From the IMG/VR virus record IMGVR_UViG_3300022660_000058: a stretch of 64,000 nucleotides of DNA, one strand, 5' to 3'. The notes under the pieces were generated by a model. That model made no database searches. It was given only the letters and a program-made list of their open reading frames with translations, and had not been told where the DNA came from. Position 1 is the stretch's first letter, and every line of letters begins with the position of its first letter. This document shows positions 1-64,000 of the stretch, piece after piece. Source of the stretch: an uncultured virus (IMG/VR IMGVR_UViG_3300022660_000058) (taxonomy: Duplodnaviria > Heunggongvirae > Uroviricota > Caudoviricetes). The translations under genes and the position numbers were made by a program.

Positions 1-55
1 TCGACAGCTCAATGCTTTCCTACAATCAAACTGTTCCCTCCACCTGACATATTCT

Positions 56-84
56 ATTATAATATTATTTTCTTGTTTTGTCAA
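56..84 (-). promoter_or_regulatory. sigmaA-type promoter TTGACA-17-TATAAT reading out of the window
   Basis: Reverse strand TTGACA AAACAAGAAAATAATAT TATAAT; perfect consensus. Confidence 0.85.
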
Positions 85-103
85 TACCTTTTTGTAAAAT
101 TTT

Positions 104-367
104 TCAATTTCTTTTAAAACTCATATTGCTAATACTTCTGATTCCACAAAAGACTGCTCCTGATATTGAACGAATTGCGAATAACACCCAAAAGAAATCC
201 CAATATCCAATAGTAGGAAGGTCTGAAATATACTTACACACTACTTCATATCCTTTACCTACCAACCAAGCATTAAGAAAAGTTGCTAATATTGTACCCA
301 TAAAAGTTCCTAATACTGTGCCACAACCCTCTGCAATAATTTTTTCGTCAAACTTCTCTGTTGTCAT
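104..367 (-). CDS. small hypothetical membrane protein
   Basis: AGGAG RBS, two hydrophobic segments, co-oriented with the cluster. Confidence 0.7.
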   Translation of the reverse strand: MTTEKFDEKIIAEGCGTVLGTFMGTILATFLNAWLVGKGYEVVCKYISDLPTIGYWDFFWVLFAIRSISGAVFCGIRSISNMSFKRN

Positions 368-386
368 TGTTATATACTCCTTTCTA

Positions 387-1037
387 TTATGATACTACTG
401 ATACATTTCTATACTGTCTACCCCAATTTAAAGCTGTAGAATGACTGTCAAAATAAATATCAATTCTTGACTGACCGTGACCTGCTCCAAATCTATCTGC
501 CACCTGTACTTTACCATACCCTTCTATATATAGAATAGTACCCATTTTATAATAGTCACTTGCGACAGAATACCCCGATGTAAGTTTCATACCTGTAGCA
601 CCGTACTTCACCTCGTCATCTGTAGCCCACTTACCACAACACTTTGAGCATCCACAATAGGCTGTGATATTACCTTTAAAACTATTTGAATCAGAGCTTG
701 TCTTAGTTGTTGACGGCTTGGTTGTAGTCGGCTTGGTTGTTACAGGTTTCTTTGTGGTGGTTATAGCTTCAGTAGTAGCTTCAAGCTTTTCCTTATAATC
801 TTCAATTTGAGATTGATAAGTTTGAATTTCATCTACATAGCTTTCAACCTTACCTTCAAGCTCAGAATATTCAATGCTATATTCCTCAATTACAGATAGA
901 TATTCTGAGTTCTGTTGCATCAGCTCTTTCCGTTCTACTTGAACATATGCTATCGACATAGCAAAAATGATTAAGAAAACAGCACACAGTATTGTTGCAA
1001 TTCGTACATTAGTTTTTTCATTTCTTCTGACATTCAT
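387..1037 (-). CDS. membrane-anchored 3D-domain (MltA-like) cell-wall protein
   Basis: N-terminal TM helix, coiled coil, T/K/P linker, C-terminal ITAYC...VASD...ADRFG...RIDIYF 3D motifs. Confidence 0.85.
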   Translation of the reverse strand: MNVRRNEKTNVRIATILCAVFLIIFAMSIAYVQVERKELMQQNSEYLSVIEEYSIEYSELEGKVESYVDEIQTYQSQIEDYKEKLEATTEAITTTKKPVTTKPTTTKPSTTKTSSDSNSFKGNITAYCGCSKCCGKWATDDEVKYGATGMKLTSGYSVASDYYKMGTILYIEGYGKVQVADRFGAGHGQSRIDIYFDSHSTALNWGRQYRNVSVVS

Positions 1038-1175
1038 AATTATAACTCCTTAAATATTATTTTGTTTGCTTGTCTGTATATAATTATAATATTATTTACA
1101 CAAAAAAATCAATACGCAAAATACACAAAGAATTTATTGACTTTTCAACATTCTTTGTGCATTTTGTATATCCTG

Positions 1176-2246
1176 TTAATTTAGATATATGCTTTCGACA
1201 CCTACCTTGATTAATTCTTGTAAGCTACCTACCCTTGCATTGACAACTAAATGTCCGTCATTACCTGTTGGTACATAAGGTTCACAATAATTAAATTTAC
1301 CTGCTATTTGAGCTACTTCATATCTGTCAAGTTCTTTTGCACCCTTTTCTTTCATCATTGAATATGCTTCGTGTAAAATACCACTATGATACAAATTGGT
1401 TACAGTAATATAAGGATTGCCTACCCACTCCCTAATTACACGCACTCTTGCTTGTAATCCCTTTTGTTCCATAGGTACATCTATTTTCTTGCCACCAGCA
1501 GTTTTAAATACATAAACACTTTCAGGGAATCTTAATGTTCTTACTCCTAAACCGTTTGTTAATATCTTGTTAGGGTCTTTTCTGCTTTGAGCAGTACCGT
1601 TATTTAAATAATATGCCTGTTGAGATATAGTTAGTTTAAGTAGTTCAAAACATCTTTCAGAACAACCAAATATCTTTCTTACATTCCCTTTTTTATCAGT
1701 AGCAACAATACCTTTCTCTTTAAAATCAATATCTGTCTCTTTAAGATTTATTAATTCATCAGGCTTTAAACCATTAAATAGTAATTCTAACATACACCTA
1801 TCATTAAAATTAACCAACTTTTCTTCTATCTCTCTTACCTCTTGATAGGTTAGATACTTATTTTCCATAGCATTTTTATTCACATACTGTGAATAGTCTG
1901 TGATTATTTCAAATGGATTTAATGTTGTTAAATTGTGTTCAATACAGTAATTTATATACTTTTTAATATATGATATACCTGTTCTTACAGTAGCCACCGA
2001 TTTATAACTAAATTCATTTTCTATTAGTTCATTAACTTCGGCTAAATTAAAATTATATACACTTTTCCCAATTAGTTTTTCAAACTTATCAACCTTTAAT
2101 AAAACACCCTTCAATGTTTTTGCTGTACTTGGATTTAAAGTATTTAAAAAATCTTCTTTGTTGGCACTATCTATCTCAAATTTTCTATCTGCTAATGCCA
2201 CTAAACCATTTCGGCATACTTTAACCTCTTTCTTTTTGTTATTCAT
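1176..2246 (-). CDS. tyrosine-recombinase-fold protein with degenerate catalytic residues; SPbeta YopR/MrpR-like repressor
   Basis: Integrase-like DRCMLELLFNGLKPDELINL..DIDF (Arg->Lys), TNLYHSG in place of HxLRH; follows a yopQ-like gene. Confidence 0.7.
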   Translation of the reverse strand: MNNKKKEVKVCRNGLVALADRKFEIDSANKEDFLNTLNPSTAKTLKGVLLKVDKFEKLIGKSVYNFNLAEVNELIENEFSYKSVATVRTGISYIKKYINYCIEHNLTTLNPFEIITDYSQYVNKNAMENKYLTYQEVREIEEKLVNFNDRCMLELLFNGLKPDELINLKETDIDFKEKGIVATDKKGNVRKIFGCSERCFELLKLTISQQAYYLNNGTAQSRKDPNKILTNGLGVRTLRFPESVYVFKTAGGKKIDVPMEQKGLQARVRVIREWVGNPYITVTNLYHSGILHEAYSMMKEKGAKELDRYEVAQIAGKFNYCEPYVPTGNDGHLVVNARVGSLQELIKVGVESIYLN

Positions 2247-3585
2247 TCTCCCTCTCTCCTATAAACAAATTATATAATTTATTTTTTGCAGATTTATTTA
2301 AGTTATTAGTAAGATTAGATATATAAATATTATTCTGATTATCTCTGCCAAAATCATAAGAAGAAAACACTTTAGATACTATTTGTATCCAATCATTCAC
2401 TCCGTATAATTTTCTACTCATACCTATATATGCCATAAACATATATTTATTGGTTGAAAAATCATTCTTGCTTAAAAACTGACTAATGTGATTCAAGAAA
2501 TTTACTATCCAATCTGCTACTGATTTTGCCATAGATTTATTTGTTAATAAGTCACTATAATTATCTGCAATAGCTGTGGCAAGCAAACTCTTTTTAGTAT
2601 AACCGTCATATCTTAACTCTTGTTCAGTATTTTTTATCTTATCTGATAATTCAAACAAAGGACTATCTATAATTAAATCAACTACTAAATTTTCTATTTT
2701 ACTTTTGTCTAAAGTATTAACATACTCTTTTTTAATAGGTGTCTGCTTATTAATTTGCACCATAAAATCTTGTGCTTTTTGTTCTGTGAAATTTGTTATT
2801 GTAAGTTTCCAATTAAATTGAAGTTCAGGGTTTCTAATAATGGCTAATTGATTTGCTGTCTTTCTGTGAAAACCATCAAATATATCCATTTCACCACTAA
2901 TGATTTTTAATTCACCAACAACACCATCGGTTGATGAAAATTCAATTTCATCATCACCGTTTCTCAAAATATTTATTTTGATTTCGTCTGCAAATTGTCT
3001 ACCACTCAAAAGATTATCTGAAATTTCTTGTATCTTTTTTGTATTAACATTAATTCTTTTAATACCAAACATATCTATTTTTGCATTTCTTTGGGTGTTA
3101 AAGTTATAAATAATATCGTTAGCTCTGTCAATAAGTGCCAAATCTTGTGCCGATATAATTCCTGTATAATGACCATCTGACACTTTTAACATATTTGAAA
3201 AAGTATAAGGATACCCCTCTTCTTTTTCAGGGGTATAACTATGTTTAGAAAAATATTGTTGTTCGGATAAAGTAAAATAATCCTTAACATCTAATTTAGT
3301 TATTTCTTCTTCTAAACCAATAGATTCATCACTTCTATCTTTAAGTCTTAATGCTTCTTGAAATCCTTCTGTAAAAACATAAAGCACAAATAGTTCTTTA
3401 TCGTTTTTAATATCTAATGTTTCCAACTCTAATCTTCTGTTAAGTATTTTAATAGGATAACTACTCAATAAATTCTTTTCTGTAAATTTAGATTTTAGAT
3501 ATTCTTTGACTTGTCTATTTGTGCCATATTTATTTATCATTTGATTTAGTACATTAATTAAATTTGCGTTGCTTTGATTTAACAT
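2239..3585 (-). CDS. DndB/DGQHR-family (ParB/Srx-like) protein; SPbeta YopQ-like
   Basis: YNFNTQR...IFDGFHR...FMVQIN motifs; overlaps the yopR-like gene. Confidence 0.7.
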   Translation of the reverse strand: MLNQSNANLINVLNQMINKYGTNRQVKEYLKSKFTEKNLLSSYPIKILNRRLELETLDIKNDKELFVLYVFTEGFQEALRLKDRSDESIGLEEEITKLDVKDYFTLSEQQYFSKHSYTPEKEEGYPYTFSNMLKVSDGHYTGIISAQDLALIDRANDIIYNFNTQRNAKIDMFGIKRINVNTKKIQEISDNLLSGRQFADEIKINILRNGDDEIEFSSTDGVVGELKIISGEMDIFDGFHRKTANQLAIIRNPELQFNWKLTITNFTEQKAQDFMVQINKQTPIKKEYVNTLDKSKIENLVVDLIIDSPLFELSDKIKNTEQELRYDGYTKKSLLATAIADNYSDLLTNKSMAKSVADWIVNFLNHISQFLSKNDFSTNKYMFMAYIGMSRKLYGVNDWIQIVSKVFSSYDFGRDNQNNIYISNLTNNLNKSAKNKLYNLFIGERENE

Positions 3586-3614
3586 AATACACCACCTTTT
3601 TTACCATTAGTTTC

Positions 3615-3643
3615 ATAGTATCACAAGATGTATAATATGTCAA
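3615..3643 (-). promoter_or_regulatory. sigmaA promoter of the yopQ/yopR-like operon
   Basis: TTGACA-17-TACTAT with extended TG. Confidence 0.7.
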
Positions 3644-3676
3644 AGTTTTAGTTTATAAATTTTATTTTATTTTGCT

Positions 3677-3907
3677 TTAATAAATTGCTCTATAGGAAAA
3701 TTGATGACATTCTCCTATACTAACAGCAATTTTATTTAATTGTTCAATATAATCTGTGACACTCTTTTCGGTTTTAAACAGCTTAACAGCACATCTTTCC
3801 TTGGTGTTATAAGCAACATAATGTAATCCATCTTTTTCTTTTACATAACCAACAACATATTTACCATTTTCATCAATAATAACATACCCTTTTCTGTCTT
3901 TCATCAA
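3677..3907 (-). CDS. hypothetical phage protein
   Basis: AAGGGGG RBS, co-oriented ORF. Confidence 0.65.
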   Translation of the reverse strand: MMKDRKGYVIIDENGKYVVGYVKEKDGLHYVAYNTKERCAVKLFKTEKSVTDYIEQLNKIAVSIGECHQFSYRAIY

Positions 3908-4021
3908 ACTATCCCCCTTGAAGTCTTGATAATTAGAATAATAAATGTTATAATTACGGTGTCGGAGCTTATCATTCTAATGCTTATGTCTTAGTTTGAT
4001 ATTATCTCTAATATAATTCTT

Positions 4022-4047
4022 GCAGGGTAATTTAGATATTACCCTGC
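4022..4047 (-). terminator. hairpin, probable terminator
   Basis: GCAGGGTAAT-TTAGAT-ATTACCCTGC inverted repeat downstream of the 4064..4411 gene. Confidence 0.5.
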
Positions 4048-4063
4048 TTTAATTTTCTGTCAA

Positions 4064-4411
4064 TTATAGCTTTATATACCATTCTGCAACAACCTCTGCA
4101 ATCTTTGTAGGGATTTTATAATATGTGTTGCGGATAGCTGTAACAACAATATCCTTAGTCACCTCTTCTACGGTGCTTTCTGCAAGATAAGTATTGATAC
4201 AATTAAGCATTTCTTTTTCTGTTACTGTAAAACTCATAGAATTTTTGGTTATCAGCTTTCCATTAGCAACAACAAAATCATCAAGAATAAAGAACAGATT
4301 TCCGTCAGTTTCTTTTACCATCAGCACTTCATTTTCAGGGATATATGCAAGTGCTACCACTCTTGTATCGTGCATAAAATACTTCTTGCCAACCTCAATT
4401 ACATTTTTCAT
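4064..4411 (-). CDS. hypothetical phage protein
   Basis: AAGGAG RBS, co-oriented ORF. Confidence 0.7.
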   Translation of the reverse strand: MKNVIEVGKKYFMHDTRVVALAYIPENEVLMVKETDGNLFFILDDFVVANGKLITKNSMSFTVTEKEMLNCINTYLAESTVEEVTKDIVVTAIRNTYYKIPTKIAEVVAEWYIKL

Positions 4412-4438
4412 AAATCATTACTCCTTTAAAAATAAATT

Positions 4439-4702
4439 TTAATCTTTAATTAATTCTTTAATATCAAAGTTATATAGGACAGCCAACCATAATGCATCTT
4501 CAAATGTAGGAATATTAGGTGAACTCAAAGCAAACCAACTGTTAACCTTATGAGCATTATATTGAGTATCTTCAATAACCTGTTTGTTTTTGATACGAAG
4601 TTTCTTAGAAATCGTTGACAAATTAATTGTAATAATTCTTCTGTCCATATTATTGTACTTTCTCATAATTTCAAGGAACTCTTCCTGTGTATAGTTTATC
4701 AT
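4439..4702 (-). CDS. small HTH (XRE-like) regulator
   Basis: Start revised to ATG 4702 (GAGGTG RBS; promoter at 4734-4762 lies inside the longer ORF). C-terminal NSWF...NIPTFEDALWLAVLYNFDIKELI is XRE-like. Confidence 0.55.
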   Translation of the reverse strand: MINYTQEEFLEIMRKYNNMDRRIITINLSTISKKLRIKNKQVIEDTQYNAHKVNSWFALSSPNIPTFEDALWLAVLYNFDIKELIKD

Positions 4703-4733
4703 TCTTTCACCTCTCGTTGTCAATTCTAATCCA

Positions 4734-4762
4734 ATTATAGCATTATCAATATTTTCTGTCAA
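4734..4762 (-). promoter_or_regulatory. sigmaA promoter
   Basis: TTGACA-17-TATAAT. Confidence 0.8.
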
Positions 4763-4793
4763 TATAAATATTATTTTATTTACTTATGGAAAA

Positions 4794-5417
4794 TTAGTGC
4801 TTACTTTCCATAATTACACCACATTTCTTACATTCAATTTCCAATCCCTCTTCCCCTCTTACACTAATTTCACAACAAGGGCAAGTGTATTTGGTAGTTT
4901 TCTTTGTGGTCTTTTTAGTTTCTTTGCCTTTACCCATAGGTATCTTTCTGAAGAATTTAAAATTATCCTCATTGATATTTAAGCTCTGCACATATTTAAT
5001 AAACTGTTCTGTCGGTGTGGTAACACTCCAACCAATAGTCTGTGCTTTTTCAATAATCAAATCTCTCTTCTCTGCTTCTTCCTTGAACCTCTTATTATGA
5101 TATACATTGCCATTACTTGTGTCTTTAATATCATTTATTCTGCAATACAGATGTACCATTTCGTGATTTACTGTACCACAAAGATTTGCTAAAGGTCTAC
5201 TGAGATGTTCTGCCGAAACATTGATTTCGTGGAAGAGCTGTCCTTCGTCTCCCTGTCCACCCCAACGGTCAGGTGCGAACCATCCATATGCCTTACCTTT
5301 AGGTGATGACTGAATGGTAATCACTACTTCAGGCAGTTCATTGTTGTAATATTTTCTGTTAAGATTATCATAGATATTCTTCAGTTCTTTAACTGCATTT
5401 GTATAAAACTCTGTCAT
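4794..5417 (-). CDS. SprT-like zinc metalloprotease
   Basis: HEMVH zincin motif, YHNKRFK, C-terminal CPCC..CKKC zinc ribbon. Confidence 0.85.
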   Translation of the reverse strand: MTEFYTNAVKELKNIYDNLNRKYYNNELPEVVITIQSSPKGKAYGWFAPDRWGGQGDEGQLFHEINVSAEHLSRPLANLCGTVNHEMVHLYCRINDIKDTSNGNVYHNKRFKEEAEKRDLIIEKAQTIGWSVTTPTEQFIKYVQSLNINEDNFKFFRKIPMGKGKETKKTTKKTTKYTCPCCEISVRGEEGLEIECKKCGVIMESKH

Positions 5418-5452
5418 AGCTCAATACTCCTTTATACTTTTAAAATTTAATT

Positions 5453-5647
5453 TTAATCTTCCATATACATTTCTTCATACATTTCCATATCTTCAAGTGC
5501 TGAAATAAGTCCGTCAAAATCCTCGTTCTCACCAAGCATACTTGCCAAACCATATACCTCCATATATGAAACACCGTATGATTTTGCTAAACTTTCAAGA
5601 TATTCTCTTCTGTTCTTATAACCATTTCTTGTATAAACATTACTCAT
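5453..5647 (-). CDS. hypothetical acidic phage protein
   Basis: Coupled (ATGA overlap) to the upstream gene; GYKNRREYL..LGENEDFDGL. Confidence 0.7.
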   Translation of the reverse strand: MSNVYTRNGYKNRREYLESLAKSYGVSYMEVYGLASMLGENEDFDGLISALEDMEMYEEMYMED

Positions 5648-5958
5648 CGGATTTCCCTCCAACCATTCTTTTGAATTATAGCTCTCATATTTGCAACACC
5701 TACAGGATTAGCAGAGTGCAGTATAAATATAATGTTGCTAACTGCCTCGGCAAATTCTTGACTTCTGTGTGCTTTTCTTTCCAACTCCTCAACAATAATA
5801 ATAGCATCACCACCAAAAGTATCTCCCATATCGTGGTCTAAGTGAAGAATTTCAACTTCTTTTATATTCGCAACAATTAGTCGTAAAGCTTCGTTTGTGC
5901 TTTTGCACCATATATATCCTTCAGGTGCAGGTCTTACATCGTCAACCCAAACTTTCAT
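5644..5958 (-). CDS. cyclic-phosphate-processing receiver-domain protein
   Basis: KVWVDDVRPAP...LDHDMG...HSANPVG signature; start revised to MKVWV. Confidence 0.75.
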   Translation of the reverse strand: MKVWVDDVRPAPEGYIWCKSTNEALRLIVANIKEVEILHLDHDMGDTFGGDAIIIVEELERKAHRSQEFAEAVSNIIFILHSANPVGVANMRAIIQKNGWREIR

Positions 5959-5977
5959 TTTTCTGCCACCCTTCTTA

Positions 5978-6292
5978 TTATTGCATTGTTCTGCTAAAAG
6001 CTTCAACAAGTATTTTGGATAACTTATCATAAATTTTATATTGTTTTGTTGTAGTTTGAATAAGTTCTTCATATAATGGTCGGATAAGTTTAGAAGCTTC
6101 TTCTACTGTAAATCCGTATGTAACAACACTATCATAAGAGTATTCTTCATCCTGCCTTTTCTTTGTTGGATTAGTCACAAAGTAACAAACTCCGTCTTTA
6201 CTCACAAGAACGGTATCATTATCTTCTGCCATTACAAGACAATCACCAAGATTTTTTAGTGTAATTTTTTCTGCGATTCTCACTATAATCAC
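5978..6292 (-). CDS. hypothetical phage protein
   Basis: AGGAG RBS, co-oriented. Confidence 0.65.
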   Translation of the reverse strand: MIIVRIAEKITLKNLGDCLVMAEDNDTVLVSKDGVCYFVTNPTKKRQDEEYSYDSVVTYGFTVEEASKLIRPLYEELIQTTTKQYKIYDKLSKILVEAFSRTMQ

Positions 6293-6299
6293 TCTCCTA

Positions 6300-6482
6300 T
6301 TATATAACTCTTACTTTAAAGTATTCAGGTTTATAAACCTGACACAAGGCATTTGCACAAGTATAAGCATTGCCACTACTCGACACCTTTGCTAACACAA
6401 ATACATCTCCAACCTTACAGTTACAACAAGATTGAAATTTAATACACTCTGCCGTTACTGTCCACCATTTTTTATTTGCCAT
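6300..6482 (-). CDS. hypothetical Cys-rich protein
   Basis: AAGGAG RBS, promoter at 6522-6550. Confidence 0.65.
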   Translation of the reverse strand: MANKKWWTVTAECIKFQSCCNCKVGDVFVLAKVSSSGNAYTCANALCQVYKPEYFKVRVI

Positions 6483-6521
6483 TTGACTCTCTCTCCTTTG
6501 CTATCTCTTATTTACAATATA

Positions 6522-6550
6522 ATTATAACACTATTAATGCAATTTGTCAA
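6522..6550 (-). promoter_or_regulatory. sigmaA promoter
   Basis: TTGACA-17-TATAAT with extended TG. Confidence 0.8.
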
Positions 6551-6583
6551 GAGTTTTTTGTAAATTATTTTTAAAATTTTATT

Positions 6584-6808
6584 TTATTTTTCTGCTTGGA
6601 GTAGCCAATCGGTAAACCGATTAGTTAACTCTCTTGCCTTGCTACCTAACATCCAAGGAAAAACTGTTTTGGCTAACAAATCAAACACAGTTATATCTTC
6701 GCCCAGCTCGATAAAAAAGGTAGATGTATAAGCACACACTATTATTAATGCAGTTACACTCCATACAAGTATTCTTCTTTTGTTCATTTCTTTATACCTC
6801 TTATCCAA
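6584..6808 (-). CDS. hypothetical membrane protein
   Basis: Hydrophobic helix, co-oriented. Confidence 0.6.
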   Translation of the reverse strand: MDKRYKEMNKRRILVWSVTALIIVCAYTSTFFIELGEDITVFDLLAKTVFPWMLGSKARELTNRFTDWLLQAEK

Positions 6809-7187
6809 ATATCACATCATCAAAAACAGCATACTGAATAATACAATCACAAGTAGTAGCATCGTAATTCTCTAAATCACAATCCCAAGGTCTTTCTTCT
6901 GCATTTTTCTGTATTCCTACAAGCAATCTGTCAAGGGTAAAATCATACTTAGGCTCTTCATCCTCTTTTATATCTGTGATTTTAACTTTGCCACCATTCA
7001 GGATAATCTTTGCTACAATTTCAGCAGTAGCAAGGTCTGTTGTATTGTAATACTTTTCAAATTCCTCTGTGTCATTGTGAAGCATAGCCCAATATCCAAT
7101 GCCTGTTTCAAGCCCATCAATGACAAGATTCGTAATCTCTTCTTCTGTGATTTTCTTCTTAATTGTATATTCAAACTCTCTGCTCAT
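6801..7187 (-). CDS. hypothetical phage protein
   Basis: AAGGAG RBS; GIGYWA and DATTCDCIIQYAVFDDVIFG phage-type motifs. Confidence 0.75.
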   Translation of the reverse strand: MSREFEYTIKKKITEEEITNLVIDGLETGIGYWAMLHNDTEEFEKYYNTTDLATAEIVAKIILNGGKVKITDIKEDEEPKYDFTLDRLLVGIQKNAEERPWDCDLENYDATTCDCIIQYAVFDDVIFG

Positions 7188-7198
7188 ATTATCTCTCC

Positions 7199-7408
7199 TT
7201 ATCCCATTTTATAATTTTTGTACCAACTGTCTTTTCTCGGTGTTGTTCTTGGCTTATATTTATTACAATCTTTTATATCACAACCTCTCGGTTCTTCTGT
7301 TTTTATACAATAACAACAAGCTTTATACGGTGTGTATTCCCACATAAGGATTTCACCATATTCACAACTCTCCCACTTCGGACAGTCACAATGTTTTACA
7401 TTACTCAT
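7199..7408 (-). CDS. hypothetical Cys-rich protein
   Basis: GAGGT RBS, co-oriented. Confidence 0.6.
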   Translation of the reverse strand: MSNVKHCDCPKWESCEYGEILMWEYTPYKACCYCIKTEEPRGCDIKDCNKYKPRTTPRKDSWYKNYKMG

Positions 7409-7441
7409 AATTCAATACCTCTTTCTTTATTATACTCTTTA

Positions 7442-7858
7442 TTATTCTTTAGTCCAATAGTTTCCTATACAACCGTCTGTGCTATCCCAAGTATCAATCA
7501 CTTTTCCATCTTTAATGCAGACTATATGACCACCACCAATATGTGCCACACAAGTGCCTTTAAACTTTTTCACAAATTCTACACCTGTATATTTTGTGCC
7601 ATCTGCTTTTTTAGGCTGTTTCTGTTTTATCCAACCATTATCAGCTAAATATTTGGAATAACATTCTGTACTACCCATAGACACTTTATATTTGATGACA
7701 TACTCAAATAATCCTTTTGCCACATCATCCCAGCTTTTATCCATTGCAGTACATATTGCCCTTATAACACAATCACCTGTTCTTCTGTCTTTAGGATTTG
7801 CATTATAAAACTTAAAAGATTTTGTGTTTGTTGGTATTTTTCTAATTGCCATAATCAT
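7442..7858 (-). CDS. phage protein with possible Cys-His-Asp hydrolase motif
   Basis: YNANP...GDCVIRAI...HIVCI...DTWDS; start revised (AGGAG RBS; promoter 7883-7911). Confidence 0.65.
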   Translation of the reverse strand: MIMAIRKIPTNTKSFKFYNANPKDRRTGDCVIRAICTAMDKSWDDVAKGLFEYVIKYKVSMGSTECYSKYLADNGWIKQKQPKKADGTKYTGVEFVKKFKGTCVAHIGGGHIVCIKDGKVIDTWDSTDGCIGNYWTKE

Positions 7859-7882
7859 AACTCCTTTTCTGTTGTTGATATA

Positions 7883-7911
7883 ATTATAACATACATAATG
7901 CAATTTGTCAA
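7883..7911 (-). promoter_or_regulatory. sigmaA promoter
   Basis: TTGACA-17-TATAAT with extended TG. Confidence 0.8.
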
Positions 7912-7943
7912 TACCTTTTTTAAAATTTTATTTTATTTTTTTG

Positions 7944-8108
7944 TCAGTATTCTAAAGATTTCTGCCAACTTTTATCTTTTCTGTTGTACTTATCTTTCCT
8001 ATTAACAACTTTTGTTATCGGTGAACAAGTCCACAAAGTTCTCTGCTTATTATTCTGCTCTTTCTTTTGTTTCTTATTAGGATTTTTATTTGTTACATAT
8101 CGTTTCAT
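7944..8108 (-). CDS. small basic hypothetical protein
   Basis: AAGGAG RBS before MKRYV. Confidence 0.6.
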   Translation of the reverse strand: MKRYVTNKNPNKKQKKEQNNKQRTLWTCSPITKVVNRKDKYNRKDKSWQKSLEY

Positions 8109-8299
8109 AATTAATACTCCTTGTAAGGACATTCAAGCACACAATTTAAGCAATCATTATTACAATAACCATTTTCAACTGTACTGCTTTCACCATTGTC
8201 ATAGCTTTCAAATGCATCATATTCTGCCATTTTGCTCATAGCTTCTGTGCCATAGATAAATCTGTTAATATTCTGTCTCATAATTATAATCTCCTTCTG

Positions 8300-8881
8300 T
8301 CAAATTTCAATATCGTCAATGGTTAAATTACTTATTCTAATTCTTTCTGCTATAAATTCTTTTGCCAATACTTTAAGTCTATCAATATCAGCTAATACAC
8401 TCTCACCTTTTATTGATAAATCTGAATCAGTTACTCTTTTATATACCTTTTCATACTCTGCTCTAATGCTCATTAAATGCTCATTAAAGCTCTTTATATA
8501 AGAGGTAATATAAATTCCCTGCTCACCCTCATAAATCGCTCTAACCTGTGTAGAATACATTATTTTATGCTCTACAAAGTGAATGTTTAACATATCGGCA
8601 GGAATATATAAATCTGCTTCTATATCACTACCACAAAACTCTTTACCTTGACTGATAGCAAATACTGTTCCGTCAAACTTAACTTTTCTCTTCAGCTTCA
8701 ACTCTTCTATGGGTAATTCAACTTCTTTTATATCACCCTGCTTTGTTTCAAGCCAACCACTATTTGAGGAAACAACAATCCCCTCTGCATTATAAAAATG
8801 TATCTGATGAATTTTATAAGCCTTATTGTTTACTGTTATTGCATAAGGTCTGTACCAATTAGTTGTTCTTCCTATCTTCAT
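8300..8881 (-). CDS. hypothetical phage protein
   Basis: GGAGG RBS, 193 aa, co-oriented. Confidence 0.75.
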   Translation of the reverse strand: MKIGRTTNWYRPYAITVNNKAYKIHQIHFYNAEGIVVSSNSGWLETKQGDIKEVELPIEELKLKRKVKFDGTVFAISQGKEFCGSDIEADLYIPADMLNIHFVEHKIMYSTQVRAIYEGEQGIYITSYIKSFNEHLMSIRAEYEKVYKRVTDSDLSIKGESVLADIDRLKVLAKEFIAERIRISNLTIDDIEI

Positions 8882-9069
8882 AATTAATCCTCCCTAAGTA
8901 ATCTTTGAAGTCTATCAACTTCCCTTTGCAATGCTCGTGGGTCTTTGCCACACTCATCCATTTGTTCAATGGTTGACTGCAAATATTCTATTCTGTGTTC
9001 TACATACTGTTTGCATCTTATGAGTATTTCCATACCTTTAATAAAATCATTATCCATAACAAACCCTCC

Positions 9070-9591
9070 TTAAACTGCAATTTTTGAATACCAAGTTTCA
9101 CCATTACTGAATCTTGCTGATACACCATAAGCTTCAAAACCATACTCTTCACCAAGCTTTTTGAGTATCTTATTTATTTTGTTGATTTCTGACTTGTATT
9201 TTCTTCTTGCCTGACTTCTATACATATCATAGTAACAATGTGCATCATAGTTATCAAGGTCAAGCTCACCGTTAGCATCTTCATCGTGATGCATAGTTTC
9301 ACAATAAAACTGAACACCTGAATAATAGCCACTCTTTAATTCAATCTTGTGGAAAATCAAATCATAATTGATTTCTTTAAGCTTTTTATCAATCTCATTG
9401 CAAATGTACTCTGCCTCCCATTCATCATAAAAGCTTTCTGCTTCATTTGATAAATCACAACCACAAAATTCACATTCATCATTTTCGTTATCCTGCATTG
9501 TTCTACATTCGGGACAAATTTTACACTCTTCATAAAAATCTCTTGCCCAAAGAGGGAAATTATCCATACTCCAAAAATTAGCTGTACCCAT
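9070..9591 (-). CDS. hypothetical phage protein with zinc ribbon
   Basis: CPEC..CEFC, GYYSGVQF, FSNGETWY. Confidence 0.75.
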   Translation of the reverse strand: MGTANFWSMDNFPLWARDFYEECKICPECRTMQDNENDECEFCGCDLSNEAESFYDEWEAEYICNEIDKKLKEINYDLIFHKIELKSGYYSGVQFYCETMHHDEDANGELDLDNYDAHCYYDMYRSQARRKYKSEINKINKILKKLGEEYGFEAYGVSARFSNGETWYSKIAV

Positions 9592-9613
9592 AAATCTTAA
9601 CCCCTTTCAAATA

Positions 9614-9955
9614 TCATTCTTCTAATTCATCTTTGAATTTTATTGTACCCCATCCACATTCAATAGGAATTACCTTGTCACCCATAACATTGCAAATTGC
9701 TTTCATATAAAGAGCATCACAATTATATAAGCAGGTTTCTTCATTATCGTCTGTGGTAATGTTGTATTCTTCGATTGCCCAAGGCAAAAGCTTAATTACT
9801 TCTGATTCAATTTCATCAAAAACATTTTTGTTTTCAGTAATATAATTGTAAAGAGCATCACTGATTTCACTTTCATACATATTCTCAATCTTATCAATTA
9901 GGTCAACAATAGTTTTAAGTTGCTCATTGGTGTAACTGTTAATATTAAGTTTCAT
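9614..9955 (-). CDS. hypothetical acidic protein
   Basis: AGGGGAG RBS; promoter at 10014-10042. Confidence 0.7.
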   Translation of the reverse strand: MKLNINSYTNEQLKTIVDLIDKIENMYESEISDALYNYITENKNVFDEIESEVIKLLPWAIEEYNITTDDNEETCLYNCDALYMKAICNVMGDKVIPIECGWGTIKFKDELEE

Positions 9956-10092
9956 ATTTAATCTCCCCTTTAAAATTTGATTTGTTTTGTAACCTCTGTT
10001 TGATTACACCTATATATTACCATAAATCTTTTACATTGTCAATATAATAATTGCACAAATATTATTTTATTTATTTGTAGAATATGTACAAA

Positions 10093-10409
10093 TCACTCCA
10101 TTATTTTGACAATCTTCATTCTTTGTGCAAGTATCCAGCACCACCTTGGCTTTCGGGTCTGTCATAAGATGCCCAATCTTCTACCTCACACTCTACCCAC
10201 ACTCTTTTCTCGCCGTTTGCTAACTGTGTTTTTAAGTGTGGAGCAATGGGTTGAAAACAACAATGCCAACCTTGTCTAACTGCAAATCCTTTTGTCGGGT
10301 GACACTCTGCATCCATCCACTCACCAATCGGTGTCGGTACAGTTTTGTTAATAAACAATGGATAAAGATTTCCGTCTTTCTTCATTCTTAATAATTTGTA
10401 AGCAGTCAT
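10093..10409 (-). pseudogene. phage protein with an apparent 1-nt frameshift near 10137
   Basis: ORF ends ...ESQGGAGYLHKE; the shifted frame gives ...ESQGG(A)WILAQRMKIVKIME with stop at 10093. Confidence 0.55.
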
Positions 10410-10572
10410 AATGTTTACCTCTCTTAATATTATTTTGTTTTCTTGGTTTGTGCCTCTATTATATCACAAATATTCATATTGTCAATACAATTTTCATAAA
10501 AATAATGCACAAATAAATACTTGTTTTATTGTGCAATTCTACCAAATATACTACCGTGGTGGTATAAAGACT

Positions 10573-10706
10573 AATATTTTACCGTTGTAATTATTTTACC
10601 ATTTATAATATTTTACCGTTTATAAATTATTATTTTACCGTTTATAAATTATTATTTTACCGTTCTCATAATTAACTCATATACCCTATTGATATTTTAC
10701 CGTTTT
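10573..10706 (+). repeat. TATTTTACCGTT array 1 (about 6 copies)
   Basis: Read directly; lies between the terminator at ~10721-10753 and the promoter at 10458-10485. Confidence 0.9.
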
Positions 10707-10738
10707 AAAATTAAACATATAAAAAAAGATAGCTGGTA

Positions 10739-11947
10739 TTACCCAACTATCTTAACTCTGCTTATCTCTGTTTGTTTTTCTTCTTTATATTCTGTATGCT
10801 TTTTAATTGTTGCCTTAATCTTTTTAACTTTATCGGTATGCTCAATAAAATTACTTGTTTTCCATATCAATATATCACCATTTACAGTTTCAAATCTGTA
10901 TATTCTCATCATTCCATAATCCGTGGGAAAGCTCGTTACACATTCTACTGATGCTATATCAATATCTAATCTTTCGCCAACATTTCCAACATAGCTTTTA
11001 TTTTCGTTTAAAGCTCGTTTCTCGGCTCTCTTCTGTTCTCTTAATAATCTGTCTTGCTCTCGTTCAAAAACCTTAAAATAGGCTGAAGGAAGGCTTACAA
11101 CTAAACCAAAATCTCTGCTCTCACAATACTTATCTGCAACTGTTGTTTTAAGATTATAGATATATTGACTATTATTATCTGTTTTATCCAACCACTCCAA
11201 CATCTTGTGCAGTTCAGCTTCGTTCTCTTTGGTTTCAGCATTATAACCTATCTGCTCCATCTCTTTGAGAATATCTTTTCTATTCATACAACGGTGTGGA
11301 AACATAAACTCTGTAACTCTCTCTGTTGTTGTTTTGATGAATCTATCATTACTTTCCATTGCCATTGTTTTACTAATAAAACCATAATGCTTAATAGTTT
11401 CTATTGCATTTAATATAATATCCTTAACTGAATAATACTTTTTACTATTCAAAGAATCTACTGCTTCGCCTTGTATAACCTCGTCAAACCAAGATATATA
11501 TTGTGCTACATTCTCTGCTGATAATCCATTTGTAAAAGAATTTAAACAACTCTTTCCCACCTGCTTAAACTCTTTAGTTATTTCGTTATAAATTAAATAA
11601 GTATCTTTTCTTAATCTTTTTGAATTACAATGTTCACATACACTATCGGTTGACCGATATACTTCGGGTATCTCTATATTAGTTTCAAACTGTCTGATAA
11701 TATTACCTGTGTCTTTATGTTGAATTGTAGCAACAAAAACCCAATCATTAACCTTTGCTACCCCTTCAACCTCTACAAGATAATATTTAACATTATATTT
11801 TCTATCATCTTCTGTTATTTCTCTAAACTCTTCACCCTTAATCTCAAATAGAAATTCTGTGTTGCCATATTTCTTACATTTATTTTCTATTCTTTTAAGT
11901 TTCTTTTTCAATCTTTCCATATTACCTTCGTGAATTAAATACTCCAT
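10739..11947 (-). CDS. phage protein with zinc site and C-terminal OB-like domain
   Basis: CEHC...R.RKDTY...VGKSCL; C-terminal YVGNVGERL...IKATIKKH...QTEISR. Confidence 0.75.
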   Translation of the reverse strand: MEYLIHEGNMERLKKKLKRIENKCKKYGNTEFLFEIKGEEFREITEDDRKYNVKYYLVEVEGVAKVNDWVFVATIQHKDTGNIIRQFETNIEIPEVYRSTDSVCEHCNSKRLRKDTYLIYNEITKEFKQVGKSCLNSFTNGLSAENVAQYISWFDEVIQGEAVDSLNSKKYYSVKDIILNAIETIKHYGFISKTMAMESNDRFIKTTTERVTEFMFPHRCMNRKDILKEMEQIGYNAETKENEAELHKMLEWLDKTDNNSQYIYNLKTTVADKYCESRDFGLVVSLPSAYFKVFEREQDRLLREQKRAEKRALNENKSYVGNVGERLDIDIASVECVTSFPTDYGMMRIYRFETVNGDILIWKTSNFIEHTDKVKKIKATIKKHTEYKEEKQTEISRVKIVG

Positions 11948-11981
11948 AATTCTAACCCCTTTAAGTTTTATTTATGATGTC

Positions 11982-12010
11982 ATTATAACACTTGTAATAT
12001 AATTTGTCAA
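11982..12010 (-). promoter_or_regulatory. sigmaA promoter
   Basis: TTGACA-17-TATAAT with extended TG. Confidence 0.8.
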
Positions 12011-12050
12011 GTATTTCTAAATAATTATTTTACAATTTTATTTTATTTCT

Positions 12051-12187
12051 TTATTATTTTACCGTTATAAATATTTTACCGTTTTAAAATACCCATTTTA
12101 ATATTTTACCGTTTAATATTCTGCCATTAATATTATTTTACCGTTTGATATTTTACCATTTCTTTTTCTATTGTTATTTTACCGTTA
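12051..12187 (+). repeat. TATTTTACCGTT array 2 (about 6 copies)
   Basis: Read directly. Confidence 0.9.
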
Positions 12188-12201
12188 CTATTTTAGGGAA
12201 C

Positions 12202-12240
12202 AAAAAATAGAGAACAGAATAAAACTGTTCCCTATTTTTT
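12202..12240 (-). terminator. rho-independent terminator
   Basis: Minus strand ATAGGGAACAG-TTTTATT-CTGTTCTCTAT followed by a T run. Confidence 0.75.
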
Positions 12241-12636
12241 AGACAATTCTTTTGTCCACTTTATTAAATTATAAATATTTCTATCAATAATTTCTTCTTT
12301 TTGTTCATCTGTTAGTTTCTTTATTTTTCTGCCATCAGGTATAATACTTCTAATAATATTATATTTATAATGCTTAATTTTTTTATAGGTATAACTATCA
12401 TACTGCCATCCTTCGGGTAACTCCTCAAACCATTGTTCATTTTTATCCCCTGCAAAATAAATATATGCTTGAATACTTCCGTTGTCTATATGTCCTTCAC
12501 AACAGAAAATAGTTCTATATCCCAACAGATTCAATTCTTTTATTGCTGGATATATCTTATTGTCTATTTCTGCATAATCCATACTGTTGCATTTACACTC
12601 TTCTTTTTTCTGCCAACACTTTAAACATACTAACAA
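12232..12636 (-). CDS. hypothetical protein with T-x-x-C-C-E-G-H motif
   Basis: IDNKIYPAIKELNLLGYRTIFCCEGH; follows the amidotransferase gene. Confidence 0.65.
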   Translation of the reverse strand: MLVCLKCWQKKEECKCNSMDYAEIDNKIYPAIKELNLLGYRTIFCCEGHIDNGSIQAYIYFAGDKNEQWFEELPEGWQYDSYTYKKIKHYKYNIIRSIIPDGRKIKKLTDEQKEEIIDRNIYNLIKWTKELSKK

Positions 12637-13335
12637 TTACCTCAACCCTCTTTCATATAAATAATCATAATCATAATCACAGTTATAAGATTTATGACCA
12701 TACTTCCCATACATCTGTTGTCTTGCTAAATGTAACTCTCCCATTCTTTTTCCCTCACAAAAACTCTGCGGAGCTTCATATACGGTATCACCCTTATAAT
12801 ACTCCGAAGGAAAATTAGATGCAAATATTTTTCCACCATTTTCACAAGGGATATATTTTAAACTACCGTAATTTTTATTAGCAAACACCTTTCCGTTTTC
12901 ATATCCCAAGAATACACTATTATAGTATTTTGTATCTTCTGTGATACTGTCACTTGATAACAAGATGTTTTCTGTATCTGTTAATCCCTTTTTAACAACT
13001 GTGTAATTTCTTTCTGTACCATTCATTGCTAAAACTTTTCTGTCGTACTCAAAAGGATGACAATTATCATTGCTTATCTTTCCAATACTTGCAAGTCTTG
13101 TATGATAAATCACCCATTTTATTCTGTCAATATTATTAAGTATTTCTGCTGATATAACATCGTTAGTGAGCAACACTCCTTTGTCAATCGAATAACTTCC
13201 GTCTTTGTAAATAATACAACAACCATTGCCGTGTCCTCCCAACTGATTTTCTAAATAATTAAATAACTCTTCCAATCCATACTGTTCTTCAATATGTTTA
13301 ATTCCTGCCGTATTAATTAATGCCAATCTACACAT
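12637..13335 (-). CDS. class II (Ntn) glutamine amidotransferase
   Basis: N-terminal MC nucleophile, HTRLASIG, NCHPF, MNG, TDTE. Confidence 0.9.
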   Translation of the reverse strand: MCRLALINTAGIKHIEEQYGLEELFNYLENQLGGHGNGCCIIYKDGSYSIDKGVLLTNDVISAEILNNIDRIKWVIYHTRLASIGKISNDNCHPFEYDRKVLAMNGTERNYTVVKKGLTDTENILLSSDSITEDTKYYNSVFLGYENGKVFANKNYGSLKYIPCENGGKIFASNFPSEYYKGDTVYEAPQSFCEGKRMGELHLARQQMYGKYGHKSYNCDYDYDYLYERGLR

Positions 13336-13456
13336 TAAACATTCCTCCTTTACATTGTTTCTTGTTGTTCCATTCTTAAATCTTCGTAAAATTCTTTCTG
13401 TTCTGCCGTAAGTATATTATTTTCTTTTTCTGTTGTATTCTCCATAATACTCTCCT

Positions 13457-13954
13457 TTACTTATTTAAAAACTCTGTTATCTGCTTACCTACTTGACAAG
13501 CATATTTATTTCTGTCATCGTAATTATTCTGCTCGTACATTTCTGCACACTTTTCAAGCCACCAAATACAAAGCTCTGTAAATTCACCCTGCAAATATCT
13601 ATGCTCTCTACTCATAGCTTCACAAAATTCTTTCTTACTAAACCTGCCATTGATAGCATCTGTAATTGTTGTTGCTAATTGTTTTGCTTTATCATTTGAG
13701 TCTTTTGTTACTTCAAAATAAACCACATTTCCCCAACAATCATTTGCTATTAGTCTTACTTTTGTATCGGTTTCTCTGTCAACCATAAAAGCATAAAACA
13801 ACTTTAAACTATTAAGTTTATCTGCTAACTCTTTTCCGTTTTTGCTATCTTCTACTGCATCCTCAATTTCTGCAATAGAACATTCATCTCCGTACCACAT
13901 ATTACTCAGTGATTCTCTTATACCATCTGAATTTTTTAAAATAGGATTCTTCAT
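13457..13954 (-). CDS. hypothetical phage protein
   Basis: Co-oriented, coupled to the upstream gene; REHRYLQ...YDDRN. Confidence 0.7.
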   Translation of the reverse strand: MKNPILKNSDGIRESLSNMWYGDECSIAEIEDAVEDSKNGKELADKLNSLKLFYAFMVDRETDTKVRLIANDCWGNVVYFEVTKDSNDKAKQLATTITDAINGRFSKKEFCEAMSREHRYLQGEFTELCIWWLEKCAEMYEQNNYDDRNKYACQVGKQITEFLNK

Positions 13955-14238
13955 TACACTTCTCCACCTTTATTTGAAATTTCTGTATCAATAATGTGAG
14001 TGATAGCACTCATTCTGTCCCAATTTTCCATTATGTTTTCTGTTGTTTCATTTTCCTTTGCTTCTCTGCTTAAAAACATTACTGTAAAATCTCTCAAATT
14101 TCTCAGTGCAAGTATATCCATTTCTGCAAGATGTAAAGTTTCTTTGATAATTTTAATTTCTTCGTTTGATGCAAAACCCCTCTGCTTTGGATGATATTTG
14201 TTTAAAAGTTCTCTTAACATTTGAAAATTAGTATTCAT
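13954..14238 (-). CDS. hypothetical phage protein
   Basis: GGAGG RBS. Confidence 0.7.
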   Translation of the reverse strand: MNTNFQMLRELLNKYHPKQRGFASNEEIKIIKETLHLAEMDILALRNLRDFTVMFLSREAKENETTENIMENWDRMSAITHIIDTEISNKGGEV

Positions 14239-14252
14239 TATCCTGCCTCCTA

Positions 14253-14474
14253 TTAATAATCTTCTCTGCCATAATTAACAGTTCCACATTGTGAGCCTTC
14301 TGTGAGTACAACGGCTTTATAATCTGTTCCACGAAAACTTTCAATATTGTATTCTGCAATATCACTTCCAATGTTCATTGCAAAATCACTGCCAAATGTC
14401 TGCCTCATTCCAATTCTAACCTGCATATTATCATCATAAGTTTCAAGTATGTTAATCAATTCTCTAACTGTCAT
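14253..14474 (-). CDS. hypothetical phage protein
   Basis: MTVRELI..L..YD N-terminus typical of small phage proteins; GAGG RBS. Confidence 0.7.
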   Translation of the reverse strand: MTVRELINILETYDDNMQVRIGMRQTFGSDFAMNIGSDIAEYNIESFRGTDYKAVVLTEGSQCGTVNYGREDY

Positions 14475-14503
14475 AATTAAATCCTCCTATAAATTATCCT
14501 TTA

Positions 14504-14818
14504 TCAATTATTCCAATCTGCAAAAGTTTCTTCTAAATCTTCTTTGTCTGCATTATCTTTGTAATACTGCAAAACTTCTTCTTTGTTATCTACAACATAT
14601 CCCAAGTCAACAAACTTGTGTTCTGCCATATAGTTTAATGTTGCTCCACCATTGAATACATCAATGCTAAAACAAGATTCCATATAATTTTCTCCGTCAA
14701 TCTCTTTTGCCATTTCAACGATTTCTGCTGGAAGTTCTCCATCTCCTCTTAAACAAACTCTGCCAATACCACCACAAGGACAAAAACATTCATCAAATAA
14801 TTCTTTGTTAATATACAT
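14504..14818 (-). CDS. hypothetical phage protein
   Basis: AGGAGG RBS. Confidence 0.7.
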   Translation of the reverse strand: MYINKELFDECFCPCGGIGRVCLRGDGELPAEIVEMAKEIDGENYMESCFSIDVFNGGATLNYMAEHKFVDLGYVVDNKEEVLQYYKDNADKEDLEETFADWNN

Positions 14819-14844
14819 AACTAAATCCTCCTTAAAATTGTGTT

Positions 14845-15054
14845 TTAAAATTCTACTTCAATATTTAATTCATTATCGGTTACATACATATACTGAATTT
14901 TTGCATTTAAAACCTTTTCTTTGATATTCCAATAATCATATTCAAAAAACTTGCCTCTGCCAAGTGTTAAATAATCTGCCCTATCTTCATTCCACATCTT
15001 AATATGATATGCTCCTTGAATTTCAAATTGTTCACTTAACTCTTTAATGCTCAT
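14845..15054 (-). CDS. hypothetical phage protein
   Basis: GGAGG RBS. Confidence 0.7.
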   Translation of the reverse strand: MSIKELSEQFEIQGAYHIKMWNEDRADYLTLGRGKFFEYDYWNIKEKVLNAKIQYMYVTDNELNIEVEF

Positions 15055-15067
15055 ATTAAATCCTCCA

Positions 15068-15568
15068 TTAAAATATCTTTATAAACTCTCCGTTGCAACA
15101 ACCACAACGGTAATGTTCCCAATGCTTTGTAAAATTGCTTTCCTTCATTCTATTGTAAACCTTACCACAATCTTTACACTTAAACTGATGCTTAATTGCT
15201 TGCGGTGTATTCTCTATAGGCTCTACACCTTTTTCCTCTGCACTTGAACATCTTTTAATATTGTATCCGTATGCTCTGTTGACTTTGTTTGCTTCTCGTT
15301 TCCAATTCTCACCGTGATTCATACAACCTTTACAAGTATGTAACAGTTCGTGAATAATTGTATTAATTGCTCCGTCAACATCAACATCATCTGCCAACAA
15401 CCTGCTTGAAATACTAATTGTATAACTACCGTTGGAATTATATTTACATAAACCCCATCTCTTCTTTGCTCTTGTATTGACCTCCCAATGGATAACCTCT
15501 GCATACTGAATACCGATGTTATCAAGTTCTACCATACATTCGTTTGCAAGTTCGATTAAGTTTTTCAT
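15068..15568 (-). CDS. SprT-like zinc metalloprotease (second copy)
   Basis: RWGLC, HELLH...HG..W, C-terminal CKDC..CGCC zinc ribbon. Confidence 0.85.
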   Translation of the reverse strand: MKNLIELANECMVELDNIGIQYAEVIHWEVNTRAKKRWGLCKYNSNGSYTISISSRLLADDVDVDGAINTIIHELLHTCKGCMNHGENWKREANKVNRAYGYNIKRCSSAEEKGVEPIENTPQAIKHQFKCKDCGKVYNRMKESNFTKHWEHYRCGCCNGEFIKIF

Positions 15569-15688
15569 TGTTTTTTCTCTCCTAAATTTTATTTTGTTTG
15601 TTTCTATACTTATATTATACTCATAATTTTCATATTGTCAATAGGATTTCTACCAAAATATTGCACAAATCTTATTATATATTTTTGT

Positions 15689-16063
15689 TTAATGTGTATA
15701 AGTTTTTCTGCCGTAACCTCTGATAGCCATTTCTCTTTTTTCAAATATATCTATATCGTTTAATGATTTTTCTTTAAAAGTAATAATATGATAGTTATTA
15801 GGTGCAACCACTATATACTCATATCTATTCAAGGCAATATTAACACTACCATCTGTATTGTAATATGCTAATATGGGATACATTATTGCCTTGCGAATAT
15901 CAATATCGGGATACCTTTCTGCTATTCTCTGTTTGGCGTGTTTTGTTAAAACAAAATGCTCTGCAATTTCTCTTAACTCTTCTGCCGTTAATTCTTGTCC
16001 TCTGTTTAATTTTCTCATAATTCTGTCAACCTTTCTTCTGTTGTTGTACCTATATTTTACCAT
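15689..16063 (-). CDS. hypothetical protein with T-x-H-A-x-x-R motif (RelE/BrnT-like fold possible)
   Basis: LTKHAKQRIAERY...IIT. Confidence 0.55.
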   Translation of the reverse strand: MVKYRYNNRRKVDRIMRKLNRGQELTAEELREIAEHFVLTKHAKQRIAERYPDIDIRKAIMYPILAYYNTDGSVNIALNRYEYIVVAPNNYHIITFKEKSLNDIDIFEKREMAIRGYGRKTYTH

Positions 16064-16156
16064 ATTGATATTGCAAAATCTATTCGCAAAATAACCAAAT
16101 ATTATTTTGTTTTTCTGTTGTTTTTATACATATTGCACAACAACCTTTCTGCTGGA

Positions 16157-16361
16157 TTATTATTTTACCGTTGCAATGTTTTATTATTATATTATTTTAC
16201 CGTTTTGATTTTTAATATTATTATTTTACCGTTCTTAATATGTTACCGTTTAATTATTTTACCGTTTCCACTTTAATATTTTACGGTTTCTAATATTTTA
16301 CGGTTTTAAATATTGTTATTTTACCGTTTATTATTTTACAGTTACTAATATTTTACCGTTT
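16157..16361 (+). repeat. TATTTTACCGTT array 3 (about 10 copies)
   Basis: Read directly; includes ACGGT variants. Confidence 0.9.
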
Positions 16362-16408
16362 ATATAATCCAATAATAAAAAGAGTATCAAAACTGATACC
16401 CTTGTGTT

Positions 16409-16687
16409 TTATTCTATTATCATTTCCATTTCTACTGCCATTTTATATAGTTCTGTGATTATCTTTTCTTCCATCTGCCCAATGCTTAACTCTGTATCAC
16501 TACACAACCAAATCGCTGTTGCTGTGGCTCTAAAATCGTTCTGCTTTAACAGTTCAAACATTTTATTATATTGTGCCTCTCCTCCGTGATAAAACCAATG
16601 TTCTTTTATACACAATGTCCTCATTAAAGAAACTTTCCAAGCATTTTTTAAACCCTTAATTTTTTCTGCCATTTCAATATTATTCAT
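16409..16687 (-). CDS. hypothetical phage protein
   Basis: GAGGAGG RBS before MNNIEM. Confidence 0.7.
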   Translation of the reverse strand: MNNIEMAEKIKGLKNAWKVSLMRTLCIKEHWFYHGGEAQYNKMFELLKQNDFRATATAIWLCSDTELSIGQMEEKIITELYKMAVEMEMIIE

Positions 16688-17195
16688 TATAACCCTCCTC
16701 AACCTCATTAATATATTGCTCTCTCATTTTAATATAATCTTCTGATTGCATATCTGCTATTACCTGCTTGTCCTCTTCTGTTAATAAATCATATCTTTTC
16801 CCTATCCTTTCACAATACGGTCTTAATGCTATTTTATCTAATACCTTTATCATATCTTCAATGAATAAATTCCCAAGGCTCTCGGTATCTTTACTCAATA
16901 TACTTGATAATGCAACTTTAATTACATTTTCTTCTCTTGTTTGTGTCTTTATATCTTCTTCAAGCATCATATTATCAAACAATAAATCATCTCTTTTCTG
17001 TATTAGTTCATCTCTAACTGATTTAAATTTTTCTATTGTTTGTAATATCTCTTCCCTGCTCTTTGTTGTTTCTGTGGCTATATTCCTATTGATTTTATCA
17101 ATAACATTATAACCTTTTTCAATCTTGCTTTCATTCTCTGCAATTTCTACCCCTATACCCTTTATCGCATACCCTAATAATTCTTTTCTATCCAT
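16680..17195 (-). CDS. hypothetical coiled-coil protein
   Basis: Start revised to MDRKEL (GAGGGG RBS; promoter 17233-17261). Confidence 0.7.
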   Translation of the reverse strand: MDRKELLGYAIKGIGVEIAENESKIEKGYNVIDKINRNIATETTKSREEILQTIEKFKSVRDELIQKRDDLLFDNMMLEEDIKTQTREENVIKVALSSILSKDTESLGNLFIEDMIKVLDKIALRPYCERIGKRYDLLTEEDKQVIADMQSEDYIKMREQYINEVEEGYNE

Positions 17196-17232
17196 ACTTA
17201 AACCCCTCTCATTTTGGCTATTTCTTAATATT

Positions 17233-17261
17233 ATTATATGATGTAATTTTTCTATTGTCAA
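17233..17261 (-). promoter_or_regulatory. sigmaA promoter
   Basis: TTGACA-17-TATAAT. Confidence 0.8.
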
Positions 17262-17298
17262 TATAAATTCTGATAATAATTTTATTTTATTTCCTACT

Positions 17299-17440
17299 AA
17301 TATTTTACCATTTTATTATTTTACCGTTTTAATTTCTGCAAACTAATATTTTACCGTTTGATATTTTACCATTCTTCTGTTGATATTATTTTACCGTTCT
17401 AATTTTTCTTATTTTACCATTACTATTATTTTACCGTTTT
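17299..17440 (+). repeat. TATTTTACCGTT array 4 (about 7 copies)
   Basis: Read directly; includes ACCAT variants. Confidence 0.9.
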
Positions 17441-17454
17441 CTTTCTGTTGACTA

Positions 17455-17490
17455 ATAAAAAGCACCAACATTTTTTCTGTCGGTGCTTTA
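17455..17490 (-). terminator. rho-independent terminator
   Basis: AAAGCACC...GGTGCTTT stem with a T run on the minus strand. Confidence 0.7.
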
Positions 17491-17819
17491 TTATTTCAGT
17501 TTAATATTATATTGTTTTTCTGCAAACTCCCTCTTTCTTCTTCAACCTCTCTGTCATTGTCACAACTGCAATAAAATTTTCCGTCTATGTACAGATAATA
17601 TACTCCCCTCTCTCGTCTGATTTCTAACATTTTAAATCACTCCTTAATAAGAATAGTATTGTTTGTTATCTCTTAATTCTTCTATTAAATCTAAAACATC
17701 ATTCAAGCGAACAGATTGAATATCACTAACTCCTACCCAATCATTCGGTATATATGCCTTTTCTTTTATTGCTTCAATCAACTGATTTACATTTTCTTCT
17801 GTCATTTTTATTTACTCCT

Positions 17820-18113
17820 TTAAAGTGTTTTAATAATTTCTATTTCTTTGCTCCATATCCATTCTTCTTTGGGGATGGGTGGATAAGTTTTTTCGTCTTC
17901 TTTGTAAGAGAGTTCTAAAGTTTCCAGCCAGTCTTTAAGTAACTCGGTAGGCGTATCGTATTCAAAAACATCGACACCGTTGTCGATACAATACTGTCCC
18001 TTCTTATTTACAAAGAAATCACCATACCAATTACCAATATCTTTACAAAGTTTAATTAAATCAATCTTTTCACCATTAAATATAATTTCTTTTTTCATTT
18101 TTCTGTCCTCCAT
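17820..18113 (-). CDS. hypothetical phage protein
   Basis: Co-oriented ORF with GGAGG. Confidence 0.65.
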   Translation of the reverse strand: MEDRKMKKEIIFNGEKIDLIKLCKDIGNWYGDFFVNKKGQYCIDNGVDVFEYDTPTELLKDWLETLELSYKEDEKTYPPIPKEEWIWSKEIEIIKTL

Positions 18114-18389
18114 TTAATTATATATTTTGTCTAACTCTGTTAATATTCTTGTTACTTCTCTGTCCTGCTCTGTCATTTCAATATGCTCTGTATTTTCCTG
18201 CCATCTTTTCAATGCCGTTGTAACTCCATCGGATAAATAATAGCCTACAATTTCTTCTGCATTTGCCGTTTCATCAAATACCATAGTACAAACATAATCA
18301 ATATTCTGCACATCTGCCTCCTTTAATGCTCTGTAAATTGCATCCATTGTGTTTTCATATTTCTGCTGATAATATGTTATATCCTTCAT
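18114..18389 (-). CDS. hypothetical phage protein
   Basis: AGGAGG RBS. Confidence 0.7.
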   Translation of the reverse strand: MKDITYYQQKYENTMDAIYRALKEADVQNIDYVCTMVFDETANAEEIVGYYLSDGVTTALKRWQENTEHIEMTEQDREVTRILTELDKIYN

Positions 18390-18405
18390 TTTTCTGCCCT
18401 CCTTA

Positions 18406-18768
18406 TTAATAATTGTTATCTAAAAGTTTATAAACTTCTAACAGTTCTTTAATGTTTTCCTGCTCGTAAAATTCTCTGATAACTGCATCTCTTTTTTCTG
18501 CTGATAATCTCTTAATGTCATTATCTGCTTTGTATACTGCAATATAATCTGCTTCGTTAACTTCGATAATATTGCTGATACATCTTTTCATAACTGTTTG
18601 GTATCTGTAACACTCCCAAGTTCTGTTGAGATAGTGACAACTTGCTCTGCCGTGTTTTCTGCCATCAATAAACAGTGTTGTATCGTGTGCAAATCCGTTT
18701 CGGGTGTTTCTGCTCTCGTTGATAAATTCGTATTCATTGCCGTTAATGTTGATTTTTCTAATTGTCAT
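18406..18768 (-). CDS. hypothetical phage protein
   Basis: AAGGAG RBS; RNGFAH...YLNRTWE. Confidence 0.75.
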   Translation of the reverse strand: MTIRKININGNEYEFINESRNTRNGFAHDTTLFIDGRKHGRASCHYLNRTWECYRYQTVMKRCISNIIEVNEADYIAVYKADNDIKRLSAEKRDAVIREFYEQENIKELLEVYKLLDNNY

Positions 18769-19097
18769 AATTAAAACTCCTTTAATATTTTATTTATATT
18801 ATTTTATATTCTTATTTACTTCTGCCGTTGCATCTGCTTTTATTGTATCTTTTATTTCTGTGATTTCTTTCTCTTCTCTCTTCTAATGCCACTAATTTAT
18901 CCTCGAAAATTATTGCAAATACAATGAGAGTTAATACAGTAAAAAAGAAAACTGAAAAACTTTCTAAACTATTAAACATTTTTTACACCTCTTTTCTGTC
19001 GGCTCTGCCGTTCTCTGTGATTATATGTTATCATAATTTTCTGTCAATTTCCATTCGCAAATTGCACAAATTTTATTTTATTCCTTTGTGCAATTTG

Positions 19098-19262
19098 TTA
19101 GTTTTCTGTCTGCTGACTATAATATTCTATTAAAAGCATTATAGCGTTCTCGTCAAGGTTTATACTGTTTGTGTTGTCTCCTTTAAGTCTGCATAAATAA
19201 TAATCATTCTGCTTCATTCCGTTTAACATTTCTGTTAAAATCTGCACTTTGTAATTATCCAT
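19098..19262 (-). CDS. 54-aa hypothetical protein (below ORF-track cutoff)
   Basis: MDNYKVQILTEML...QQTEN translated by hand; GGAGG RBS; own promoter at 19323-19351. Confidence 0.65.
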   Translation of the reverse strand: MDNYKVQILTEMLNGMKQNDYYLCRLKGDNTNSINLDENAIMLLIEYYSQQTEN

Positions 19263-19430
19263 TGTGTAGCCTCCATTTAAAATAGTATTTTTGTTTTCTG
19301 CAACCTTTTCGATTACACCCTTATTCTACCATATAATTTTTACATTGTCAATGTAAAATATGCACAAAGTTTCTGTTAATTTTATTATATATTTTTGTGT
19401 AACCTGCACAACGATTTTCTGCCGTGATTA

Positions 19431-19861
19431 TATTATTTTACCGTTTCAATTCTTCTGTGACTCCAACGGCTATTATTTTACCGTTTCAATTATTATATTT
19501 TATTATTTTACCGTTGCTAAAACTCCTATAATTATTTTACCGTTACTATTATTTTACCGTTACTATTATGTTACCGTTACTATTATGTTACCGTTACTAT
19601 TATGTTACCGTTTTAAAAATTCCCTCCCTGCATCATTTAATATTTTACCGTTTATATTCTGTATTCTGTTATTTTACCGTTTTAATTATCCTTTAATTAT
19701 TATTTTACCGTTCTATTATTTTACCGTTTGGATTATAATATTTTACGGTTTCTGTTATTTTACCGTTGATACTATTATTATTTTACCGTTTTAAATTTCC
19801 TTTACTCCCCTGCTTATTATTTTACGGTTTCAAAAATGCTATTACTAATATTTTACCGTTT
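19431..19861 (+). repeat. TATTTTACCGTT array 5 (about 17 copies, including a 17-bp tandem run at ~19535-19612)
   Basis: Read directly. Confidence 0.92.
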
Positions 19862-19898
19862 AAAAATAAAAAAATAATAAAAAAAGAAGATTGATTTC

Positions 19899-20216
19899 TC
19901 AACCTTCAATTAATTCACTTTCAAGTTCTGCAACTTCAAGCACTACGCTTTCTTGGTTCAAAATTTTTCTTAATTCCTTGGCTATGGCTGATGCCGTTGA
20001 TTTTTCTATAAAAAGCATTTCAATTTTTATACTATTTTCTATTACTATTTCGCCGTTGTTGTGTGTGTAAAATCCTTTGGCTTCTGTAAGTGTTGCCCCT
20101 TCGATGCCGTTATTTAATAAAGTTTTAAAAATGATGTTGTATGCCTTTTCTGTGCTGATTTCTTGTTTTTTAGTTTCCTTATCGTTTAATCCTACAATTA
20201 CAGTAAATTTTAACAT
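19899..20216 (-). CDS. DUF3574/PII-like protein; candidate phage SAM lyase
   Basis: VGLNDK...GATLTEAKGFY...IENS...LNQESV; own promoter at 20266-20294. Confidence 0.6.
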   Translation of the reverse strand: MLKFTVIVGLNDKETKKQEISTEKAYNIIFKTLLNNGIEGATLTEAKGFYTHNNGEIVIENSIKIEMLFIEKSTASAIAKELRKILNQESVVLEVAELESELIEG

Positions 20217-20265
20217 TTCAAAAACTCCTTTAAAAATTATTTTGTTTCCGTGTTTCTATGGTTAA

Positions 20266-20294
20266 ATTATATCAAATCATTTTTGCATTGTCAA
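20266..20294 (-). promoter_or_regulatory. sigmaA promoter
   Basis: TTGACA-17-TATAAT with extended TG. Confidence 0.8.
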
Positions 20295-20417
20295 TATAAA
20301 AATTGCATAAAGATATTATAATTTTATTGTGTTTTTCTGTGCATATTGTACAATAATTTTCTGCGATTATTTTTCTGTTATCCTTCCTTGACAACTATTA
20401 AATTATTTTGTTGTTAG

Positions 20418-20831
20418 TTATTTTACCGTTTACTTTTTTCTGTTGTGTTTATACTATTATTTTACCGTTTAAAAATTAAACTTCTGCGACTTTATAATTA
20501 TTTTACCGTTTTGTTCTGTTATGTTTTTATTTTACCGTTCACTTTCTGTTGCTCCAACTGATTATTTATTATTTTACGGTTTAATTTTGTGCTACTATTA
20601 TTTTACGGTTTAAATATTTTACCGTTTTATTATTTCAATCATTATTATTTTACCGTTCAAGTTTTTAAATTATTATTTTACGGTTTCGGCTTTCTCTGAT
20701 TTTCTAATATTAAATATTTTACCGTTTAATTTTATTGATACACCTGCTACAAATATTTTACCGTTTAATTTTATTATTTATTATTTTACCGTTTCTGTTT
20801 TGCCGATGTACCAATAAATATTTTACCGTTC
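20418..20831 (+). repeat. TATTTTACCGTT array 6 (about 13 copies)
   Basis: Read directly. Confidence 0.92.
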
Positions 20832-20871
20832 TAAAAATAAAAAACAAAAAATTAAAGAGGCTTTCGCCTCC

Positions 20872-21150
20872 TTAATTTAAATAATCTTTTATTATCTGTG
20901 CTTTGCTTTCTGCCTTGAATCCGTTCTGCTTCAAAAATTCTTTGATGTGGCGAAGGGTTGTTGCTGAATATGTGCCGTAAATGATTGCGTATGCTGGGAT
21001 ACTGTAACCGTGATTTTTGTTAACTATTTTTGCGACTTCGGTTTCATAACTAATAAGTGTTAAACCGTCTCGGTCTGTTCTGATGTGTGCTTTACCGTAA
21101 AAAGATTGTCTGCCGTCATAGATTGCTTTTAATTCTGTGTAGTTTGTCAT
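20872..21150 (-). CDS. conserved phage hypothetical protein
   Basis: SFYGKA...LISYETEVA...YSATTLRHIKEFLKQ; GAGGC-loop-GCCTC terminator follows. Confidence 0.8.
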   Translation of the reverse strand: MTNYTELKAIYDGRQSFYGKAHIRTDRDGLTLISYETEVAKIVNKNHGYSIPAYAIIYGTYSATTLRHIKEFLKQNGFKAESKAQIIKDYLN

Positions 21151-21352
21151 TGTTAAAACTCCTTAATATTATATTGTTTTTCTGTCGTGGCTCTCTGTCC
21201 TTTTGACACACATATAATATCACATTGACAATATAAAAATCTATTCGCATAATGCACAAGATTTATTTTATTTTTCTGCGATGCTTTGTGCAATATGTAT
21301 AATTTTTCTGTGGCTCTGCTTTTCTGCCGTGGCTCTGTCCTGCTTGGCGATT

Positions 21353-21724
21353 ATATTATTTTACCGTTTAAAAATCTTTCTGTTACTTATTATATTATTT
21401 TACCGTTCTGTTTTCTGTGGCTCTGTGGTTATAAATATTTTACCGTTTATATTTTATTATTTTTCTGTCGTTTGTTTTCCTGCTGACCTTATTATATTAT
21501 TTTACCGTTTTAATTTTCTGCCGTTCTTCCTGCTGGCGTTGGTTTCCTGCTGATACTATTATTTTACCGTTCAATATTTTTCTGTTGTGCTATTATTTAA
21601 TATTTTACCGTTTATTATTTCTGTTGTTCCTGCCGTTATTATTTTACGGTTTTAATTTCTTCTGTTGTTCTTCTGCTGATATTTTACCGTTTGTTTTTCT
21701 GTTGTTATAATATTTTACCGTTTC
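21353..21724 (+). repeat. TATTTTACCGTT array 7 (about 9 copies)
   Basis: Read directly. Confidence 0.9.
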
Positions 21725-21745
21725 AAAATAAAAAAGCGTAAAAAA

Positions 21746-21766
21746 TAAGGTGCATTTCTGCACCTT
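21746..21766 (-). terminator. rho-independent terminator
   Basis: AAGGTGCA-TTTC-TGCACCTT stem with a T run on the minus strand. Confidence 0.75.
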
Positions 21767-21779
21767 TAAATTATTTATT

Positions 21780-22046
21780 TTATATTATTAACTTTGTGCA
21801 AGTTCCTTTTTTTGATTTTACAATAATTTTTTTATCTAACATAGATTTGTAAACTTTATTTACTGTGCGAAGTTCCTCTGCCGTTAAAATAAGTCTGCAA
21901 CTGTTGTCCCACGCTCTTTTGTTCCAAATTGCTTGCGAAAGAATATTTAAAACAATATCATTTTCTACATATCCATTCATTTCTCTTACTTCTCCAAAAT
22001 ATCGCAACTGTTCAATTATATATTTTTCTTTTTCTGCTTTTGTCAT
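21780..22046 (-). CDS. hypothetical protein (winged-helix-like C-terminus possible)
   Basis: AAGGAG RBS; promoter at 22098-22126. Confidence 0.65.
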   Translation of the reverse strand: MTKAEKEKYIIEQLRYFGEVREMNGYVENDIVLNILSQAIWNKRAWDNSCRLILTAEELRTVNKVYKSMLDKKIIVKSKKGTCTKLII

Positions 22047-22157
22047 TTTTCAAAACTCCTTTTCTTTTGTCTTTGCGGTTTTCTTTTGTTGGACTTCATA
22101 ATACACCCATTTACAAAAATTGTCAATAGTTTTTTGAAAAAATTTTATTTTGTTTTT

Positions 22158-23004
22158 TATTATTTTACCGTTTCAAAATTTGCCGTTGCTGATGTTATTA
22201 TTATTTTGCCGTTACAAATAATCAATATATTATTTTACCGTTTAAACCGTTGCGACTCTCTGTGTTATCTGTTATTTTACCGTTTTGTTTTGGCTCTTTG
22301 TGTCTGCTGATGTTATTTTACCGTTTCAAAAATGCTGTAAATCTGCCTTAAATATTTTACCGTTTCAAAAAACCTCCTGCGAACCTCATTATTATTTTAC
22401 CGTTTCATTTTCCTTCGCTCCCTCCCTCCAATTATGCAACGGTAAAATATTAAAATGCTATTATTATTTTACCGTTTTGTTTTCTTCTGTTTTGCTCCCA
22501 AAATTCAAACGGTAAAATATTAACTTCTGTTTTCCCCTTCTTAATATTTTACGGTTTCCGTTTTTCTTTGTGTTGCTGGTTATTCTTAAAACGGTAAAAT
22601 ATTAACTATGATTTATTATTTTACCGTTTCAAAAATAACCGTTATTATTTTACCGTTTCCGTTTTTGCGTCGTTTCCGTCAATTTTCAAAACGGTAAAAT
22701 ATTTGTGTAGCTTTAATATTTTGCCGTTTCAGTTTTGAGCGTTGGCGTTGCCGTTTTTAAAATGGTAAAATATTAAATACTATTTTTTGAAATGGTAAAA
22801 TATTAACCGAAAAAAGCAACGGAAAAAAGCAACGGCAAAATAATAACGGAAAAAAGAAAAGAGAAAAGCACAACGGAAAAAGCAAAACGGAAAAGAAAAA
22901 ATAATATTTTAAATTTTGCCGTTTTTAGGCTTTTAAAAGCGTTTTATATAGCGGTAGTATAATTTCATTATGCAAGGATAGAAAAGCGTAAATGCGGTAA
23001 AATA
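22158..23004. repeat. TATTTTACCGTT array 8 (about 20 copies, mixed orientation)
   Basis: Forward copies to ~22410, alternating copies at 22437-22730, mostly AACGGTAAAA beyond. Confidence 0.9.
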
Positions 23005-23059
23005 GCGGTATTTTTAAAACATAGGAAAAGAGAAAAGAAAAGCAAAAAAGAGACAAAAA

Positions 23060-23086
23060 GAAAAGCACTTTTTCAAGTGCTTTTCT
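23060..23086 (-). terminator. rho-independent terminator
   Basis: GAAAAGCACTT-TTTC-AAGTGCTTTTC stem. Confidence 0.75.
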
Positions 23087-23100
23087 TAAGTGATTTTATT

Positions 23101-24036
23101 TTATTGATTTGTAAGTTTATCATAATACTTATCAAATAACTTTATCATTTTTTCGCTCGCTTTATTTGCAAGTTTGCGTCTATTTTCGGCGGTGTCGTTT
23201 TCGTTGTATCTTGCAAGAAAATAATCACAAATAACCTTTTGTATAATATCTTGATGTAATCTTGCACACATCATATATTGACGGGCGGTAACAAGTTTGC
23301 AGAGACGGAATTCAATATGCGTTGAGTGTTGCATATTGATAAAATATCTATGGTCTGAGTCACCGCATCCGCCGTTGAAATAATCAGCAAGCCTTGAATT
23401 ATAATTAATAGTACAAGCGTAATATGTAAAATCACGACCATATAAAGCAACAGTTTTTGCGGGATTTGCTTGTAAATATTCACAATACGGAACAAACAAA
23501 GAATGATAGAAGCGTTTTACAATTTTCATTGCTTCAAGATTTAATGCGGTGTTACCGATATTTAAATGCGTTCCGTAGTCGTCCGCTGCGTTCCATTGAC
23601 TAAGACTGTTTAATTTTTCAAAATTGCTTAACACTTTTGATAAACCTAAAAGATTATTGTATATCGGACTTTTAAATTCATACCATACAGAACCATCTGG
23701 CGTTTTAATGAATTGTGCTTCATTTGTTAACCATTGCAATTTGCGTTCGGTAGTGAAGCGTCTTGCGTAATCTGAGATTTCTAATTCAATAGAAATAGTA
23801 CAATTATTTGTTTTTGTAATATTATTTACAAAAGTGCTATTTTCAGTTGAATAACCGCCTTGCTCAACTGTTGAACAAAAAGAACAAAGAAAAGCATTTG
23901 CGTTGCGACTGTACACTTTTAAACCTTCGCCAGCCTTTAAAGCACGACCGCATTTTTTGCAAGTACACTTGCGAACGTTTGTTGTTGTTGTGTTGTTGTT
24001 TACTGTTGATTTAATCATTTTTTTTCCTCTTTTCAT
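23101..24036 (-). CDS. putative amidoligase (COOH-NH2 ligase type 2) with N-terminal zinc ribbon
   Basis: SIELE, DGSV..EFKSPI, GTHLNIG, HIEFRL motifs; CKKC..CSFC. Confidence 0.8.
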   Translation of the reverse strand: MKRGKKMIKSTVNNNTTTTNVRKCTCKKCGRALKAGEGLKVYSRNANAFLCSFCSTVEQGGYSTENSTFVNNITKTNNCTISIELEISDYARRFTTERKLQWLTNEAQFIKTPDGSVWYEFKSPIYNNLLGLSKVLSNFEKLNSLSQWNAADDYGTHLNIGNTALNLEAMKIVKRFYHSLFVPYCEYLQANPAKTVALYGRDFTYYACTINYNSRLADYFNGGCGDSDHRYFINMQHSTHIEFRLCKLVTARQYMMCARLHQDIIQKVICDYFLARYNENDTAENRRKLANKASEKMIKLFDKYYDKLTNQ

Positions 24037-24066
24037 TTTGTATATTTTGGGGTGTTGCTTGATTTT

Positions 24067-24095
24067 ATGATATTACAATTTTATTATATTGTCAA
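24067..24095 (-). promoter_or_regulatory. sigmaA promoter of the amidoligase gene
   Basis: TTGACA-17-TATCAT. Confidence 0.65.
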
Positions 24096-24111
24096 TGCAA
24101 AATTCATTTTT

Positions 24112-25080
24112 TGAACGGCAAAATATTATTTTCTTGTTTTGTGCGTTTGTGCAATATGACAATAAAAACGGTAAAATATTAAGATTTTAAAGCGTTTAAA
24201 GAATTAAAAACGGTAAAATATTACGCTTTTTTGTGCAATTTGCTATTTTTGATTTTTTTGCAAAATTGCACTTGACAAGATACAAAAAGAACAAATGTTT
24301 TTGTAAGTTTTTACTAATTTTTTATAGTCTGATTTGTGCAATTTGTATAGTCGAAAAATGTATATTATGCATAATTTAAACCGTTTTATGCATTATTTTA
24401 ATGTATTTTATGCATATTTATGCATTTTTCTATTGTGTTTTTCTGCTTTCTGTTGTCTGTTATTTTTCAATTTTAGAATATTTGTAAATGTTGCATAAAA
24501 AATCATTAAATTATCAACGACTTTTTAACAAATCAAATCAGCGGATTGTTTTGGTGTAAAATAGTGTAGTTATATTATTGAATAGATAAAAAGCAAAATA
24601 GCGATAATTTTACGCATTTTAGCGATGTATATTGTTTTTGTGTTTTGCTTTTACTTTTATCTGTTGTTTTAAATGGTGCATAGCATTGCGATAAATATAA
24701 TCAATATGTATTAATTACAACATAATGTTGCGTTTATAACAGTATGTTGCGTAAGATATAGGATAATAGACAGATATAATATATATGTTGAATAAGTGAC
24801 AAATAATATAAAAGTGTCACAAAAGAAAAACAAAAGATAAAATAATACATAGTGTTTAATTTGTGACAGATTATTGCGTTTTGTTTGAATTGTTACAGAA
24901 TTGCGTTAAGTGTAACAAATGTTACAAATACAATAAAATTGTATCAGTAGACACGAAAAAATCGCATTATCATAATATGGCGGATCTCGCCCGCATAAGC
25001 AACGCAGAATTGAAACGGCAAAATAATAACAGACGAAAAGCAAAACGGCAAAATATTAACATATAAACGGCAAAATAATA
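24112..25080 (-). repeat. six inverted-orientation copies of the array motif (AACGGYAAAATA) at ~24112-24222 and ~25013-25080
   Basis: Read directly. Confidence 0.8.
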
Positions 25081-25118
25081 ATATAACTTTATACAATTAA
25101 CATTGTATGAAATAAATA

Positions 25119-25166
25119 TAACAATATATAGTGTATCAATCAAAAAGCATATACAATATATAGTGT
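25119..25166. promoter_or_regulatory. tandem NrdR-box-like sites
   Basis: TAACAATATATAGTGT and ATACAATATATAGTGT, 32 bp apart; consensus ACACWATATATWGTGT. Confidence 0.6.
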
Positions 25167-25167
25167 A

Positions 25168-25760
25168 TAGGGGCTATTTTTCACTTTTTCCATTTTCCCG
25201 ACTTCCAAACCGAGGCATAGTAGGTACGAAATAGACACTACCTTACGCACCCACCCCACGAATACACAGAAAAAATCAAAATAAACCCACGAATCCCTTT
25301 CACTCAAAAACCCCATTTCACCGAACTGTTGAAACTATCAAAATCATTGAAACTATACCCCAAAATCCCTTTTTACAAAAATCCCAAAAACCCACCCCCC
25401 TATTTTTCACAAAATTAAAATCCTAAAAAACTATAAAAACTACCCACTTTTATTATCCAATTCCCCATTTCCCACCCTATTACCCAACCTATCATTTAAC
25501 CCTAAAACACCCAAAAAATCATTTCAAGTTTTTATTCATTAGCTTATAGAAAAAATCTACACAAAATAATCCTATCCAAAAACAAATCTAAAATATTACC
25601 CTGTTATCAGCTCTCTATATACTATATATAATATGTATAGTAAAAATCTATCAAATCAAACCTAATAAACTCATAGAAAACCGAACAGGCTAAATTATAA
25701 CCTACCTATATTTACATAAACAGAACCTCTCCAAACCTTTCAAAACCTGATAAAACCTAA
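25168..25760. other. non-coding, strongly C-rich/G-poor tract at the strand switch
   Basis: Many C3-C6 runs and very few G on the + strand. Confidence 0.8.
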
Positions 25761-25810
25761 TAATTTTCAAATAATTTTATACAATTTTAAAAATTTTTTA
25801 AGTAAAACTC

Positions 25811-25839
25811 TTGACATTTCTAAAAATTAACATTATAAT
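25811..25839 (+). promoter_or_regulatory. sigmaA promoter
   Basis: TTGACA-17-TATAAT. Confidence 0.85.
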
Positions 25840-25942
25840 ATAGATACAACGAAACAAAATAATATTTTTGTGTAAACAAAAAGCATAAAATAATATTACG
25901 GAATAAATTTAAAATTAAATTTTAAGAAAAGGAGCAATCAAT

Positions 25943-26845
25943 ATGGCAAAGATTACAGAAAAAGCTACAACAAACCTTAACAACTTTGAACTCTATCTAT
26001 TAGATAATGCTTATTCCCCCAACACCGTTAAAGGTTATATCAGTGATATGAAGCTCTATGCAACTTGGCATAACAATCAACATAGTGACTTAGATATTCT
26101 CGATAGACAGGATATTATAGCATATAAGGTATATCTCAAAAACTCTAAGAGACAGGATTCTAAAACAATAAACCATAAACTGAGTAGCCTTAAAAAGTAC
26201 AATGAGTATCTTATAGATATAAATGCAATGGATACTATCGTTATACTTAAAAAAGATATGTTCAAAGTACAAGCTGAGTTTGCTAATCCTACAGACCTTA
26301 CCAATGACGAGGTTAAAGCTTTCTTTAATGATATTAAAAGTGACAACAGCAAAACAGCTTTAAGAGATTTTACGATAGTATATCTCCTTGCTTACACAGG
26401 ACTGAGAATTAGTGAGTGTCTGAATATCCAACATAGAGATTTAAACCTCGTTGAACAAGAGCTGACTGTTACAGGTAAGGGTAATAAGCAGAGAACGGTA
26501 TATCTTAATGATAATGTATGTGCTGTGCTTAAAGACTATTTAGACAATAATAGAAACTTTAAAAACTATGGTGATTACATAAGGTCACAATATGTATTCA
26601 TCAGTAATCGTTCTAAGAAGCTTACAACAAGTAGGGTTAATCAGATATTCGATAAATATAATGATAAGATACACCCACACAGTTTAAGACATTGGTTTTG
26701 TAGTAATGCTTATGAGAGTGGTATGCTCTTACACGAGATAGCTAATCAGGCAGGTCACGCTAATATACAGATTACTATGAGATATACTAATCCTACTAAG
26801 CAACAGCTTAAAAATAAGATGAACGGTCTACAGTCATTAATATGA
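25943..26845 (+). CDS. XerC/D-like tyrosine recombinase
   Basis: Complete catalytic set: TGLRISE, GKGNK, HPHSLRH, GHANIQITMRY. Confidence 0.92.
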   Translation: MAKITEKATTNLNNFELYLLDNAYSPNTVKGYISDMKLYATWHNNQHSDLDILDRQDIIAYKVYLKNSKRQDSKTINHKLSSLKKYNEYLIDINAMDTIVILKKDMFKVQAEFANPTDLTNDEVKAFFNDIKSDNSKTALRDFTIVYLLAYTGLRISECLNIQHRDLNLVEQELTVTGKGNKQRTVYLNDNVCAVLKDYLDNNRNFKNYGDYIRSQYVFISNRSKKLTTSRVNQIFDKYNDKIHPHSLRHWFCSNAYESGMLLHEIANQAGHANIQITMRYTNPTKQQLKNKMNGLQSLI

Positions 26846-26873
26846 TATATATGTGGTTAACATACTACTTAGT

Positions 26874-26915
26874 TAGGGGGAACGGCTCATAAATGAGCCT
26901 TGCGAGTTCCCCCTA
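26874..26915 (+). other. GC-rich nested hairpin
   Basis: TAGGGGGAAC-GGCTCAT-AA-ATGAGCC-TTGCGA-GTTCCCCCTA. Confidence 0.7.
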
Positions 26916-26928
26916 CAACCCCCTTACG

Positions 26929-27005
26929 AAAAAATGTTAGTTTTTTAACGCTTTATATAATAATGTATACAATATATATAATATGTCAAAAAACTAACAT
27001 TTTTT
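26929..27005. repeat. perfect 18-bp inverted repeat around a 41-bp AT-rich core
   Basis: AAAAAATGTTAGTTTTTT ... AAAAAACTAACATTTTTT. Confidence 0.85.
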
Positions 27006-27099
27006 AAAACAAGTAAACAAAACAAGTTATAAGGTTTAAAGCAAGCAAATAAGTAATGAACTCGACAGAGTTAAATATAGCATTGAAAGGACTATAATA

Positions 27100-28113
27100 A
27101 TGGCAAGCAATGAGATAATAGAACAAAAATACAAGGTCGATACTTCAAATCTGTGTATTGGTCAAGCATTTAAAAATAAGAAAGAGCTTTGTAAATATTT
27201 AAATCAGGAATATATTTCAAATAAGACAGCTTCAGAACCTCAACTTAAGGAATGGAGAAGATATTTCGAGTGGGTTAAGGATGGACAAAAAATAGTTGTT
27301 ACGGATATATACCCTACTCCACTCGATAGAACCGATGGTAGAGTTACCAACGGTACTCAAAAATATCAGCAATACATAGAAGATGTGTTGTTGGCTTATA
27401 TGGATAGTGAAATTAATAAAAATAATTCCATAACAAATATTGAGGGCTGTGAGGATTATCAATTTATATTTACCCTTAACGGTCTTGCACTGTTGTGTAA
27501 TATGGTTAACAAGAGATATGTGAGTAAAAATATTGATAGTGTTTTAATTGAAGAGGGTTATACAAAGTTTAATATCAAAGATTTCTTTTCAAGGACTGAA
27601 TTAAAGTTTAGTCTTATAATTAATAACGCTCTTCAAAATATGGAAAAGAGAAAGATTATAAATTATGATAAGGTTCTGATTGTTGAGGAAAACGGCAAAC
27701 AAAGGATTGCCACCCTACACGATAAGAATGAATATTTAAATATTGAGAAGTTGGCACTCACAAGTATGAATTATGGTAGTATTACCGAAGTGTTTCTGCA
27801 TAATAAGATTAAAGAATATTATGCCATAGTTGATAAGGGTGTTAAAAAACATCTTAATTGGGATAAATGTTATAAGGCTTATGTGATTAGTTTAAATCAT
27901 AACTCGATTGATTTAGAAAAAGAATATTTAGCAAAAACTAATCAGCATAGTAAATTAGAGTTAAACCAAAGGTTAATCAGTTTCTTTAATACTCAGGCAA
28001 GCAACAGATTTATTAAGAGTTGCAAGAATGAATTGGGTGGTTTTAGATTGCCACCTGATTATAAGAAACAGCAAGCTGGTCTTAGTGATTATTTATTAAA
28101 AATTGATAGTTAA
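27100..28113 (+). CDS. hypothetical protein (possible DNA-binding or replication protein)
   Basis: 337 aa, AAGG RBS; no confident family. Confidence 0.75.
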   Translation: MASNEIIEQKYKVDTSNLCIGQAFKNKKELCKYLNQEYISNKTASEPQLKEWRRYFEWVKDGQKIVVTDIYPTPLDRTDGRVTNGTQKYQQYIEDVLLAYMDSEINKNNSITNIEGCEDYQFIFTLNGLALLCNMVNKRYVSKNIDSVLIEEGYTKFNIKDFFSRTELKFSLIINNALQNMEKRKIINYDKVLIVEENGKQRIATLHDKNEYLNIEKLALTSMNYGSITEVFLHNKIKEYYAIVDKGVKKHLNWDKCYKAYVISLNHNSIDLEKEYLAKTNQHSKLELNQRLISFFNTQASNRFIKSCKNELGGFRLPPDYKKQQAGLSDYLLKIDS

Positions 28114-28140
28114 TTTTTATTAAAAATTGATAGTTAATTT
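28093..28140 (+). repeat. perfect 24-bp tandem duplication over the stop codon
   Basis: (TTATTAAAAATTGATAGTTAATTT)x2. Confidence 0.9.
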
Positions 28141-28162
28141 TGGTAAAATTTGTGTTTTTCTC

Positions 28163-28191
28163 TTGACAAATAAACAAAATAATATTATAAT
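28163..28191 (+). promoter_or_regulatory. sigmaA promoter of the RNA polymerase operon
   Basis: TTGACA AATAAACAAAATAATAT TATAAT. Confidence 0.85.
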
Positions 28192-28238
28192 ATAAGTATA
28201 AGAATAATTAATAAACAACTAATAAAGGTGGTGACTTT

Positions 28239-28493
28239 GTGGATGACTTAAATAAATATTATGAATTAAATGATTTGCCTAATGATTTAGATAATGATAA
28301 TTCAAATATTGATAACGAAGAAAATTGTATAAATTGTTATTATAGTAATTTGGGGTATTGCCCTATTAAAAATAAAAATATAAATAAGTATACTCCAATT
28401 TGTTGGAGCTATAGAGATTGTTTGACTATGAGGGCAAGTAGTGATTTTCAAGATGATAATGAAGATTTTTATGAATATGAACAAGGAGAATGA
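28239..28493 (+). CDS. hypothetical acidic Cys-containing protein
   Basis: GGTGG RBS. Confidence 0.6.
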   Translation: MDDLNKYYELNDLPNDLDNDNSNIDNEENCINCYYSNLGYCPIKNKNINKYTPICWSYRDCLTMRASSDFQDDNEDFYEYEQGE

Positions 28494-28496
28494 ATT

Positions 28497-28886
28497 GTGA
28501 AAAGCAGACTTATAATGGATAGTGAAAACAACATTTATGTTGAATCAAAGAGACAAAAAGCATTTAGACAATTAAAAGAATACTATGAAAAGATGCAACT
28601 TGTTCAGCGTATGGCTGACGGAGAGGTTGACGAGGATGCTGTTATTGAAGAAGGTGCTAAAGTTAAGTTAAACTATGACAGTATTGTTAGTGACCCCAAT
28701 TATCCGAAAAAGGTACAGGGTTATAAGGATTTTGTAGAGAACAATAAAGATACTGTGTTTACAGTTGAGTATGATGAAAAATATCAAAACAAACCATTAC
28801 TCGTTATGTTAAAAGAAGATACAAACGAGGTTAAGTGGTTATGGCATACCAAGTATGATTTAATTATAGTAGAAGATGACAACTAA
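28497..28886 (+). CDS. hypothetical phage protein
   Basis: AAGGAG RBS. Confidence 0.7.
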   Translation: MKSRLIMDSENNIYVESKRQKAFRQLKEYYEKMQLVQRMADGEVDEDAVIEEGAKVKLNYDSIVSDPNYPKKVQGYKDFVENNKDTVFTVEYDEKYQNKPLLVMLKEDTNEVKWLWHTKYDLIIVEDDN

Positions 28887-28900
28887 GGGAGTGACACATA

Positions 28901-31690
28901 TTGCCTAATAGACAATATTATATTCTAAAGTTTAATTCGAGCTGGTTAAGAGAATTTGATTTTAATATACATATTACATTTGAACAGGCTCTTAAAAACA
29001 AAAAGGTTATTGCTTTGGCAGACAATCAAATGCTGAGAACTATTAGAGAGATTACTAATCATAATGTAGATATGGATAAAATCGAATTTCTCTTTCAGCA
29101 AAGAGATAAAATAAAATTAATGGATAGTAACAAGGAGAATATTTCCAAGATTAAATATTTACAAAAACAGATATATGGAAATCTTTATATTCCTGAGTTT
29201 GTTGTTGTATCAATCGAATCTGCAACGGATTACGATATAATGTTTGACAGAGGTTTATTCATTAATAACAAAAAGTATATAAGAACCTCTTGCTCTGCAT
29301 CGCAAGGCAGAGTAAGCAAGGTTGTTTTTTGTGAAGAAACTGTTGCTAAACAATTATTAGATATTCTTGATAATGGCAGAAATCATAATATTCCCTTTTC
29401 TCCAAGTAAGTACAATGCTTATTTGGGTACAGCTTCGTCAGCTACTAAAATAGTAACCACACCAAGATTCTGTGTTATTCCCGATTGCACACGCAATCAA
29501 GATGTTGATTGTTGGTGGGTTACTGAGGTAGACGATAAAAACAAAGACGATATTATTGATAAGAGAACTATAAATACTGAGTTTAATTTATTTGACGGTA
29601 ATGGACTTATCTCTCCCACTATGGCTCAACAATGGGCAGATGATTTAGGATTAGATTATCTCCCTGCTCAATGGTGTATTAGAGCAAGTTGGGTTAAGGG
29701 TATGGTTAATGTTTTTGATTTTCACCAATTCTGCAAGGAATATAATAATGGTAATTATATTATCAATACGGTTTATAAAGATAGTGACGGAAAGCCCATT
29801 CAAGTAGACCTTAGAGATATTGATGTAATATTAACCGAAAGCCAATTTAAATTATGGGATTCTTATAGTAGCTTAGAAGAATATCAATATAATTCAAAGA
29901 AGAATAGCTTAAATTGGGGCGTTTCATTATATACTCCCAAACAAGACAAAGATATTTTAAATTTAAATTATCAGTTTATTCAAACATTAAATCTTGATAA
30001 AGAAAAAGTTGAGAAATTATGCGAACAAACTGTTGAGTATTTTAATGGGGTATCTCTTGAAAATTATTGGTATACAATTTTATTCTTAATGGGAAATAAT
30101 TTAGATAATGAAAAATTATCTAATTTTTTATATAACTCAAACAATAATTGGCTCAAAAGTTTGGTTGTGGATAAGAATTTAATCAAAGATAAATATATCA
30201 GAGAAAAAATCTTTGAAAATATTAAAGTGAAATTAGACAATGCTTGTATGGGCAGAATCTTAGTTGACGGTAATTTTCAAGTTATTGTTCCTGATAGTTT
30301 TGCTTTTATGGAACACGCTTGTGGATTAGAGGTAAAAGGTTTAATACCTTCGGGAAGTTTTTATTCTAACTATTGGAATAATAAAAATGCAACCAAAATT
30401 GACTGTATGCGTTCTCCCCTCACCTATCTATCTGAACATCAGGTTTATGATTTATATAAAAATGATTTGACAGAAAAATGGTTTAAATATAGTTATACAG
30501 GTATCATTACTAATATTTACGATGATTACACTTTGCATTTTGGTGGCAGTGATTTTGACTATGATATTTTGGCTACCACAAATAATGAGATTATGGTTAA
30601 TAATACTTATACAAGCGATATGCCTGTTGTTGGCAAGGTCGAAAAACCTAAGAAATGGCTTTTTGAACCTAAAGATTTACAGGTGGCAGACAAATTCACT
30701 TTTGGCTCTATTATTGGACAAATCACTAATAATGTTACAACTATTAGATGTTTAATGGCTGACTTTGGTGAGAACAGCGAAGAGTATCAAATTCTTATTA
30801 ATAGAATGAGAATGGGTTGTAAATTGCAGAGCTTACAGATAGATAAGGCAAAAATTGGTCGTGCCGTAAAGGGTATCCCAACGGTGTGGAAAAAATGGCA
30901 AAAAATTACCGAAGAAGATACCGAAGAGGAAATCAAAGAAAAACAATTATTCAATTCTATCCTTTGTGATAAGCATCCTTACTTTTTTATTTATTTATAT
31001 AAAACCACAAAAAATAAATATAAAAAATGGTTGAAGGATTATGATACAAGCTGTAAAACTCGTTGGAATGTAAGTGTTACAGAATTAGAGGGCATAGAAA
31101 ATAAAACCGAAGAACAGATTGCATTTTTGGAAAGATATTATAAAGCTTGCCCTGTTATTGATAATGGCTCTGCTATGAATGTGTTATGTCATTATATGGA
31201 GGGTATTAAAAATAATATCAAAATTAATATTAAAGACCGTTCCAATATGTCTTATATTGATTCATATAAAAAAATCCTTGATGATGAAATTGATAGCAAT
31301 ACATACAACAAGGTTTATAAGATTATTAAAGAATTAAGAGAAACACTTAGAACCTCAGTGAGCAGTAATTCCAATAAAAATGATTACTGTAATGAGTTTA
31401 ATAATGACTTTAGTAATATATATGAAATATATAAAAATAAGTTGTTTAATATATGTTCAAATCAAGATGTTCTTATTAATTGTTTAATTGATATTTTTTA
31501 TATTGATTTTCCAAGTTATAACAAGGATATTTTATGGAATTTATTTGGCGATGAAATATTTTTAAATGTTGTTAAAAATAATCCACAAATTATTGACTAC
31601 CCTGTTTTAGATGAAGGTGGAGATATTTTATATTTGGGTAAAAGATATAAAGTTGAACAATTTGAAATTAAAGGTGGTGGCAGTAAATGA
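28901..31690 (+). CDS. YonO-type single-subunit (two-barrel) phage RNA polymerase
   Basis: FDGNGLIS, IRASWVKG, ILTESQFK, RSPL, GSDFDYD, QIDKAK; precedes HU, terminase and capsid genes as in SPbeta. Confidence 0.88.
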   Translation: MPNRQYYILKFNSSWLREFDFNIHITFEQALKNKKVIALADNQMLRTIREITNHNVDMDKIEFLFQQRDKIKLMDSNKENISKIKYLQKQIYGNLYIPEFVVVSIESATDYDIMFDRGLFINNKKYIRTSCSASQGRVSKVVFCEETVAKQLLDILDNGRNHNIPFSPSKYNAYLGTASSATKIVTTPRFCVIPDCTRNQDVDCWWVTEVDDKNKDDIIDKRTINTEFNLFDGNGLISPTMAQQWADDLGLDYLPAQWCIRASWVKGMVNVFDFHQFCKEYNNGNYIINTVYKDSDGKPIQVDLRDIDVILTESQFKLWDSYSSLEEYQYNSKKNSLNWGVSLYTPKQDKDILNLNYQFIQTLNLDKEKVEKLCEQTVEYFNGVSLENYWYTILFLMGNNLDNEKLSNFLYNSNNNWLKSLVVDKNLIKDKYIREKIFENIKVKLDNACMGRILVDGNFQVIVPDSFAFMEHACGLEVKGLIPSGSFYSNYWNNKNATKIDCMRSPLTYLSEHQVYDLYKNDLTEKWFKYSYTGIITNIYDDYTLHFGGSDFDYDILATTNNEIMVNNTYTSDMPVVGKVEKPKKWLFEPKDLQVADKFTFGSIIGQITNNVTTIRCLMADFGENSEEYQILINRMRMGCKLQSLQIDKAKIGRAVKGIPTVWKKWQKITEEDTEEEIKEKQLFNSILCDKHPYFFIYLYKTTKNKYKKWLKDYDTSCKTRWNVSVTELEGIENKTEEQIAFLERYYKACPVIDNGSAMNVLCHYMEGIKNNIKINIKDRSNMSYIDSYKKILDDEIDSNTYNKVYKIIKELRETLRTSVSSNSNKNDYCNEFNNDFSNIYEIYKNKLFNICSNQDVLINCLIDIFYIDFPSYNKDILWNLFGDEIFLNVVKNNPQIIDYPVLDEGGDILYLGKRYKVEQFEIKGGGSK

Positions 31691-32493
31691 TTAGTGTTTT
31701 TGATGAAGAACAATACGCATTAAATGTTTTAAAGAACGGATTAAATCAAAATAAAAAAGGTTTAGATATTTTTATACTTGCAAAATATTATAAGTTTAAA
31801 TGCAATCATAACAAAAAAGAGTGTAAAGATTTATTAGTACAATTTTGCAAAACTCAGGTTGATGATTATGATAATTCAGATTTATATAAGAATGTAAATT
31901 ATGCGGTAAATACTGTATATAAAAAGGATATAAAATTTTTAGATATTGATTATATAGAATTTAACGAATATGAGCTTTCTTATATTAAATCTTTAAATAT
32001 CTCTCCTGTTGGCAAACAGGTGTTATTCGGATTGTGGTGTTGTAATAAGTTAAATATAAAAGCCGATAAATCAGATAAATGGGTCAATATCACTTATTCA
32101 GAATTAAAGAAATTTTGTAATTTATCAAATGGTAATATGATTAAAATTATGAATGAGCTATATGTTAATGATTTAATTTTTATTAGTGATAGTTGTGCCA
32201 TATGTTTAACATTCTTAGATAAGTATAATGAATATGTAGGAAAGATAGATATAAAAAATAAAAACCTCCCCTCTCCTATTGATAGTTATTGTATATATGA
32301 TTTTACAACTTGTGGTTTATGGTGGAGAAGATTTAACGGTGATAAGAAAATTATTGCTTGTGCAGAGTGCGGAATCCTTACCATTAGAAATAGTAATAGA
32401 CAAAAATATTGTAAAGAGTGTGCGAGAGACAAAGAATTAAATAGTAAAATTCTATATAATCAGGAATATTATCGTAAGCATAAAAATGATTAA
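31687..32493 (+). CDS. RNAP-adjacent protein with C-terminal zinc ribbon
   Basis: ATGA-coupled; CAECG...QKYCKEC. Confidence 0.75.
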   Translation: MISVFDEEQYALNVLKNGLNQNKKGLDIFILAKYYKFKCNHNKKECKDLLVQFCKTQVDDYDNSDLYKNVNYAVNTVYKKDIKFLDIDYIEFNEYELSYIKSLNISPVGKQVLFGLWCCNKLNIKADKSDKWVNITYSELKKFCNLSNGNMIKIMNELYVNDLIFISDSCAICLTFLDKYNEYVGKIDIKNKNLPSPIDSYCIYDFTTCGLWWRRFNGDKKIIACAECGILTIRNSNRQKYCKECARDKELNSKILYNQEYYRKHKND

Positions 32494-32629
32494 GGGGTAT
32501 TAGAAAAAGTAAAAATTTATAGATTTTTTCTATAAAAATTCACACCTTGGTTTTATTTACTAATTATGAGAGAATAAGATTTTTCTCAAATAAATAAAAT
32601 AAAATTTTAATAAAAAGGTGTGAATTATT

Positions 32630-32821
32630 TTGAAGCAAATTAGTCGTGAAGAGTTTACAGAAATGATGGAGCTTGGTTTTTTAAAACAAGGTGAATGGAC
32701 TCAGACGATGAAAAAACATTCTAAGGGCAAACGCCATAAGAAATATGTTGTTGAATATAAATACGACAGATATTTAAAGTGGAAAAACGCTCAGAAAAAG
32801 AAAAACGAAAATAAAGAATGA
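32630..32821 (+). CDS. small basic hypothetical protein
   Basis: AAGGTG RBS. Confidence 0.6.
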   Translation: MKQISREEFTEMMELGFLKQGEWTQTMKKHSKGKRHKKYVVEYKYDRYLKWKNAQKKKNENKE

Positions 32822-32836
32822 AAAGGATGAAACTTT

Positions 32837-33154
32837 TTGAATAGAGTATATTTAAAAAAAGATATAGTTAGGTATCTTGGAAGAAATAGTGGATACTCTC
32901 AGGCTGTATGTGAAGAGGTTTTAGACTCATTTGGTGATTTATTGGTAGAGGCAGTTGAAAATGGTGATAGAGTTCAACTTTATGGAATAATTGATGTTGA
33001 AACACAATTTGTACCTGAACACTTCCGAACCGACCCAAGAGACAATACAATTCGTGTAGAGGTTAAAGATAAGTATAAATTAAAAGTATCCGCTGGCAAA
33101 AGATTAAGAGATGCCGTAAAACAAACTATGATAAAGGTTGGCAAGCCTGAATAA
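32837..33154 (+). CDS. HU/IHF-family DNA-binding protein
   Basis: GDRVQLYG...RTDP...AGKRLRDAV. Confidence 0.85.
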   Translation: MNRVYLKKDIVRYLGRNSGYSQAVCEEVLDSFGDLLVEAVENGDRVQLYGIIDVETQFVPEHFRTDPRDNTIRVEVKDKYKLKVSAGKRLRDAVKQTMIKVGKPE

Positions 33155-33176
33155 TTAAAATTAAAATTTAAATTTA

Positions 33177-33204
33177 AGCATCTATTTTTTAATAGGTGCT
33201 TTTT
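33177..33204 (+). terminator. rho-independent terminator
   Basis: AAGCATCTATT...AATAGGTGCTT followed by a T run. Confidence 0.7.
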
Positions 33205-33228
33205 GTATTGTGAGGTATTAAATAGATT

Positions 33229-34203
33229 ATGGATTTAAACAAAATGCCAAACGAAAGTGAATTTGAATGGAAATTCAGACTTTGCAGAGCAAAGATTAAT
33301 AAGGAAATTGATTTAGATTGGCAAGAAATAATTAATATTCTTAATTTAGATTGCAGTGTTGATTATTTAAGACATAGAGCTTATGGTTGGGTAGATTATT
33401 ATAATTACTTACATAATGACAACAATGTAGCTACAAGAATATTAAGTATAAGTGATTTACACATCCCCTTTAATCTTCCATTGGAAACATTTAGAGATTA
33501 TGTGGGTATAACAGATATTCTTGTTTTAAATGGTGACATAGAAGATTGTCAATCAACTTCTAAGTTTTCCAAAAAATACAGAGTACCCATTGTTGATGAG
33601 ATGGTTATGACTCGTCAATATATGATTGACCTTATTAAAATGATTAAACCTAAAAAGGTAATTATTGTAAAAGGAAATCACGAACATAGATTAGGTAGGT
33701 ATCTTTCTGACAGGTTAAATGAAGATTTAATGAATCTTATGCCTGATACCCCTATGGATTTAATTGTTAATGACGGTTTTAAAAATAAAGACCGTTTTAA
33801 TAAAACTGAAACTTGGTATTCACCTTTAACAGAAGTATTTAAAGATGAAAATGTCGAGATTTCATATACAGGTGAATGGTATAGAAAAGTTGGTAAAACA
33901 CTTTTCGTTCACCCTATGAGCTATTCAAGCGGTATGTTAAAGACAACTGAAAAGGCAGTTGAATATTTCCTTAGAAAAGACAGAGATTTTTCAAGTATCG
34001 TTTTGGCTCATACTCACAAGTTAGGTCAGTATGTTCAAGGAAATATAGAGATGTATGAGCAAGGTTGTTGTTGCGATGTAAGCAAATTAGATTATGGTGA
34101 TGGATATTTAACTATTCCACCACAAAAAGGTTTTATTTATGTATGTCAAAATGCCGATGGTGAACTTATATCTGACAAAACTAAATTAGTTAGGATAGAT
34201 TAA
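33229..34203 (+). CDS. calcineurin-like metallophosphoesterase
   Basis: DLH, NGD, GNHE, AHTH motifs. Confidence 0.88.
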   Translation: MDLNKMPNESEFEWKFRLCRAKINKEIDLDWQEIINILNLDCSVDYLRHRAYGWVDYYNYLHNDNNVATRILSISDLHIPFNLPLETFRDYVGITDILVLNGDIEDCQSTSKFSKKYRVPIVDEMVMTRQYMIDLIKMIKPKKVIIVKGNHEHRLGRYLSDRLNEDLMNLMPDTPMDLIVNDGFKNKDRFNKTETWYSPLTEVFKDENVEISYTGEWYRKVGKTLFVHPMSYSSGMLKTTEKAVEYFLRKDRDFSSIVLAHTHKLGQYVQGNIEMYEQGCCCDVSKLDYGDGYLTIPPQKGFIYVCQNADGELISDKTKLVRID

Positions 34204-34215
34204 GGAGTGATATAA

Positions 34216-35442
34216 GTGGCAAGACCAAAAGGAACTAAAAAAGCTAAAACCGTAACCGATGACCGTTTTCAAGTACAAGAAGCTAAAACTCCTTTGTGCC
34301 TTAATTGCGGTACAAACGGTAAGGTAAACTCCTTTTACATTTCTAATAATGCTACACATATACACAACTCTTGTCGCCTCCCCTATTGTAAAGAATGTCT
34401 TGAAACATTTTATCAAGAATATTATAAAAAAACAGGTCGTAGTGATTTGGCAATTTTTTATTTGTGTAGAAAATGTGATGTATTTTTTTCAACAAAAGTT
34501 TTTGAAGGTGCAGAAAGTGCTTCATTAAAAATGAATCAATCTTTGGTTTCTTGTTACTTCCGTATGCTCAATTCTATTAAAGATAATGCAGGTTTTAAAG
34601 ATAACTTTAATGATTCTGCAAACTTTCTTGATTTAGAGATTTTAGAGGATAAATACCGCAGTGGTAAAATTGAAATTGGTGGCAACACTGTTTCAGTTGT
34701 AGCTCCTGATGTGTGGACTGAGGAAGATGAGATAAATAAAAAAGACTGTATTAAAATGTTGGGTTATGACCCATTTTTTGATAATACAACTTCAGAACAG
34801 AAGTTTCTTTATAATACTCTCCTACCCTTTCTTGATGATGCAACATTGGAAGATGCTTTTAAATTACCCATTGTTATAGAAGTCGTTAAGTCTCTTGGAC
34901 AGGTAGAAAAATTAAATAAAACTTTTAACTCAATGATGGCTTCGGCAGAGAATATTGAGGAAAATGCTTCTAAAATTTCAAGCTTGGTCGGCTCTAAAGA
35001 TAAGCTATATCGTAGTATTCTTGCTATGGCAAAAGATAATGGTATTTCAGTCAACCACGCTTTAAACAAATCTCAGGGTGCAGGAACACTGAGCAGAATT
35101 GTTAAAGAGTTAGAAGAGATTGGACTTAGAGAAGCTAAAATGAACTTGTTTGATATAGAAACAAGTGAATCAATGAAGCAAGTACAAGATATAAGCAATA
35201 AATCTTTAATGGAACAAATCAATCTTCAAGAATCTGAACTGTGGGATATGATTGCTGAATTAAGAGAAGTCAGAATTAAATTAGATAATAAAGTAAATGA
35301 ATTAACTGAATTACTAAGATTAGAAAGAGTAAAAAATTCTGACTTATTAAATATACAATCTCAAATGAAAGAATATATTGAACAGCTTGAAGAAAAATAT
35401 AATAAATTAAATAATTCAAAATATAGACAAGTAGATAGTTAA
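34216..35442 (+). CDS. zinc-finger/coiled-coil protein preceding the terminase (possible small subunit)
   Basis: CLNC..CKEC, C-terminal coiled coil, position. Confidence 0.6.
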   Translation: MARPKGTKKAKTVTDDRFQVQEAKTPLCLNCGTNGKVNSFYISNNATHIHNSCRLPYCKECLETFYQEYYKKTGRSDLAIFYLCRKCDVFFSTKVFEGAESASLKMNQSLVSCYFRMLNSIKDNAGFKDNFNDSANFLDLEILEDKYRSGKIEIGGNTVSVVAPDVWTEEDEINKKDCIKMLGYDPFFDNTTSEQKFLYNTLLPFLDDATLEDAFKLPIVIEVVKSLGQVEKLNKTFNSMMASAENIEENASKISSLVGSKDKLYRSILAMAKDNGISVNHALNKSQGAGTLSRIVKELEEIGLREAKMNLFDIETSESMKQVQDISNKSLMEQINLQESELWDMIAELREVRIKLDNKVNELTELLRLERVKNSDLLNIQSQMKEYIEQLEEKYNKLNNSKYRQVDS

Positions 35443-35454
35443 GGCGGTGGTTAA

Positions 35455-37305
35455 ATGGAATTTTATGTTCAAAAAACCACCAAAGAGCTAACAACAAAAA
35501 AATTAGAGGCTTATCAGAAGTGGACTGAAATTCGTCTTTGGGGATTTCGCCAACCTGTTAAGTTTGCTGAATTTATTCTTGGCATAGAATTTCTTGATGC
35601 TCAAAAGCTCGTTTTTATGAACTCTTGGACTAAGAAATATATTTTATGGGCTATGTCAAGAAACGCAGGTAAGTCATTTATGACAGCACCATTTGTAGTT
35701 TGTAAACAATTATTAATTCCAAATCATCAAACATACTTTTTATCAGGTACACACGAACAGTCTATCAACACTATTAAAAAGATAGAAGATATTGCTAAAA
35801 AAAGAATATCGAGTGTTACAGGATTAACAGATGTGCTTGATTCTGAAATTGTTAAAAATGTTGCAAATACAAGTGGTTTTTCACATTTACCAAGTGGTTG
35901 GAGATATACATTGTTTAACGAGGCTCACGGCAGAAGCTTATCATCTGACTATGACCGCAACAGAGGTTATCGTTCAAATCTCAATGTTTATGATGAATGT
36001 GGTTTCCTCGATGAGAGATTAATTACCAATACTCTCCCCTTCTTAACACAGGATTCCTCATTTGCTTTAGGTAAAAATATTGATATTGAATTAGAGCCAA
36101 TTAAAATGCCTAATCAAGCATTGTTGTGTTCTTCGGCAGGTGATATGGATAAATATTTCTACAAAGCATATAAAAATTGGTCAAAACAAATGATTATGGG
36201 AAATCCTAATTATTATGTTGCTGATATAAATGCAGATGTAGTATTACACCCATATTACAATGGTAAACCTTATGCAAAAGCACTTTTAACACAAGAAGTT
36301 ATTGATGATGCTATGAGACAGAATAAAACTAAAGCAATGCGTGAGTATTATAATAAGTTTGACTCTGTTGGTGGAGATAATCAACCTTTTAAAAGAAGTG
36401 CAATTATTGCTAATTCAGAATTTAGAATACCTGAGTTATTTAACGATGGGTCTGATAAAAATGTTAAATGGGCTTTGTGTTATGACCCTGCAAGAAAAGC
36501 CGACAACTCAATTTGTTTAGTGTGCAAATATTATAGAGATGAAAAAGTTGGTTGGAAAATGAAAATAGTTAATTGTATTTTATTTGCCGACATTTTTAAA
36601 AAGGATAAAACACCTTGCCAAGTTACAACTCAGCTTGCAAAGTTAAAAGAATTGATAGTTGCATATAATGGCAATGGTTTTGCAGAGTGGGAAAATGTAA
36701 CCGTGTTAATTGATAGTGGTTCAGGTGGTGGTGGTCAGTTTTATGCTGACTTCTTATGTGAAGATTTTGAAACAAAAGACGGTGTTAAGCACAGAGGACT
36801 TATAGATGATATTGAAATGAAAGAATATGTTAGTCGTTTCCCAAATGCTTACCCTGCTTTAAAACTTATGTCACCTCCCAAATGGAAAGTAACAATGTTT
36901 AACAATGCTTTAGAAATGTTAAAATTGAATTTAATATCTTTTACAGAATCTTATGATGGTAAGGGTATGCTTACAATTACAGAAGAAGATAAAAATAATA
37001 AGGGTGAACAAATATCCAAAACTTATGATTTATCTTTTGAAGAAGAAATGGCATTGATAAATATTGATTTGTTAAAAGAAGAAGTTGTTGCAATGTGTAG
37101 ATATGAAAACGGTAATGGCGGTTATCGTTGGGATATTACCGAAGATAAAAAATGGACAACAAGTGGTTATGACGATAGAGCTTATTGCTTCGCTATGGCA
37201 GGACATTATTTATGGGAATTAAGACATAAAGATACTATTTTAAGAAATGAAGATAAATCTGATTTGTCTGATGCACCCTGTTGTGTTTCGACAATAGATT
37301 TTTGA
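35455..37305 (+). CDS. terminase large subunit
   Basis: SRNAGKS Walker A, RGYR..VYDE Walker B, CSSA, YDPA, YDDRAY nuclease motifs. Confidence 0.92.
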   Translation: MEFYVQKTTKELTTKKLEAYQKWTEIRLWGFRQPVKFAEFILGIEFLDAQKLVFMNSWTKKYILWAMSRNAGKSFMTAPFVVCKQLLIPNHQTYFLSGTHEQSINTIKKIEDIAKKRISSVTGLTDVLDSEIVKNVANTSGFSHLPSGWRYTLFNEAHGRSLSSDYDRNRGYRSNLNVYDECGFLDERLITNTLPFLTQDSSFALGKNIDIELEPIKMPNQALLCSSAGDMDKYFYKAYKNWSKQMIMGNPNYYVADINADVVLHPYYNGKPYAKALLTQEVIDDAMRQNKTKAMREYYNKFDSVGGDNQPFKRSAIIANSEFRIPELFNDGSDKNVKWALCYDPARKADNSICLVCKYYRDEKVGWKMKIVNCILFADIFKKDKTPCQVTTQLAKLKELIVAYNGNGFAEWENVTVLIDSGSGGGGQFYADFLCEDFETKDGVKHRGLIDDIEMKEYVSRFPNAYPALKLMSPPKWKVTMFNNALEMLKLNLISFTESYDGKGMLTITEEDKNNKGEQISKTYDLSFEEEMALINIDLLKEEVVAMCRYENGNGGYRWDITEDKKWTTSGYDDRAYCFAMAGHYLWELRHKDTILRNEDKSDLSDAPCCVSTIDF

Positions 37306-37373
37306 CATTGCAAATAAACATTATAAAATTAAAAATAATTTTTAAACTTTATTCAGAAAGGAAGTGAGATTTA

Positions 37374-39041
37374 TTGAACGATGAGAATTTTGATGTAAAA
37401 ATACCACCTCTCGTAAGTAGTGTTGATGATAATACGGTTATTGTTACGGAGGTAGATGGAAGTTCTAATATAAAACCCAAACCAAAGACTGAATGGGATA
37501 CATCTAATTATGATTTTGAGCAAAAGAGACACACATACTCTCGTTATCTTGGTGGCGAAGAAAATGTTTCCAATAATACTCTTACCCTTTCTGATATTGA
37601 TGATTACTCAGATAATCCACAAAATAGCTTAGAAGATATTAGAAATATAAATAGTATTGTTAAGCGATATGTTAATAAAGATGATATTATTGGCAAGGTT
37701 TATGAATGTGTTCAGATTTATACAAACACTCAACACTCGTTAAAATATTCTACTCTTATTAATGATAAAAATAAAAATAAAAATAAATTAGATAAAACTG
37801 TTAAACCTTTAATTGAAAAGTTTAATCAAAAAGTTAATATAGAAAAGTTTATTAAAGATGGTACTTTGGAAAGCTTTTTAAGTGGTAATTTTATTTCGTA
37901 TTTAAGAACCGACAAAAAGACAGGTAGAGCAGTCATTGATTGCTACCCTCTTTCCATTGTTGAAATTACAGAGTATTTAATTGATGGTGAACCTGTGGTT
38001 ATATTTAATGTTGGTGATTTACGAAGTAAACTTAGACCAAAATCACGAAAAAAGAAAAATGGTCAAGATATTTTCTTTGATAAAGCAGACCAAATTGTTA
38101 AAGAAAACTACCCACCTGAAGTTTATGATGCTTATATGAAAAATGAAAAATATGTCATACTCGACCCTAAAAGAGTCGGTTTGGTTAGGATAAACAATTT
38201 GGGTGGACTTTACGGCTTAACACCAATTTTTAAAGCACTTAAACCTGCTTTAATGTTAGAAAGTATAGAAAATGCAGATGAGACTATTGTTAAAGTTCGT
38301 GCAAAGAAAATTGTACATCAGAAATTAAGAAAAGAAATTGCAGGTACAGACTATACAAAGAAAGCTTTGGATGAAATGCAATATGCTCATACCAACTTGA
38401 TAAGTGCTTGGAAAAATAAAACTGTACTTATTACAACACCTTGGTTTGTTGAATCTATACAATATATATCTGACAACACATCGTTAACAGATACAGATAC
38501 TTTAAAAACATATCGAAGCAGAGTGTTTAATGCTTTGGGTATTAACTTTATGGACACAGAGGCAGATTTAAACCTGTCAAATGTTTCTATTAAAGACTTA
38601 ATGAAAACTATTGATAAGATAGCTGAAAGTTTAGCAGATGTTATTAATAAATACTACAAAGTATTATTAGAAGAAAATAATGTTGACCTTTCATTTGCAC
38701 CTGAAATTCAAATTTCTACAAGCGAATTACTTAGTTTAGAAATGAGACAGTCGTTGGTAACTTTCTTACATACTACCCTTGGGGCAAGCTATGATACTTG
38801 TTATAACATTCTTGGTGTAAGTAGTGCAAACACAGAGGCAATTAAACGCCAAGAGGAAAAAGAAAAAGGTATTGAAGAGGCTTTAGCTCCACACGAAAAT
38901 TTCTTTAATCAAACTAAGAATGGTACTACCAATACAAATAATACCGAAGGTACAAATCAAGGTGATGGTAGACCCAAAGCAAAAGTAGAAACAAAAAAGC
39001 AGAAATATGATTCTGTGAGAAACGAAAGCAAAGTTGAATAA
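37374..39041 (+). CDS. portal protein
   Basis: Position after terL, 555 aa, YGLTP motif, GRP tail. Confidence 0.8.
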   Translation: MNDENFDVKIPPLVSSVDDNTVIVTEVDGSSNIKPKPKTEWDTSNYDFEQKRHTYSRYLGGEENVSNNTLTLSDIDDYSDNPQNSLEDIRNINSIVKRYVNKDDIIGKVYECVQIYTNTQHSLKYSTLINDKNKNKNKLDKTVKPLIEKFNQKVNIEKFIKDGTLESFLSGNFISYLRTDKKTGRAVIDCYPLSIVEITEYLIDGEPVVIFNVGDLRSKLRPKSRKKKNGQDIFFDKADQIVKENYPPEVYDAYMKNEKYVILDPKRVGLVRINNLGGLYGLTPIFKALKPALMLESIENADETIVKVRAKKIVHQKLRKEIAGTDYTKKALDEMQYAHTNLISAWKNKTVLITTPWFVESIQYISDNTSLTDTDTLKTYRSRVFNALGINFMDTEADLNLSNVSIKDLMKTIDKIAESLADVINKYYKVLLEENNVDLSFAPEIQISTSELLSLEMRQSLVTFLHTTLGASYDTCYNILGVSSANTEAIKRQEEKEKGIEEALAPHENFFNQTKNGTTNTNNTEGTNQGDGRPKAKVETKKQKYDSVRNESKVE

Positions 39042-39054
39042 GGTGGTGATTTAA

Positions 39055-40617
39055 ATGAATGAAAACAATATTATAGTTCAAGGTTTAGGCTTTGAAATTG
39101 CTGAAGATAAATCTAATCCTGATTATCTCCAAGGTCGCTTTTGTGTTTGTGATTTTGATGTAAATAAAAACAATGTTTCTTTAAATAGAGATACTATTGA
39201 CGAATGGGTTTCAACTTTGGTAGGAACACCACTTGTTGCCAAGATTACAAAAGATATTAAAGGCAAAGAAGATTTTGGTTCACACGAAATGCGAATAATT
39301 TCTTTTAAGGATGAATCAGGAAATGTTCATAAAAAGGCTGTATTTGATACAAGTGCATTTGGTGTTTGTACCAATGTATCTATTGAAACAGCAGAAGATG
39401 GCAACGATTATATTTATGCAGATTATAAGATTTGGAAACGCTTTGAAAATGCTTGTAAGATTGTACAAGAAAGAGCAGACAGTTTAAGAACTTCTTGGGA
39501 AATTTGTACAGAAGAATTTAGTCAAAAGATTAAAGACGGTGAAGTTATTAAACGAATAGACAAAGGTAGATTTATAGGTCTTGCTATGTTAGCAAAGAGT
39601 GTTCCCCCTGCTTATGATTCAAGTGGATTATTAGAGGTTGCCTCTGAACAAGAAGATGAATTAAATATTGCTCTTATGGAAGATTTACAAAATCTTAATA
39701 TAAGTTCAAATATAAAATCTGAAAATAAGGAGGTTATTGAGATGCAAGATAATATGGAAAACATTGAGCAGACTGTTGAAACATCAGAAACAGTGGAGAC
39801 TGTAGAAGAAGTAGCAGAAACAGAAGTAGTTGAGACTACCGAAACATCAACTGAAACTGAAGTAGTTGAAACAAACGATGTGTCTGAAGTTCAGGCAGAC
39901 AGTGACGAAGTGGAAGCCTCTGCATTAACTGAAAGAGATTTACACCGTAGTCTTAATGAAGCGTTTGAAGCTCCCGACAGTAATGGTAAATGTACTTATG
40001 GCTATCCTGTTCTTATATTCCCTGCTGATAATACAGCTTGGTTTAAAGAGTATGGTGCAAAGTCAGAACTTGACCTTATTGAAGTTAAATATACTGTAGA
40101 AAATAGTCAAGTTAAAATTATAGAAAGAAATCCTGTAACACTTACTATTTCTCCGAGAGAAATTAATAAAGTTGTTGCACAAAAAGATAATGCTATTGTT
40201 GAAATGTCAGCTCAGGTTCAGTCTTTAAATGATAAGGTTGCTGAATTACAGCCTTACAAAGATAAGGTTGATGAAATCGAAAAGGCTGAAAAAGAAGCAC
40301 AGCTTGAAAAAGACAAGAATGAATTATCTGAGTATGCTATTTCTTCAGGTTATATTACCAAAGAAGAATTAGAAACATCTGAAGAAATTCAGGGTTATAT
40401 TAATGAACTTGATAGGGCTTCTATTAAGGCTTTAATTGCTGATAGAGTTGTCGCTTCTTTAGCAAACAAAACACAAGAAGTTGAAACTTCTGAAGCTAAT
40501 GCTGAAAACAACGAAGAAACAATTAATATTCAAATTAATCTTTCAGCAGAAAAAACAGATAGTAAAAAATCCGATAGTTATGCTCGTGATGCTATGAGAG
40601 CATATCTTGGTAGATAA
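39055..40617 (+). CDS. prohead protease/scaffold protein
   Basis: N-terminal domain with SHE, TSWE, PAY; acidic coiled-coil C-terminus. Confidence 0.75.
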   Translation: MNENNIIVQGLGFEIAEDKSNPDYLQGRFCVCDFDVNKNNVSLNRDTIDEWVSTLVGTPLVAKITKDIKGKEDFGSHEMRIISFKDESGNVHKKAVFDTSAFGVCTNVSIETAEDGNDYIYADYKIWKRFENACKIVQERADSLRTSWEICTEEFSQKIKDGEVIKRIDKGRFIGLAMLAKSVPPAYDSSGLLEVASEQEDELNIALMEDLQNLNISSNIKSENKEVIEMQDNMENIEQTVETSETVETVEEVAETEVVETTETSTETEVVETNDVSEVQADSDEVEASALTERDLHRSLNEAFEAPDSNGKCTYGYPVLIFPADNTAWFKEYGAKSELDLIEVKYTVENSQVKIIERNPVTLTISPREINKVVAQKDNAIVEMSAQVQSLNDKVAELQPYKDKVDEIEKAEKEAQLEKDKNELSEYAISSGYITKEELETSEEIQGYINELDRASIKALIADRVVASLANKTQEVETSEANAENNEETINIQINLSAEKTDSKKSDSYARDAMRAYLGR

Positions 40618-40648
40618 ATAAAATAAAATTTTAGAGGAGGAAAAATTA

Positions 40649-41086
40649 ATGCTTAGAAATAGAATTGTTAATGGACAAAAAGCAACTGATGCTACATATG
40701 TAGCACACACCAACCTTAAAAGAGGTATGGGTGTAGTTAAGGGTACAGCAGGTAAAACAGCATTTGTTGGTGAAATCACAGACGAAGGTGTTTTTGTTTT
40801 AGACAGAGATAATCTTCCTGAAGGTGTTGAATGTATGTACACTGATAGAGCTGATACATATTTCGACAATGTTAAAGAAGGTGCTTTTGTACTTCTTAGA
40901 CCCTATGTTATTGGTGAATCATTCTTCACAGACCAGTTTGTTGCTAATGCCGAGGTAGATGGCACAATGATTGGTGTTGGTGTTGACGGTAAGTGGTGTG
41001 CTTATGCAGACGGTATTAAGTTTGTTTCAAGAGGCACAGAAACCGTTGCTGGTGTAAAAATGCTTATCGTTGAAGTTATTCACTAA
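40649..41086 (+). CDS. head decoration/minor capsid protein
   Basis: Position between scaffold and capsid genes; strong RBS. Confidence 0.6.
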   Translation: MLRNRIVNGQKATDATYVAHTNLKRGMGVVKGTAGKTAFVGEITDEGVFVLDRDNLPEGVECMYTDRADTYFDNVKEGAFVLLRPYVIGESFFTDQFVANAEVDGTMIGVGVDGKWCAYADGIKFVSRGTETVAGVKMLIVEVIH

Positions 41087-41125
41087 TAAACAAAATAATA
41101 TTTGAATTTAAAGGAGGAAAAAATA

Positions 41126-42115
41126 ATGGCTAAAAATGAAATTGCTGAGATTATGTCACAAGACGGTCTTGTTTTTGAAACCGCTTGTAGAACAAAATAT
41201 AATATGTCTCTTACTTCAGAGCAGAAAGATGTAGCAGAAGTAGTTGATAAGTGGGCAAAGCAGATTGGTGAAAGAGGTGCTGACCCCGAATGTGAACTTT
41301 CTGCTTTTATTATTAAGACACTTGAACCTGTAGTTTATGAAACACCCGACCATCTTATTGATTTACTTTTCGATAGAGGTTCTGTTGGTGAATTTGACGA
41401 TTATCAGGGTCTTATCAATCCTAAGAATACCTTAAAAGCATATGAAGCTACTAAGGGCGGTAGCGTTCCTAAGTCATATGTTGACTACACAGAAATCAAG
41501 CCTGTGTGGAAACACGCTCAGATTGAAACAGAGCTTTCATACACACAGCTTCGTAAGAATGGTTGGAAGACTGTTGCAAATCTTACTATGTTTATGGAGG
41601 AAACTTTAAAGAATAAGCTTTTCCGTGATTGCATTGCTTATCTTGATACTCTTATCACCTCTTCAATGCCTGAACAGTATTTCACAGCAAGTGGTTCTCT
41701 TACTCAGGCAGGTATTGACCAGCTTACACTTTATCTCCTTGAACACGGTGTAAATCCTCTTATTCTTGGTAGAACAAAGTATGCACAGCAGATTGCAAGA
41801 ATGACAGGTCAGGCTCAGTATATGTCTGAAGAAATGAAGAACAACTTCAACCGTTATGGTCTTGTTGACTTTGTTGACGGTGTTCGTGTTGCTCATATTC
41901 CTTCAGTTATTAAGGTAAATGAACAGCCTGTTCTTGCAGACAAGACTCTTTATGGTATTTCAGATAAGATTGGTACTCTCGAAACAAGAGGTTCTCTTCG
42001 TGCTTATGAAACATTTGATAATACTGCTGAGAGAGTAGATATTAAGCTTACAGGTTTTGAATATGGATTTATGATTACAAATCCTGAAAATCTTTGCAAG
42101 CTCGTTATTGAATAA
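41126..42115 (+). CDS. major capsid protein
   Basis: About 330 aa, AAGGAGG RBS, position, terminator after. Confidence 0.8.
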   Translation: MAKNEIAEIMSQDGLVFETACRTKYNMSLTSEQKDVAEVVDKWAKQIGERGADPECELSAFIIKTLEPVVYETPDHLIDLLFDRGSVGEFDDYQGLINPKNTLKAYEATKGGSVPKSYVDYTEIKPVWKHAQIETELSYTQLRKNGWKTVANLTMFMEETLKNKLFRDCIAYLDTLITSSMPEQYFTASGSLTQAGIDQLTLYLLEHGVNPLILGRTKYAQQIARMTGQAQYMSEEMKNNFNRYGLVDFVDGVRVAHIPSVIKVNEQPVLADKTLYGISDKIGTLETRGSLRAYETFDNTAERVDIKLTGFEYGFMITNPENLCKLVIE

Positions 42116-42132
42116 GATTAACATATTTTAAT

Positions 42133-42160
42133 GGGGATATATTAAGTTATATCCCCTTTT
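42133..42160 (+). terminator. rho-independent terminator
   Basis: GGGGATATA...TATATCCCC followed by TTTT. Confidence 0.8.
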
Positions 42161-42202
42161 CTATAATTAAAAATAAAATTTAATATAAGGGAGTTTTTAC
42201 TT

Positions 42203-42901
42203 TTGATTACAAACAATACTGTTATTAATGTATGCAGTTATATGCCTTCAACTATTATTGCATCAACAAGTGTTCAAGATTATGTTTTTGAACCCTGTAT
42301 GACGGATAATCCGATTATCCTTCCTATGACTGCTGTTGAAGTTAAAGAAATTCATAGTAAATCAGGTGTATTTACAGATGGATATTTAACATTTGAAGAT
42401 GAAGTTAAAGCAGATATGTATGCTTTCTTAAAGATTCAAGATTGGGAAAATATCTTAAATCAAATTGAAATTATGGACTGTATTCTTTCGGGTAAAAAGA
42501 ATGATATTGCAAAATTAATCAATATTAAATCCAAGGGATATTTTGACAGAGTTTATGGTGTATATATTGCTTTAAAACAAACAAATAGTTATGACATTTC
42601 TATGCGTGTGGCAAAAGCTATTGAACATAGATATAAGGAATTACAGCAAGGAATTATTAAGACTCAAATTGAATTAGTAGATAGTTTTAGCAATGAAGAT
42701 AGTAAAGATAAGGAAATTGCTGAAAAGGATGAATTATTAAAACAAAGTCAGCAGAAGGTTTCTGAGCTTGAAGAAAAAATTGCTAATCTTACTAAGTTAT
42801 TTGAAGAACAAATGAAATCGCAAAACGAAAATAAAGCAGATACAACCAAATCGGAAACCAAATCTGCCCCAAAAAGAGGGCGACCTGCTTCAAACAAATA
42901 A
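42203..42901 (+). CDS. hypothetical head-region protein
   Basis: Position; C-terminal coiled coil and KRGRP. Confidence 0.7.
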   Translation: MITNNTVINVCSYMPSTIIASTSVQDYVFEPCMTDNPIILPMTAVEVKEIHSKSGVFTDGYLTFEDEVKADMYAFLKIQDWENILNQIEIMDCILSGKKNDIAKLINIKSKGYFDRVYGVYIALKQTNSYDISMRVAKAIEHRYKELQQGIIKTQIELVDSFSNEDSKDKEIAEKDELLKQSQQKVSELEEKIANLTKLFEEQMKSQNENKADTTKSETKSAPKRGRPASNK

Positions 42902-42926
42902 CAACATTGTAAAGGGGTGATTAACA

Positions 42927-43421
42927 ATGGTTGAATTTGAAACATTGTATGAGGCATTTTTTGATAAAATAGAAAAAGATAAAGACTTTTTTAGTTATAA
43001 TAATGTGCCTATTGAATATGCTTTAGATATTGCTAAAATGCGTTCCAACAGATACCTTAAAGAAGCGTTGTCTGCCATATCATTAAAATGCACCCCTGAT
43101 AAATGTGGTAAAAACTTTATAGATTTTGATGATAAAAATAAAGTTTTAAATTATGACTTGTCGTATATTGAAATAGATATAATAGCAAGCGTAATGTATG
43201 AAAAATATTTGTTTAGGGAATTTAGCAAATTAAAAGCACAAGCAAATAGATTTACAACTAAAGACTTAAATGTATTTAGTCCTGCAAATGAAAGAAATAG
43301 TTTTAGTGCTATGTATAATCTTATTGTACAAGCAAACGAGGTAATGATTGATAGATATAATTCAATAGACCATACAACAGGCAACACTCTAACATTAGAT
43401 TATAGTAATATCGAAGATTGA
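42927..43421 (+). CDS. putative head-tail adaptor
   Basis: Position and size; FSPAN motif. Confidence 0.6.
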   Translation: MVEFETLYEAFFDKIEKDKDFFSYNNVPIEYALDIAKMRSNRYLKEALSAISLKCTPDKCGKNFIDFDDKNKVLNYDLSYIEIDIIASVMYEKYLFREFSKLKAQANRFTTKDLNVFSPANERNSFSAMYNLIVQANEVMIDRYNSIDHTTGNTLTLDYSNIED

Positions 43422-43431
43422 GGTGGTATGA

Positions 43432-44442
43432 TTGAAGGATATTAATTATTACAGAACAATAAGTAATTCTTTAAATTGCACCCAACAACAATCTGAAATA
43501 TATGAGGCTAAAAATGCTTTGTTATATGATTTTGATTCTAACCCTTCTTGCAAAACAGTGTTATTAAATAATATACAAACAAATGTTCTTGCTTGGGTGG
43601 ATACCGATATAATAACTGGTGGTAAAAGTTATAAGGTTAGGTGTAAACCAAATCAGGTTTTAAAAATCGGTGATATTTTAAAGATGGATGATGATATATA
43701 TTTTGTAACCAAAGTTGATATAGATAAATTAATTTCTTACGCAGGAACGCTTGCCAAAGCTACTTGTATCTTGAAATTTTATAAAAATGGAGTTTACAGA
43801 GAACTTCCCTGCTTTATCAATGTTGGTACAAGAAACTATATTAATGAAAGAGATAATGATTTTATGAGATTGCCTAAATCATTATATACAGCTTATTGTC
43901 CCGATTTAGGATATTTAGACAAAGAGGATGTTAATATAAGATTTTTCATTCGTGACTATATTTACAGAGCTGTTGGTATTGATAATTTAACGGTGTTGGA
44001 AGATGAAGTTAGAGATGGTTTGATTATTATAAAACTTCAAGATGATGCCGTATGTGCTGACGATAATATGGAGTTAGGCATAGCTAATTATTGGAGTAAT
44101 CAGCCACATAATATTCCAAGTGGAGACACAGATAAAACTGATGAATATATAATTGACATAGATTTTGATAAGACATATTTTACTTGTGGTGAAACAGTTA
44201 AGATTCAAAGTTTTGTTAAGAATAATGAAACCATTGAAACAAAAGCGTTGTTTTATATATCAGATGAAAATGGCAATATAATTGATTATGCAAAAATTAT
44301 TAGTGCCGAAGATAATTTTGTTTCTTTGAAAATTAGTAGTAATAGTAAATATATTGGTAAAAAAATTAAATTAAGAATTTTATATCCCGATTTACAGAAT
44401 ATCACTTTTGAAAGAATATTTACTATTCGTAGTTTTATTTGA
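43432..44442 (+). CDS. putative head-closure/neck protein
   Basis: Position; DDNMELGIANY motif. Confidence 0.55.
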   Translation: MKDINYYRTISNSLNCTQQQSEIYEAKNALLYDFDSNPSCKTVLLNNIQTNVLAWVDTDIITGGKSYKVRCKPNQVLKIGDILKMDDDIYFVTKVDIDKLISYAGTLAKATCILKFYKNGVYRELPCFINVGTRNYINERDNDFMRLPKSLYTAYCPDLGYLDKEDVNIRFFIRDYIYRAVGIDNLTVLEDEVRDGLIIIKLQDDAVCADDNMELGIANYWSNQPHNIPSGDTDKTDEYIIDIDFDKTYFTCGETVKIQSFVKNNETIETKALFYISDENGNIIDYAKIISAEDNFVSLKISSNSKYIGKKIKLRILYPDLQNITFERIFTIRSFI

Positions 44443-44456
44443 TTGGGGTGGTATAA

Positions 44457-44942
44457 ATGATTGGACAAAGTTTTGGAGATATGCGTAATAAGGTCTGTTT
44501 TGAATTATTACAAAATCAAAATATTATAAAAGCATTAGTTGTTGAAGATAAAGATTTCTTAGATACTACATTAAACGAGGAACAACAAAAATATATAGAC
44601 AAACCTTCGTTATTAATGAGAAATTATGTTTATCCGTATAAGAAAATATTTGATACGGCTACGGAGCATAAAACTATTATCTCGACTGAATTTTCAAACT
44701 TTAATAAACAAGGCAAAAGTTATCGTAATGGTTTAGTGACATTTTATATTTTATGCCCTATTGAAATTGAAAGTACGACATACGGTGTTAGATATGATTA
44801 TATTGCTGATGAAATCGAAACAATTTTCACCAAAACAACTATAGGCGAATTTAATTTTCATAATCGTGGAGACATTGAGGTCGGAGATAGATATATTGGT
44901 CATTATATTACATTAAGAATTACAGAGTTTCATATTGTGTAA
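44457..44942 (+). CDS. putative tail terminator
   Basis: Position; RYDYIADEI. Confidence 0.55.
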   Translation: MIGQSFGDMRNKVCFELLQNQNIIKALVVEDKDFLDTTLNEEQQKYIDKPSLLMRNYVYPYKKIFDTATEHKTIISTEFSNFNKQGKSYRNGLVTFYILCPIEIESTTYGVRYDYIADEIETIFTKTTIGEFNFHNRGDIEVGDRYIGHYITLRITEFHIV

Positions 44943-44951
44943 AGTGGTGTT

Positions 44952-45665
44952 GTGTTTATGGAATTAGATTTAGTTTATTTAGAAGCTCAAAAGCCAATTA
45001 AGTTTAATAAAATTCCTATACACCAAATCACTCTCGATGAGATATTGGATTATGGTATGGAAAAATACAATATGTTACTCCTTCCCTTTTTGATAGATAT
45101 AGATGATTTAGATATTCCCGAAGAAGTTCAAAGTCAAGATATAAATATTTTTGATATATTAACGGTTAACAACAACAATTTATCTATGCTATTAAATAGC
45201 ATTAGTTTTTTTTGTAAAACAGACAAGATTGGTTTTGATGAACAAAAACAAACTTTGTATATTGGCGATGGGCATATAGACAAAAATAACTTTGCAGATT
45301 TTTCAAAGATTATTTTGGAGTCAAACTCAAAACAAAAAGTGCAAAAAGAAAAGCCACCTAAAAATATGACAGCAAAACAAAAAGATATATGGAATAAATT
45401 ACAAGAAGGTAGAAGAAGAAGTGCCGAAAAATCACAAGTTGATTTATCTGATTTAATAAATGCGTGTCAATTTGGTGGAGATTATTATATTCCGATGAAT
45501 GACATATTACAATGGACATTATGGAATATTGCAAGATGTTATAAAGCAATTTTAGGAAAAAGCAGTTTCCGTGAATTGTTTGATATATATTGCGTTACAG
45601 GCGAAGAAAAATTAATTAAAAATCATCATTGGACTGATTTAATCAGAGTCAATGATAGAAAATAA
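44952..45665 (+). CDS. putative tail assembly chaperone
   Basis: Position before the tail tube gene. Confidence 0.5.
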   Translation: MFMELDLVYLEAQKPIKFNKIPIHQITLDEILDYGMEKYNMLLLPFLIDIDDLDIPEEVQSQDINIFDILTVNNNNLSMLLNSISFFCKTDKIGFDEQKQTLYIGDGHIDKNNFADFSKIILESNSKQKVQKEKPPKNMTAKQKDIWNKLQEGRRRSAEKSQVDLSDLINACQFGGDYYIPMNDILQWTLWNIARCYKAILGKSSFRELFDIYCVTGEEKLIKNHHWTDLIRVNDRK

Positions 45666-45679
45666 GGAGGAATAATTAG

Positions 45680-46447
45680 ATGAATATTTATGGTATTAAA
45701 GACAGTGCCAACTTTTTCGTAAAGTATAAGAGTGGCGATAAAAAGGGCAAGACATTTATTTACTCTAACTATGCAACCGTTTCAACTAACGATTGGAGTT
45801 CTGAGCAGGTTTATGCAAAGTCTAAGAATGTTAATGCAATTAGATGGGACTACAACCGTCAGTCTACTCTTAAGGTAGATATGGAGATTTTTGACCTCAG
45901 ATGGATTTCTATGCTCTTTGGTACAGAGTTTGTAGAGGGCGATATTGATATTCTTAAGAGAGAAGTTCTTACTGTTACAGATGGTAAGGCTACTATCGCA
46001 GGTACACCTGTGGCATCATCATTAGAAGTATATAAGCTTGACGATGATGGTATTACACACATTGACGAGCTTACACTTGCAACCGAAGCTACTCCTGTTG
46101 CTGGACAGTACGCTATTGCAGAGAAGGTAATTACAGTAGATAGCACTGATTTCCCCAACGATAGTCAGATTGTTGTATTCTATTTAACCAAGAAATCAGG
46201 TGCTAAAACTCTTACTATTTCAGGCGACAAGTTCCCACAGAACTTTGAAATTTATGCAGATACTTTAATTAGAGATACTAATGGTGTTGACGAATTTGTT
46301 AATATCCACTATCTCAATGTTAAGGCAAAGTCACAGTTTACTCTTACAATGGACTCTGCCAACATTACTACACTCTCTATTGAGTTCGATGTATTAAAAG
46401 ACAGTGGTTCTGAGGATATGGCTACATACACCATTTACGAAGACTAA
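45680..46447 (+). CDS. major tail tube protein
   Basis: YGIKD...TISGDKFP...SIEFDVL; strong RBS; terminator after. Confidence 0.75.
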   Translation: MNIYGIKDSANFFVKYKSGDKKGKTFIYSNYATVSTNDWSSEQVYAKSKNVNAIRWDYNRQSTLKVDMEIFDLRWISMLFGTEFVEGDIDILKREVLTVTDGKATIAGTPVASSLEVYKLDDDGITHIDELTLATEATPVAGQYAIAEKVITVDSTDFPNDSQIVVFYLTKKSGAKTLTISGDKFPQNFEIYADTLIRDTNGVDEFVNIHYLNVKAKSQFTLTMDSANITTLSIEFDVLKDSGSEDMATYTIYED

Positions 46448-46472
46448 TTTTACAAGTAAATAAAATAATATT

Positions 46473-46501
46473 TAGAGTAGGGTTTTCCCTACTCTATTTT
46501 T
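46473..46501 (+). terminator. rho-independent terminator
   Basis: TAGAGTAGGG-TTTT-CCCTACTCTA followed by a T run. Confidence 0.8.
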
Positions 46502-46528
46502 ATCAGTTTTAAAGCGGAGGTGATTTAA

Positions 46529-46804
46529 ATGGCTAAAATCATAAAAGTGATTTATAGTTCACCTGCTATCCCTCAATATCCCTACGATGTTGAAATTGGA
46601 ACAATTTATGAATGTGTACAAGATAAGAATAAATATTCTATTAGAGGTAAAAACTTTGAACGAGTTTTCAATCTTGAATTTATAAAAAGAACTTTCAAGC
46701 CTTGCGAGGGCTATAGTTGGGATATGCTTGACGAAAATAAAGAAGTAGAAAATACTTCTAAACCAATTAAGAAAACAAAAACAAAGAAAAATAAAGATGA
46801 ATAA
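46529..46804 (+). CDS. hypothetical protein
   Basis: GGAGGTG RBS. Confidence 0.65.
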   Translation: MAKIIKVIYSSPAIPQYPYDVEIGTIYECVQDKNKYSIRGKNFERVFNLEFIKRTFKPCEGYSWDMLDENKEVENTSKPIKKTKTKKNKDE

Positions 46805-46818
46805 GGAGCTGATTTATT

Positions 46819-47271
46819 ATGGATTTTTATGTAAAGAATAAGATAATTCAGCTCGACAAAAAAACTATACCTATTGATGAGCCACCTGTAAGTTACAACA
46901 AAGGTTATGAGGCTAATTTTATATTTGACGAAGAATGGGATGGATTAGTTAAAACAGTAAGATTTGTTAATGGGAATAAACATAAAGATGTTATTTTGGA
47001 GAATGATAGTTGTGAATTTCCTATTGATATTATGGGGTCGGTTGTTGAAGTCGGTGTATTTGCAGGTGATTTAAAATCAACTACCTCTTCTTATGTTGTA
47101 TTTCTCCCCTCTATCCTTGAACATTTTGGTGTGCCTGTAGACCCTACACCTGAAATTTATATGCAAATTATGAGGCTGATTCAAGAGATTAAAAACGAAA
47201 CTGATAACGATGAAAAGGCAGTTGTTGTTTTTAAGTCTTGGAGTGAACAGGATGTAGAGGAGGCTGAATAA
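46819..47271 (+). CDS. BppU-like baseplate/tail accessory protein
   Basis: FIFDEEWDGLVKTVRF...EVGVFAG...PTPEIY. Confidence 0.6.
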   Translation: MDFYVKNKIIQLDKKTIPIDEPPVSYNKGYEANFIFDEEWDGLVKTVRFVNGNKHKDVILENDSCEFPIDIMGSVVEVGVFAGDLKSTTSSYVVFLPSILEHFGVPVDPTPEIYMQIMRLIQEIKNETDNDEKAVVVFKSWSEQDVEEAE

Positions 47272-47272
47272 T

Positions 47273-47749
47273 ATGCTTGTGTATGGTGATAAAAGATTTA
47301 AGGGCATTGGAGTTACAAACGGTATAGGACTTGATACTTCCGATGCCGATATAACCCCTGCCGATATGCAAAATGGTAGAATGGGTTATGCGAATGGACA
47401 AAAAGTTATTGGTACAGGTAAATGCTTTGAAAAAGCAGGTTATGGTCAAAGAAAAATAAAATTAATTACTGATGAAAATGGTAATAAAAAATATGGTATT
47501 TCAATCTTAACTAAGACGATACCTAATATTATTTTTGTTTCCTCTACAAATATAGGTGATATTGTTTTACAAGAAAATTTTGTTTTCTCGTTAATAGAAA
47601 ACGAAAGGCAAAAAATAGGTGTTGACTACATTACATCGGGTGAAATTAGTGCTTATCACAATGGGTCGTTTCTTAACATTTATTTTGAAAATATAGAAAA
47701 TACAGAAACAAAGTTAATGTATTTTTATGGAAAGGATAATTATATATGA
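47273..47749 (+). CDS. tail-associated protein
   Basis: TSDADITPADM..G..GYANGQKVIGT tail-fibre-type motif. Confidence 0.6.
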   Translation: MLVYGDKRFKGIGVTNGIGLDTSDADITPADMQNGRMGYANGQKVIGTGKCFEKAGYGQRKIKLITDENGNKKYGISILTKTIPNIIFVSSTNIGDIVLQENFVFSLIENERQKIGVDYITSGEISAYHNGSFLNIYFENIENTETKLMYFYGKDNYI

Positions 47750-47955
47750 GTGTACAGTTAGAATTTTGGTATGCAATTATAGACGAAGAAACAGGAGAGT
47801 GTATCGGTATCGAAACATCTACTGATTTAATAACACAGGAAGAAGCTCCTATGTATATTCGGATTGAAGGTTATATTCCTGAATACGAAGGTAAATATTA
47901 CATCAATGGTGAATGGTACGAAGATGCCAATGGTACTACCCCTTGGAATCCCTAA
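47746..47955 (+). CDS. small tail-fibre-associated protein
   Basis: YAIIDE.TG.C...GKYYINGEW. Confidence 0.6.
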   Translation: MSVQLEFWYAIIDEETGECIGIETSTDLITQEEAPMYIRIEGYIPEYEGKYYINGEWYEDANGTTPWNP

Positions 47956-47983
47956 TAATAAAACAGAATAGGAGGAATGATTG

Positions 47984-48160
47984 ATGGCGGTTATTAATGA
48001 TTCCCCACAACTAATAATTAACACATATCCTTCGGAAGAAGTATTTAAGAAAGCAAAAGAGCAAGGTAAAGTTAATGACAAAGAATTACATCTTATCGAA
48101 GGTGAAGAAATGGAGGCATTAAGCAATGCCGACCTTGAAGAAATTTTAAGAAATTTATAA
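47984..48160 (+). CDS. 58-aa tail-associated protein (below ORF-track cutoff)
   Basis: MAVINDSPQLIINTYP...ALSNADLEEIL; GGAGG RBS. Confidence 0.6.
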   Translation: MAVINDSPQLIINTYPSEEVFKKAKEQGKVNDKELHLIEGEEMEALSNADLEEILRNL

Positions 48161-48176
48161 GAAAGGAGTATGACAA

Positions 48177-48935
48177 ATGGCTAATAAAGAACAATTTTTA
48201 GATAGAAATGGTGTGAGTCATTTTTATCTCCTTATTAAAAATAAATTAACCACTTATTTTAAAACATTATTTGTTTCTAAAAAAGATGGTTATGATTTAT
48301 CACAAAACGATTTTACAAATGAATTAAAGGCAAAGCTTGAAAATATGGATGGTTCAGGTAGCGGTGGAAATGGTGAAGACGAAATTGTTATTGTTAATGT
48401 CGAGACATTTGATGAGGACACTATGACAGGTACTATCAGTCAAGAAACAGCAGATATTCTTCAAAATTACACTGGCGATAAGCCTACCTATTTAAGCTGT
48501 ATGGGTATATATATGCCTTTTAACGGTGGCGAAAACCTTTATTATACACTCGGAAATATGGCAATGATAATGCAGATAAACTACAATAATCTTACTTGCT
48601 CTATCACTATAAGTGAGATGCTTACTCTTGATGAGAGTAGAAAAATTAACACGGAATATCTTCCATCTTATGTTGATGATGTCATTGAAGGATATTTAAA
48701 CTCAGAAAACGGACAGTTTTATGAGGTGGCACAAGATGTTGGCGACAATAATTTTTCTTATCAAAGACTCATTACAGGTGAAAGTGGAAAACTTTATGTT
48801 GATTTACATACGAGTCATTCATATCGTTGGAGTGGTTCAACATTTGTAAAACTTGAATCTTCCGCAGGTCTTACAGCATTAACAAACACAGAAATTGATG
48901 AAATTATAGCATCAGTAGATAGTTCAACCGAATGA
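48177..48935 (+). CDS. tail fibre-associated protein
   Basis: LSQNDFTNELK and LPSYVDDVIEG...GESGKLYVD...YRWSGS motifs. Confidence 0.7.
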   Translation: MANKEQFLDRNGVSHFYLLIKNKLTTYFKTLFVSKKDGYDLSQNDFTNELKAKLENMDGSGSGGNGEDEIVIVNVETFDEDTMTGTISQETADILQNYTGDKPTYLSCMGIYMPFNGGENLYYTLGNMAMIMQINYNNLTCSITISEMLTLDESRKINTEYLPSYVDDVIEGYLNSENGQFYEVAQDVGDNNFSYQRLITGESGKLYVDLHTSHSYRWSGSTFVKLESSAGLTALTNTEIDEIIASVDSSTE

Positions 48936-48945
48936 GGTGATTAAA

Positions 48946-51900
48946 ATGTCTGACAGTTTTGTTAGTAAAGAAAACTTTGAACATATATATAGATTTTTGG
49001 CATCTACCTATTCTAAAAAAACCGATGTAACAGAGGTATTATGGTTAGGTGATAAAGCCCCAAGTGATAACCGTTATTCTTTTTGGTTAGACAACGAAAA
49101 CACTCTCAGAGCAAAAAAAGTAAAAAATGAAACGGTCACTTGGGTACAAATATCAGGTGGTGCTTCGGGTGGTAGTACCAATAATGCTGTTTTTACTGTT
49201 ACAAACAAAACAGGTTGGCTCACAAAAACAGTTGCTTATGGAGCTGAATGTAATATATATTTAGAATGGTCTTCTATTGAGGATGAAATATCAACAGGTA
49301 ACGGTATAGTCACAATAAATGTTGGTGGTACGGTTAAATCCGTCTATGAGGAACAACAAGGTGAAATTACTATCAACATTGATAACTATTTGGTATTGGG
49401 AAATAATAATGTGAAAATATCAATATCCGACCTTTACGGAAATACAAGAGAAATCAATTTTACTATAACAAGCGTTAAAGTAAGTCTTAACTCATATTTT
49501 GACTCTGCCGTTGCTTATATGGGAGATATTACCTACTCATATATTCCGACAGGAGCTATTGAGAAAACGGTATATTTTCTTGTAGATGGCAAAGAGATTG
49601 ACACACAAACAGTAACGGTAAGTGGTAGAGAACAAAGTTTTAATATTCCTGCACAGGCTCACGGTAGCCATACTTTTGAGGTTTACTTTGTGGGAGAGAT
49701 AGACGGACAATCTGTTGAAAGCAATCATTTATATTACGAGCTTATTTGTTACGAGGCAGGAAACACTAAACCGATTATAGCCTGTGCGTTTAACAGTGAG
49801 TCGGTTAAACAGTTTGCAACGGTCAATCTTGAATATATCGTTTATACACCTGAGATTTTTTCATCAGAAGTAACAATAACGGATAATTTTGGTTATTCAA
49901 CAACACGAACAGTGGATAGAACATTACAACCATTCTCGTATAAAGCTGAGAATGTGGGTACAACTGAGATTACTTTTAAAGTTGGTAACACAGAGATTGG
50001 CAACACAGAAAGAGTAGTTTCATTTGAAGTTATTGAAAATAAGATTGATGTATACGCAGAAACAAGCAATCTTGAACTATACCTATCTTCCAAAGGTAGA
50101 AGCAACGGAGATAAGGAAGTAAACCCTCTTGATTGGGGCTACGGTGATATTAAGGCAGAGCTAACAGGATTTAATCTTACTAATGACTGTTGGCAACTCG
50201 ATAGCAATAACGATACTATCTTAAGGGTAACAGGTGATGCAAGAGTCAATATCCCCTTTTACATATTTGAGAATGACTTTAGAACAAATGGCAAAACAAT
50301 AGAGTTTGAGTTTGCGACAAGAGATGTTCTCAACTACGATGCAGTTATTCTTTCTTGTATGAGTGAAGGTAGAGGAATTGAAATTACCGCACAAAAGGCA
50401 ACAATGATTTTTGAAGGTGGTGAAATTTTCACTCAGTACAAAGAAGATGAGCACATAAGAATAGCTTTTACAGTAGAAAAACGAGCCGAAAACAGACTTG
50501 TTAGAATTTACATTAACGGAGTTATGTCGGGCAGTATTCAATATGCAGACGAAACAGACTTCTCTCAGGCTAATCCTGTAGGTATTTCTATTGGCTCAAA
50601 TGAATGTACGATGGATATTTATTGTATAAGAGTTTACGGAAATAACCTTTCACAGTATCAGATTCTTGATAATTGGATAGCAGATACACAGGATATTGAA
50701 GAATTGATAAAAAGATATGACCGAAATAATATTTTTGATGACTATGGAAATGTATCGGTTGATAAGCTACCAAAAACATTACCATATTTAGTGTTAGAAG
50801 CTGAGAACTATGAATATCTGCCTCAGTATAAAGGTGACAAAGAAAGACCTATAAACGGCAGATATGTTGACCCTATGTGGCAGAGCCGTAGTTTTACATT
50901 CTATCAAGCTCAGATAGATGTTCAGGGTACATCATCACAGTATTATTCGAGAAAGAATTATAAAATTAAATTTAAGAATGGATTTATCGTTGACGGAGTA
51001 ACCAAATCTAAATATCAGCTTAGAGATACTTCTGTACCAACCAATGTGTTTACTTTTAAGGCTGATGTGGCTTCAAGTGAAGGTGTAAATAATGTTGAGC
51101 TTTGCAAGCTCTATGATGATATATGCCCTGTTGACACTCCACCACAGAAAAAAGATAGTAAAGTTCGTCAAGGTATTGAGGGTTATCCTATATTAATGTT
51201 TTATTATGACGGTGAAACTTATCATTTTTTAGGTAAATACAACTTTAATAATGATAAGGGAACGCCTGAAGTTTTCGGACTTGATAACAACGATGAAAGT
51301 TGGGAAATTTTACTTAACAATACTAAAATGGCTAAGTGGAAGGACACCGACTTTGAAACTCCTTACATTGATGAAGAAGATGGGGAAGAAAAACTTGCGT
51401 GGATGAAAACTTTTGAAGCAAGACACCCCGAAGATAACACAGATGTTACCAATTTAAAGGCTCTCACAGAATGGATTTATTCAACTGATACAACAACAGT
51501 TAACACAGAGGAAGAAAAGGCTGAGAGGCTTGAAAAGTTTACCAATGAGTTAGGTGATTGGTTTAATGTGGATATGCTTATTTTCAATTATATATTCACA
51601 GAGCTATTCCTTTTAGTTGATAACAGAGCAAAGAACGCATTTCCGACAAGATATAATGAAGATGGCAAATGGTTAATTTTACCTTATGACTACGATACTG
51701 CTATCGGTGCAAACAACGAAGGTAAAATGCAGTTTGGTTATCAATTTGAAGATACAGATTTTATTCGTGGTAAAGAATTAATTACAGCCGAACAAGCAGA
51801 ACAGAATGGTATTAATGTAGAAACAGACGATACTGTTGACTATACTTATAACGGTCAAGACAGTGTGCTTTATGTTAATTTAAGAAAGTGTTTTGCAAAA

Positions 51901-54900
51901 GAGATTAAAGCGATGTATCAGAAACTTAGGAGTCAGGGTGTTCTCTCTTATGAAGAAGTAGAACGCAGATTTGCTGAACATCAAAATGTTTGGGGTGAAG
52001 CAATCTTTAATGAAGATGCTCGTTTTAAGTATATTGACCCTCTTGTTGAGGAGGGAAATAGTACCTATCTTCCAATGTTACAAGGCTCAAAGGCAGAACA
52101 GCGTAAATGGTGGTTATATAATCGTTTCAGGTATCTTGATAGTAAATATAACACAGGCGATGCTAAGACGGATTTTATCAATCTTAAAGCTTTTGCTTTG
52201 TCGGATATAACTCTTGTACCTTATGCTGATATTTATGCAACTGCTTCATTTGACGGTGCTATCAAACAAGTTAGAGCTTTTCGTGGTAACACTTATACCA
52301 TTGAGAACCCTGCCGACATAGCACAAGGTCAGGTTATAGCAATATATTCTGCTCCACAAATAGCTCAAATCGGAGATTTGAGTGGTTTGGATTTAGGTCT
52401 TGCAGACTTTTCAAAAGCGACAAGATTAAGTGGTATGCTTAAAATTGGTGATAGCGAAAGAGAAAATGCAAAACTTACCGAGTTGACCATTGGTAACTTA
52501 ACCCTTTTATCAACTATAAATGCAGTTAACTGTACAGCACTCACTCAACAAGTAGATATTAGTGGTTGTACCAACCTTGAACACGCATATTTTGAGGGAA
52601 CACAGATTACAGGTGTAACCCTTCCGAATGGCGGTATTTTAAAAACCTTACACCTCCCCTCGACAGTAACAAACTTGACTATTAAAAATCAGCCTTTACT
52701 TACTGATTTTGAAATGCCGAGCTACGAGAATTTAACTACACTTAGACTTGAAAATCTCGATGTAGATTTATTTGACACATTGTCAATGATATTACAAATG
52801 CCTTCAAACTCTCGTGTTCGTGTTTTAGGTGTTGAGTGGACTATTGATACGCCTGAAGAAATATTTGAAGCATTTAATAAACTTGACAGCTATAGAGGTC
52901 TTGACGAATATGGTAATAATATGGATAAACCGCAGATTTCAGGCATTATTCATACAGATACAATAACAGGCGACCAGCTTGCAGAAATGAAGTTAAGATA
53001 CCCGAATTTCACAATCGACTATAAACATATTATTTGTAGAGTTAATTTCTATAATTTTGACGGAACACTGCTTCATACTGCCTATGTTGAAGACAACGGT
53101 GATTGTTATGACCCGATTATAACAGAATTAATAGAAACACCAACCAAGCCTGAAACAGATGAAAGTAAGTTTATTTATAGTGGTTGGAATAAATCGCTTG
53201 AAAAGATTACAGAAAATAGAAATATCACAGCTCTTTATGATGAATATAAGAAATATTATGTCTCATTTGTTGATGATTTTGGCAATACTGTTCAGGTTAA
53301 CGGAAATAATACCAATGTTTATTATGACATAGAGGATGAAAATGTTATTTCTATCCCCGCCGACCTACCTCAATATTCAATCATAGACAGCGATGGTGCT
53401 ACTTGGGATTATCATTTTGAGGGTTGGAGTTTAGACGGTGTAAATGTTATTGATGTACCTACTGTTGTAAGTGGTACAAATTATAACATTACTTATAAAG
53501 CAGTATTTAGTGAACATAGAGTATATGTTGTTAAGTTTATAAATGACGATGTTGTTCATAACGAATTACATCTTTATGAAGGTGCTGAAATAGCCATACC
53601 TGAGATACCTGCAAGAATATCAACATATCAGTTCGATTATGAGTTTGCAGGTTGGACTATTGACGGTGAAAATATTGTTGATGTTGCTGAAACAATCGGC
53701 ACTAAAGATATAACTTACATTGCCAAGTACACAGCTATTGACAGATATTACCTTATTAAGTTCGTTGATTGGGATGGTTCACTTCTTAAATCATATTCGG
53801 TTAAACACGATGAATTACCAACTTGTGAAGACCCAATAAGAGAAGAAACAGCTCAATATTTCTATGACTTTGATGGTTGGGACAAAGAAGTTGTTGCCGT
53901 AACAGGCGATATGGTTTATACAGCCACTTATTTAGCGACAATCAGAACTTATACAGTTAAGTGGGTTAACGATGATGGCACTACTCTTCTTGAAAATGAT
54001 GTGAATGTTCCTTATGGTGAAATGCCGAGTTATGACGGAGCAACACCAACAAAGCAAGGCAATGCTCAATATACTTACACCTTCGCAGGTTGGCATATTG
54101 ATGTATCAACAGTCACAGGCAATATAACTTATATCGCAACATATACAGCAACGGTTAACACTTATACTGTTATTTGGAAGAATTACGATGGAACAGTAAT
54201 TGAAACTGATGTTAAAGTACCTTATGGCGATATGCCTGAATATAATGGTGCAACACCTACAAAGGCTTCAACTGCACAACACGAATATAGATTTGCAGGT
54301 TGGGATACAGCAGTTTCAGAGGTTACAGGTGATGTTGTTTATACTGCTACTTATACAGAACATATAAGAAGCTATGTTATCAAATTCGTTGACCATAGTG
54401 GTTCAGTCATCAAGTCAGAAGAGCTTGAATATGGTACAATGCCTACAGCACCGTCAGTACCAACAAGAGAAGGTTATGACTTCACTGGTTGGGATAAGAC
54501 GGTTGTTGCGGTTACAGGTGAAGCAACTTATACAGCACAATATAAGATTAAAACATATACAATCACTTGGACTCTTGCAGGTGCTTCTGCTACAACTACT
54601 TGTGAACACGGAAAGACACCAACACCGCCAGACGGTTGTAACATAGGTGATAGCCTTGTGATTGATGGCACAACTTACAAAATCAATGGTTGGAACCCTT
54701 CAATTACAGTTGCTACAAGTAATGCAACATATTCAGCATTAGCTTCCGTAACAGGTAGACAGGTTTCCGCAAGGTTTACAAGGTGTACTGCTCAAAATTC
54801 TTATACACAAGGCGTATCTGAGTTTTTGGCAGGTACAGGAAACTTGTATCCCAAAGAAAATATGTATGCCGTTATAGCCATTGTATGTGGATTAAATTTT

Positions 54901-55269
54901 GAGTCATTAAGGGATTGTAAAAACTTACGGATTACAGGTATGAGAGTGTCGGGTAGTGTGACTTGTATGAGTACGAGTACAACTTGCGAACCGTCAATAA
55001 GATTTGCGACAAATTTAGGTTCGGAAGCTTCCTCATATACCGATTTAGGTGACGAAGCAATAACTTTGGTATCAATAAAAGGAAAAACAACTAAGAGTTA
55101 TGAAATTACCGAAAATGAGTTCCCTAACGCATTTAATTGGATAAACAATAATATTGAGAGTTTCTTAAATGGTTACACATCAAATTCTTTTGGTGTTCGT
55201 TTATATAGCAAGTCTTATGTGAGCTTCTCTCCAATTACGGTTACTGTAATCTGTGATTATGATATGTAA
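48946..55269 (+). CDS. large tail protein: Ig-like + LamG-like + CotH-kinase-like + LRR + Listeria-Bacteroides (InlB B-type) repeats
   Basis: QGTSSQYYSRKNYKIK, GKYNFNNDK, DNRAKN, PYDYDTA; LRR segment; multiple Y.F.GWD...YTA.Y repeats. Confidence 0.8.
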   Translation: MSDSFVSKENFEHIYRFLASTYSKKTDVTEVLWLGDKAPSDNRYSFWLDNENTLRAKKVKNETVTWVQISGGASGGSTNNAVFTVTNKTGWLTKTVAYGAECNIYLEWSSIEDEISTGNGIVTINVGGTVKSVYEEQQGEITINIDNYLVLGNNNVKISISDLYGNTREINFTITSVKVSLNSYFDSAVAYMGDITYSYIPTGAIEKTVYFLVDGKEIDTQTVTVSGREQSFNIPAQAHGSHTFEVYFVGEIDGQSVESNHLYYELICYEAGNTKPIIACAFNSESVKQFATVNLEYIVYTPEIFSSEVTITDNFGYSTTRTVDRTLQPFSYKAENVGTTEITFKVGNTEIGNTERVVSFEVIENKIDVYAETSNLELYLSSKGRSNGDKEVNPLDWGYGDIKAELTGFNLTNDCWQLDSNNDTILRVTGDARVNIPFYIFENDFRTNGKTIEFEFATRDVLNYDAVILSCMSEGRGIEITAQKATMIFEGGEIFTQYKEDEHIRIAFTVEKRAENRLVRIYINGVMSGSIQYADETDFSQANPVGISIGSNECTMDIYCIRVYGNNLSQYQILDNWIADTQDIEELIKRYDRNNIFDDYGNVSVDKLPKTLPYLVLEAENYEYLPQYKGDKERPINGRYVDPMWQSRSFTFYQAQIDVQGTSSQYYSRKNYKIKFKNGFIVDGVTKSKYQLRDTSVPTNVFTFKADVASSEGVNNVELCKLYDDICPVDTPPQKKDSKVRQGIEGYPILMFYYDGETYHFLGKYNFNNDKGTPEVFGLDNNDESWEILLNNTKMAKWKDTDFETPYIDEEDGEEKLAWMKTFEARHPEDNTDVTNLKALTEWIYSTDTTTVNTEEEKAERLEKFTNELGDWFNVDMLIFNYIFTELFLLVDNRAKNAFPTRYNEDGKWLILPYDYDTAIGANNEGKMQFGYQFEDTDFIRGKELITAEQAEQNGINVETDDTVDYTYNGQDSVLYVNLRKCFAKEIKAMYQKLRSQGVLSYEEVERRFAEHQNVWGEAIFNEDARFKYIDPLVEEGNSTYLPMLQGSKAEQRKWWLYNRFRYLDSKYNTGDAKTDFINLKAFALSDITLVPYADIYATASFDGAIKQVRAFRGNTYTIENPADIAQGQVIAIYSAPQIAQIGDLSGLDLGLADFSKATRLSGMLKIGDSERENAKLTELTIGNLTLLSTINAVNCTALTQQVDISGCTNLEHAYFEGTQITGVTLPNGGILKTLHLPSTVTNLTIKNQPLLTDFEMPSYENLTTLRLENLDVDLFDTLSMILQMPSNSRVRVLGVEWTIDTPEEIFEAFNKLDSYRGLDEYGNNMDKPQISGIIHTDTITGDQLAEMKLRYPNFTIDYKHIICRVNFYNFDGTLLHTAYVEDNGDCYDPIITELIETPTKPETDESKFIYSGWNKSLEKITENRNITALYDEYKKYYVSFVDDFGNTVQVNGNNTNVYYDIEDENVISIPADLPQYSIIDSDGATWDYHFEGWSLDGVNVIDVPTVVSGTNYNITYKAVFSEHRVYVVKFINDDVVHNELHLYEGAEIAIPEIPARISTYQFDYEFAGWTIDGENIVDVAETIGTKDITYIAKYTAIDRYYLIKFVDWDGSLLKSYSVKHDELPTCEDPIREETAQYFYDFDGWDKEVVAVTGDMVYTATYLATIRTYTVKWVNDDGTTLLENDVNVPYGEMPSYDGATPTKQGNAQYTYTFAGWHIDVSTVTGNITYIATYTATVNTYTVIWKNYDGTVIETDVKVPYGDMPEYNGATPTKASTAQHEYRFAGWDTAVSEVTGDVVYTATYTEHIRSYVIKFVDHSGSVIKSEELEYGTMPTAPSVPTREGYDFTGWDKTVVAVTGEATYTAQYKIKTYTITWTLAGASATTTCEHGKTPTPPDGCNIGDSLVIDGTTYKINGWNPSITVATSNATYSALASVTGRQVSARFTRCTAQNSYTQGVSEFLAGTGNLYPKENMYAVIAIVCGLNFESLRDCKNLRITGMRVSGSVTCMSTSTTCEPSIRFATNLGSEASSYTDLGDEAITLVSIKGKTTKSYEITENEFPNAFNWINNNIESFLNGYTSNSFGVRLYSKSYVSFSPITVTVICDYDM

Positions 55270-55363
55270 TCTATATTCAAGAACCACTCTCTTTTGAAGG
55301 TGGTTTAATTTAACTATTTTAATTTAATTTTAAAATTTACTAATGACAAAGGAGGATGATATT

Positions 55364-56209
55364 ATGAGTAAAAACTATTTAATTTATCCTTGCAAAACAT
55401 TAAGAATTACACAGTCTTATACAGGAACAACTTCTCATCTGCCTCATACAACAGGCTCTCCCAAGGATTACCCTTGGGATGAAGGTTGTGTAGACGGTAG
55501 CAGAGGTTGGTGTTATTGCCCCTGCGATGAGATGAAGGTAAAAAGAATTTATGGTGTAGGTGCAAAAGGCACAAATACACTTTGGCTTGAATCAACTTCA
55601 AAAGTTTATTTTGCTGATGGTACAAGTGGTTATTTTACTATGCTTATAACCCACCCTAACGATGATGATTTAAAGAAAATTAAAGTTGGACAAACTTTTA
55701 AAAGAAAAGAAAAGATTTGTCGTGAGGGTAAAGACGGAGCTACAGGTAATCACTTTCATTTTAGTGGTGGTAAAGGTAAATACAAAGGTAATGGTTGGAC
55801 ACAAAACTCAAAAGGTAAATATGTATTAACTACAACAGGTGGTTCATATAAACCCGAAAAGCTTTTTTATGTTGATAAAGCTTTTACTACAATTAAAAAT
55901 ACTAAAGGTTTAACTTTTAAAGAATTACCCAAAGAGGAAGTCAAAACAACTACAGCAAAAACTTATACCACAGGCAATTATAAGGTTACTGCTGATGTGC
56001 TTTCTGTTCGTAAGGGTGCAGGTACTATTTATACAAAACTTAAATATTCACAACTTACCAAATCAGCACAGAATAAAATTTTACAGCTTGCAGGTTATAA
56101 GGCTAATGGTTATGTAAAAGGTTTAACTTTTGAGGTAATAGAAGTTAAGAAGAATTGGGGTAAGACACCTTCGGGTTGGGTTTGCCTTGATTATTGTGTA
56201 AAAATATAA
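55364..56209 (+). CDS. endolysin, M23 peptidase + SH3b
   Basis: H...PWD and GATGNHFH M23 motifs; LSVRKGAG...WGKT.SGWV SH3b. Confidence 0.8.
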   Translation: MSKNYLIYPCKTLRITQSYTGTTSHLPHTTGSPKDYPWDEGCVDGSRGWCYCPCDEMKVKRIYGVGAKGTNTLWLESTSKVYFADGTSGYFTMLITHPNDDDLKKIKVGQTFKRKEKICREGKDGATGNHFHFSGGKGKYKGNGWTQNSKGKYVLTTTGGSYKPEKLFYVDKAFTTIKNTKGLTFKELPKEEVKTTTAKTYTTGNYKVTADVLSVRKGAGTIYTKLKYSQLTKSAQNKILQLAGYKANGYVKGLTFEVIEVKKNWGKTPSGWVCLDYCVKI

Positions 56210-56217
56210 ATAATATA

Positions 56218-56239
56218 TCCCCTCTTAACGAGGGGTTTT
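56218..56239 (+). terminator. rho-independent terminator
   Basis: CCCCTC-TTAAC-GAGGGG followed by TTTT. Confidence 0.75.
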
Positions 56240-56265
56240 GATTTACGAAAGATAAAGGTGATTTT

Positions 56266-56457
56266 ATGGTAACATTACTTAAAGTTGGTGATGAATGTTG
56301 GGCTAAACAATTAGAAATTTGTGGCTTATCAACTGACGAGAAACCTATTGGTGTTATTAACGGCGTTGATATTGTTAACGGTTCTACTTTTGTAGAAATG
56401 GATACGACCAAAGTTTTTATGTATAGTCAATCAGATTCCCATTGGTATGAAATGTAA
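56266..56457 (+). CDS. small phage protein
   Basis: GLSTDEKP...NGSTFVEMDT motif. Confidence 0.7.
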   Translation: MVTLLKVGDECWAKQLEICGLSTDEKPIGVINGVDIVNGSTFVEMDTTKVFMYSQSDSHWYEM

Positions 56458-56474
56458 TCAAGGGGGTCGATAAT

Positions 56475-57326
56475 ATGAGTTTAACTGAAAAAGTTTTACG
56501 CAAAAGACATCTTGAAGAGTGTGAGAATGGCAACGGCGTATCCTCTTGGAATGATTTGACTGATAAACCGTTTTCTGACCATCCATATAAATTAATCGGC
56601 AGTAAATACAGCTCGGAAATAAGAATAGAAGAAAACTCAGATGTAGGATATTATTATGTTAGTGATTTAGTTCCACCCGACAATATGGATTATATTTTTA
56701 TAGGTTTGGGTTTAGACGGAAATGAATATGAAGTAACTACTGTAAGCCATTATCCAGTAAAGAATTACGATGCATATTTTACACGAGAAAGCAACTATCC
56801 TTATGTTATTGTAGCCTTCCAAGATAATGTCCAAGATACAGATATTTTGGGTAGAGCTATAACATTTCCCAAGATGGGTGTTTACTTTTATTATTCGCCA
56901 AGCGGTGGAAATACTGTAACTTCGTTTATGGGCGGTGGAATAACCAAGATTGATAAAAAGTTTTTGCCTGACCAAGTTCAACCCGATTGGGATGAAACAG
57001 ACGAAACAAGTCCTGCTTTTATTATGAATAAACCTGAAAGTTTAGGTGGTTACACTTATTATTATATTAACACATATTCAAGTGGTAGTGGACTTTTGCG
57101 TAGTACAAATGAAGCATTTGATGATTGGTCAGACAAGGTAGAAAGTTCTGAGGAATTTTTCGATAATTATTATGCAAAGCCAATAATGTTAAGAGTAAGG
57201 ACAAGTTCATCCGATATGTCTGCTCCTTGTATTGGTTATAGTGTAAGCGGTGGAAATCTTTATGTGAATTATATGTTAAATAATTCAATAACTTTTGCAA
57301 ACACAAAACTTGCAATGAATAGCTGA
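56475..57326 (+). CDS. tail fibre-like protein
   Basis: SWNDLTDKPF, IDKKFLP, QPDWDETD..SPAFI.NKP motifs. Confidence 0.65.
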   Translation: MSLTEKVLRKRHLEECENGNGVSSWNDLTDKPFSDHPYKLIGSKYSSEIRIEENSDVGYYYVSDLVPPDNMDYIFIGLGLDGNEYEVTTVSHYPVKNYDAYFTRESNYPYVIVAFQDNVQDTDILGRAITFPKMGVYFYYSPSGGNTVTSFMGGGITKIDKKFLPDQVQPDWDETDETSPAFIMNKPESLGGYTYYYINTYSSGSGLLRSTNEAFDDWSDKVESSEEFFDNYYAKPIMLRVRTSSSDMSAPCIGYSVSGGNLYVNYMLNNSITFANTKLAMNS

Positions 57327-57365
57327 TATTCATATATAATACTTAAAGAATTAGATAAGGATGAT

Positions 57366-58193
57366 TTGATGATAGATATAATTATACCAGCGTATAATTG
57401 TAAAGAAACTTTGTTTAAAACACTATCTTCTCTCGAAACACAAACCGATAATAACTTTAATGTTATTATTGTAGATGATTGTTCAACGGAAGATTTAATG
57501 CCAATAATAAAAGAAAAACAAAATCATTTAAATATAAAATATATTCACAAGGATAAAAATGAAGGTTGTGGAATGGCACGACAGACAGGCATAGATAATG
57601 CAACAAGTGATTATATTACATTTCTTGATGCCGATGATATTCTTATGCCTTATGCGGTTGAAGTGTTTAATTCAATGATTCAAAGTAATGATTTTGATGT
57701 TTACCATTCTTATTTTTACGAGCAAGCAAATATAGATAATACACCAATGCTAATATTGCACAAAGACGGTTATACTTGGTGTCACGGAAAATTATATAAA
57801 CGCTCTTTTATTCAGAAATATGGTATTACAAATTCACCAAAAGTTAAATATGCTGATGATAGCTATTTTAATTCTATGTGTACAGAATTAGGTACTGTAG
57901 GGTTAATCCCAATAGGAATGTATTTGTGGATGAATAATGGTAATTCTATAACAAGAAGTAAAAATGGATTATTCAGAGAAACCGCTTTGTCAGATTTTAT
58001 CAATGCTATGAAGCTATCAGTAGAATTTGTGTTGCAGTATAAAGATGTTTCTGAAATCCAACATCTTCAACAAACTATACCACATATACAAAATGGGTAT
58101 AAAAATATGTATAATGATTTATCAGATAATGAAAAGATTAAAACTGATAAGGTGTTAAAAGAATTTTATAATTTAATAAATTATACAGAATAA
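57366..58193 (+). CDS. family 2 glycosyltransferase
   Basis: IIIPAYN, VDDCS, ARQ.G, FLDADD. Confidence 0.9.
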   Translation: MMIDIIIPAYNCKETLFKTLSSLETQTDNNFNVIIVDDCSTEDLMPIIKEKQNHLNIKYIHKDKNEGCGMARQTGIDNATSDYITFLDADDILMPYAVEVFNSMIQSNDFDVYHSYFYEQANIDNTPMLILHKDGYTWCHGKLYKRSFIQKYGITNSPKVKYADDSYFNSMCTELGTVGLIPIGMYLWMNNGNSITRSKNGLFRETALSDFINAMKLSVEFVLQYKDVSEIQHLQQTIPHIQNGYKNMYNDLSDNEKIKTDKVLKEFYNLINYTE

Positions 58194-58200
58194 AGAATTT

Positions 58201-58352
58201 AAAAGATTAGAGAAAATGTAGGTGAATATCCCCTATTCTCCCCTACCCTACTTTCTCTAATCTTTTTGCGTAGATATTTGTCTCAAAGTAATCGGTCAGA
58301 TTTGGTAAAACTAATTGGTCAGATTTGACGGTTATTTTGATAGAAATATTTA
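58201..58352 (+). ncRNA. candidate structured RNA (two long hairpins)
   Basis: 15-bp perfect stem at 58201-58266; ~33-bp stem at 58271-58352 with five G-U pairs on the + strand. Confidence 0.4.
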
Positions 58353-58385
58353 TGTATTTTTAAAATTAAAATTTAAAACAAAGGT

Positions 58386-58913
58386 GTGATTATTATAGCA
58401 CAAAAAAACAAAGGTAAAATTGTAGAGGAAGATTTTAAAAAAAGTTGCCAAAAACAAGATATATGGATACACAGAATTAAAGACAATCAACTCAGCTATA
58501 TGAGTGATTATCATACTTCGGAAAATCCATATGACTTTATAGCATTTACTAATTCAACACTTTATTTGATTGAATGTAAGTGTACAAATCTTAATAGTTT
58601 AACAGTGGCAAGAAACAAAGAAGAAAAAAATAAAATGATTAAGAAACATCAAATTGATAGTTTATGGGTAGACAGTCGATATGATAATGTTGTCGGTGCG
58701 TTTTTAATAGATTTTAAAACATCGAACAACACCTATCTCCTATCTATTGATAAATTTATGGGTTGGTACTGTTTAGAAGATAAAAAGTCGATAAGCGAAA
58801 AGGATATAGTAGCATTAGACCCAATAGTAGTTCAAAAAGAATTAAAAAGAACGAGATACCAATATGACATTAAGCTCGGTTTTGAGCAGTTAAACAAACA
58901 AAATAATATTTAA
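58386..58913 (+). CDS. RecU-like Holliday junction resolvase
   Basis: GKIVEEDF...NPYDF...LIECK.T...HQI. Confidence 0.8.
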   Translation: MIIIAQKNKGKIVEEDFKKSCQKQDIWIHRIKDNQLSYMSDYHTSENPYDFIAFTNSTLYLIECKCTNLNSLTVARNKEEKNKMIKKHQIDSLWVDSRYDNVVGAFLIDFKTSNNTYLLSIDKFMGWYCLEDKKSISEKDIVALDPIVVQKELKRTRYQYDIKLGFEQLNKQNNI

Positions 58914-58928
58914 GGAGTGTTGTATAAT

Positions 58929-59540
58929 ATGTCAAATGAAAAAGTAATTGAAAATGTAGAAGTAATGGAAAATGAAGCAGTTGAAAACACAGAAAATGTG
59001 GTTGTCAATGAAATCGTTAAAGAACTTCCTAAGATAACCTTAGAAGAATTTAAAGAAAAAGTTAAATTTAAAAATTACATTCCCCTTTCAGAGAAAAATA
59101 CAATTATTGATTTAATTTGGAATAATTGTGTTGTTAAAGATGAAGCAAACGGTATTTATTTTATAGATAGTATTATGAGAGATGTGGCTTTTCATCTTGC
59201 TATTTTAAGATATTATACTGATTTCTATACTGTCTTTGAGTATGCAGAAGATTATTCTTATGATGAGTTAGCCGAAGCAGGTATATTTAACAGAATCCAA
59301 TTTACCAATGACGATGTTGATTCGGTTAATGATATTATTCAGTTTAACTTTGAGGAAAGAGTTAGAGCTATGAATAGCACAGGCTCTTCATTACATAGAC
59401 TTTTAGGTGGTCTGTTAGATAAAATGCCTGATGTAAATAAATTAGGTGAACTTGTACAAGAATTACCAAAGATTCTTAATAATGTTGACCCCAAAGTAAT
59501 TGAAATGTTTGCCAAAGATTTAAAGAATGGTACAGTTTAA
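58929..59540 (+). CDS. hypothetical tail-region protein (possible chaperone)
   Basis: AAGGAG RBS; YIPLSEK...YYTD. Confidence 0.65.
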   Translation: MSNEKVIENVEVMENEAVENTENVVVNEIVKELPKITLEEFKEKVKFKNYIPLSEKNTIIDLIWNNCVVKDEANGIYFIDSIMRDVAFHLAILRYYTDFYTVFEYAEDYSYDELAEAGIFNRIQFTNDDVDSVNDIIQFNFEERVRAMNSTGSSLHRLLGGLLDKMPDVNKLGELVQELPKILNNVDPKVIEMFAKDLKNGTV

Positions 59541-59633
59541 AATTAAAATTTAAGAATGTTTTAGAGAGTAGGATTGATTTTGAGTAATCTCCCCTACTCT
59601 CTATTTTTTATAAAATTTAAAGGTGGTGATGAT

Positions 59634-60116
59634 ATGGCTATTCAAGTAAGTAGTATCGAAGAATTAAAAAGAGTGATGATGGAAGAAACACAAAGAGCAA
59701 TGATTAAAGCCGAAGATAATATGCTTGAAGATATAGGCGAAAGAATTAACAAAGTGGTTTATCAGGCGTATACCCCCAAAGTTTATAAAAGAACAGGCGA
59801 TTTAAAAAGTTCATTAAATAGTGGTACTTACGAAGTAAATTCGGAACGCATAAGCTCATATGTTAATCACGACCCATATTATGCAAATTGGTACTCCGTG
59901 AAAGATGGTGCAAGATTTGAAGATGTGCCACTCGTGGTATCTATGGGTTACTGTTGGGGTACATTTAACGGTATAGGATATGATGGTCAAATGCACCACC
60001 TTAATCCAAGCGGTACACCGTGGGGAAAAGGAAGATATTATATGTATTTAACCGACAGAGAATATATGAATATGTTAAGTTATCATTTACCATATTCTTG
60101 TAGGGTTCATTATTAA
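59634..60116 (+). CDS. tail-region protein preceding the tape measure gene
   Basis: VYQAYTPKVYKRTGDL motif; GGTGG RBS. Confidence 0.65.
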   Translation: MAIQVSSIEELKRVMMEETQRAMIKAEDNMLEDIGERINKVVYQAYTPKVYKRTGDLKSSLNSGTYEVNSERISSYVNHDPYYANWYSVKDGARFEDVPLVVSMGYCWGTFNGIGYDGQMHHLNPSGTPWGKGRYYMYLTDREYMNMLSYHLPYSCRVHY

Positions 60117-60142
60117 AAATAAATTAGAAAGGTGGTGGTTAA

Positions 60143-62062
60143 ATGGCAGATATAGAATTTAGAGTTGATGCGGTATTAGGTGATACTTCTCAACTACAAC
60201 AACAATTAAATAATTTAAGAACAAATTTAAATTTAACAATAGATAATCGTCAGGCATTACAATCTATACAAGCAGTTCAGCAACAAATTAATAATTTACA
60301 GCGAACTATGAATAATATGAATTTCAATATTGGTGGTGCTGGCGGTAGAGGTGGTGGCACACGAAACGGTGGCAATGGTGTTAATGCTTTAACCGCACAA
60401 TTTGAAACTACAACATTACAAAAAACAGATTCATTATATAGACAAATTAGTAACACTGTTAATGGAACTGTTAAAAATATTCAAGTATTACGAAATGAAC
60501 AGGGTCAAATTGTTAGTGGTGTTGTTACAATTTCCAACGGCTACCAAACTTGGCGAAGAAATTTAGAGTTTGTTAATGGACAATATCAAAGAGTAATTGC
60601 AAGTGGTAGAGATACCATTTCTTTGTCGCAAAAGTCAAATGATTTATATAGACAAAGAGAACAACACCTCAAAAACATTAGTAATATTAAAAGGCAATTA
60701 TTAACTGCTACAGGTGACGAAAAACGAGTTCTTGAACAACAACTGCAATCAGAACAACGATTAAGTAAATTGGTTGCCAATAGAATTAGTCGTAAAAATT
60801 CAAGTGGCGTTGCTATGAACCAAACAAACGAAGGTGAAACTCGTATTAATCAGCTTAAGACACAGCTTGCATACGAAGAAAGATTAGCACAAGCCAAAGT
60901 GCGAGTTAAACAAGCAACAATAGAGCAGAACGCTCTTAATAAGCTTGGTATGGATACAGGTACTAAACTTAATACAAGTAGCATTAAAGATATAGAATCT
61001 CTTAAAACAGCATTATCTTCAGCTAATATAGGTTGGAACGATAATACACATTCTATTAAGCAGTTTTCTCAACATATAGATAATGCAGGTAATACTGTCA
61101 CCAAATTTACCACTCGTCAAAAATCAGTAGAGAATGGCGTAGAGGTTTGGAAAGATACTTCGTATGCTGTTTCGGATGCCGATGGTAAATTAAGGCAATA
61201 TGGTCAAACTCAAAATCAAGTTCTTAATACTCAACAAAGTTTAAGCACTATGCTTACTTCTGCAATAGAAAGATTTGCAGTTTGGGGTATTGCAATGAAG
61301 ATTTGGACAGGTATTGGCAATGCTATTTCTGATTGTATTAGTTATACAAAAGAATTAAATAGTGCAATGACCAACATTCGTGTTGTTACTATGGATACCC
61401 AAGAAGCAACAGAAGATTTGCTTAAAACATATAACCAAATGGCTCAAAGACTTGGTGCAAATACAACTGATATTGCATCGGGTGCGATTGACTGGTTAAG
61501 GCAGGGTTTTAGTGAAGAAGATACAGCTCAATTAGTAGAGAGTTCTACCGTTTTAAGTAAATTAGCTCTTATTGACAATGCTGAAGCAACCGAATATTTA
61601 ACTTCTGCATTAAAGGGTTATAAGTTAGAAGCAAAAGATGCTATGGGCGTTATTGACCAATTAACCTCTATCGACTTAGAGGCGGCTACTTCAGCAAGTG
61701 ATATGGCGGAGGCAATGAGCCGTACTGCTAATATGGCAAAAACAACAGGTTTTGAAATGAATGAATTGCTTGGTGTTATTGCTACAGTAAGTGAAGTTAC
61801 CCAAATGTCGGCATCTACTGTCGGTAACTCAATGAAAACCTTGCTCTCTCGTATGTCGAATGTTAAAGCAGGTGTTGAGATTGACCCTGAAAGTGGTGAA
61901 GCACTTAACGATGTTGAAAAGGTATTAAATCGTGTTGGTATTGCTCTGAGAGATAATCAGGGAAATTGGTATGATTTCTACAATGTTCTTGATGAGATAG
62001 CTTCACGATGGGATGAATTTAGTGATATTCAGCAATCACAGATTACAACTGCTCTTGGTGGT
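60143..62062 (+). CDS. tail tape measure protein, exon 1
   Basis: TP901-type TMP core (WLRQG, VGNSMKTL, EIASRW); 640 codons ending ...QITTALGG at the intron 5' splice site. Confidence 0.88.
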
Positions 62063-62208
62063 AAACAAAAGCCGAGTGCCACAACATACAGTAATGTATG
62101 GTGTTTAGCAGTATAATATAAACACAGAAGATGACCATATCGGGAAAACTCCTATTAGATAAGGACAATTCCGAGGAAAGATTAGTTTAATAATATAAAT
62201 GGAAATAC

Positions 62209-62237
62209 TTGACAAACAAATAAAATAATATTATAAT
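62209..62237 (+). promoter_or_regulatory. intron-internal sigmaA promoter for the endonuclease
   Basis: TTGACA AACAAATAAAATAATAT TATAAT, then AAGGAGG RBS. Confidence 0.85.
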
Positions 62238-62254
62238 ATAAGAAAGGAGGAAGT

Positions 62255-63367
62255 ATGGCAAGAAGTAAATGGACAGAAGATAAAGTACAGTTTTTAATAG
62301 ACAATTATAATCAAATGTCTATTGATGAAATTGCAGAGAAATTAAATATAAGTAAATGGACTATTTATGATAAAGTTAAAGAATTGGGTATTGGTAAGCA
62401 ATTCAAGTGGACAAATGCTAAAATTGAGATTTTAAAAGAATACTACCCTATTGGCGATTGGGATATTTTGTTTGAGAAGTTAGGCATAACAAATAAACGG
62501 TGCATAACGGATAAGGCGTGTTCACTTGGTATACATATGGACAGTAAAGTATGGACACAGACCGAAGAACAGTATTTAATTAATAATTACAATAAATTAA
62601 CTATATCTGAAATGGCAAAATATTTAAACCGAACTGAAAGTGCAATTATGACAAGAGGTTATAAATTAAATATCACAAATTCAAATATATGGACAGATGA
62701 AGATTTAGAATTATTACGAGAATTATACCCTATTCATTCTAATAAATATTTATCTGAAAATGTTTTTACAACAAAATCTCCCGAATCCATTAGAACCAAA
62801 GGGTTGCTTCTTGGATTACATAAATCTAAAGAAAAAGGGTTAAAGAAGTATTATAATAAAGATTTAATTTTGCAACAATTAAAAGATGTAGCAAAAGAAA
62901 TTGGTCGTACTCCCCTTTATAGTGAATTATGTTCTTTGGGTTTACCATCTGAAAAAACATTTGAGAGATTATTTGGTAGTTATCGTACCGCTTGTTTAGA
63001 TGCAGGGATAGATATAAATTGTGATGTTTTTGGTAATTGTAAATATCATATTGCTTCTGATAATACCATATGCCTTTCTTATGCAGAACTTATTATTACT
63101 GAATATTTAATTCAACATAATTTATCTTATCAAAAAGAATTATATTATAAAGATTTTATCAATGATAAACGCTGTGGAACAAAAAGATTTGATTGGAAAG
63201 TTGGAGAATATTTTATAGAATATTTTGGAATGATGAGCCGAGAAGATTATAAATGGTCTGCTGAAGATAAAATTAAAATATGTCAAGAAAACAATATAAA
63301 ATTAATAGAATTATATCCAAAAGATTTACCACATTTGGATAATAAATTAAATATATTATTAAACTAA
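62255..63367 (+). CDS. intron-encoded homing endonuclease (HTH repeats + PD-(D/E)xK/Vsr-like nuclease)
   Basis: Four WT..E...L...Y repeats, GRTP...FGSY repeat, S..E...RFDW...IEYFG...K nuclease domain. Confidence 0.8.
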   Translation: MARSKWTEDKVQFLIDNYNQMSIDEIAEKLNISKWTIYDKVKELGIGKQFKWTNAKIEILKEYYPIGDWDILFEKLGITNKRCITDKACSLGIHMDSKVWTQTEEQYLINNYNKLTISEMAKYLNRTESAIMTRGYKLNITNSNIWTDEDLELLRELYPIHSNKYLSENVFTTKSPESIRTKGLLLGLHKSKEKGLKKYYNKDLILQQLKDVAKEIGRTPLYSELCSLGLPSEKTFERLFGSYRTACLDAGIDINCDVFGNCKYHIASDNTICLSYAELIITEYLIQHNLSYQKELYYKDFINDKRCGTKRFDWKVGEYFIEYFGMMSREDYKWSAEDKIKICQENNIKLIELYPKDLPHLDNKLNILLN

Positions 63368-63594
63368 AATCCGTAACGACTAAATATCCATATGGTGACA
63401 TATGGGTTTACGCCATCCACCCTACTTAATTGAGGGTGAAGATAGAGTCTGTTCTGCACATATATATCTAAATAAAATAAAAGTGCAGAGTTAAGATGAA
63501 AGTCTTAACCGTTGTGAGATATGACACAATAGTAACATTTAGATTGAATAGAAAATCATATCTATAATACAAAATTTCTATTATCAATCAAAAA

Positions 63595-64000
63595 ACTCGG
63601 CAAAGAGAAAATGTCCTCGTAATGCTCGAAAACTGGGATAAGGTTAAACAATATGCTGAAACAGGTGCAAAGTCCGCAGGTACAGCAATGGAAAAATACG
63701 GCGTTATACTTGAAGGCGTTGAAGCAAAACAAGCACAATTAAATGCAAAAGTACAAGATTTTTATACAAATGTTTTTGATAGTGGGCTTATCACAGGTTT
63801 ATTAGACCTTGGTAAAGGTTTTATGGATATTATAAACCTTGGTGATGGATTAGTTGGCAAGATATTATTATTAGTAACTGCTTTAACCGCCTTAAATTTT
63901 GCGGTAAAATCTAATGCTTTAAGTGGTTTTCGTAATATACTTGTAGAGGTTGGCTCGGCTGTTAAAGAGGTTATTATGGCTATACCTCGATTAATAGCAG
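63595..64000 (+). CDS. tail tape measure protein, exon 2 (runs off the window)
   Basis: Open frame TRQRENVLVMLENWDKVK...SAGTAMEKY, the expected continuation of ...TALGG. Confidence 0.85.

Follow-up and report, generated by a model that had tools for sequence, protein, structure and literature searches.

The 64,000-nucleotide window analysed here derives from an uncultured gut phage that is a distant relative of Bacillus phage SPbeta. A public contig (G005; 72,221 bp) showed 0 differences from the window at all overlapping positions compared and added 50,179 bp of the same phage to the left of it. On the other arm, the genes for a YonO-like RNA polymerase, HU, terminase and portal follow the SPbeta order, and the phage encodes two Xer-like recombinases, each with a complete catalytic set, in place of an SPbeta-type serine integrase. 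Some of the distant relatives are clostridial plasmids, and a GC-skew minimum lies at the early/late switch. The gaps between transcription units of the early arm hold arrays of a short word, which are given here with the flanking signals:

10458..24095, minus strand: early promoter set of host type, with the module ATAAAATAAAAT .. TTGTGCAWT .. TTGACAAT-N15-TATAAT; -35 hexamers at 24095, 22126, about 21229, 20294, 19351, 19047, 17261, 15641, 12010 and 10485
10042, minus strand: -35 of a further promoter of the same type, just outside 10458..24095
10575..10704 (130 bp), minus strand: array 1, 6 sites reading AACGGTAAAATA on the minus strand, the sense of early transcription; terminator stem ending at 10726, -35 hexamer at 10485
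12055..12186 (132 bp), minus strand: array 2, 6 sites; hairpin at 12212-12230, -35 at 12010
16161..16360 (200 bp), minus strand: array 3, 10 sites, 6 of them exact; terminator at 16380-16403, consensus -35 not placeable downstream
17301..17438 (138 bp), minus strand: array 4, 7 sites; terminator at 17459-17489, -35 at 17261
19434..19860 (427 bp), minus strand: array 5, 17 sites; terminator at 19886-19907, -35 at 19351
20419..20830 (412 bp), minus strand: array 6, 13 sites, mostly 28-42 bp apart; terminator at 20849-20878, -35 at 20294
21357..21722 (366 bp), minus strand: array 7, 9 sites, 31-62 bp apart; terminator at 21747-21766, promoter module near 21229
22161..22842 (682 bp), mixed strands: array 8, 19 sites, 12 in minus and 7 in plus sense; -35 at 22126 on the left side, bidirectional terminator at 23058-23087
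22438/22465, 22590/22617 and 22690/22717: three convergent dyads of array 8, AACGGTAAAATA-N15-TATTTTACCGTT, with one more dyad of N25
22805..22901, plus strand: TRF repeats AACGGAAAAA(A)G, period 13-14 bp, related to the word in degenerate form
24114..24220, plus strand: flipped triplet, 3 sites reading AACGGYAAAATA on the plus strand
25014..25077, plus strand: flipped triplet, 3 sites reading AACGGCAAAATA on the plus strand, each carrying the GCC variant

The word, AAACGGTAAAATAWTA in the sense of transcription, is asymmetric and 16 bp long; it contains the A-tract TAAAATAWTA and extends to about 23 bp when a weaker AT flank is counted. Matches to TATTTTACCGTT numbered 65 when exact (0.04 expected), 93 at ≤1 mismatch (0.90 expected; shuffle maximum 4) and 109 at ≤2 mismatches (16.1 expected). 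The 93 sites at ≤1 mismatch fall without exception within 10575-25077, with 0 at 1-10.5 kb, 0 at 25.1-64 kb and 0/93 inside the co-directional genes that occupy 8,955 of the 14,037 bp at 10000-24036; the 50,179 bp to the left hold a single site, versus 68 in arrays 1-7. These counts bear out the earlier note, which had described about 90-100 sites in eight arrays plus six copies, with the same start points, and had seen no arrays in coding DNA or the late arm. It had further described array length as rising towards the switch, which holds roughly but not steadily (200 then 138 bp; 427 then 412 and 366 bp).

A core of 12-16 bp is nearly invariant, with 12 positions kept across 65 copies, whereas flanks and spacers carry <0.3 bit per position and the spacers are unrelated to one another. 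The commonest variant, ACGGT to ACCGT, is a swap at the centre of a pseudo-palindrome and keeps the double-strand symmetry. Spacings between sites of the same orientation cluster at about 16, 22, 30 and 40 bp; 19/74 are of 15-17 bp and 0/74 of 18-21 or 33-36 bp, all ten clusters being counted. For the 61 spacings of arrays 1-7, these gaps have a post hoc p of ~1e-8 against a uniform 15-45 bp null, and spacings of at least 20 bp show a period of ~10 bp (R = 0.55, reached by 0/5000 random sets). The nearly invariant core, quantised spacing and symmetry-keeping variant uphold the view that this is a selected protein-binding word and not a tandem unit. Self-expanding junction repeats, with no dedicated reader and kept as linkers for gene-cassette exchange, would account for the grouping of variants by array (ACCATT in arrays 1, 2, 4 and 8; GCC confined to 22.2-25.1 kb; TATGTT in arrays 3 and 5), as local duplication predicts, for the accessory cassettes, each of which is flanked by arrays, and for the one clean tandem block (4.8 copies of a 17-bp unit, 19531-19612, in array 5; TRF gave no common period). 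Slippage or neutral linkers, however, predict neither a core constant in 65 copies amid unrelated spacers, nor quantised spacing, nor an orientation that flips with the transcription arm, and we regard this origin as extremely improbable.

By orientation, 80 of the 93 sites point one way and 13 the opposite way. Sites are co-oriented with transcription in 68/68 cases in arrays 1-7 and flipped beyond the switch in 6/6, so that the polar lattice described earlier stands for arrays 1-7 but not for array 8, which is mixed (12/7), or for the six sites at 24.1-25.1 kb. The N15 dyads of array 8, taken with 16-bp arms, leave a 7-bp centre, which we take to resemble a recombinase core site. Strict co-orientation is also what a strand-specific signal predicts, and the word might act on RNA or RNA polymerase, as a read-through sponge for an RNA-binding factor or as a -10-like trap for the sigma-A holoenzyme. 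Its TAAAAT, preceded by G, matches the -10 consensus TATAAT at 5/6 positions, and a promoter-like scan of the arrayed region gave 154 matches versus 97 expected. Nevertheless, no conserved -35 was found at the right distance, the arrays begin directly after terminators, the plus-sense sites of array 8 have no plus-strand transcription unit upstream, the main variant preserves double-strand symmetry rather than RNA sequence, and Rfam gave no match; this role is judged most unlikely.

Placement of the arrays follows a narrow rule. The first site lies 18-25 bp past a terminator-like hairpin in 7/8 arrays (215 bp in array 8), and the last site lies 34-127 bp short of the TTGACA -35 hexamer in the 7 arrays for which a -35 could be placed, in keeping with the earlier description of arrays that start past a terminator and stop before a promoter. 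Arrays occupy 8/8 of the gaps in which a terminator and a promoter are both present, versus 0/10 of the other early-arm gaps of at least 80 bp, 3 of which have the same promoter module (at about 10042, 15641 and 19047, with no upstream terminator); arrays thus follow terminators more than promoters. The nearest site of the triplet at 24114..24220 is 18 bp upstream of the -35 (24095) of a minus-strand gene of 311 aa, and the triplet at 25014..25077 sits in the 1.9-kb non-coding switch region. The largest arrays adjoin the switch, and the gene beside the largest one appears amidoligase-like rather than a DNA binder.

Such placement, with sites pointing along transcription, would suit boundary elements for another sequence-specific protein, be it an early phage protein, one encoded between the right end of the window and the left end of G005, or a host protein; with the terminators, the sites could serve as oriented roadblocks or insulators ('stoperators') or as enhancer-like sites for the next promoter. 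Cluster A stoperators (L5 gp71-type) silence a large part of the genome and are single sites across the whole genome, read by an HTH-type repressor. A precedent is offered by the cluster A mycobacteriophage repressors, which are reported to bind asymmetric sites as monomers and to halt elongation at many stoperators (PMC9283540), and the likeness extends to the use of many short asymmetric sites oriented with transcription. The known stoperators are single, however, whereas here dense arrays of 6-19 sites mark the borders of units within a single 14.5-kb zone, and an HTH-type repressor was not identified. A candidate protein did not emerge: the gene beside the largest array does not supply one, a Pfam scan of the early arm gave no further DNA-binding family besides HU and the two Xer-like recombinases, and a rescan of 27 small proteins (22 of the early arm and 5 adjoining YonO; E ≤ 0.5) gave no DNA-binding family. 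We consider a different reader of this kind rather unlikely.

Co-oriented direct repeats of ~16 bp whose spacing keeps step with the helical repeat also resemble iterons and parC/tubC-type centromeres. Iterons and type II/III centromeres (P1 incA/incC, R1 parC, tubC) are co-oriented direct repeats of 11-22 bp whose spacing is tied to the helical repeat; they load many copies of one protein, and some arrays repress an adjacent promoter. The sites could thus serve plasmid-style maintenance, or copy-number control by titration or handcuffing, with a YopQ-like or Rep-like reader. A gene of ParB/DndB fold is present, the two Xer-like recombinases would suit dimer resolution of a plasmid-prophage, and the clostridial plasmids among the distant relatives and the GC-skew minimum at the switch agree with this role. 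Against it, a Pfam scan of 131 proteins gave no ParA, ParM or TubZ family and no Rep family that passed the cut-off. A single Rep3_N hint fell below cut-off (16.6 vs 22.4 bits), and the gene that bears it is kept in 69/72 relatives, yet those loci have ≤8 copies of any word. Iterons and plasmid centromeres form one to three clusters adjoining rep or par genes, whereas here ten clusters stand at transcription-unit borders, unlike the layout of an origin or centromere, and the shift in skew falls where the coding strand changes. A maintenance role is on balance improbable.

The position of the largest arrays beside the switch would further fit a role at the first-entering DNA end, as a ratchet, nuclease protection or a packaging-related signal. 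The early promoters fire away from the switch end, as would suit transcription-driven DNA entry, of which T7 is an example. Phages of SPbeta type are reported to have their pac site and genome opening point between yonR and yonP, at the early/late switch, and to package by headful in the counter-clockwise sense (bioRxiv 10.1101/2021.11.22.469490). From the gene coordinates, packaging would appear to run towards the late arm. Should that be the direction, synteny would make the arrayed 15 kb the last DNA to be packaged, and it could then be the first to enter. With headful packaging, however, the ends are permuted and no fixed one is left after the first head; any binder would need to be of host or virion origin, and no such protein is indicated, and the exact terminator-promoter placement is left unexplained. 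We hold such a role to be very improbable. The entry ratchet, centromere, packaging and decoy functions that had been put forward each lack a partner or a positional fit here.

The comparison with relatives covered 76 of them, namely 72 loci around YonO, the whole of PMBT24 and parts of SPbeta, BUCT082 and Geobacillus E3. None of these 76 had >8 copies of any 11-mer. Relatives carry single, dispersed, polar words at low copy, whose orientation flips at the switch, and the number of sites here is far above that in any relative examined. All distant relatives examined thus lacked such arrays, an outcome that the earlier note had counted against its proposal. Relatives with a repressor 64-96% identical to that of this phage exist. 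The repressor and its neighbour are encoded as follows:

1176..2246, minus strand: gene for a MrpR/YopR/SroF-like repressor of integrase fold, 356 aa, the candidate reader of the word
2239..3585, minus strand: gene for a YopQ/SroE-like protein of DndB/ParB-Srx fold, 448 aa, directly upstream of the repressor gene

The repressor-like protein matched Pfam MrpR_N_CB (55.6 bits) and MrpR_C_cat (37.4 bits; cut-off 27 each) and, among MrpR and SroF entries of the PDB, 9rd5 (5.4e-20) and the MrpR structure 8a0a (2.5e-18); alignment with the two Xer-like recombinases of the phage showed Arg-I and the HxxR box to be missing. Its neighbour matched Pfam DndB (31.4 bits; cut-off 29.1) and phrog_5732 (9.5e-53), and is a possible co-factor or alternative reader of the word; SPbeta YopQ is reported to carry a ParB_N_Srx domain (PMC8612738). 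No array lies ahead of the repressor operon, where the only site, at 3597, has 2 mismatches and is within chance. Neither an arbitrium receptor nor a LexA box was found in the sequence scanned.

SPBRE is a 15-bp motif to which MrpR is reported to bind in the regions of 10 early promoters (ChAP-seq, EMSA; PMC10516654). Re-derivation of the motif in SPBc2 gave 11 sites (≤2 mismatches) that coincide exactly with the same 10 genes; 11/11 are co-oriented with the downstream gene, and the site across the early/late switch (yonP) is flipped. SroF of phi3T is described as binding, as a monomer, a 26-bp asymmetric box that has two A-tracts; it recognises sequence as well as groove shape and contacts 24/26 bp (bioRxiv 10.1101/2025.11.27.690993). 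As with SPBRE and the phi3T box (Phi3TRE), the arrays occur in an SPbeta-type phage with the yopQ-yopR gene pair and a repressor of the same family, and in both cases the sites are asymmetric, A-tract-bearing, solely intergenic and ahead of early units. The rule of co-orientation with the downstream unit and flipping over the switch is likewise common to SPbeta (11/11) and this phage (68/68 and 6/6). The earlier note had named the YopQ-like and YopR-like proteins with no tie to this system, and the notion of an undescribed kind of element is not supported, given the asymmetry, A-tract content and transcription-linked polarity that YopR (MrpR/SroF)-SPBRE operators share with the word. The differences are that 93 sites occur here versus 11-12, with 6-19 versus 1-2 per gap; that the arrayed zone is 14.5 kb, whereas the SPbeta sites span about 65 kb; and that quantised spacing and the dyads of the central array set this phage apart from SPbeta.

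From these sequence comparisons, we assign a probability of roughly 0.45 to the reading of the arrays as greatly amplified, phased SPBRE-type operators, the putative docking sites of the integrase-fold repressor. It is favoured because the phage is SPbeta-like with the repressor pair and the same polarity rule, because the word is asymmetric with an A-tract, the spacings are quantised and the array 8 dyads have fixed gaps, and because relatives carry like elements at low copy and Pfam gave no further DNA-binding family in the early arm besides HU and the Xer-like recombinases. Against it, the word has nothing of its consensus in common with SPBRE or the phi3T box except an A-tract. The nearest sites stand 34-127 bp upstream of the -35, ahead of the whole promoter module, whereas SPbeta boxes abut the -35 or precede the ribosome-binding site, and arrays go with terminators, three terminator-less promoters of the same module having none. 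The 15-17 bp spacings (19/74) are shorter than the 24/26 bp contacted by SroF, so that such a protein could not sit on every adjacent site at once. The separate promoter-proximal element formed by ATAAAATAAAAT and TTGTGCAWT fits the SPBRE position and the two-A-tract phi3T style at least as well.

As SPBRE-type operators, the arrays would be clustered sites, pointing along transcription, for a lysogeny repressor of SPbeta type, here the catalytically dead MrpR/SroF-like protein (1176-2246), perhaps assisted by its SroE/YopQ-like neighbour. Each A-tract box would take one monomer, and packing at roughly 16, 22, 30 and 40 bp may bring monomers into contact, cooperatively building a phased nucleoprotein block that would fill each terminator-to-promoter gap. 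In the lysogen, such blocks would silence the short early units close to the early/late switch and insulate each from the others.

The repeated word, a 16-bp asymmetric box, was counted in the window and compared with chance expectation. Exact TATTTTACCGTT occurred 65 times against 0.04 expected, 93 times when at most one mismatch was allowed (0.90 expected; highest shuffle 4) and 109 times at up to two mismatches (approximately 16 expected). The array feature is real and far beyond chance. All 93 sites at up to one mismatch fell within 10575-25077. The public 72,221-bp contig of the same phage (G005), which was identical to the window wherever the overlap was compared, adds 50,179 bp of phage leftward and contained a single one-mismatch site there, against 68 in arrays 1 to 7, so that the word is restricted to 14.5 of approximately 114 kb. 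None of the 93 sites lay in a co-directional gene, though genes make up 8,955 of the 14,037 bp at 10000-24036. Aligned in the sense of early transcription, the sites gave the consensus awwwTTrAAACGGTAAAATAwTA, with 12 positions near-invariant, 16 strong, and less than 0.3 bit per position outside. Variants were few and grouped by array; the commonest replaced ACGGT with its own reverse complement ACCGT, with double-strand symmetry kept there.

Variants of the repeated word and number of sites
ACGG, 9 sites
ACCATT, 7 sites
GCC, 7 sites
TATGTT, 4 sites
ACAG, 1 site

Location of the site clusters and of the two candidate reader genes
10575-22842, minus-strand early arm, arrays 1 to 8 in terminator-to-promoter gaps
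24114-24220, switch region, first triplet of sites
25014-25077, switch region, second triplet of sites
1176-2246, minus strand, MrpR-like (YopR/SroF-like) candidate repressor, 356 aa
2239-3585, minus strand, YopQ-like (SroE-like) protein, 448 aa

Genes are encoded on the minus strand up to 24036 and on the plus strand from 25943 onward. The ten site clusters contained 6, 6, 10, 7, 17, 13, 9, 19, 3 and 3 sites. Along the minus-strand units, every one of the 68 sites in arrays 1 to 7 reads AACGGTAAAATA, the six sites of the two triplets were all flipped, and array 8 was mixed in orientation (12 versus 7), with three convergent dyads separated by exactly 15 bp between cores and one by 25 bp. That such sites are a signal at the level of the RNA or the polymerase, for which the uniform sense of arrays 1 to 7 might speak and the mixed array 8 would not, seems highly improbable. 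Arrays 1 to 7 started 18-25 bp past a terminator-like hairpin and array 8 started 215 bp past one; array ends lay 34-127 bp ahead of a TTGACA -35 hexamer where a -35 could be placed. The other early-arm gaps of at least 80 bp were free of sites in 10 of 10 cases, and three of these ten held a promoter of the same type without an upstream terminator.

Spacings between neighboring sites (n = 74)
15-17 bp, 19
22-23 bp, 8
28-32 bp, 20
37-42 bp, 22
62 bp, 2
25, 26 and 53 bp, 1 each

No spacing of 18-21 bp or 33-36 bp was found among the 74, and the probability of these empty classes under a uniform null was approximately 1e-8 (61 spacings of arrays 1 to 7, post hoc test). Spacings of at least 20 bp followed a period of approximately 10 bp. 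Junction repeats without any reader might account for the grouping of variants by array, and would leave this phasing to be explained; we give them very little credence. CRISPR arrays consist of 24-48 bp repeats in a regular repeat-spacer period, with unique spacers of near-constant length. Here the word is 12-16 bp and the spacings, of 15-62 bp, fall in four classes without a single period, which rules out a CRISPR array. Tandem slippage was ruled out with TRF, which found no common period in the arrays and one clean tandem block only; the earlier note's view that neither process made the arrays was thereby borne out.

On the plus strand, the non-coding one here, the arrays are crossed by ORFs of 42-144 aa (19360-19794, 21281-21553, 22086-22515 and others). 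Arrays of this kind would yield false small ORFs from gene callers, to be reported as small proteins; runs of small ORFs annotated in phage PMBT24 opposite to the strand of neighboring genes may be similar miscalls.

The early promoters share a module composed of ATAAAATAAAAT, then TTGTGCAWT, then TTGACAAT-N15-TATAAT, and it is because of this shared module that the arrays stop short of promoters. TTGTGCAWT was paired three times with inverted ATTGCACAA at a distance of 26-36 bp, with ATAAAATAAAAT between. In the window the element was found beside early promoters at 10035-24345 (e.g., 10504/10530, 19061/19087, 21251/21287, 24148, 24232 and 24335), and 12 of 25 occurrences of TGTGCAWT in 114 kb fell at 10-24.4 kb. 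The element resembles a dyad operator that some other regulator would use, and it may be a rival target of the MrpR-like protein. A second word, RCAGAAAA, was strongly strand-biased, with 49 of 68 occurrences in 114 kb on the minus strand of the window's early arm (1578-24439); it turns up again in array spacers, a few bases ahead of the following site, as well as in GAAAACAAAATAAT-type 5' leaders. A candidate small RNA at 22930-23095 (plus strand) has a promoter-like TATAAT near 22960 followed by approximately 115 nt, carries a copy-like CGGTAAAATA, and ends in a bidirectional terminator at 23058-23087 (RNA fold z-score -3.04); it had no Rfam match.

The phage is a distant SPbeta relative. 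The arm opposite the arrays encodes a YonO-like RNA polymerase (46% identity with the Bacillus phage BUCT082 enzyme) together with HU, terminase and portal, arranged as in SPbeta, and the left 50 kb encodes DNA polymerase III alpha, NrdD, ligase, GroEL, a TET-associated glycosyltransferase, and lysis and tail genes. The product of 1176-2246 was assigned to the MrpR/SroF family by Pfam (MrpR_N_CB 55.6 bits and MrpR_C_cat 37.4 bits, cut-off 27 each) and by comparison with the MrpR and SroF entries PDB 9rd5, 8a0a and 8bj6 (5e-20 to 3e-18), and was 27-30% identical to Bacillus proteins. Aligned with the phage's two intact Xer-like recombinases, it has Lys at the Arg-I position and is missing the HxxR stretch; Arg-I and HxxR belong to the recombinase catalytic signature. 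The two XerC/D-like tyrosine recombinases, with full catalytic motifs, are encoded at 25943-26845 of the window and at 7716-8615 of L051, a piece of G005 left of the window. The YopQ-like gene immediately precedes the repressor gene, with an 8-bp overlap, and its product matched Pfam DndB (31.4 bits, cut-off 29.1) and phrog_5732. Complex prediction for the two proteins gave scores of 0.07, 0.49 and 0.08 against a mark of 0.32.

These features were compared with the SPbeta repeated element (SPBRE), described as a 15-bp motif bound by MrpR at ten early promoter regions of SPbeta (PMC10516654). In the SPbeta genome SPBc2, 11 sites at up to two mismatches to AAATACAAAAAATATGTATA were found, and the genes they precede are precisely these ten. 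Each of the 11 points the same way as the gene downstream of it, so that the site of yonP, beyond the switch, is flipped. SroF of phi3T is described as a monomer that nearly encircles DNA at a 26-bp asymmetric box with two A-tracts, Phi3TRE (10.1101/2025.11.27.690993). SroE/YopQ is described as carrying a ParB_N_Srx domain (PMC8612738) and as a second repressor whose mechanism is still unknown (PMC8612738; 10.1101/2025.11.27.690993). As in the SPBRE system, this phage encodes an integrase fold of the MrpR/SroF family without recombinase catalytic residues and, directly upstream, a yopQ/sroE-like gene of the ParB/DndB fold; the box, like SPBRE and Phi3TRE (15 and 26 bp), is asymmetric with an A-tract; and, like SPBRE, boxes are co-oriented in arrays 1 to 7 (68/68) and flipped past the early/late switch (6/6), array 8 being mixed. 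The account with the most support, which we consider possible with a rough probability of 0.45, is that the arrays are an operator of SPBRE type, amplified and phased, with the MrpR-like protein as its reader and the YopQ-like protein perhaps assisting. So classed, the arrays are an amplified form of a known element type and not a new kind.

Differences from SPBRE were also recorded. Where SPBRE has one or two boxes per promoter, the gaps here hold 6-19 sites; SPBRE is found at the -35, or else past the -10 and ahead of the ribosome-binding site, whereas the nearest site here is 34-127 bp upstream of the -35; and, unlike SPBRE, three promoters of the same type have no site. The sequence shared with SPBRE or Phi3TRE is the A-tract only, which is expected at 27-30% repressor identity and is therefore weak evidence either way. 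Against an SPBRE-type operator, the arrays are located on the upstream side of the promoter modules and track terminators, not promoters; one spacing in four falls below the length of the SroF footprint; and the true repressor box could instead be the A-tract and dyad element next to the promoters. Placement behind terminators is also what a boundary roadblock or insulator read by some other protein would have; we regard that as unlikely.

Other repeat-based systems were weighed against the same layout. The stoperators of cluster A mycobacteriophages are single asymmetric sites spread genome-wide, in or between transcribed genes, and read by a gp71-type repressor; sites here are instead arrayed within 14.5 of approximately 114 kb, and no HTH repressor was found in this arm by Pfam. 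Iteron-like or centromere-like control would suit clustered repeats and is quite unlikely on gene content and number of clusters. Iteron origins have a Rep initiator gene beside one to three repeat clusters, whereas there are ten clusters here, and no Rep family reached its cut-off in 131 proteins. The sole Rep hint, a sub-threshold Rep3_N winged helix (16.6 versus 22.4 bits) in a 268-aa protein, sits in a gene common to 69 of 72 relatives, none with more than eight copies of any word. That gene (31687-32493) directly follows YonO and was present in 69 of 72 YonO-bearing IMG/VR loci at 22-30% identity; its product may act as a constant partner to the phage RNA polymerase. Partition centromeres (parS, parC, tubC) have a partition NTPase and adaptor encoded beside the repeats; the ParB/DndB-fold protein here is encoded 7 kb from them, and no ParA, ParM or TubZ was found in the 131 proteins scanned in the window and its leftward extension.

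The switch region at 24037-25942 is 1.9 kb long, non-coding, and has repeats of its own.

Repeats and features of the switch region
TTTGTGCAATTTG, two copies
ACAATATATAGTGTAT, two copies
24715-24752, 19-bp tandem pair
24357-24430, TTTTATGCAT-type repeats
25190-25480, C-rich blocks

The SPbeta pac site is placed between yonR and yonP in one preprint (bioRxiv 10.1101/2021.11.22.469490), and by synteny with it the switch region is a candidate pac or origin region. The SPbeta pac position, an inferred packaging start into the late arm, and synteny would all favor arrays that serve the first-entering DNA end, a role we nevertheless hold to be very unlikely.

Equivalent arrays were sought elsewhere. 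Around YonO homologues of 29-52% identity, no 11-mer exceeded eight copies in any of 72 IMG/VR loci, against 45 copies of the top one in the matching stretch of the window, and the commonest words of these loci were single, dispersed and polar. With the same filter, top 11-mer counts were 6 in SPbeta (89 kb), 3 in BUCT082 (25 kb), 5 in Geobacillus E3 (50 kb), 7 in whole PMBT24 and 65 in the window. The relatives show the low-copy state of such words. When viral, genome and metagenome collections were scanned for exact motif pairs, arrays turned up on a single contig, itself identical to the window, and every other match was a chance pairing of 2-7 copies or an ordinary tandem repeat; a looser three-site pattern returned, among viral contigs, the same contig and simple tandem repeats of period 8-25. 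Repressor searches with the single protein and with an alignment found the same phage and one 24% relative only, and a single-protein YonO search found only a near-identical fragment without arrays; close relatives are known as proteins (repressor 64-96% and YonO 59-95% identity). There was no blastn match of 19300-24200 to phage records. In the literature the motif word was met only in an unrelated context, and nothing was found on arrays for SPbeta-like or YonO intergenic direct repeats. The stretch was present in 12 faeces metagenome runs (animals, by annotation), with no RNA run listed as carrying it; contigs from four partially covering runs were short and identical, with joints falsified by repeats. 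A similar-looking top word in Geobacillus E3, TAAAATATAATA, was dropped, as the sense-orientation copy overlaps a TTGTCA-N17-TATAAT promoter in the one copy read. Likeness to cre, CodY, Spo0A or ECF promoters fitted in no case when judged against their consensus sequences only.

The remaining gene content was surveyed. A 311-aa gene adjoins the largest array; Atlas and two of nine homologues weakly indicate an amidoligase, there was no Pfam, PHROG or PDB match, and the protein is not an evident DNA binder. The amidoligase-like protein has a Cys-rich motif at its N-terminus. Enzyme-like genes of the early cassettes (23101-24036, 12637-13335, 15068-15568, 4794-5417 and 5644-6072) encode amidoligase-like, class-II glutamine amidotransferase-like, two SprT-like metallopeptidase and cREC_REC domain proteins, and could be a peptide-ligation or counter-defence tool kit. 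Left of the window, G005 carries the TET-associated glycosyltransferase, DUF1599 and a nucleoside 2-deoxyribosyltransferase-like gene (L052:10170-11027, L051:10399-11168), a set that suggests that the phage hypermodifies its own DNA; no TET/JBP or cytosine methyltransferase family was found among the scanned proteins. A 2110-aa tail-region protein (48937-55269) combines a CotH kinase-like domain with a Listeria-Bacteroides repeat. The scanned proteins included no SPbeta-type serine integrase, and the scanned parts of the phage no arbitrium peptide system; Rfam at gathering thresholds and tRNA scans gave no match, and no LexA box was found at up to one mismatch to its consensus.

It is also conceivable, and in our judgment unlikely, that the arrays are not classical operators and instead make up a polar lattice for protein loading, one that would link each termination with the initiation that follows it, in a part of the genome that possibly enters first. 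The approximately 90 phased sites would load the integrase-fold repressor with its ParB-fold partner, or another reader; the loaded protein would form a chromatin-like domain insulating each early cassette; and the many sites would titrate the reader, by which the phage might gauge how many copies of its genome are present, as a substitute for an arbitrium peptide system. To our knowledge, no phage element of this type has been described.

In one preprint, how SPbeta-type integrase-fold repressors silence a genome of more than 100 kb from about ten scattered boxes is described as still being worked out, and the role of the second repressor SroE as likewise under study (10.1101/2025.11.27.690993). 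This phage is a natural extreme case, with approximately 90 boxes in phased arrays at early unit borders, and its arrays offer substrates, strong and many times repeated, on which footprints, cooperativity and structure could be studied. The phage also poses a puzzle of two motifs and two proteins, asymmetric arrays and a promoter-proximal dyad set against SroF-like and SroE-like proteins. Should the word be read by something other than the repressor, phage genomes would have in this element a polar boundary device of a new type.

Follow-up and report, generated by a model that had tools for sequence, protein, structure and literature searches.

The tape-measure genes of Bacillus cereus-group prophages are known to carry the group I introns TMP-IVS1, IVS2, and IVS3 (Tourasse and Kolsto, 2008, PMC2504315). 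In the features of these introns described there that concern us here, they are self-splicing introns of the IA type, they occur with or without endonuclease genes at conserved sites in the tape-measure gene, several of them may be present in a single gene, and their P1 and P10 pairings are adapted to the site.

For the choice of the 3' splice site by group I introns, a guanosine at the end of the intron (omega-G) is regarded as a nearly invariable requirement. A natural group I intron ending in A is nevertheless found in the ND5 gene of hexacoral mitochondria (ND5-717; PMC8146996, PMC6545197), and its catalytic core is described as compact and conserved (PMC6545197). Since natural exceptions of this kind have been published, omega-G is a near-universal rather than a defining feature; no paper on group I introns was found under the term omegaA. 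The Coxiella burnetii intron Cbu.L1917, located in the gene for 23S rRNA and a subject of work by Raghavan in 2007, reportedly also ends in A.

The element described here was found in the window, that is, the whole 64,000-nt stretch of DNA analyzed, which belongs to an uncultured virus of the Caudoviricetes (IMG/VR record IMGVR_UViG_3300022660_000058). Positions 62063-63594 are predicted to constitute a group I intron and ribozyme, whose P6 loop holds an endonuclease-like gene and which is located inside the tape-measure gene of a gut phage. The TMP-IVS introns share its IA-like type, its type of insertion site and the adaptation of P1 and P10, and their occurrence several to a gene recalls the four introns of virus record G002 described below. 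The window intron differs from them in that its last base is A, its P10 is unusually strong, and 52 nt follow the ancestral omega position, the terminal base of the TMP-IVS introns being outside this comparison. With ND5-717 and, reportedly, Cbu.L1917, it shares a final A in a position occupied almost universally by G. Neither of those two is a phage intron, one interrupting an organelle gene and the other an rRNA gene; the features described for ND5-717 in the sources cited above include neither a hairpin insertion at the 3' end nor a link with a strong P10, and the splicing of both introns has experimental or transcript support, whereas the window intron is known from its sequence alone. The original prediction had called ligation after an A an unusual mechanism: rare it is, but natural A-ending introns have been published and it is not unprecedented. 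The element is a real, rare variant, introns ending in A having already been documented.

The split tape-measure gene and its exon junction

The first exon of the tape-measure gene was placed at 60143..62062 (+ strand, as are all the features described below) on the basis of the ORF list, Pfam, and homologs. It ends in ...ITTALGG (GGT GGT), and the Pfam PhageMin_Tail match, which covers residues 432-640, stops exactly at ALGG. Then come 192 nt of structured RNA, an ORF of 370 codons (62255-63367), and 227 nt, after which an open frame reads TRQRENVLVMLENWDKV... This second exon (63595..64000) runs off the window, and its first 7 nt, ACUCGGC, form one strand of the predicted P10.

The exon-2 peptide, when used as a query, gave 29 proteins. 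Eighteen of these are long tape-measure proteins running unbroken through ...SQITTALGG-TRQRENVLVMLENWDKV... with the pattern [AL][LI]GGTRQRENV, while five begin at MLENWDKV: the window's own product and P0004, P0015, P0024, and P0030. The exon-2 ORFs with this start in the four relatives are 351-1964 aa long and, judging from these sequences, the four genes and that of the window are split near the same place. The spacing is kept in remote homologs, BCPST reading AG-RHQLSRF, EF1 AG-KYQAETF, and several metagenome loci AG-VRQRE. Since the uninterrupted homologs read ALGG/TRQRENV (the slash marks the junction), the mature message must read GGU/ACU. The first base of the intron and that of the second exon are both A, so only a one-base ambiguity is left, and the intron ends in A in both registers (A63594, or A63595 in the alternative register). 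The terminal A is fixed independently by the gene product, that is, by the 18 read-through homologs at GG/TRQ, and the same is true of L032 and L036, two related introns described below. The last 43 nt of the intron are free of G, and the omega-G of group I introns is therefore absent. The motif ACUCGG has three occurrences in 63,994 window positions, one of which is exactly at the junction demanded by homology; this placement is well beyond chance. The base preceding ACT at 63595 is A, as first noted from the sequence, and both the homologs and P10 make A63594 the last base of the intron.

The original prediction also envisaged an intron ending at G63600, an in-frame position at which the intron would again have a G as its last base, the product then lacking Thr-Arg (ALGG/QRENV). 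We consider such an end highly improbable: TRQRE is present in all of the 18 read-through homologs, the P10 energy after G63600 is +1.2 kcal/mol, and this G would be hidden in the distal end of the helix ACUCGG/CCGAGU. Moreover, the first exon codons are ACU CGG CAA in the window and ACC AGA CAG in L032, which both encode TRQ although five of the nine bases differ, and the guide sequence has changed in step. Since TRQ is kept despite these differences, the first three exon codons appear to be translated, which would exclude a deletion of Thr-Arg. Another candidate, combining a 5' site after 62067/62068 with G63599/G63600 as omega-G (ALGGKQQRENV), was rejected, there being no U at -1 and no P1, and the homologs reading TRQ.

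The exon-1 product of the window is recorded on 18 contigs. In six further cluster representatives, 82-90% identical in the 238 C-terminal residues that were aligned, the protein ends in the intron-encoded tail KQKPSA[TV]TYSNVWCLAV, which is either the same as that of the window or different at one residue. To judge from these protein sequences, the split tape-measure gene is widespread. Scans of viral, metagenome, and genome contigs for close tape-measure relatives gave only remote ones (31-48% identity) and one 18-residue match at 67%, and blastn of 61400-64000 against phage DNA gave no match.

In ten tape-measure relatives in the range P0040-P0050, with identities of 74-80%, the split occurs at this site too, but the intron-encoded tail is a different one (KQNFFAKCLNTQKCVA and two variants). 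Back-translation of the KQNFFAKCLNTQKCVA tail suggests an AU-rich P10 flank, and a second intron type may occupy the site. Two other tape-measure genes are broken a few codons further downstream: that of L011 after RQR(E) at about 1700-2190, with an intron end reading ...UAUAG, and that of L013 after NWDLVKK near the end of the contig. From the distribution of such breaks, the short conserved stretch of the tape-measure gene at the site and just downstream of it is taken to be a hotspot of intron insertion. The annotation of Geobacillus virus E3 (L002, 2776-3087) divides the tape-measure gene into two CDS with about 310 nt between them, and the gap may hide an unannotated intron without an ORF.

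Predicted intron core and the endonuclease gene

The predicted intron (62063..63594, 1532 nt) is IA-like and has a hairpin P7.1. Positions 62058..62082 comprise P1 and the guide sequence: the exon sequence GUGGU (62058-62062) pairs with GCCAC (62078-82) in 5 bp with a duplex energy of -6.9 kcal/mol, and the wobble U62062.G62078 lies at the 5' splice site. The flank GCCGAGU (62071-62077), directly 5' of the guide half of P1, forms with ACUCGGC (63595-63601) a P10 of 7 bp with an energy of -12.7 kcal/mol, as compared with only -0.4 kcal/mol after G63542, the other rival site besides G63600. P1 and P10 thus adjoin each other along the guide sequence, and both indicate the same junction.

The fold further includes P2 (62085-90/62095-100), P2.1 (62101-07/62119-25), P3 (62130-35/63412-17), P4 (62140-45/62169-74), P5 (62150-53/62162-65), and P6a (62182-97/63352-67), a 16-nt inverted repeat which forms 16 bp and encloses the ORF. 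The 3' half of the catalytic core (63376..63450) consists of P7 (63378-81/63446-49, with C63377 bulged), P7.1 (63388-94/63399-405), P8 (63418-23/63433-38), and J8/7 (AAGAUAG), and both P7.1 and P8 show compensatory changes in the family alignment. In the region of P9, P9.1, and P9.2 (63454..63529), which was folded by MFE, P9 (63454-59/63483-88) and P9.1 (63490-96/63503-09) co-vary in the family, and P9.2 (63512-16/63525-29) was obtained from the MFE fold. Compensatory change affects 18 of the 34 pairs in the consensus fold of six family members. P7 is GACU/AGUC in all six aligned sequences, and the G-binding pair G63378-C63449 is G-C in each of them, in keeping with its canonical appearance in the first reading of the sequence. 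R-like and S-like elements are also present (GUAACGACUAA and AAGAUAGAGUC); the exact 19-mer of the R element had no match in the viral contigs.

Rfam gave no match at the gathering score on the window, where the scan covered an intron carrying a 1.1-kb ORF in P6, and only one chance snoRNA on 61000-64000 at E <= 10. The ORF-less ortholog in L032 matched Rfam RF00028 from end to end (model positions 1-253) with 24.9 bits and E = 4e-4, the gathering score being 50.

The ORF in the P6 loop (62255..63367, 370 aa; ORF list, Pfam) is homing-endonuclease-like. Pfam identified HNH_repeat (PF18780, E = 5.8e-10) and HTH_11 in it and found no catalytic nuclease domain, the last ~110 residues being devoid of Pfam domains; searches with the protein against phages gave only partial, remote matches. 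Upstream of the ORF, at about 62208-62242, there is a promoter-like TTGACA...TATAAT sequence, a 35-mer 94% identical to positions 28162-28196 of the window, and the endonuclease gene may have its own phage-type promoter.

Relatives ending in G and sisters ending in A

Motif scans of viral contigs yielded a large intron family with the same core. Its 3' end consists of AGUAACA, a few bases, and a G directly followed by the exon (examples being AGUAACAGAUUG/, AGUAACAAAUCG/, and AGUAACAGUUUUUG/), omega-G typically being the fifth base after the invariant AGUAACA (AGUAACA-N4-G/exon). Among the 45 loci obtained in one of the motif scans, 30 had the AGUAACA tail within the fetched flank, and these gave 15 distinct 5'/3' end types. 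In 13 of the 15, a G is present at +5, +6, or +9 after AGUAACA and P10 is AU-rich, with energies of -2.1 to +2.0 kcal/mol, the junction in most of these 13 types having been assumed from the first G after AGUAACA without a homolog check. The two end types which lack such a G are the only ones with a strong P10.

At the same gene site, introns ending in G are carried by L031, L079, and virus record G002 (intron C). Four related group I introns, all ending in G and with short exons between them, interrupt the tape-measure gene of G002 (L028, about 6940-9560), and the one located at the window's site has an ORF of 381 codons. The related record G003 is devoid of an intron at this site and reads NLAG-RYQLTRF.

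The nearest same-site relatives, L032, L034, and L036, which are three contigs from one metagenome (IMG/VR 3300045988) representing two sequence variants, end in A (AGUAACAUUUUA/ACCAGACAG, the exon beginning with ACCAGA). These sisters have in common with the window intron the insertion site G/TRQ (IAG/TRQRENAL in their case), the start AAACAA (GGU/AAACAAG), the AGUAACA tail, a 7-bp P10, and the final A, as well as the layout of P2, P2.1, P7.1, P8, P9, P9.1, and P9.2. They differ from it in that they have no hairpin, and the A is the fifth base after AGUAACA and touches the exon; the L032 intron has no endonuclease gene, and that of L036 has a different ORF of 341 aa. P1 reads CAGGU/GCUUG in these sisters and P10 reads ACCAGAC/GUCUGGU, with 7 bp and an energy of -11.2 kcal/mol. 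Between the window and L032, both bases have changed in three of the seven P10 pairs and in two of the five P1 pairs, pairing being preserved throughout. A comparison of L032 with L036 shows six synonymous differences and no amino acid changes in the nine codons (RENALALFE) following TRQ, and since the differences are synonymous only, exon 2 appears to be under selection at the protein level downstream of an intron ending in A. No difference in P7 or J6/7 separates the members ending in G from those ending in A.

L032 (1698-2352) has two consecutive group I introns separated by a micro-exon of ~23 nt (GATAIAG): the first ends in G and scores 73.5 bits in Rfam, and the second is the A-ending sister of the window intron. 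P0026, which starts ME/TRQ, was tried as a second case of an intron ending in A and dropped, since Glu can be encoded by GAA or GAG.

The 3' end of the intron and the choice of the splice site

The family-conserved 3' tail, AGUAACA-UUUA-G, is located at 63531..63542 (AGUAACA at 63531-63537), AGUAAC being invariant in the six aligned sequences. Since G63542 is the fifth base after AGUAACA, as in the relatives, it is homologous to the omega-G of the family, and the early impression that this G looks like a normal intron end is strongly borne out. The pairing between AAC (63534-36) and GUU after P7 that was proposed along with it shows no covariation, AGUAAC being invariant whereas the bases after P7 vary (UU, AA, GU, CU).

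As had been described from the sequence, a frame-breaking segment of 52 nt starting with ATT GAA TAG follows (63543-63594), in which G occurs only at 63546 and 63551. Together with G63542 it is predicted to form a hairpin (63542..63589) of 13 bp with a 2-nt bulge, a 20-nt loop, and the closing pair G63542-C63589. The energy of this fold is -8.4 kcal/mol, as against an average of -2.3 in shuffled sequences (z = -4.0), none of 200 shuffles folding as well. Next come five single-stranded A residues (63590..63594), the last of which, the omega-A A63594, is the putative 3' splice site, and then ACT CGG CAA at 63595. The original prediction had looked to homologous introns for both the hairpin and the terminal A: the A is kept in L032, L034, and L036, whereas the hairpin is absent from all the aligned relatives. 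No further copies of it were found within the 64-kb window, and a search with the 3' tail against phage DNA gave only short chance or core-motif matches, including one to the intron region of crAssphage. We read the hairpin as a lineage-specific insertion into the 3' tail, which the lineage would tolerate because P10 sets the splice site.

Logan contigs from runs X8 (63533-63770) and X9 (63218-63600) show no differences from the window, at low depth (3.1 and 3.6) and in runs that may share one sampling campaign. The proposed check of the reads at 63590-63595 thus gave the same bases and no G at 63594, and since contigs of two other runs agree, A63594 is not a one-off assembly error. No variant without the hairpin was found among the sequencing-run contigs covering the stretch. 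A skip of 862 nt in run X2 was disregarded, since its shorter side measures only 21 nt. The sequencing runs listed as containing the stretch include no RNA runs.

The comparative evidence favors the first model of the original prediction, in which the exons are joined after A63594 and the hairpin forms a 3' extension of the intron. The second splicing step of this mobile group I intron probably takes place after the adenosine A63594 instead of a guanosine, the 3' site being set by P10. In the first step, to judge from the structure, a free guanosine bound at G63378-C63449 in P7 would attack after U62062, which P1 would present as a U.G wobble. In the second, the 7-bp, GC-containing P10 adjoining P1 would place A63595 beside U62062, and ligation would give GGU-ACU, read ...ALGG-TRQRENV..., as expected from the homologs. 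In the small clade formed at this site by the window intron, L032, L034, and L036, what sets the 3' site is apparently the unusually strong P10 rather than omega-G. In the predicted fold, G63542 is held in a G-C pair of the hairpin, which might in this way keep it out of the G-binding site. Several points speak against ligation after A63594: the A-ending relatives represent two sequence variants from a single metagenome; the G-binding site shows no change favoring A, P7 and J6/7 being the same whichever base ends the intron; G63542 is exactly where the omega-G of the relatives docks and could compete or be used instead; and the sequestration of G63542 is the prediction of an AU-rich structure of only -8.4 kcal/mol.

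Some of these points would also suit an intron crippled by the 52-nt insertion, with little or no correct splicing, in which case the tape-measure gene would be broken and the phage defective, or the variant recent and deleterious. The family's omega position, G63542, is indeed separated from the exon by 52 nt, and the G-binding site is not adapted to A. We regard a crippled intron as unlikely, however, given that the same sequence is present in contigs of several runs, with the exon-1 product on 18 contigs, and that the six diverged relatives have the same tail or one differing at a single residue. Neither the endonuclease ORF nor the core helices nor either exon is damaged; a functional junction calls for just such a strong P10; and the sister without a hairpin also ends in A and has an exon 2 under purifying selection.

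The position of G63542 also allows for two competing 3' sites, the ratio between which would be set by the hairpin: splicing at A63594 would give the full-length protein, and splicing at G63542 a product of 642 residues ending in ALGG-Ile-Glu-stop. Such an arrangement would account for the presence of AUU GAA UAG directly after a G at the family's omega position and for the inclusion of this G in the closing pair of the hairpin. It seems quite unlikely in view of the P10 energy of only -0.4 kcal/mol after G63542 and the fact that none of the relatives aligned shows anything similar, the proposal being purely inferential; we know of no function for a truncated tape-measure protein.

The remaining model of the original prediction is based on splicing at G63542 as well, the 52 nt staying in the mRNA and being passed by ribosomal bypass, or by read-through with a +1 shift on the run of A residues. 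In phage T4 gene 60, ribosomes bypass a non-coding gap of ~50 nt which contains a hairpin and a stop codon and interrupts an essential phage gene. Bypass of this type involves matched take-off and landing codons, with the stop directly after the take-off codon. The window resembles gene 60 in having a gap of about 50 nt with a hairpin and a stop in an essential phage gene, but it shows no matched codons, the UAG comes two codons after GGU and not adjacent to it, and the gap is itself part of an intron whose splice site is defined by P10. The codon before ACU is AAA, and since there is no Gly landing codon at this point, a hop of the gene 60 type does not fit and is not supported as the mechanism here.

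The read-through version fares no better. G63542 is a canonical end, the frame of exon 2 is open from 63568, and the A6 run (63590-63595) could let tRNA-Lys slip by +1, a shift which would be needed because 52 = 17x3+1. TAG ends none of the 44 ORFs of at least 150 codons in the window (34 end in TAA and 10 in TGA) and interrupts none of them; it appears to be altogether avoided in the window, which counts in favor of this version. Suppression of TAG would be needed, however, whereas no tRNA genes, suppressors included, were found in the 64-kb window and no long ORF has a TAG in frame; 17 extra residues would be placed inside the invariant GG/TRQ motif, and the 7-bp P10 would be left unexplained. 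We therefore consider retention of the 52 nt in the message very improbable.

If ligation does take place after A63594, tools and curators looking for a terminal G would misplace the junction and call an essential tape-measure gene broken. What is new here is that a hairpin occupies the ancestral omega position and that the loss of omega-G is associated with a strong P10. Within one family and at the same gene site, introns of three kinds are found: those with omega-G and a weak P10, those with omega-A and a strong P10, and a single one that combines these two features with a 52-nt hairpin where omega used to be. More tentatively, the clade may no longer need omega-G at all, the extended GC-containing P10 alone directing the ligation, and G63542 could be a decoy or a switch. 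If this were true, it would explain why a change from G to A at the omega position, as in the L032 type, and a 52-nt hairpin before the splice site are tolerated, and G63542, alternately free and locked in the stem, could decide whether a truncating or a productive 3' splice site is used.
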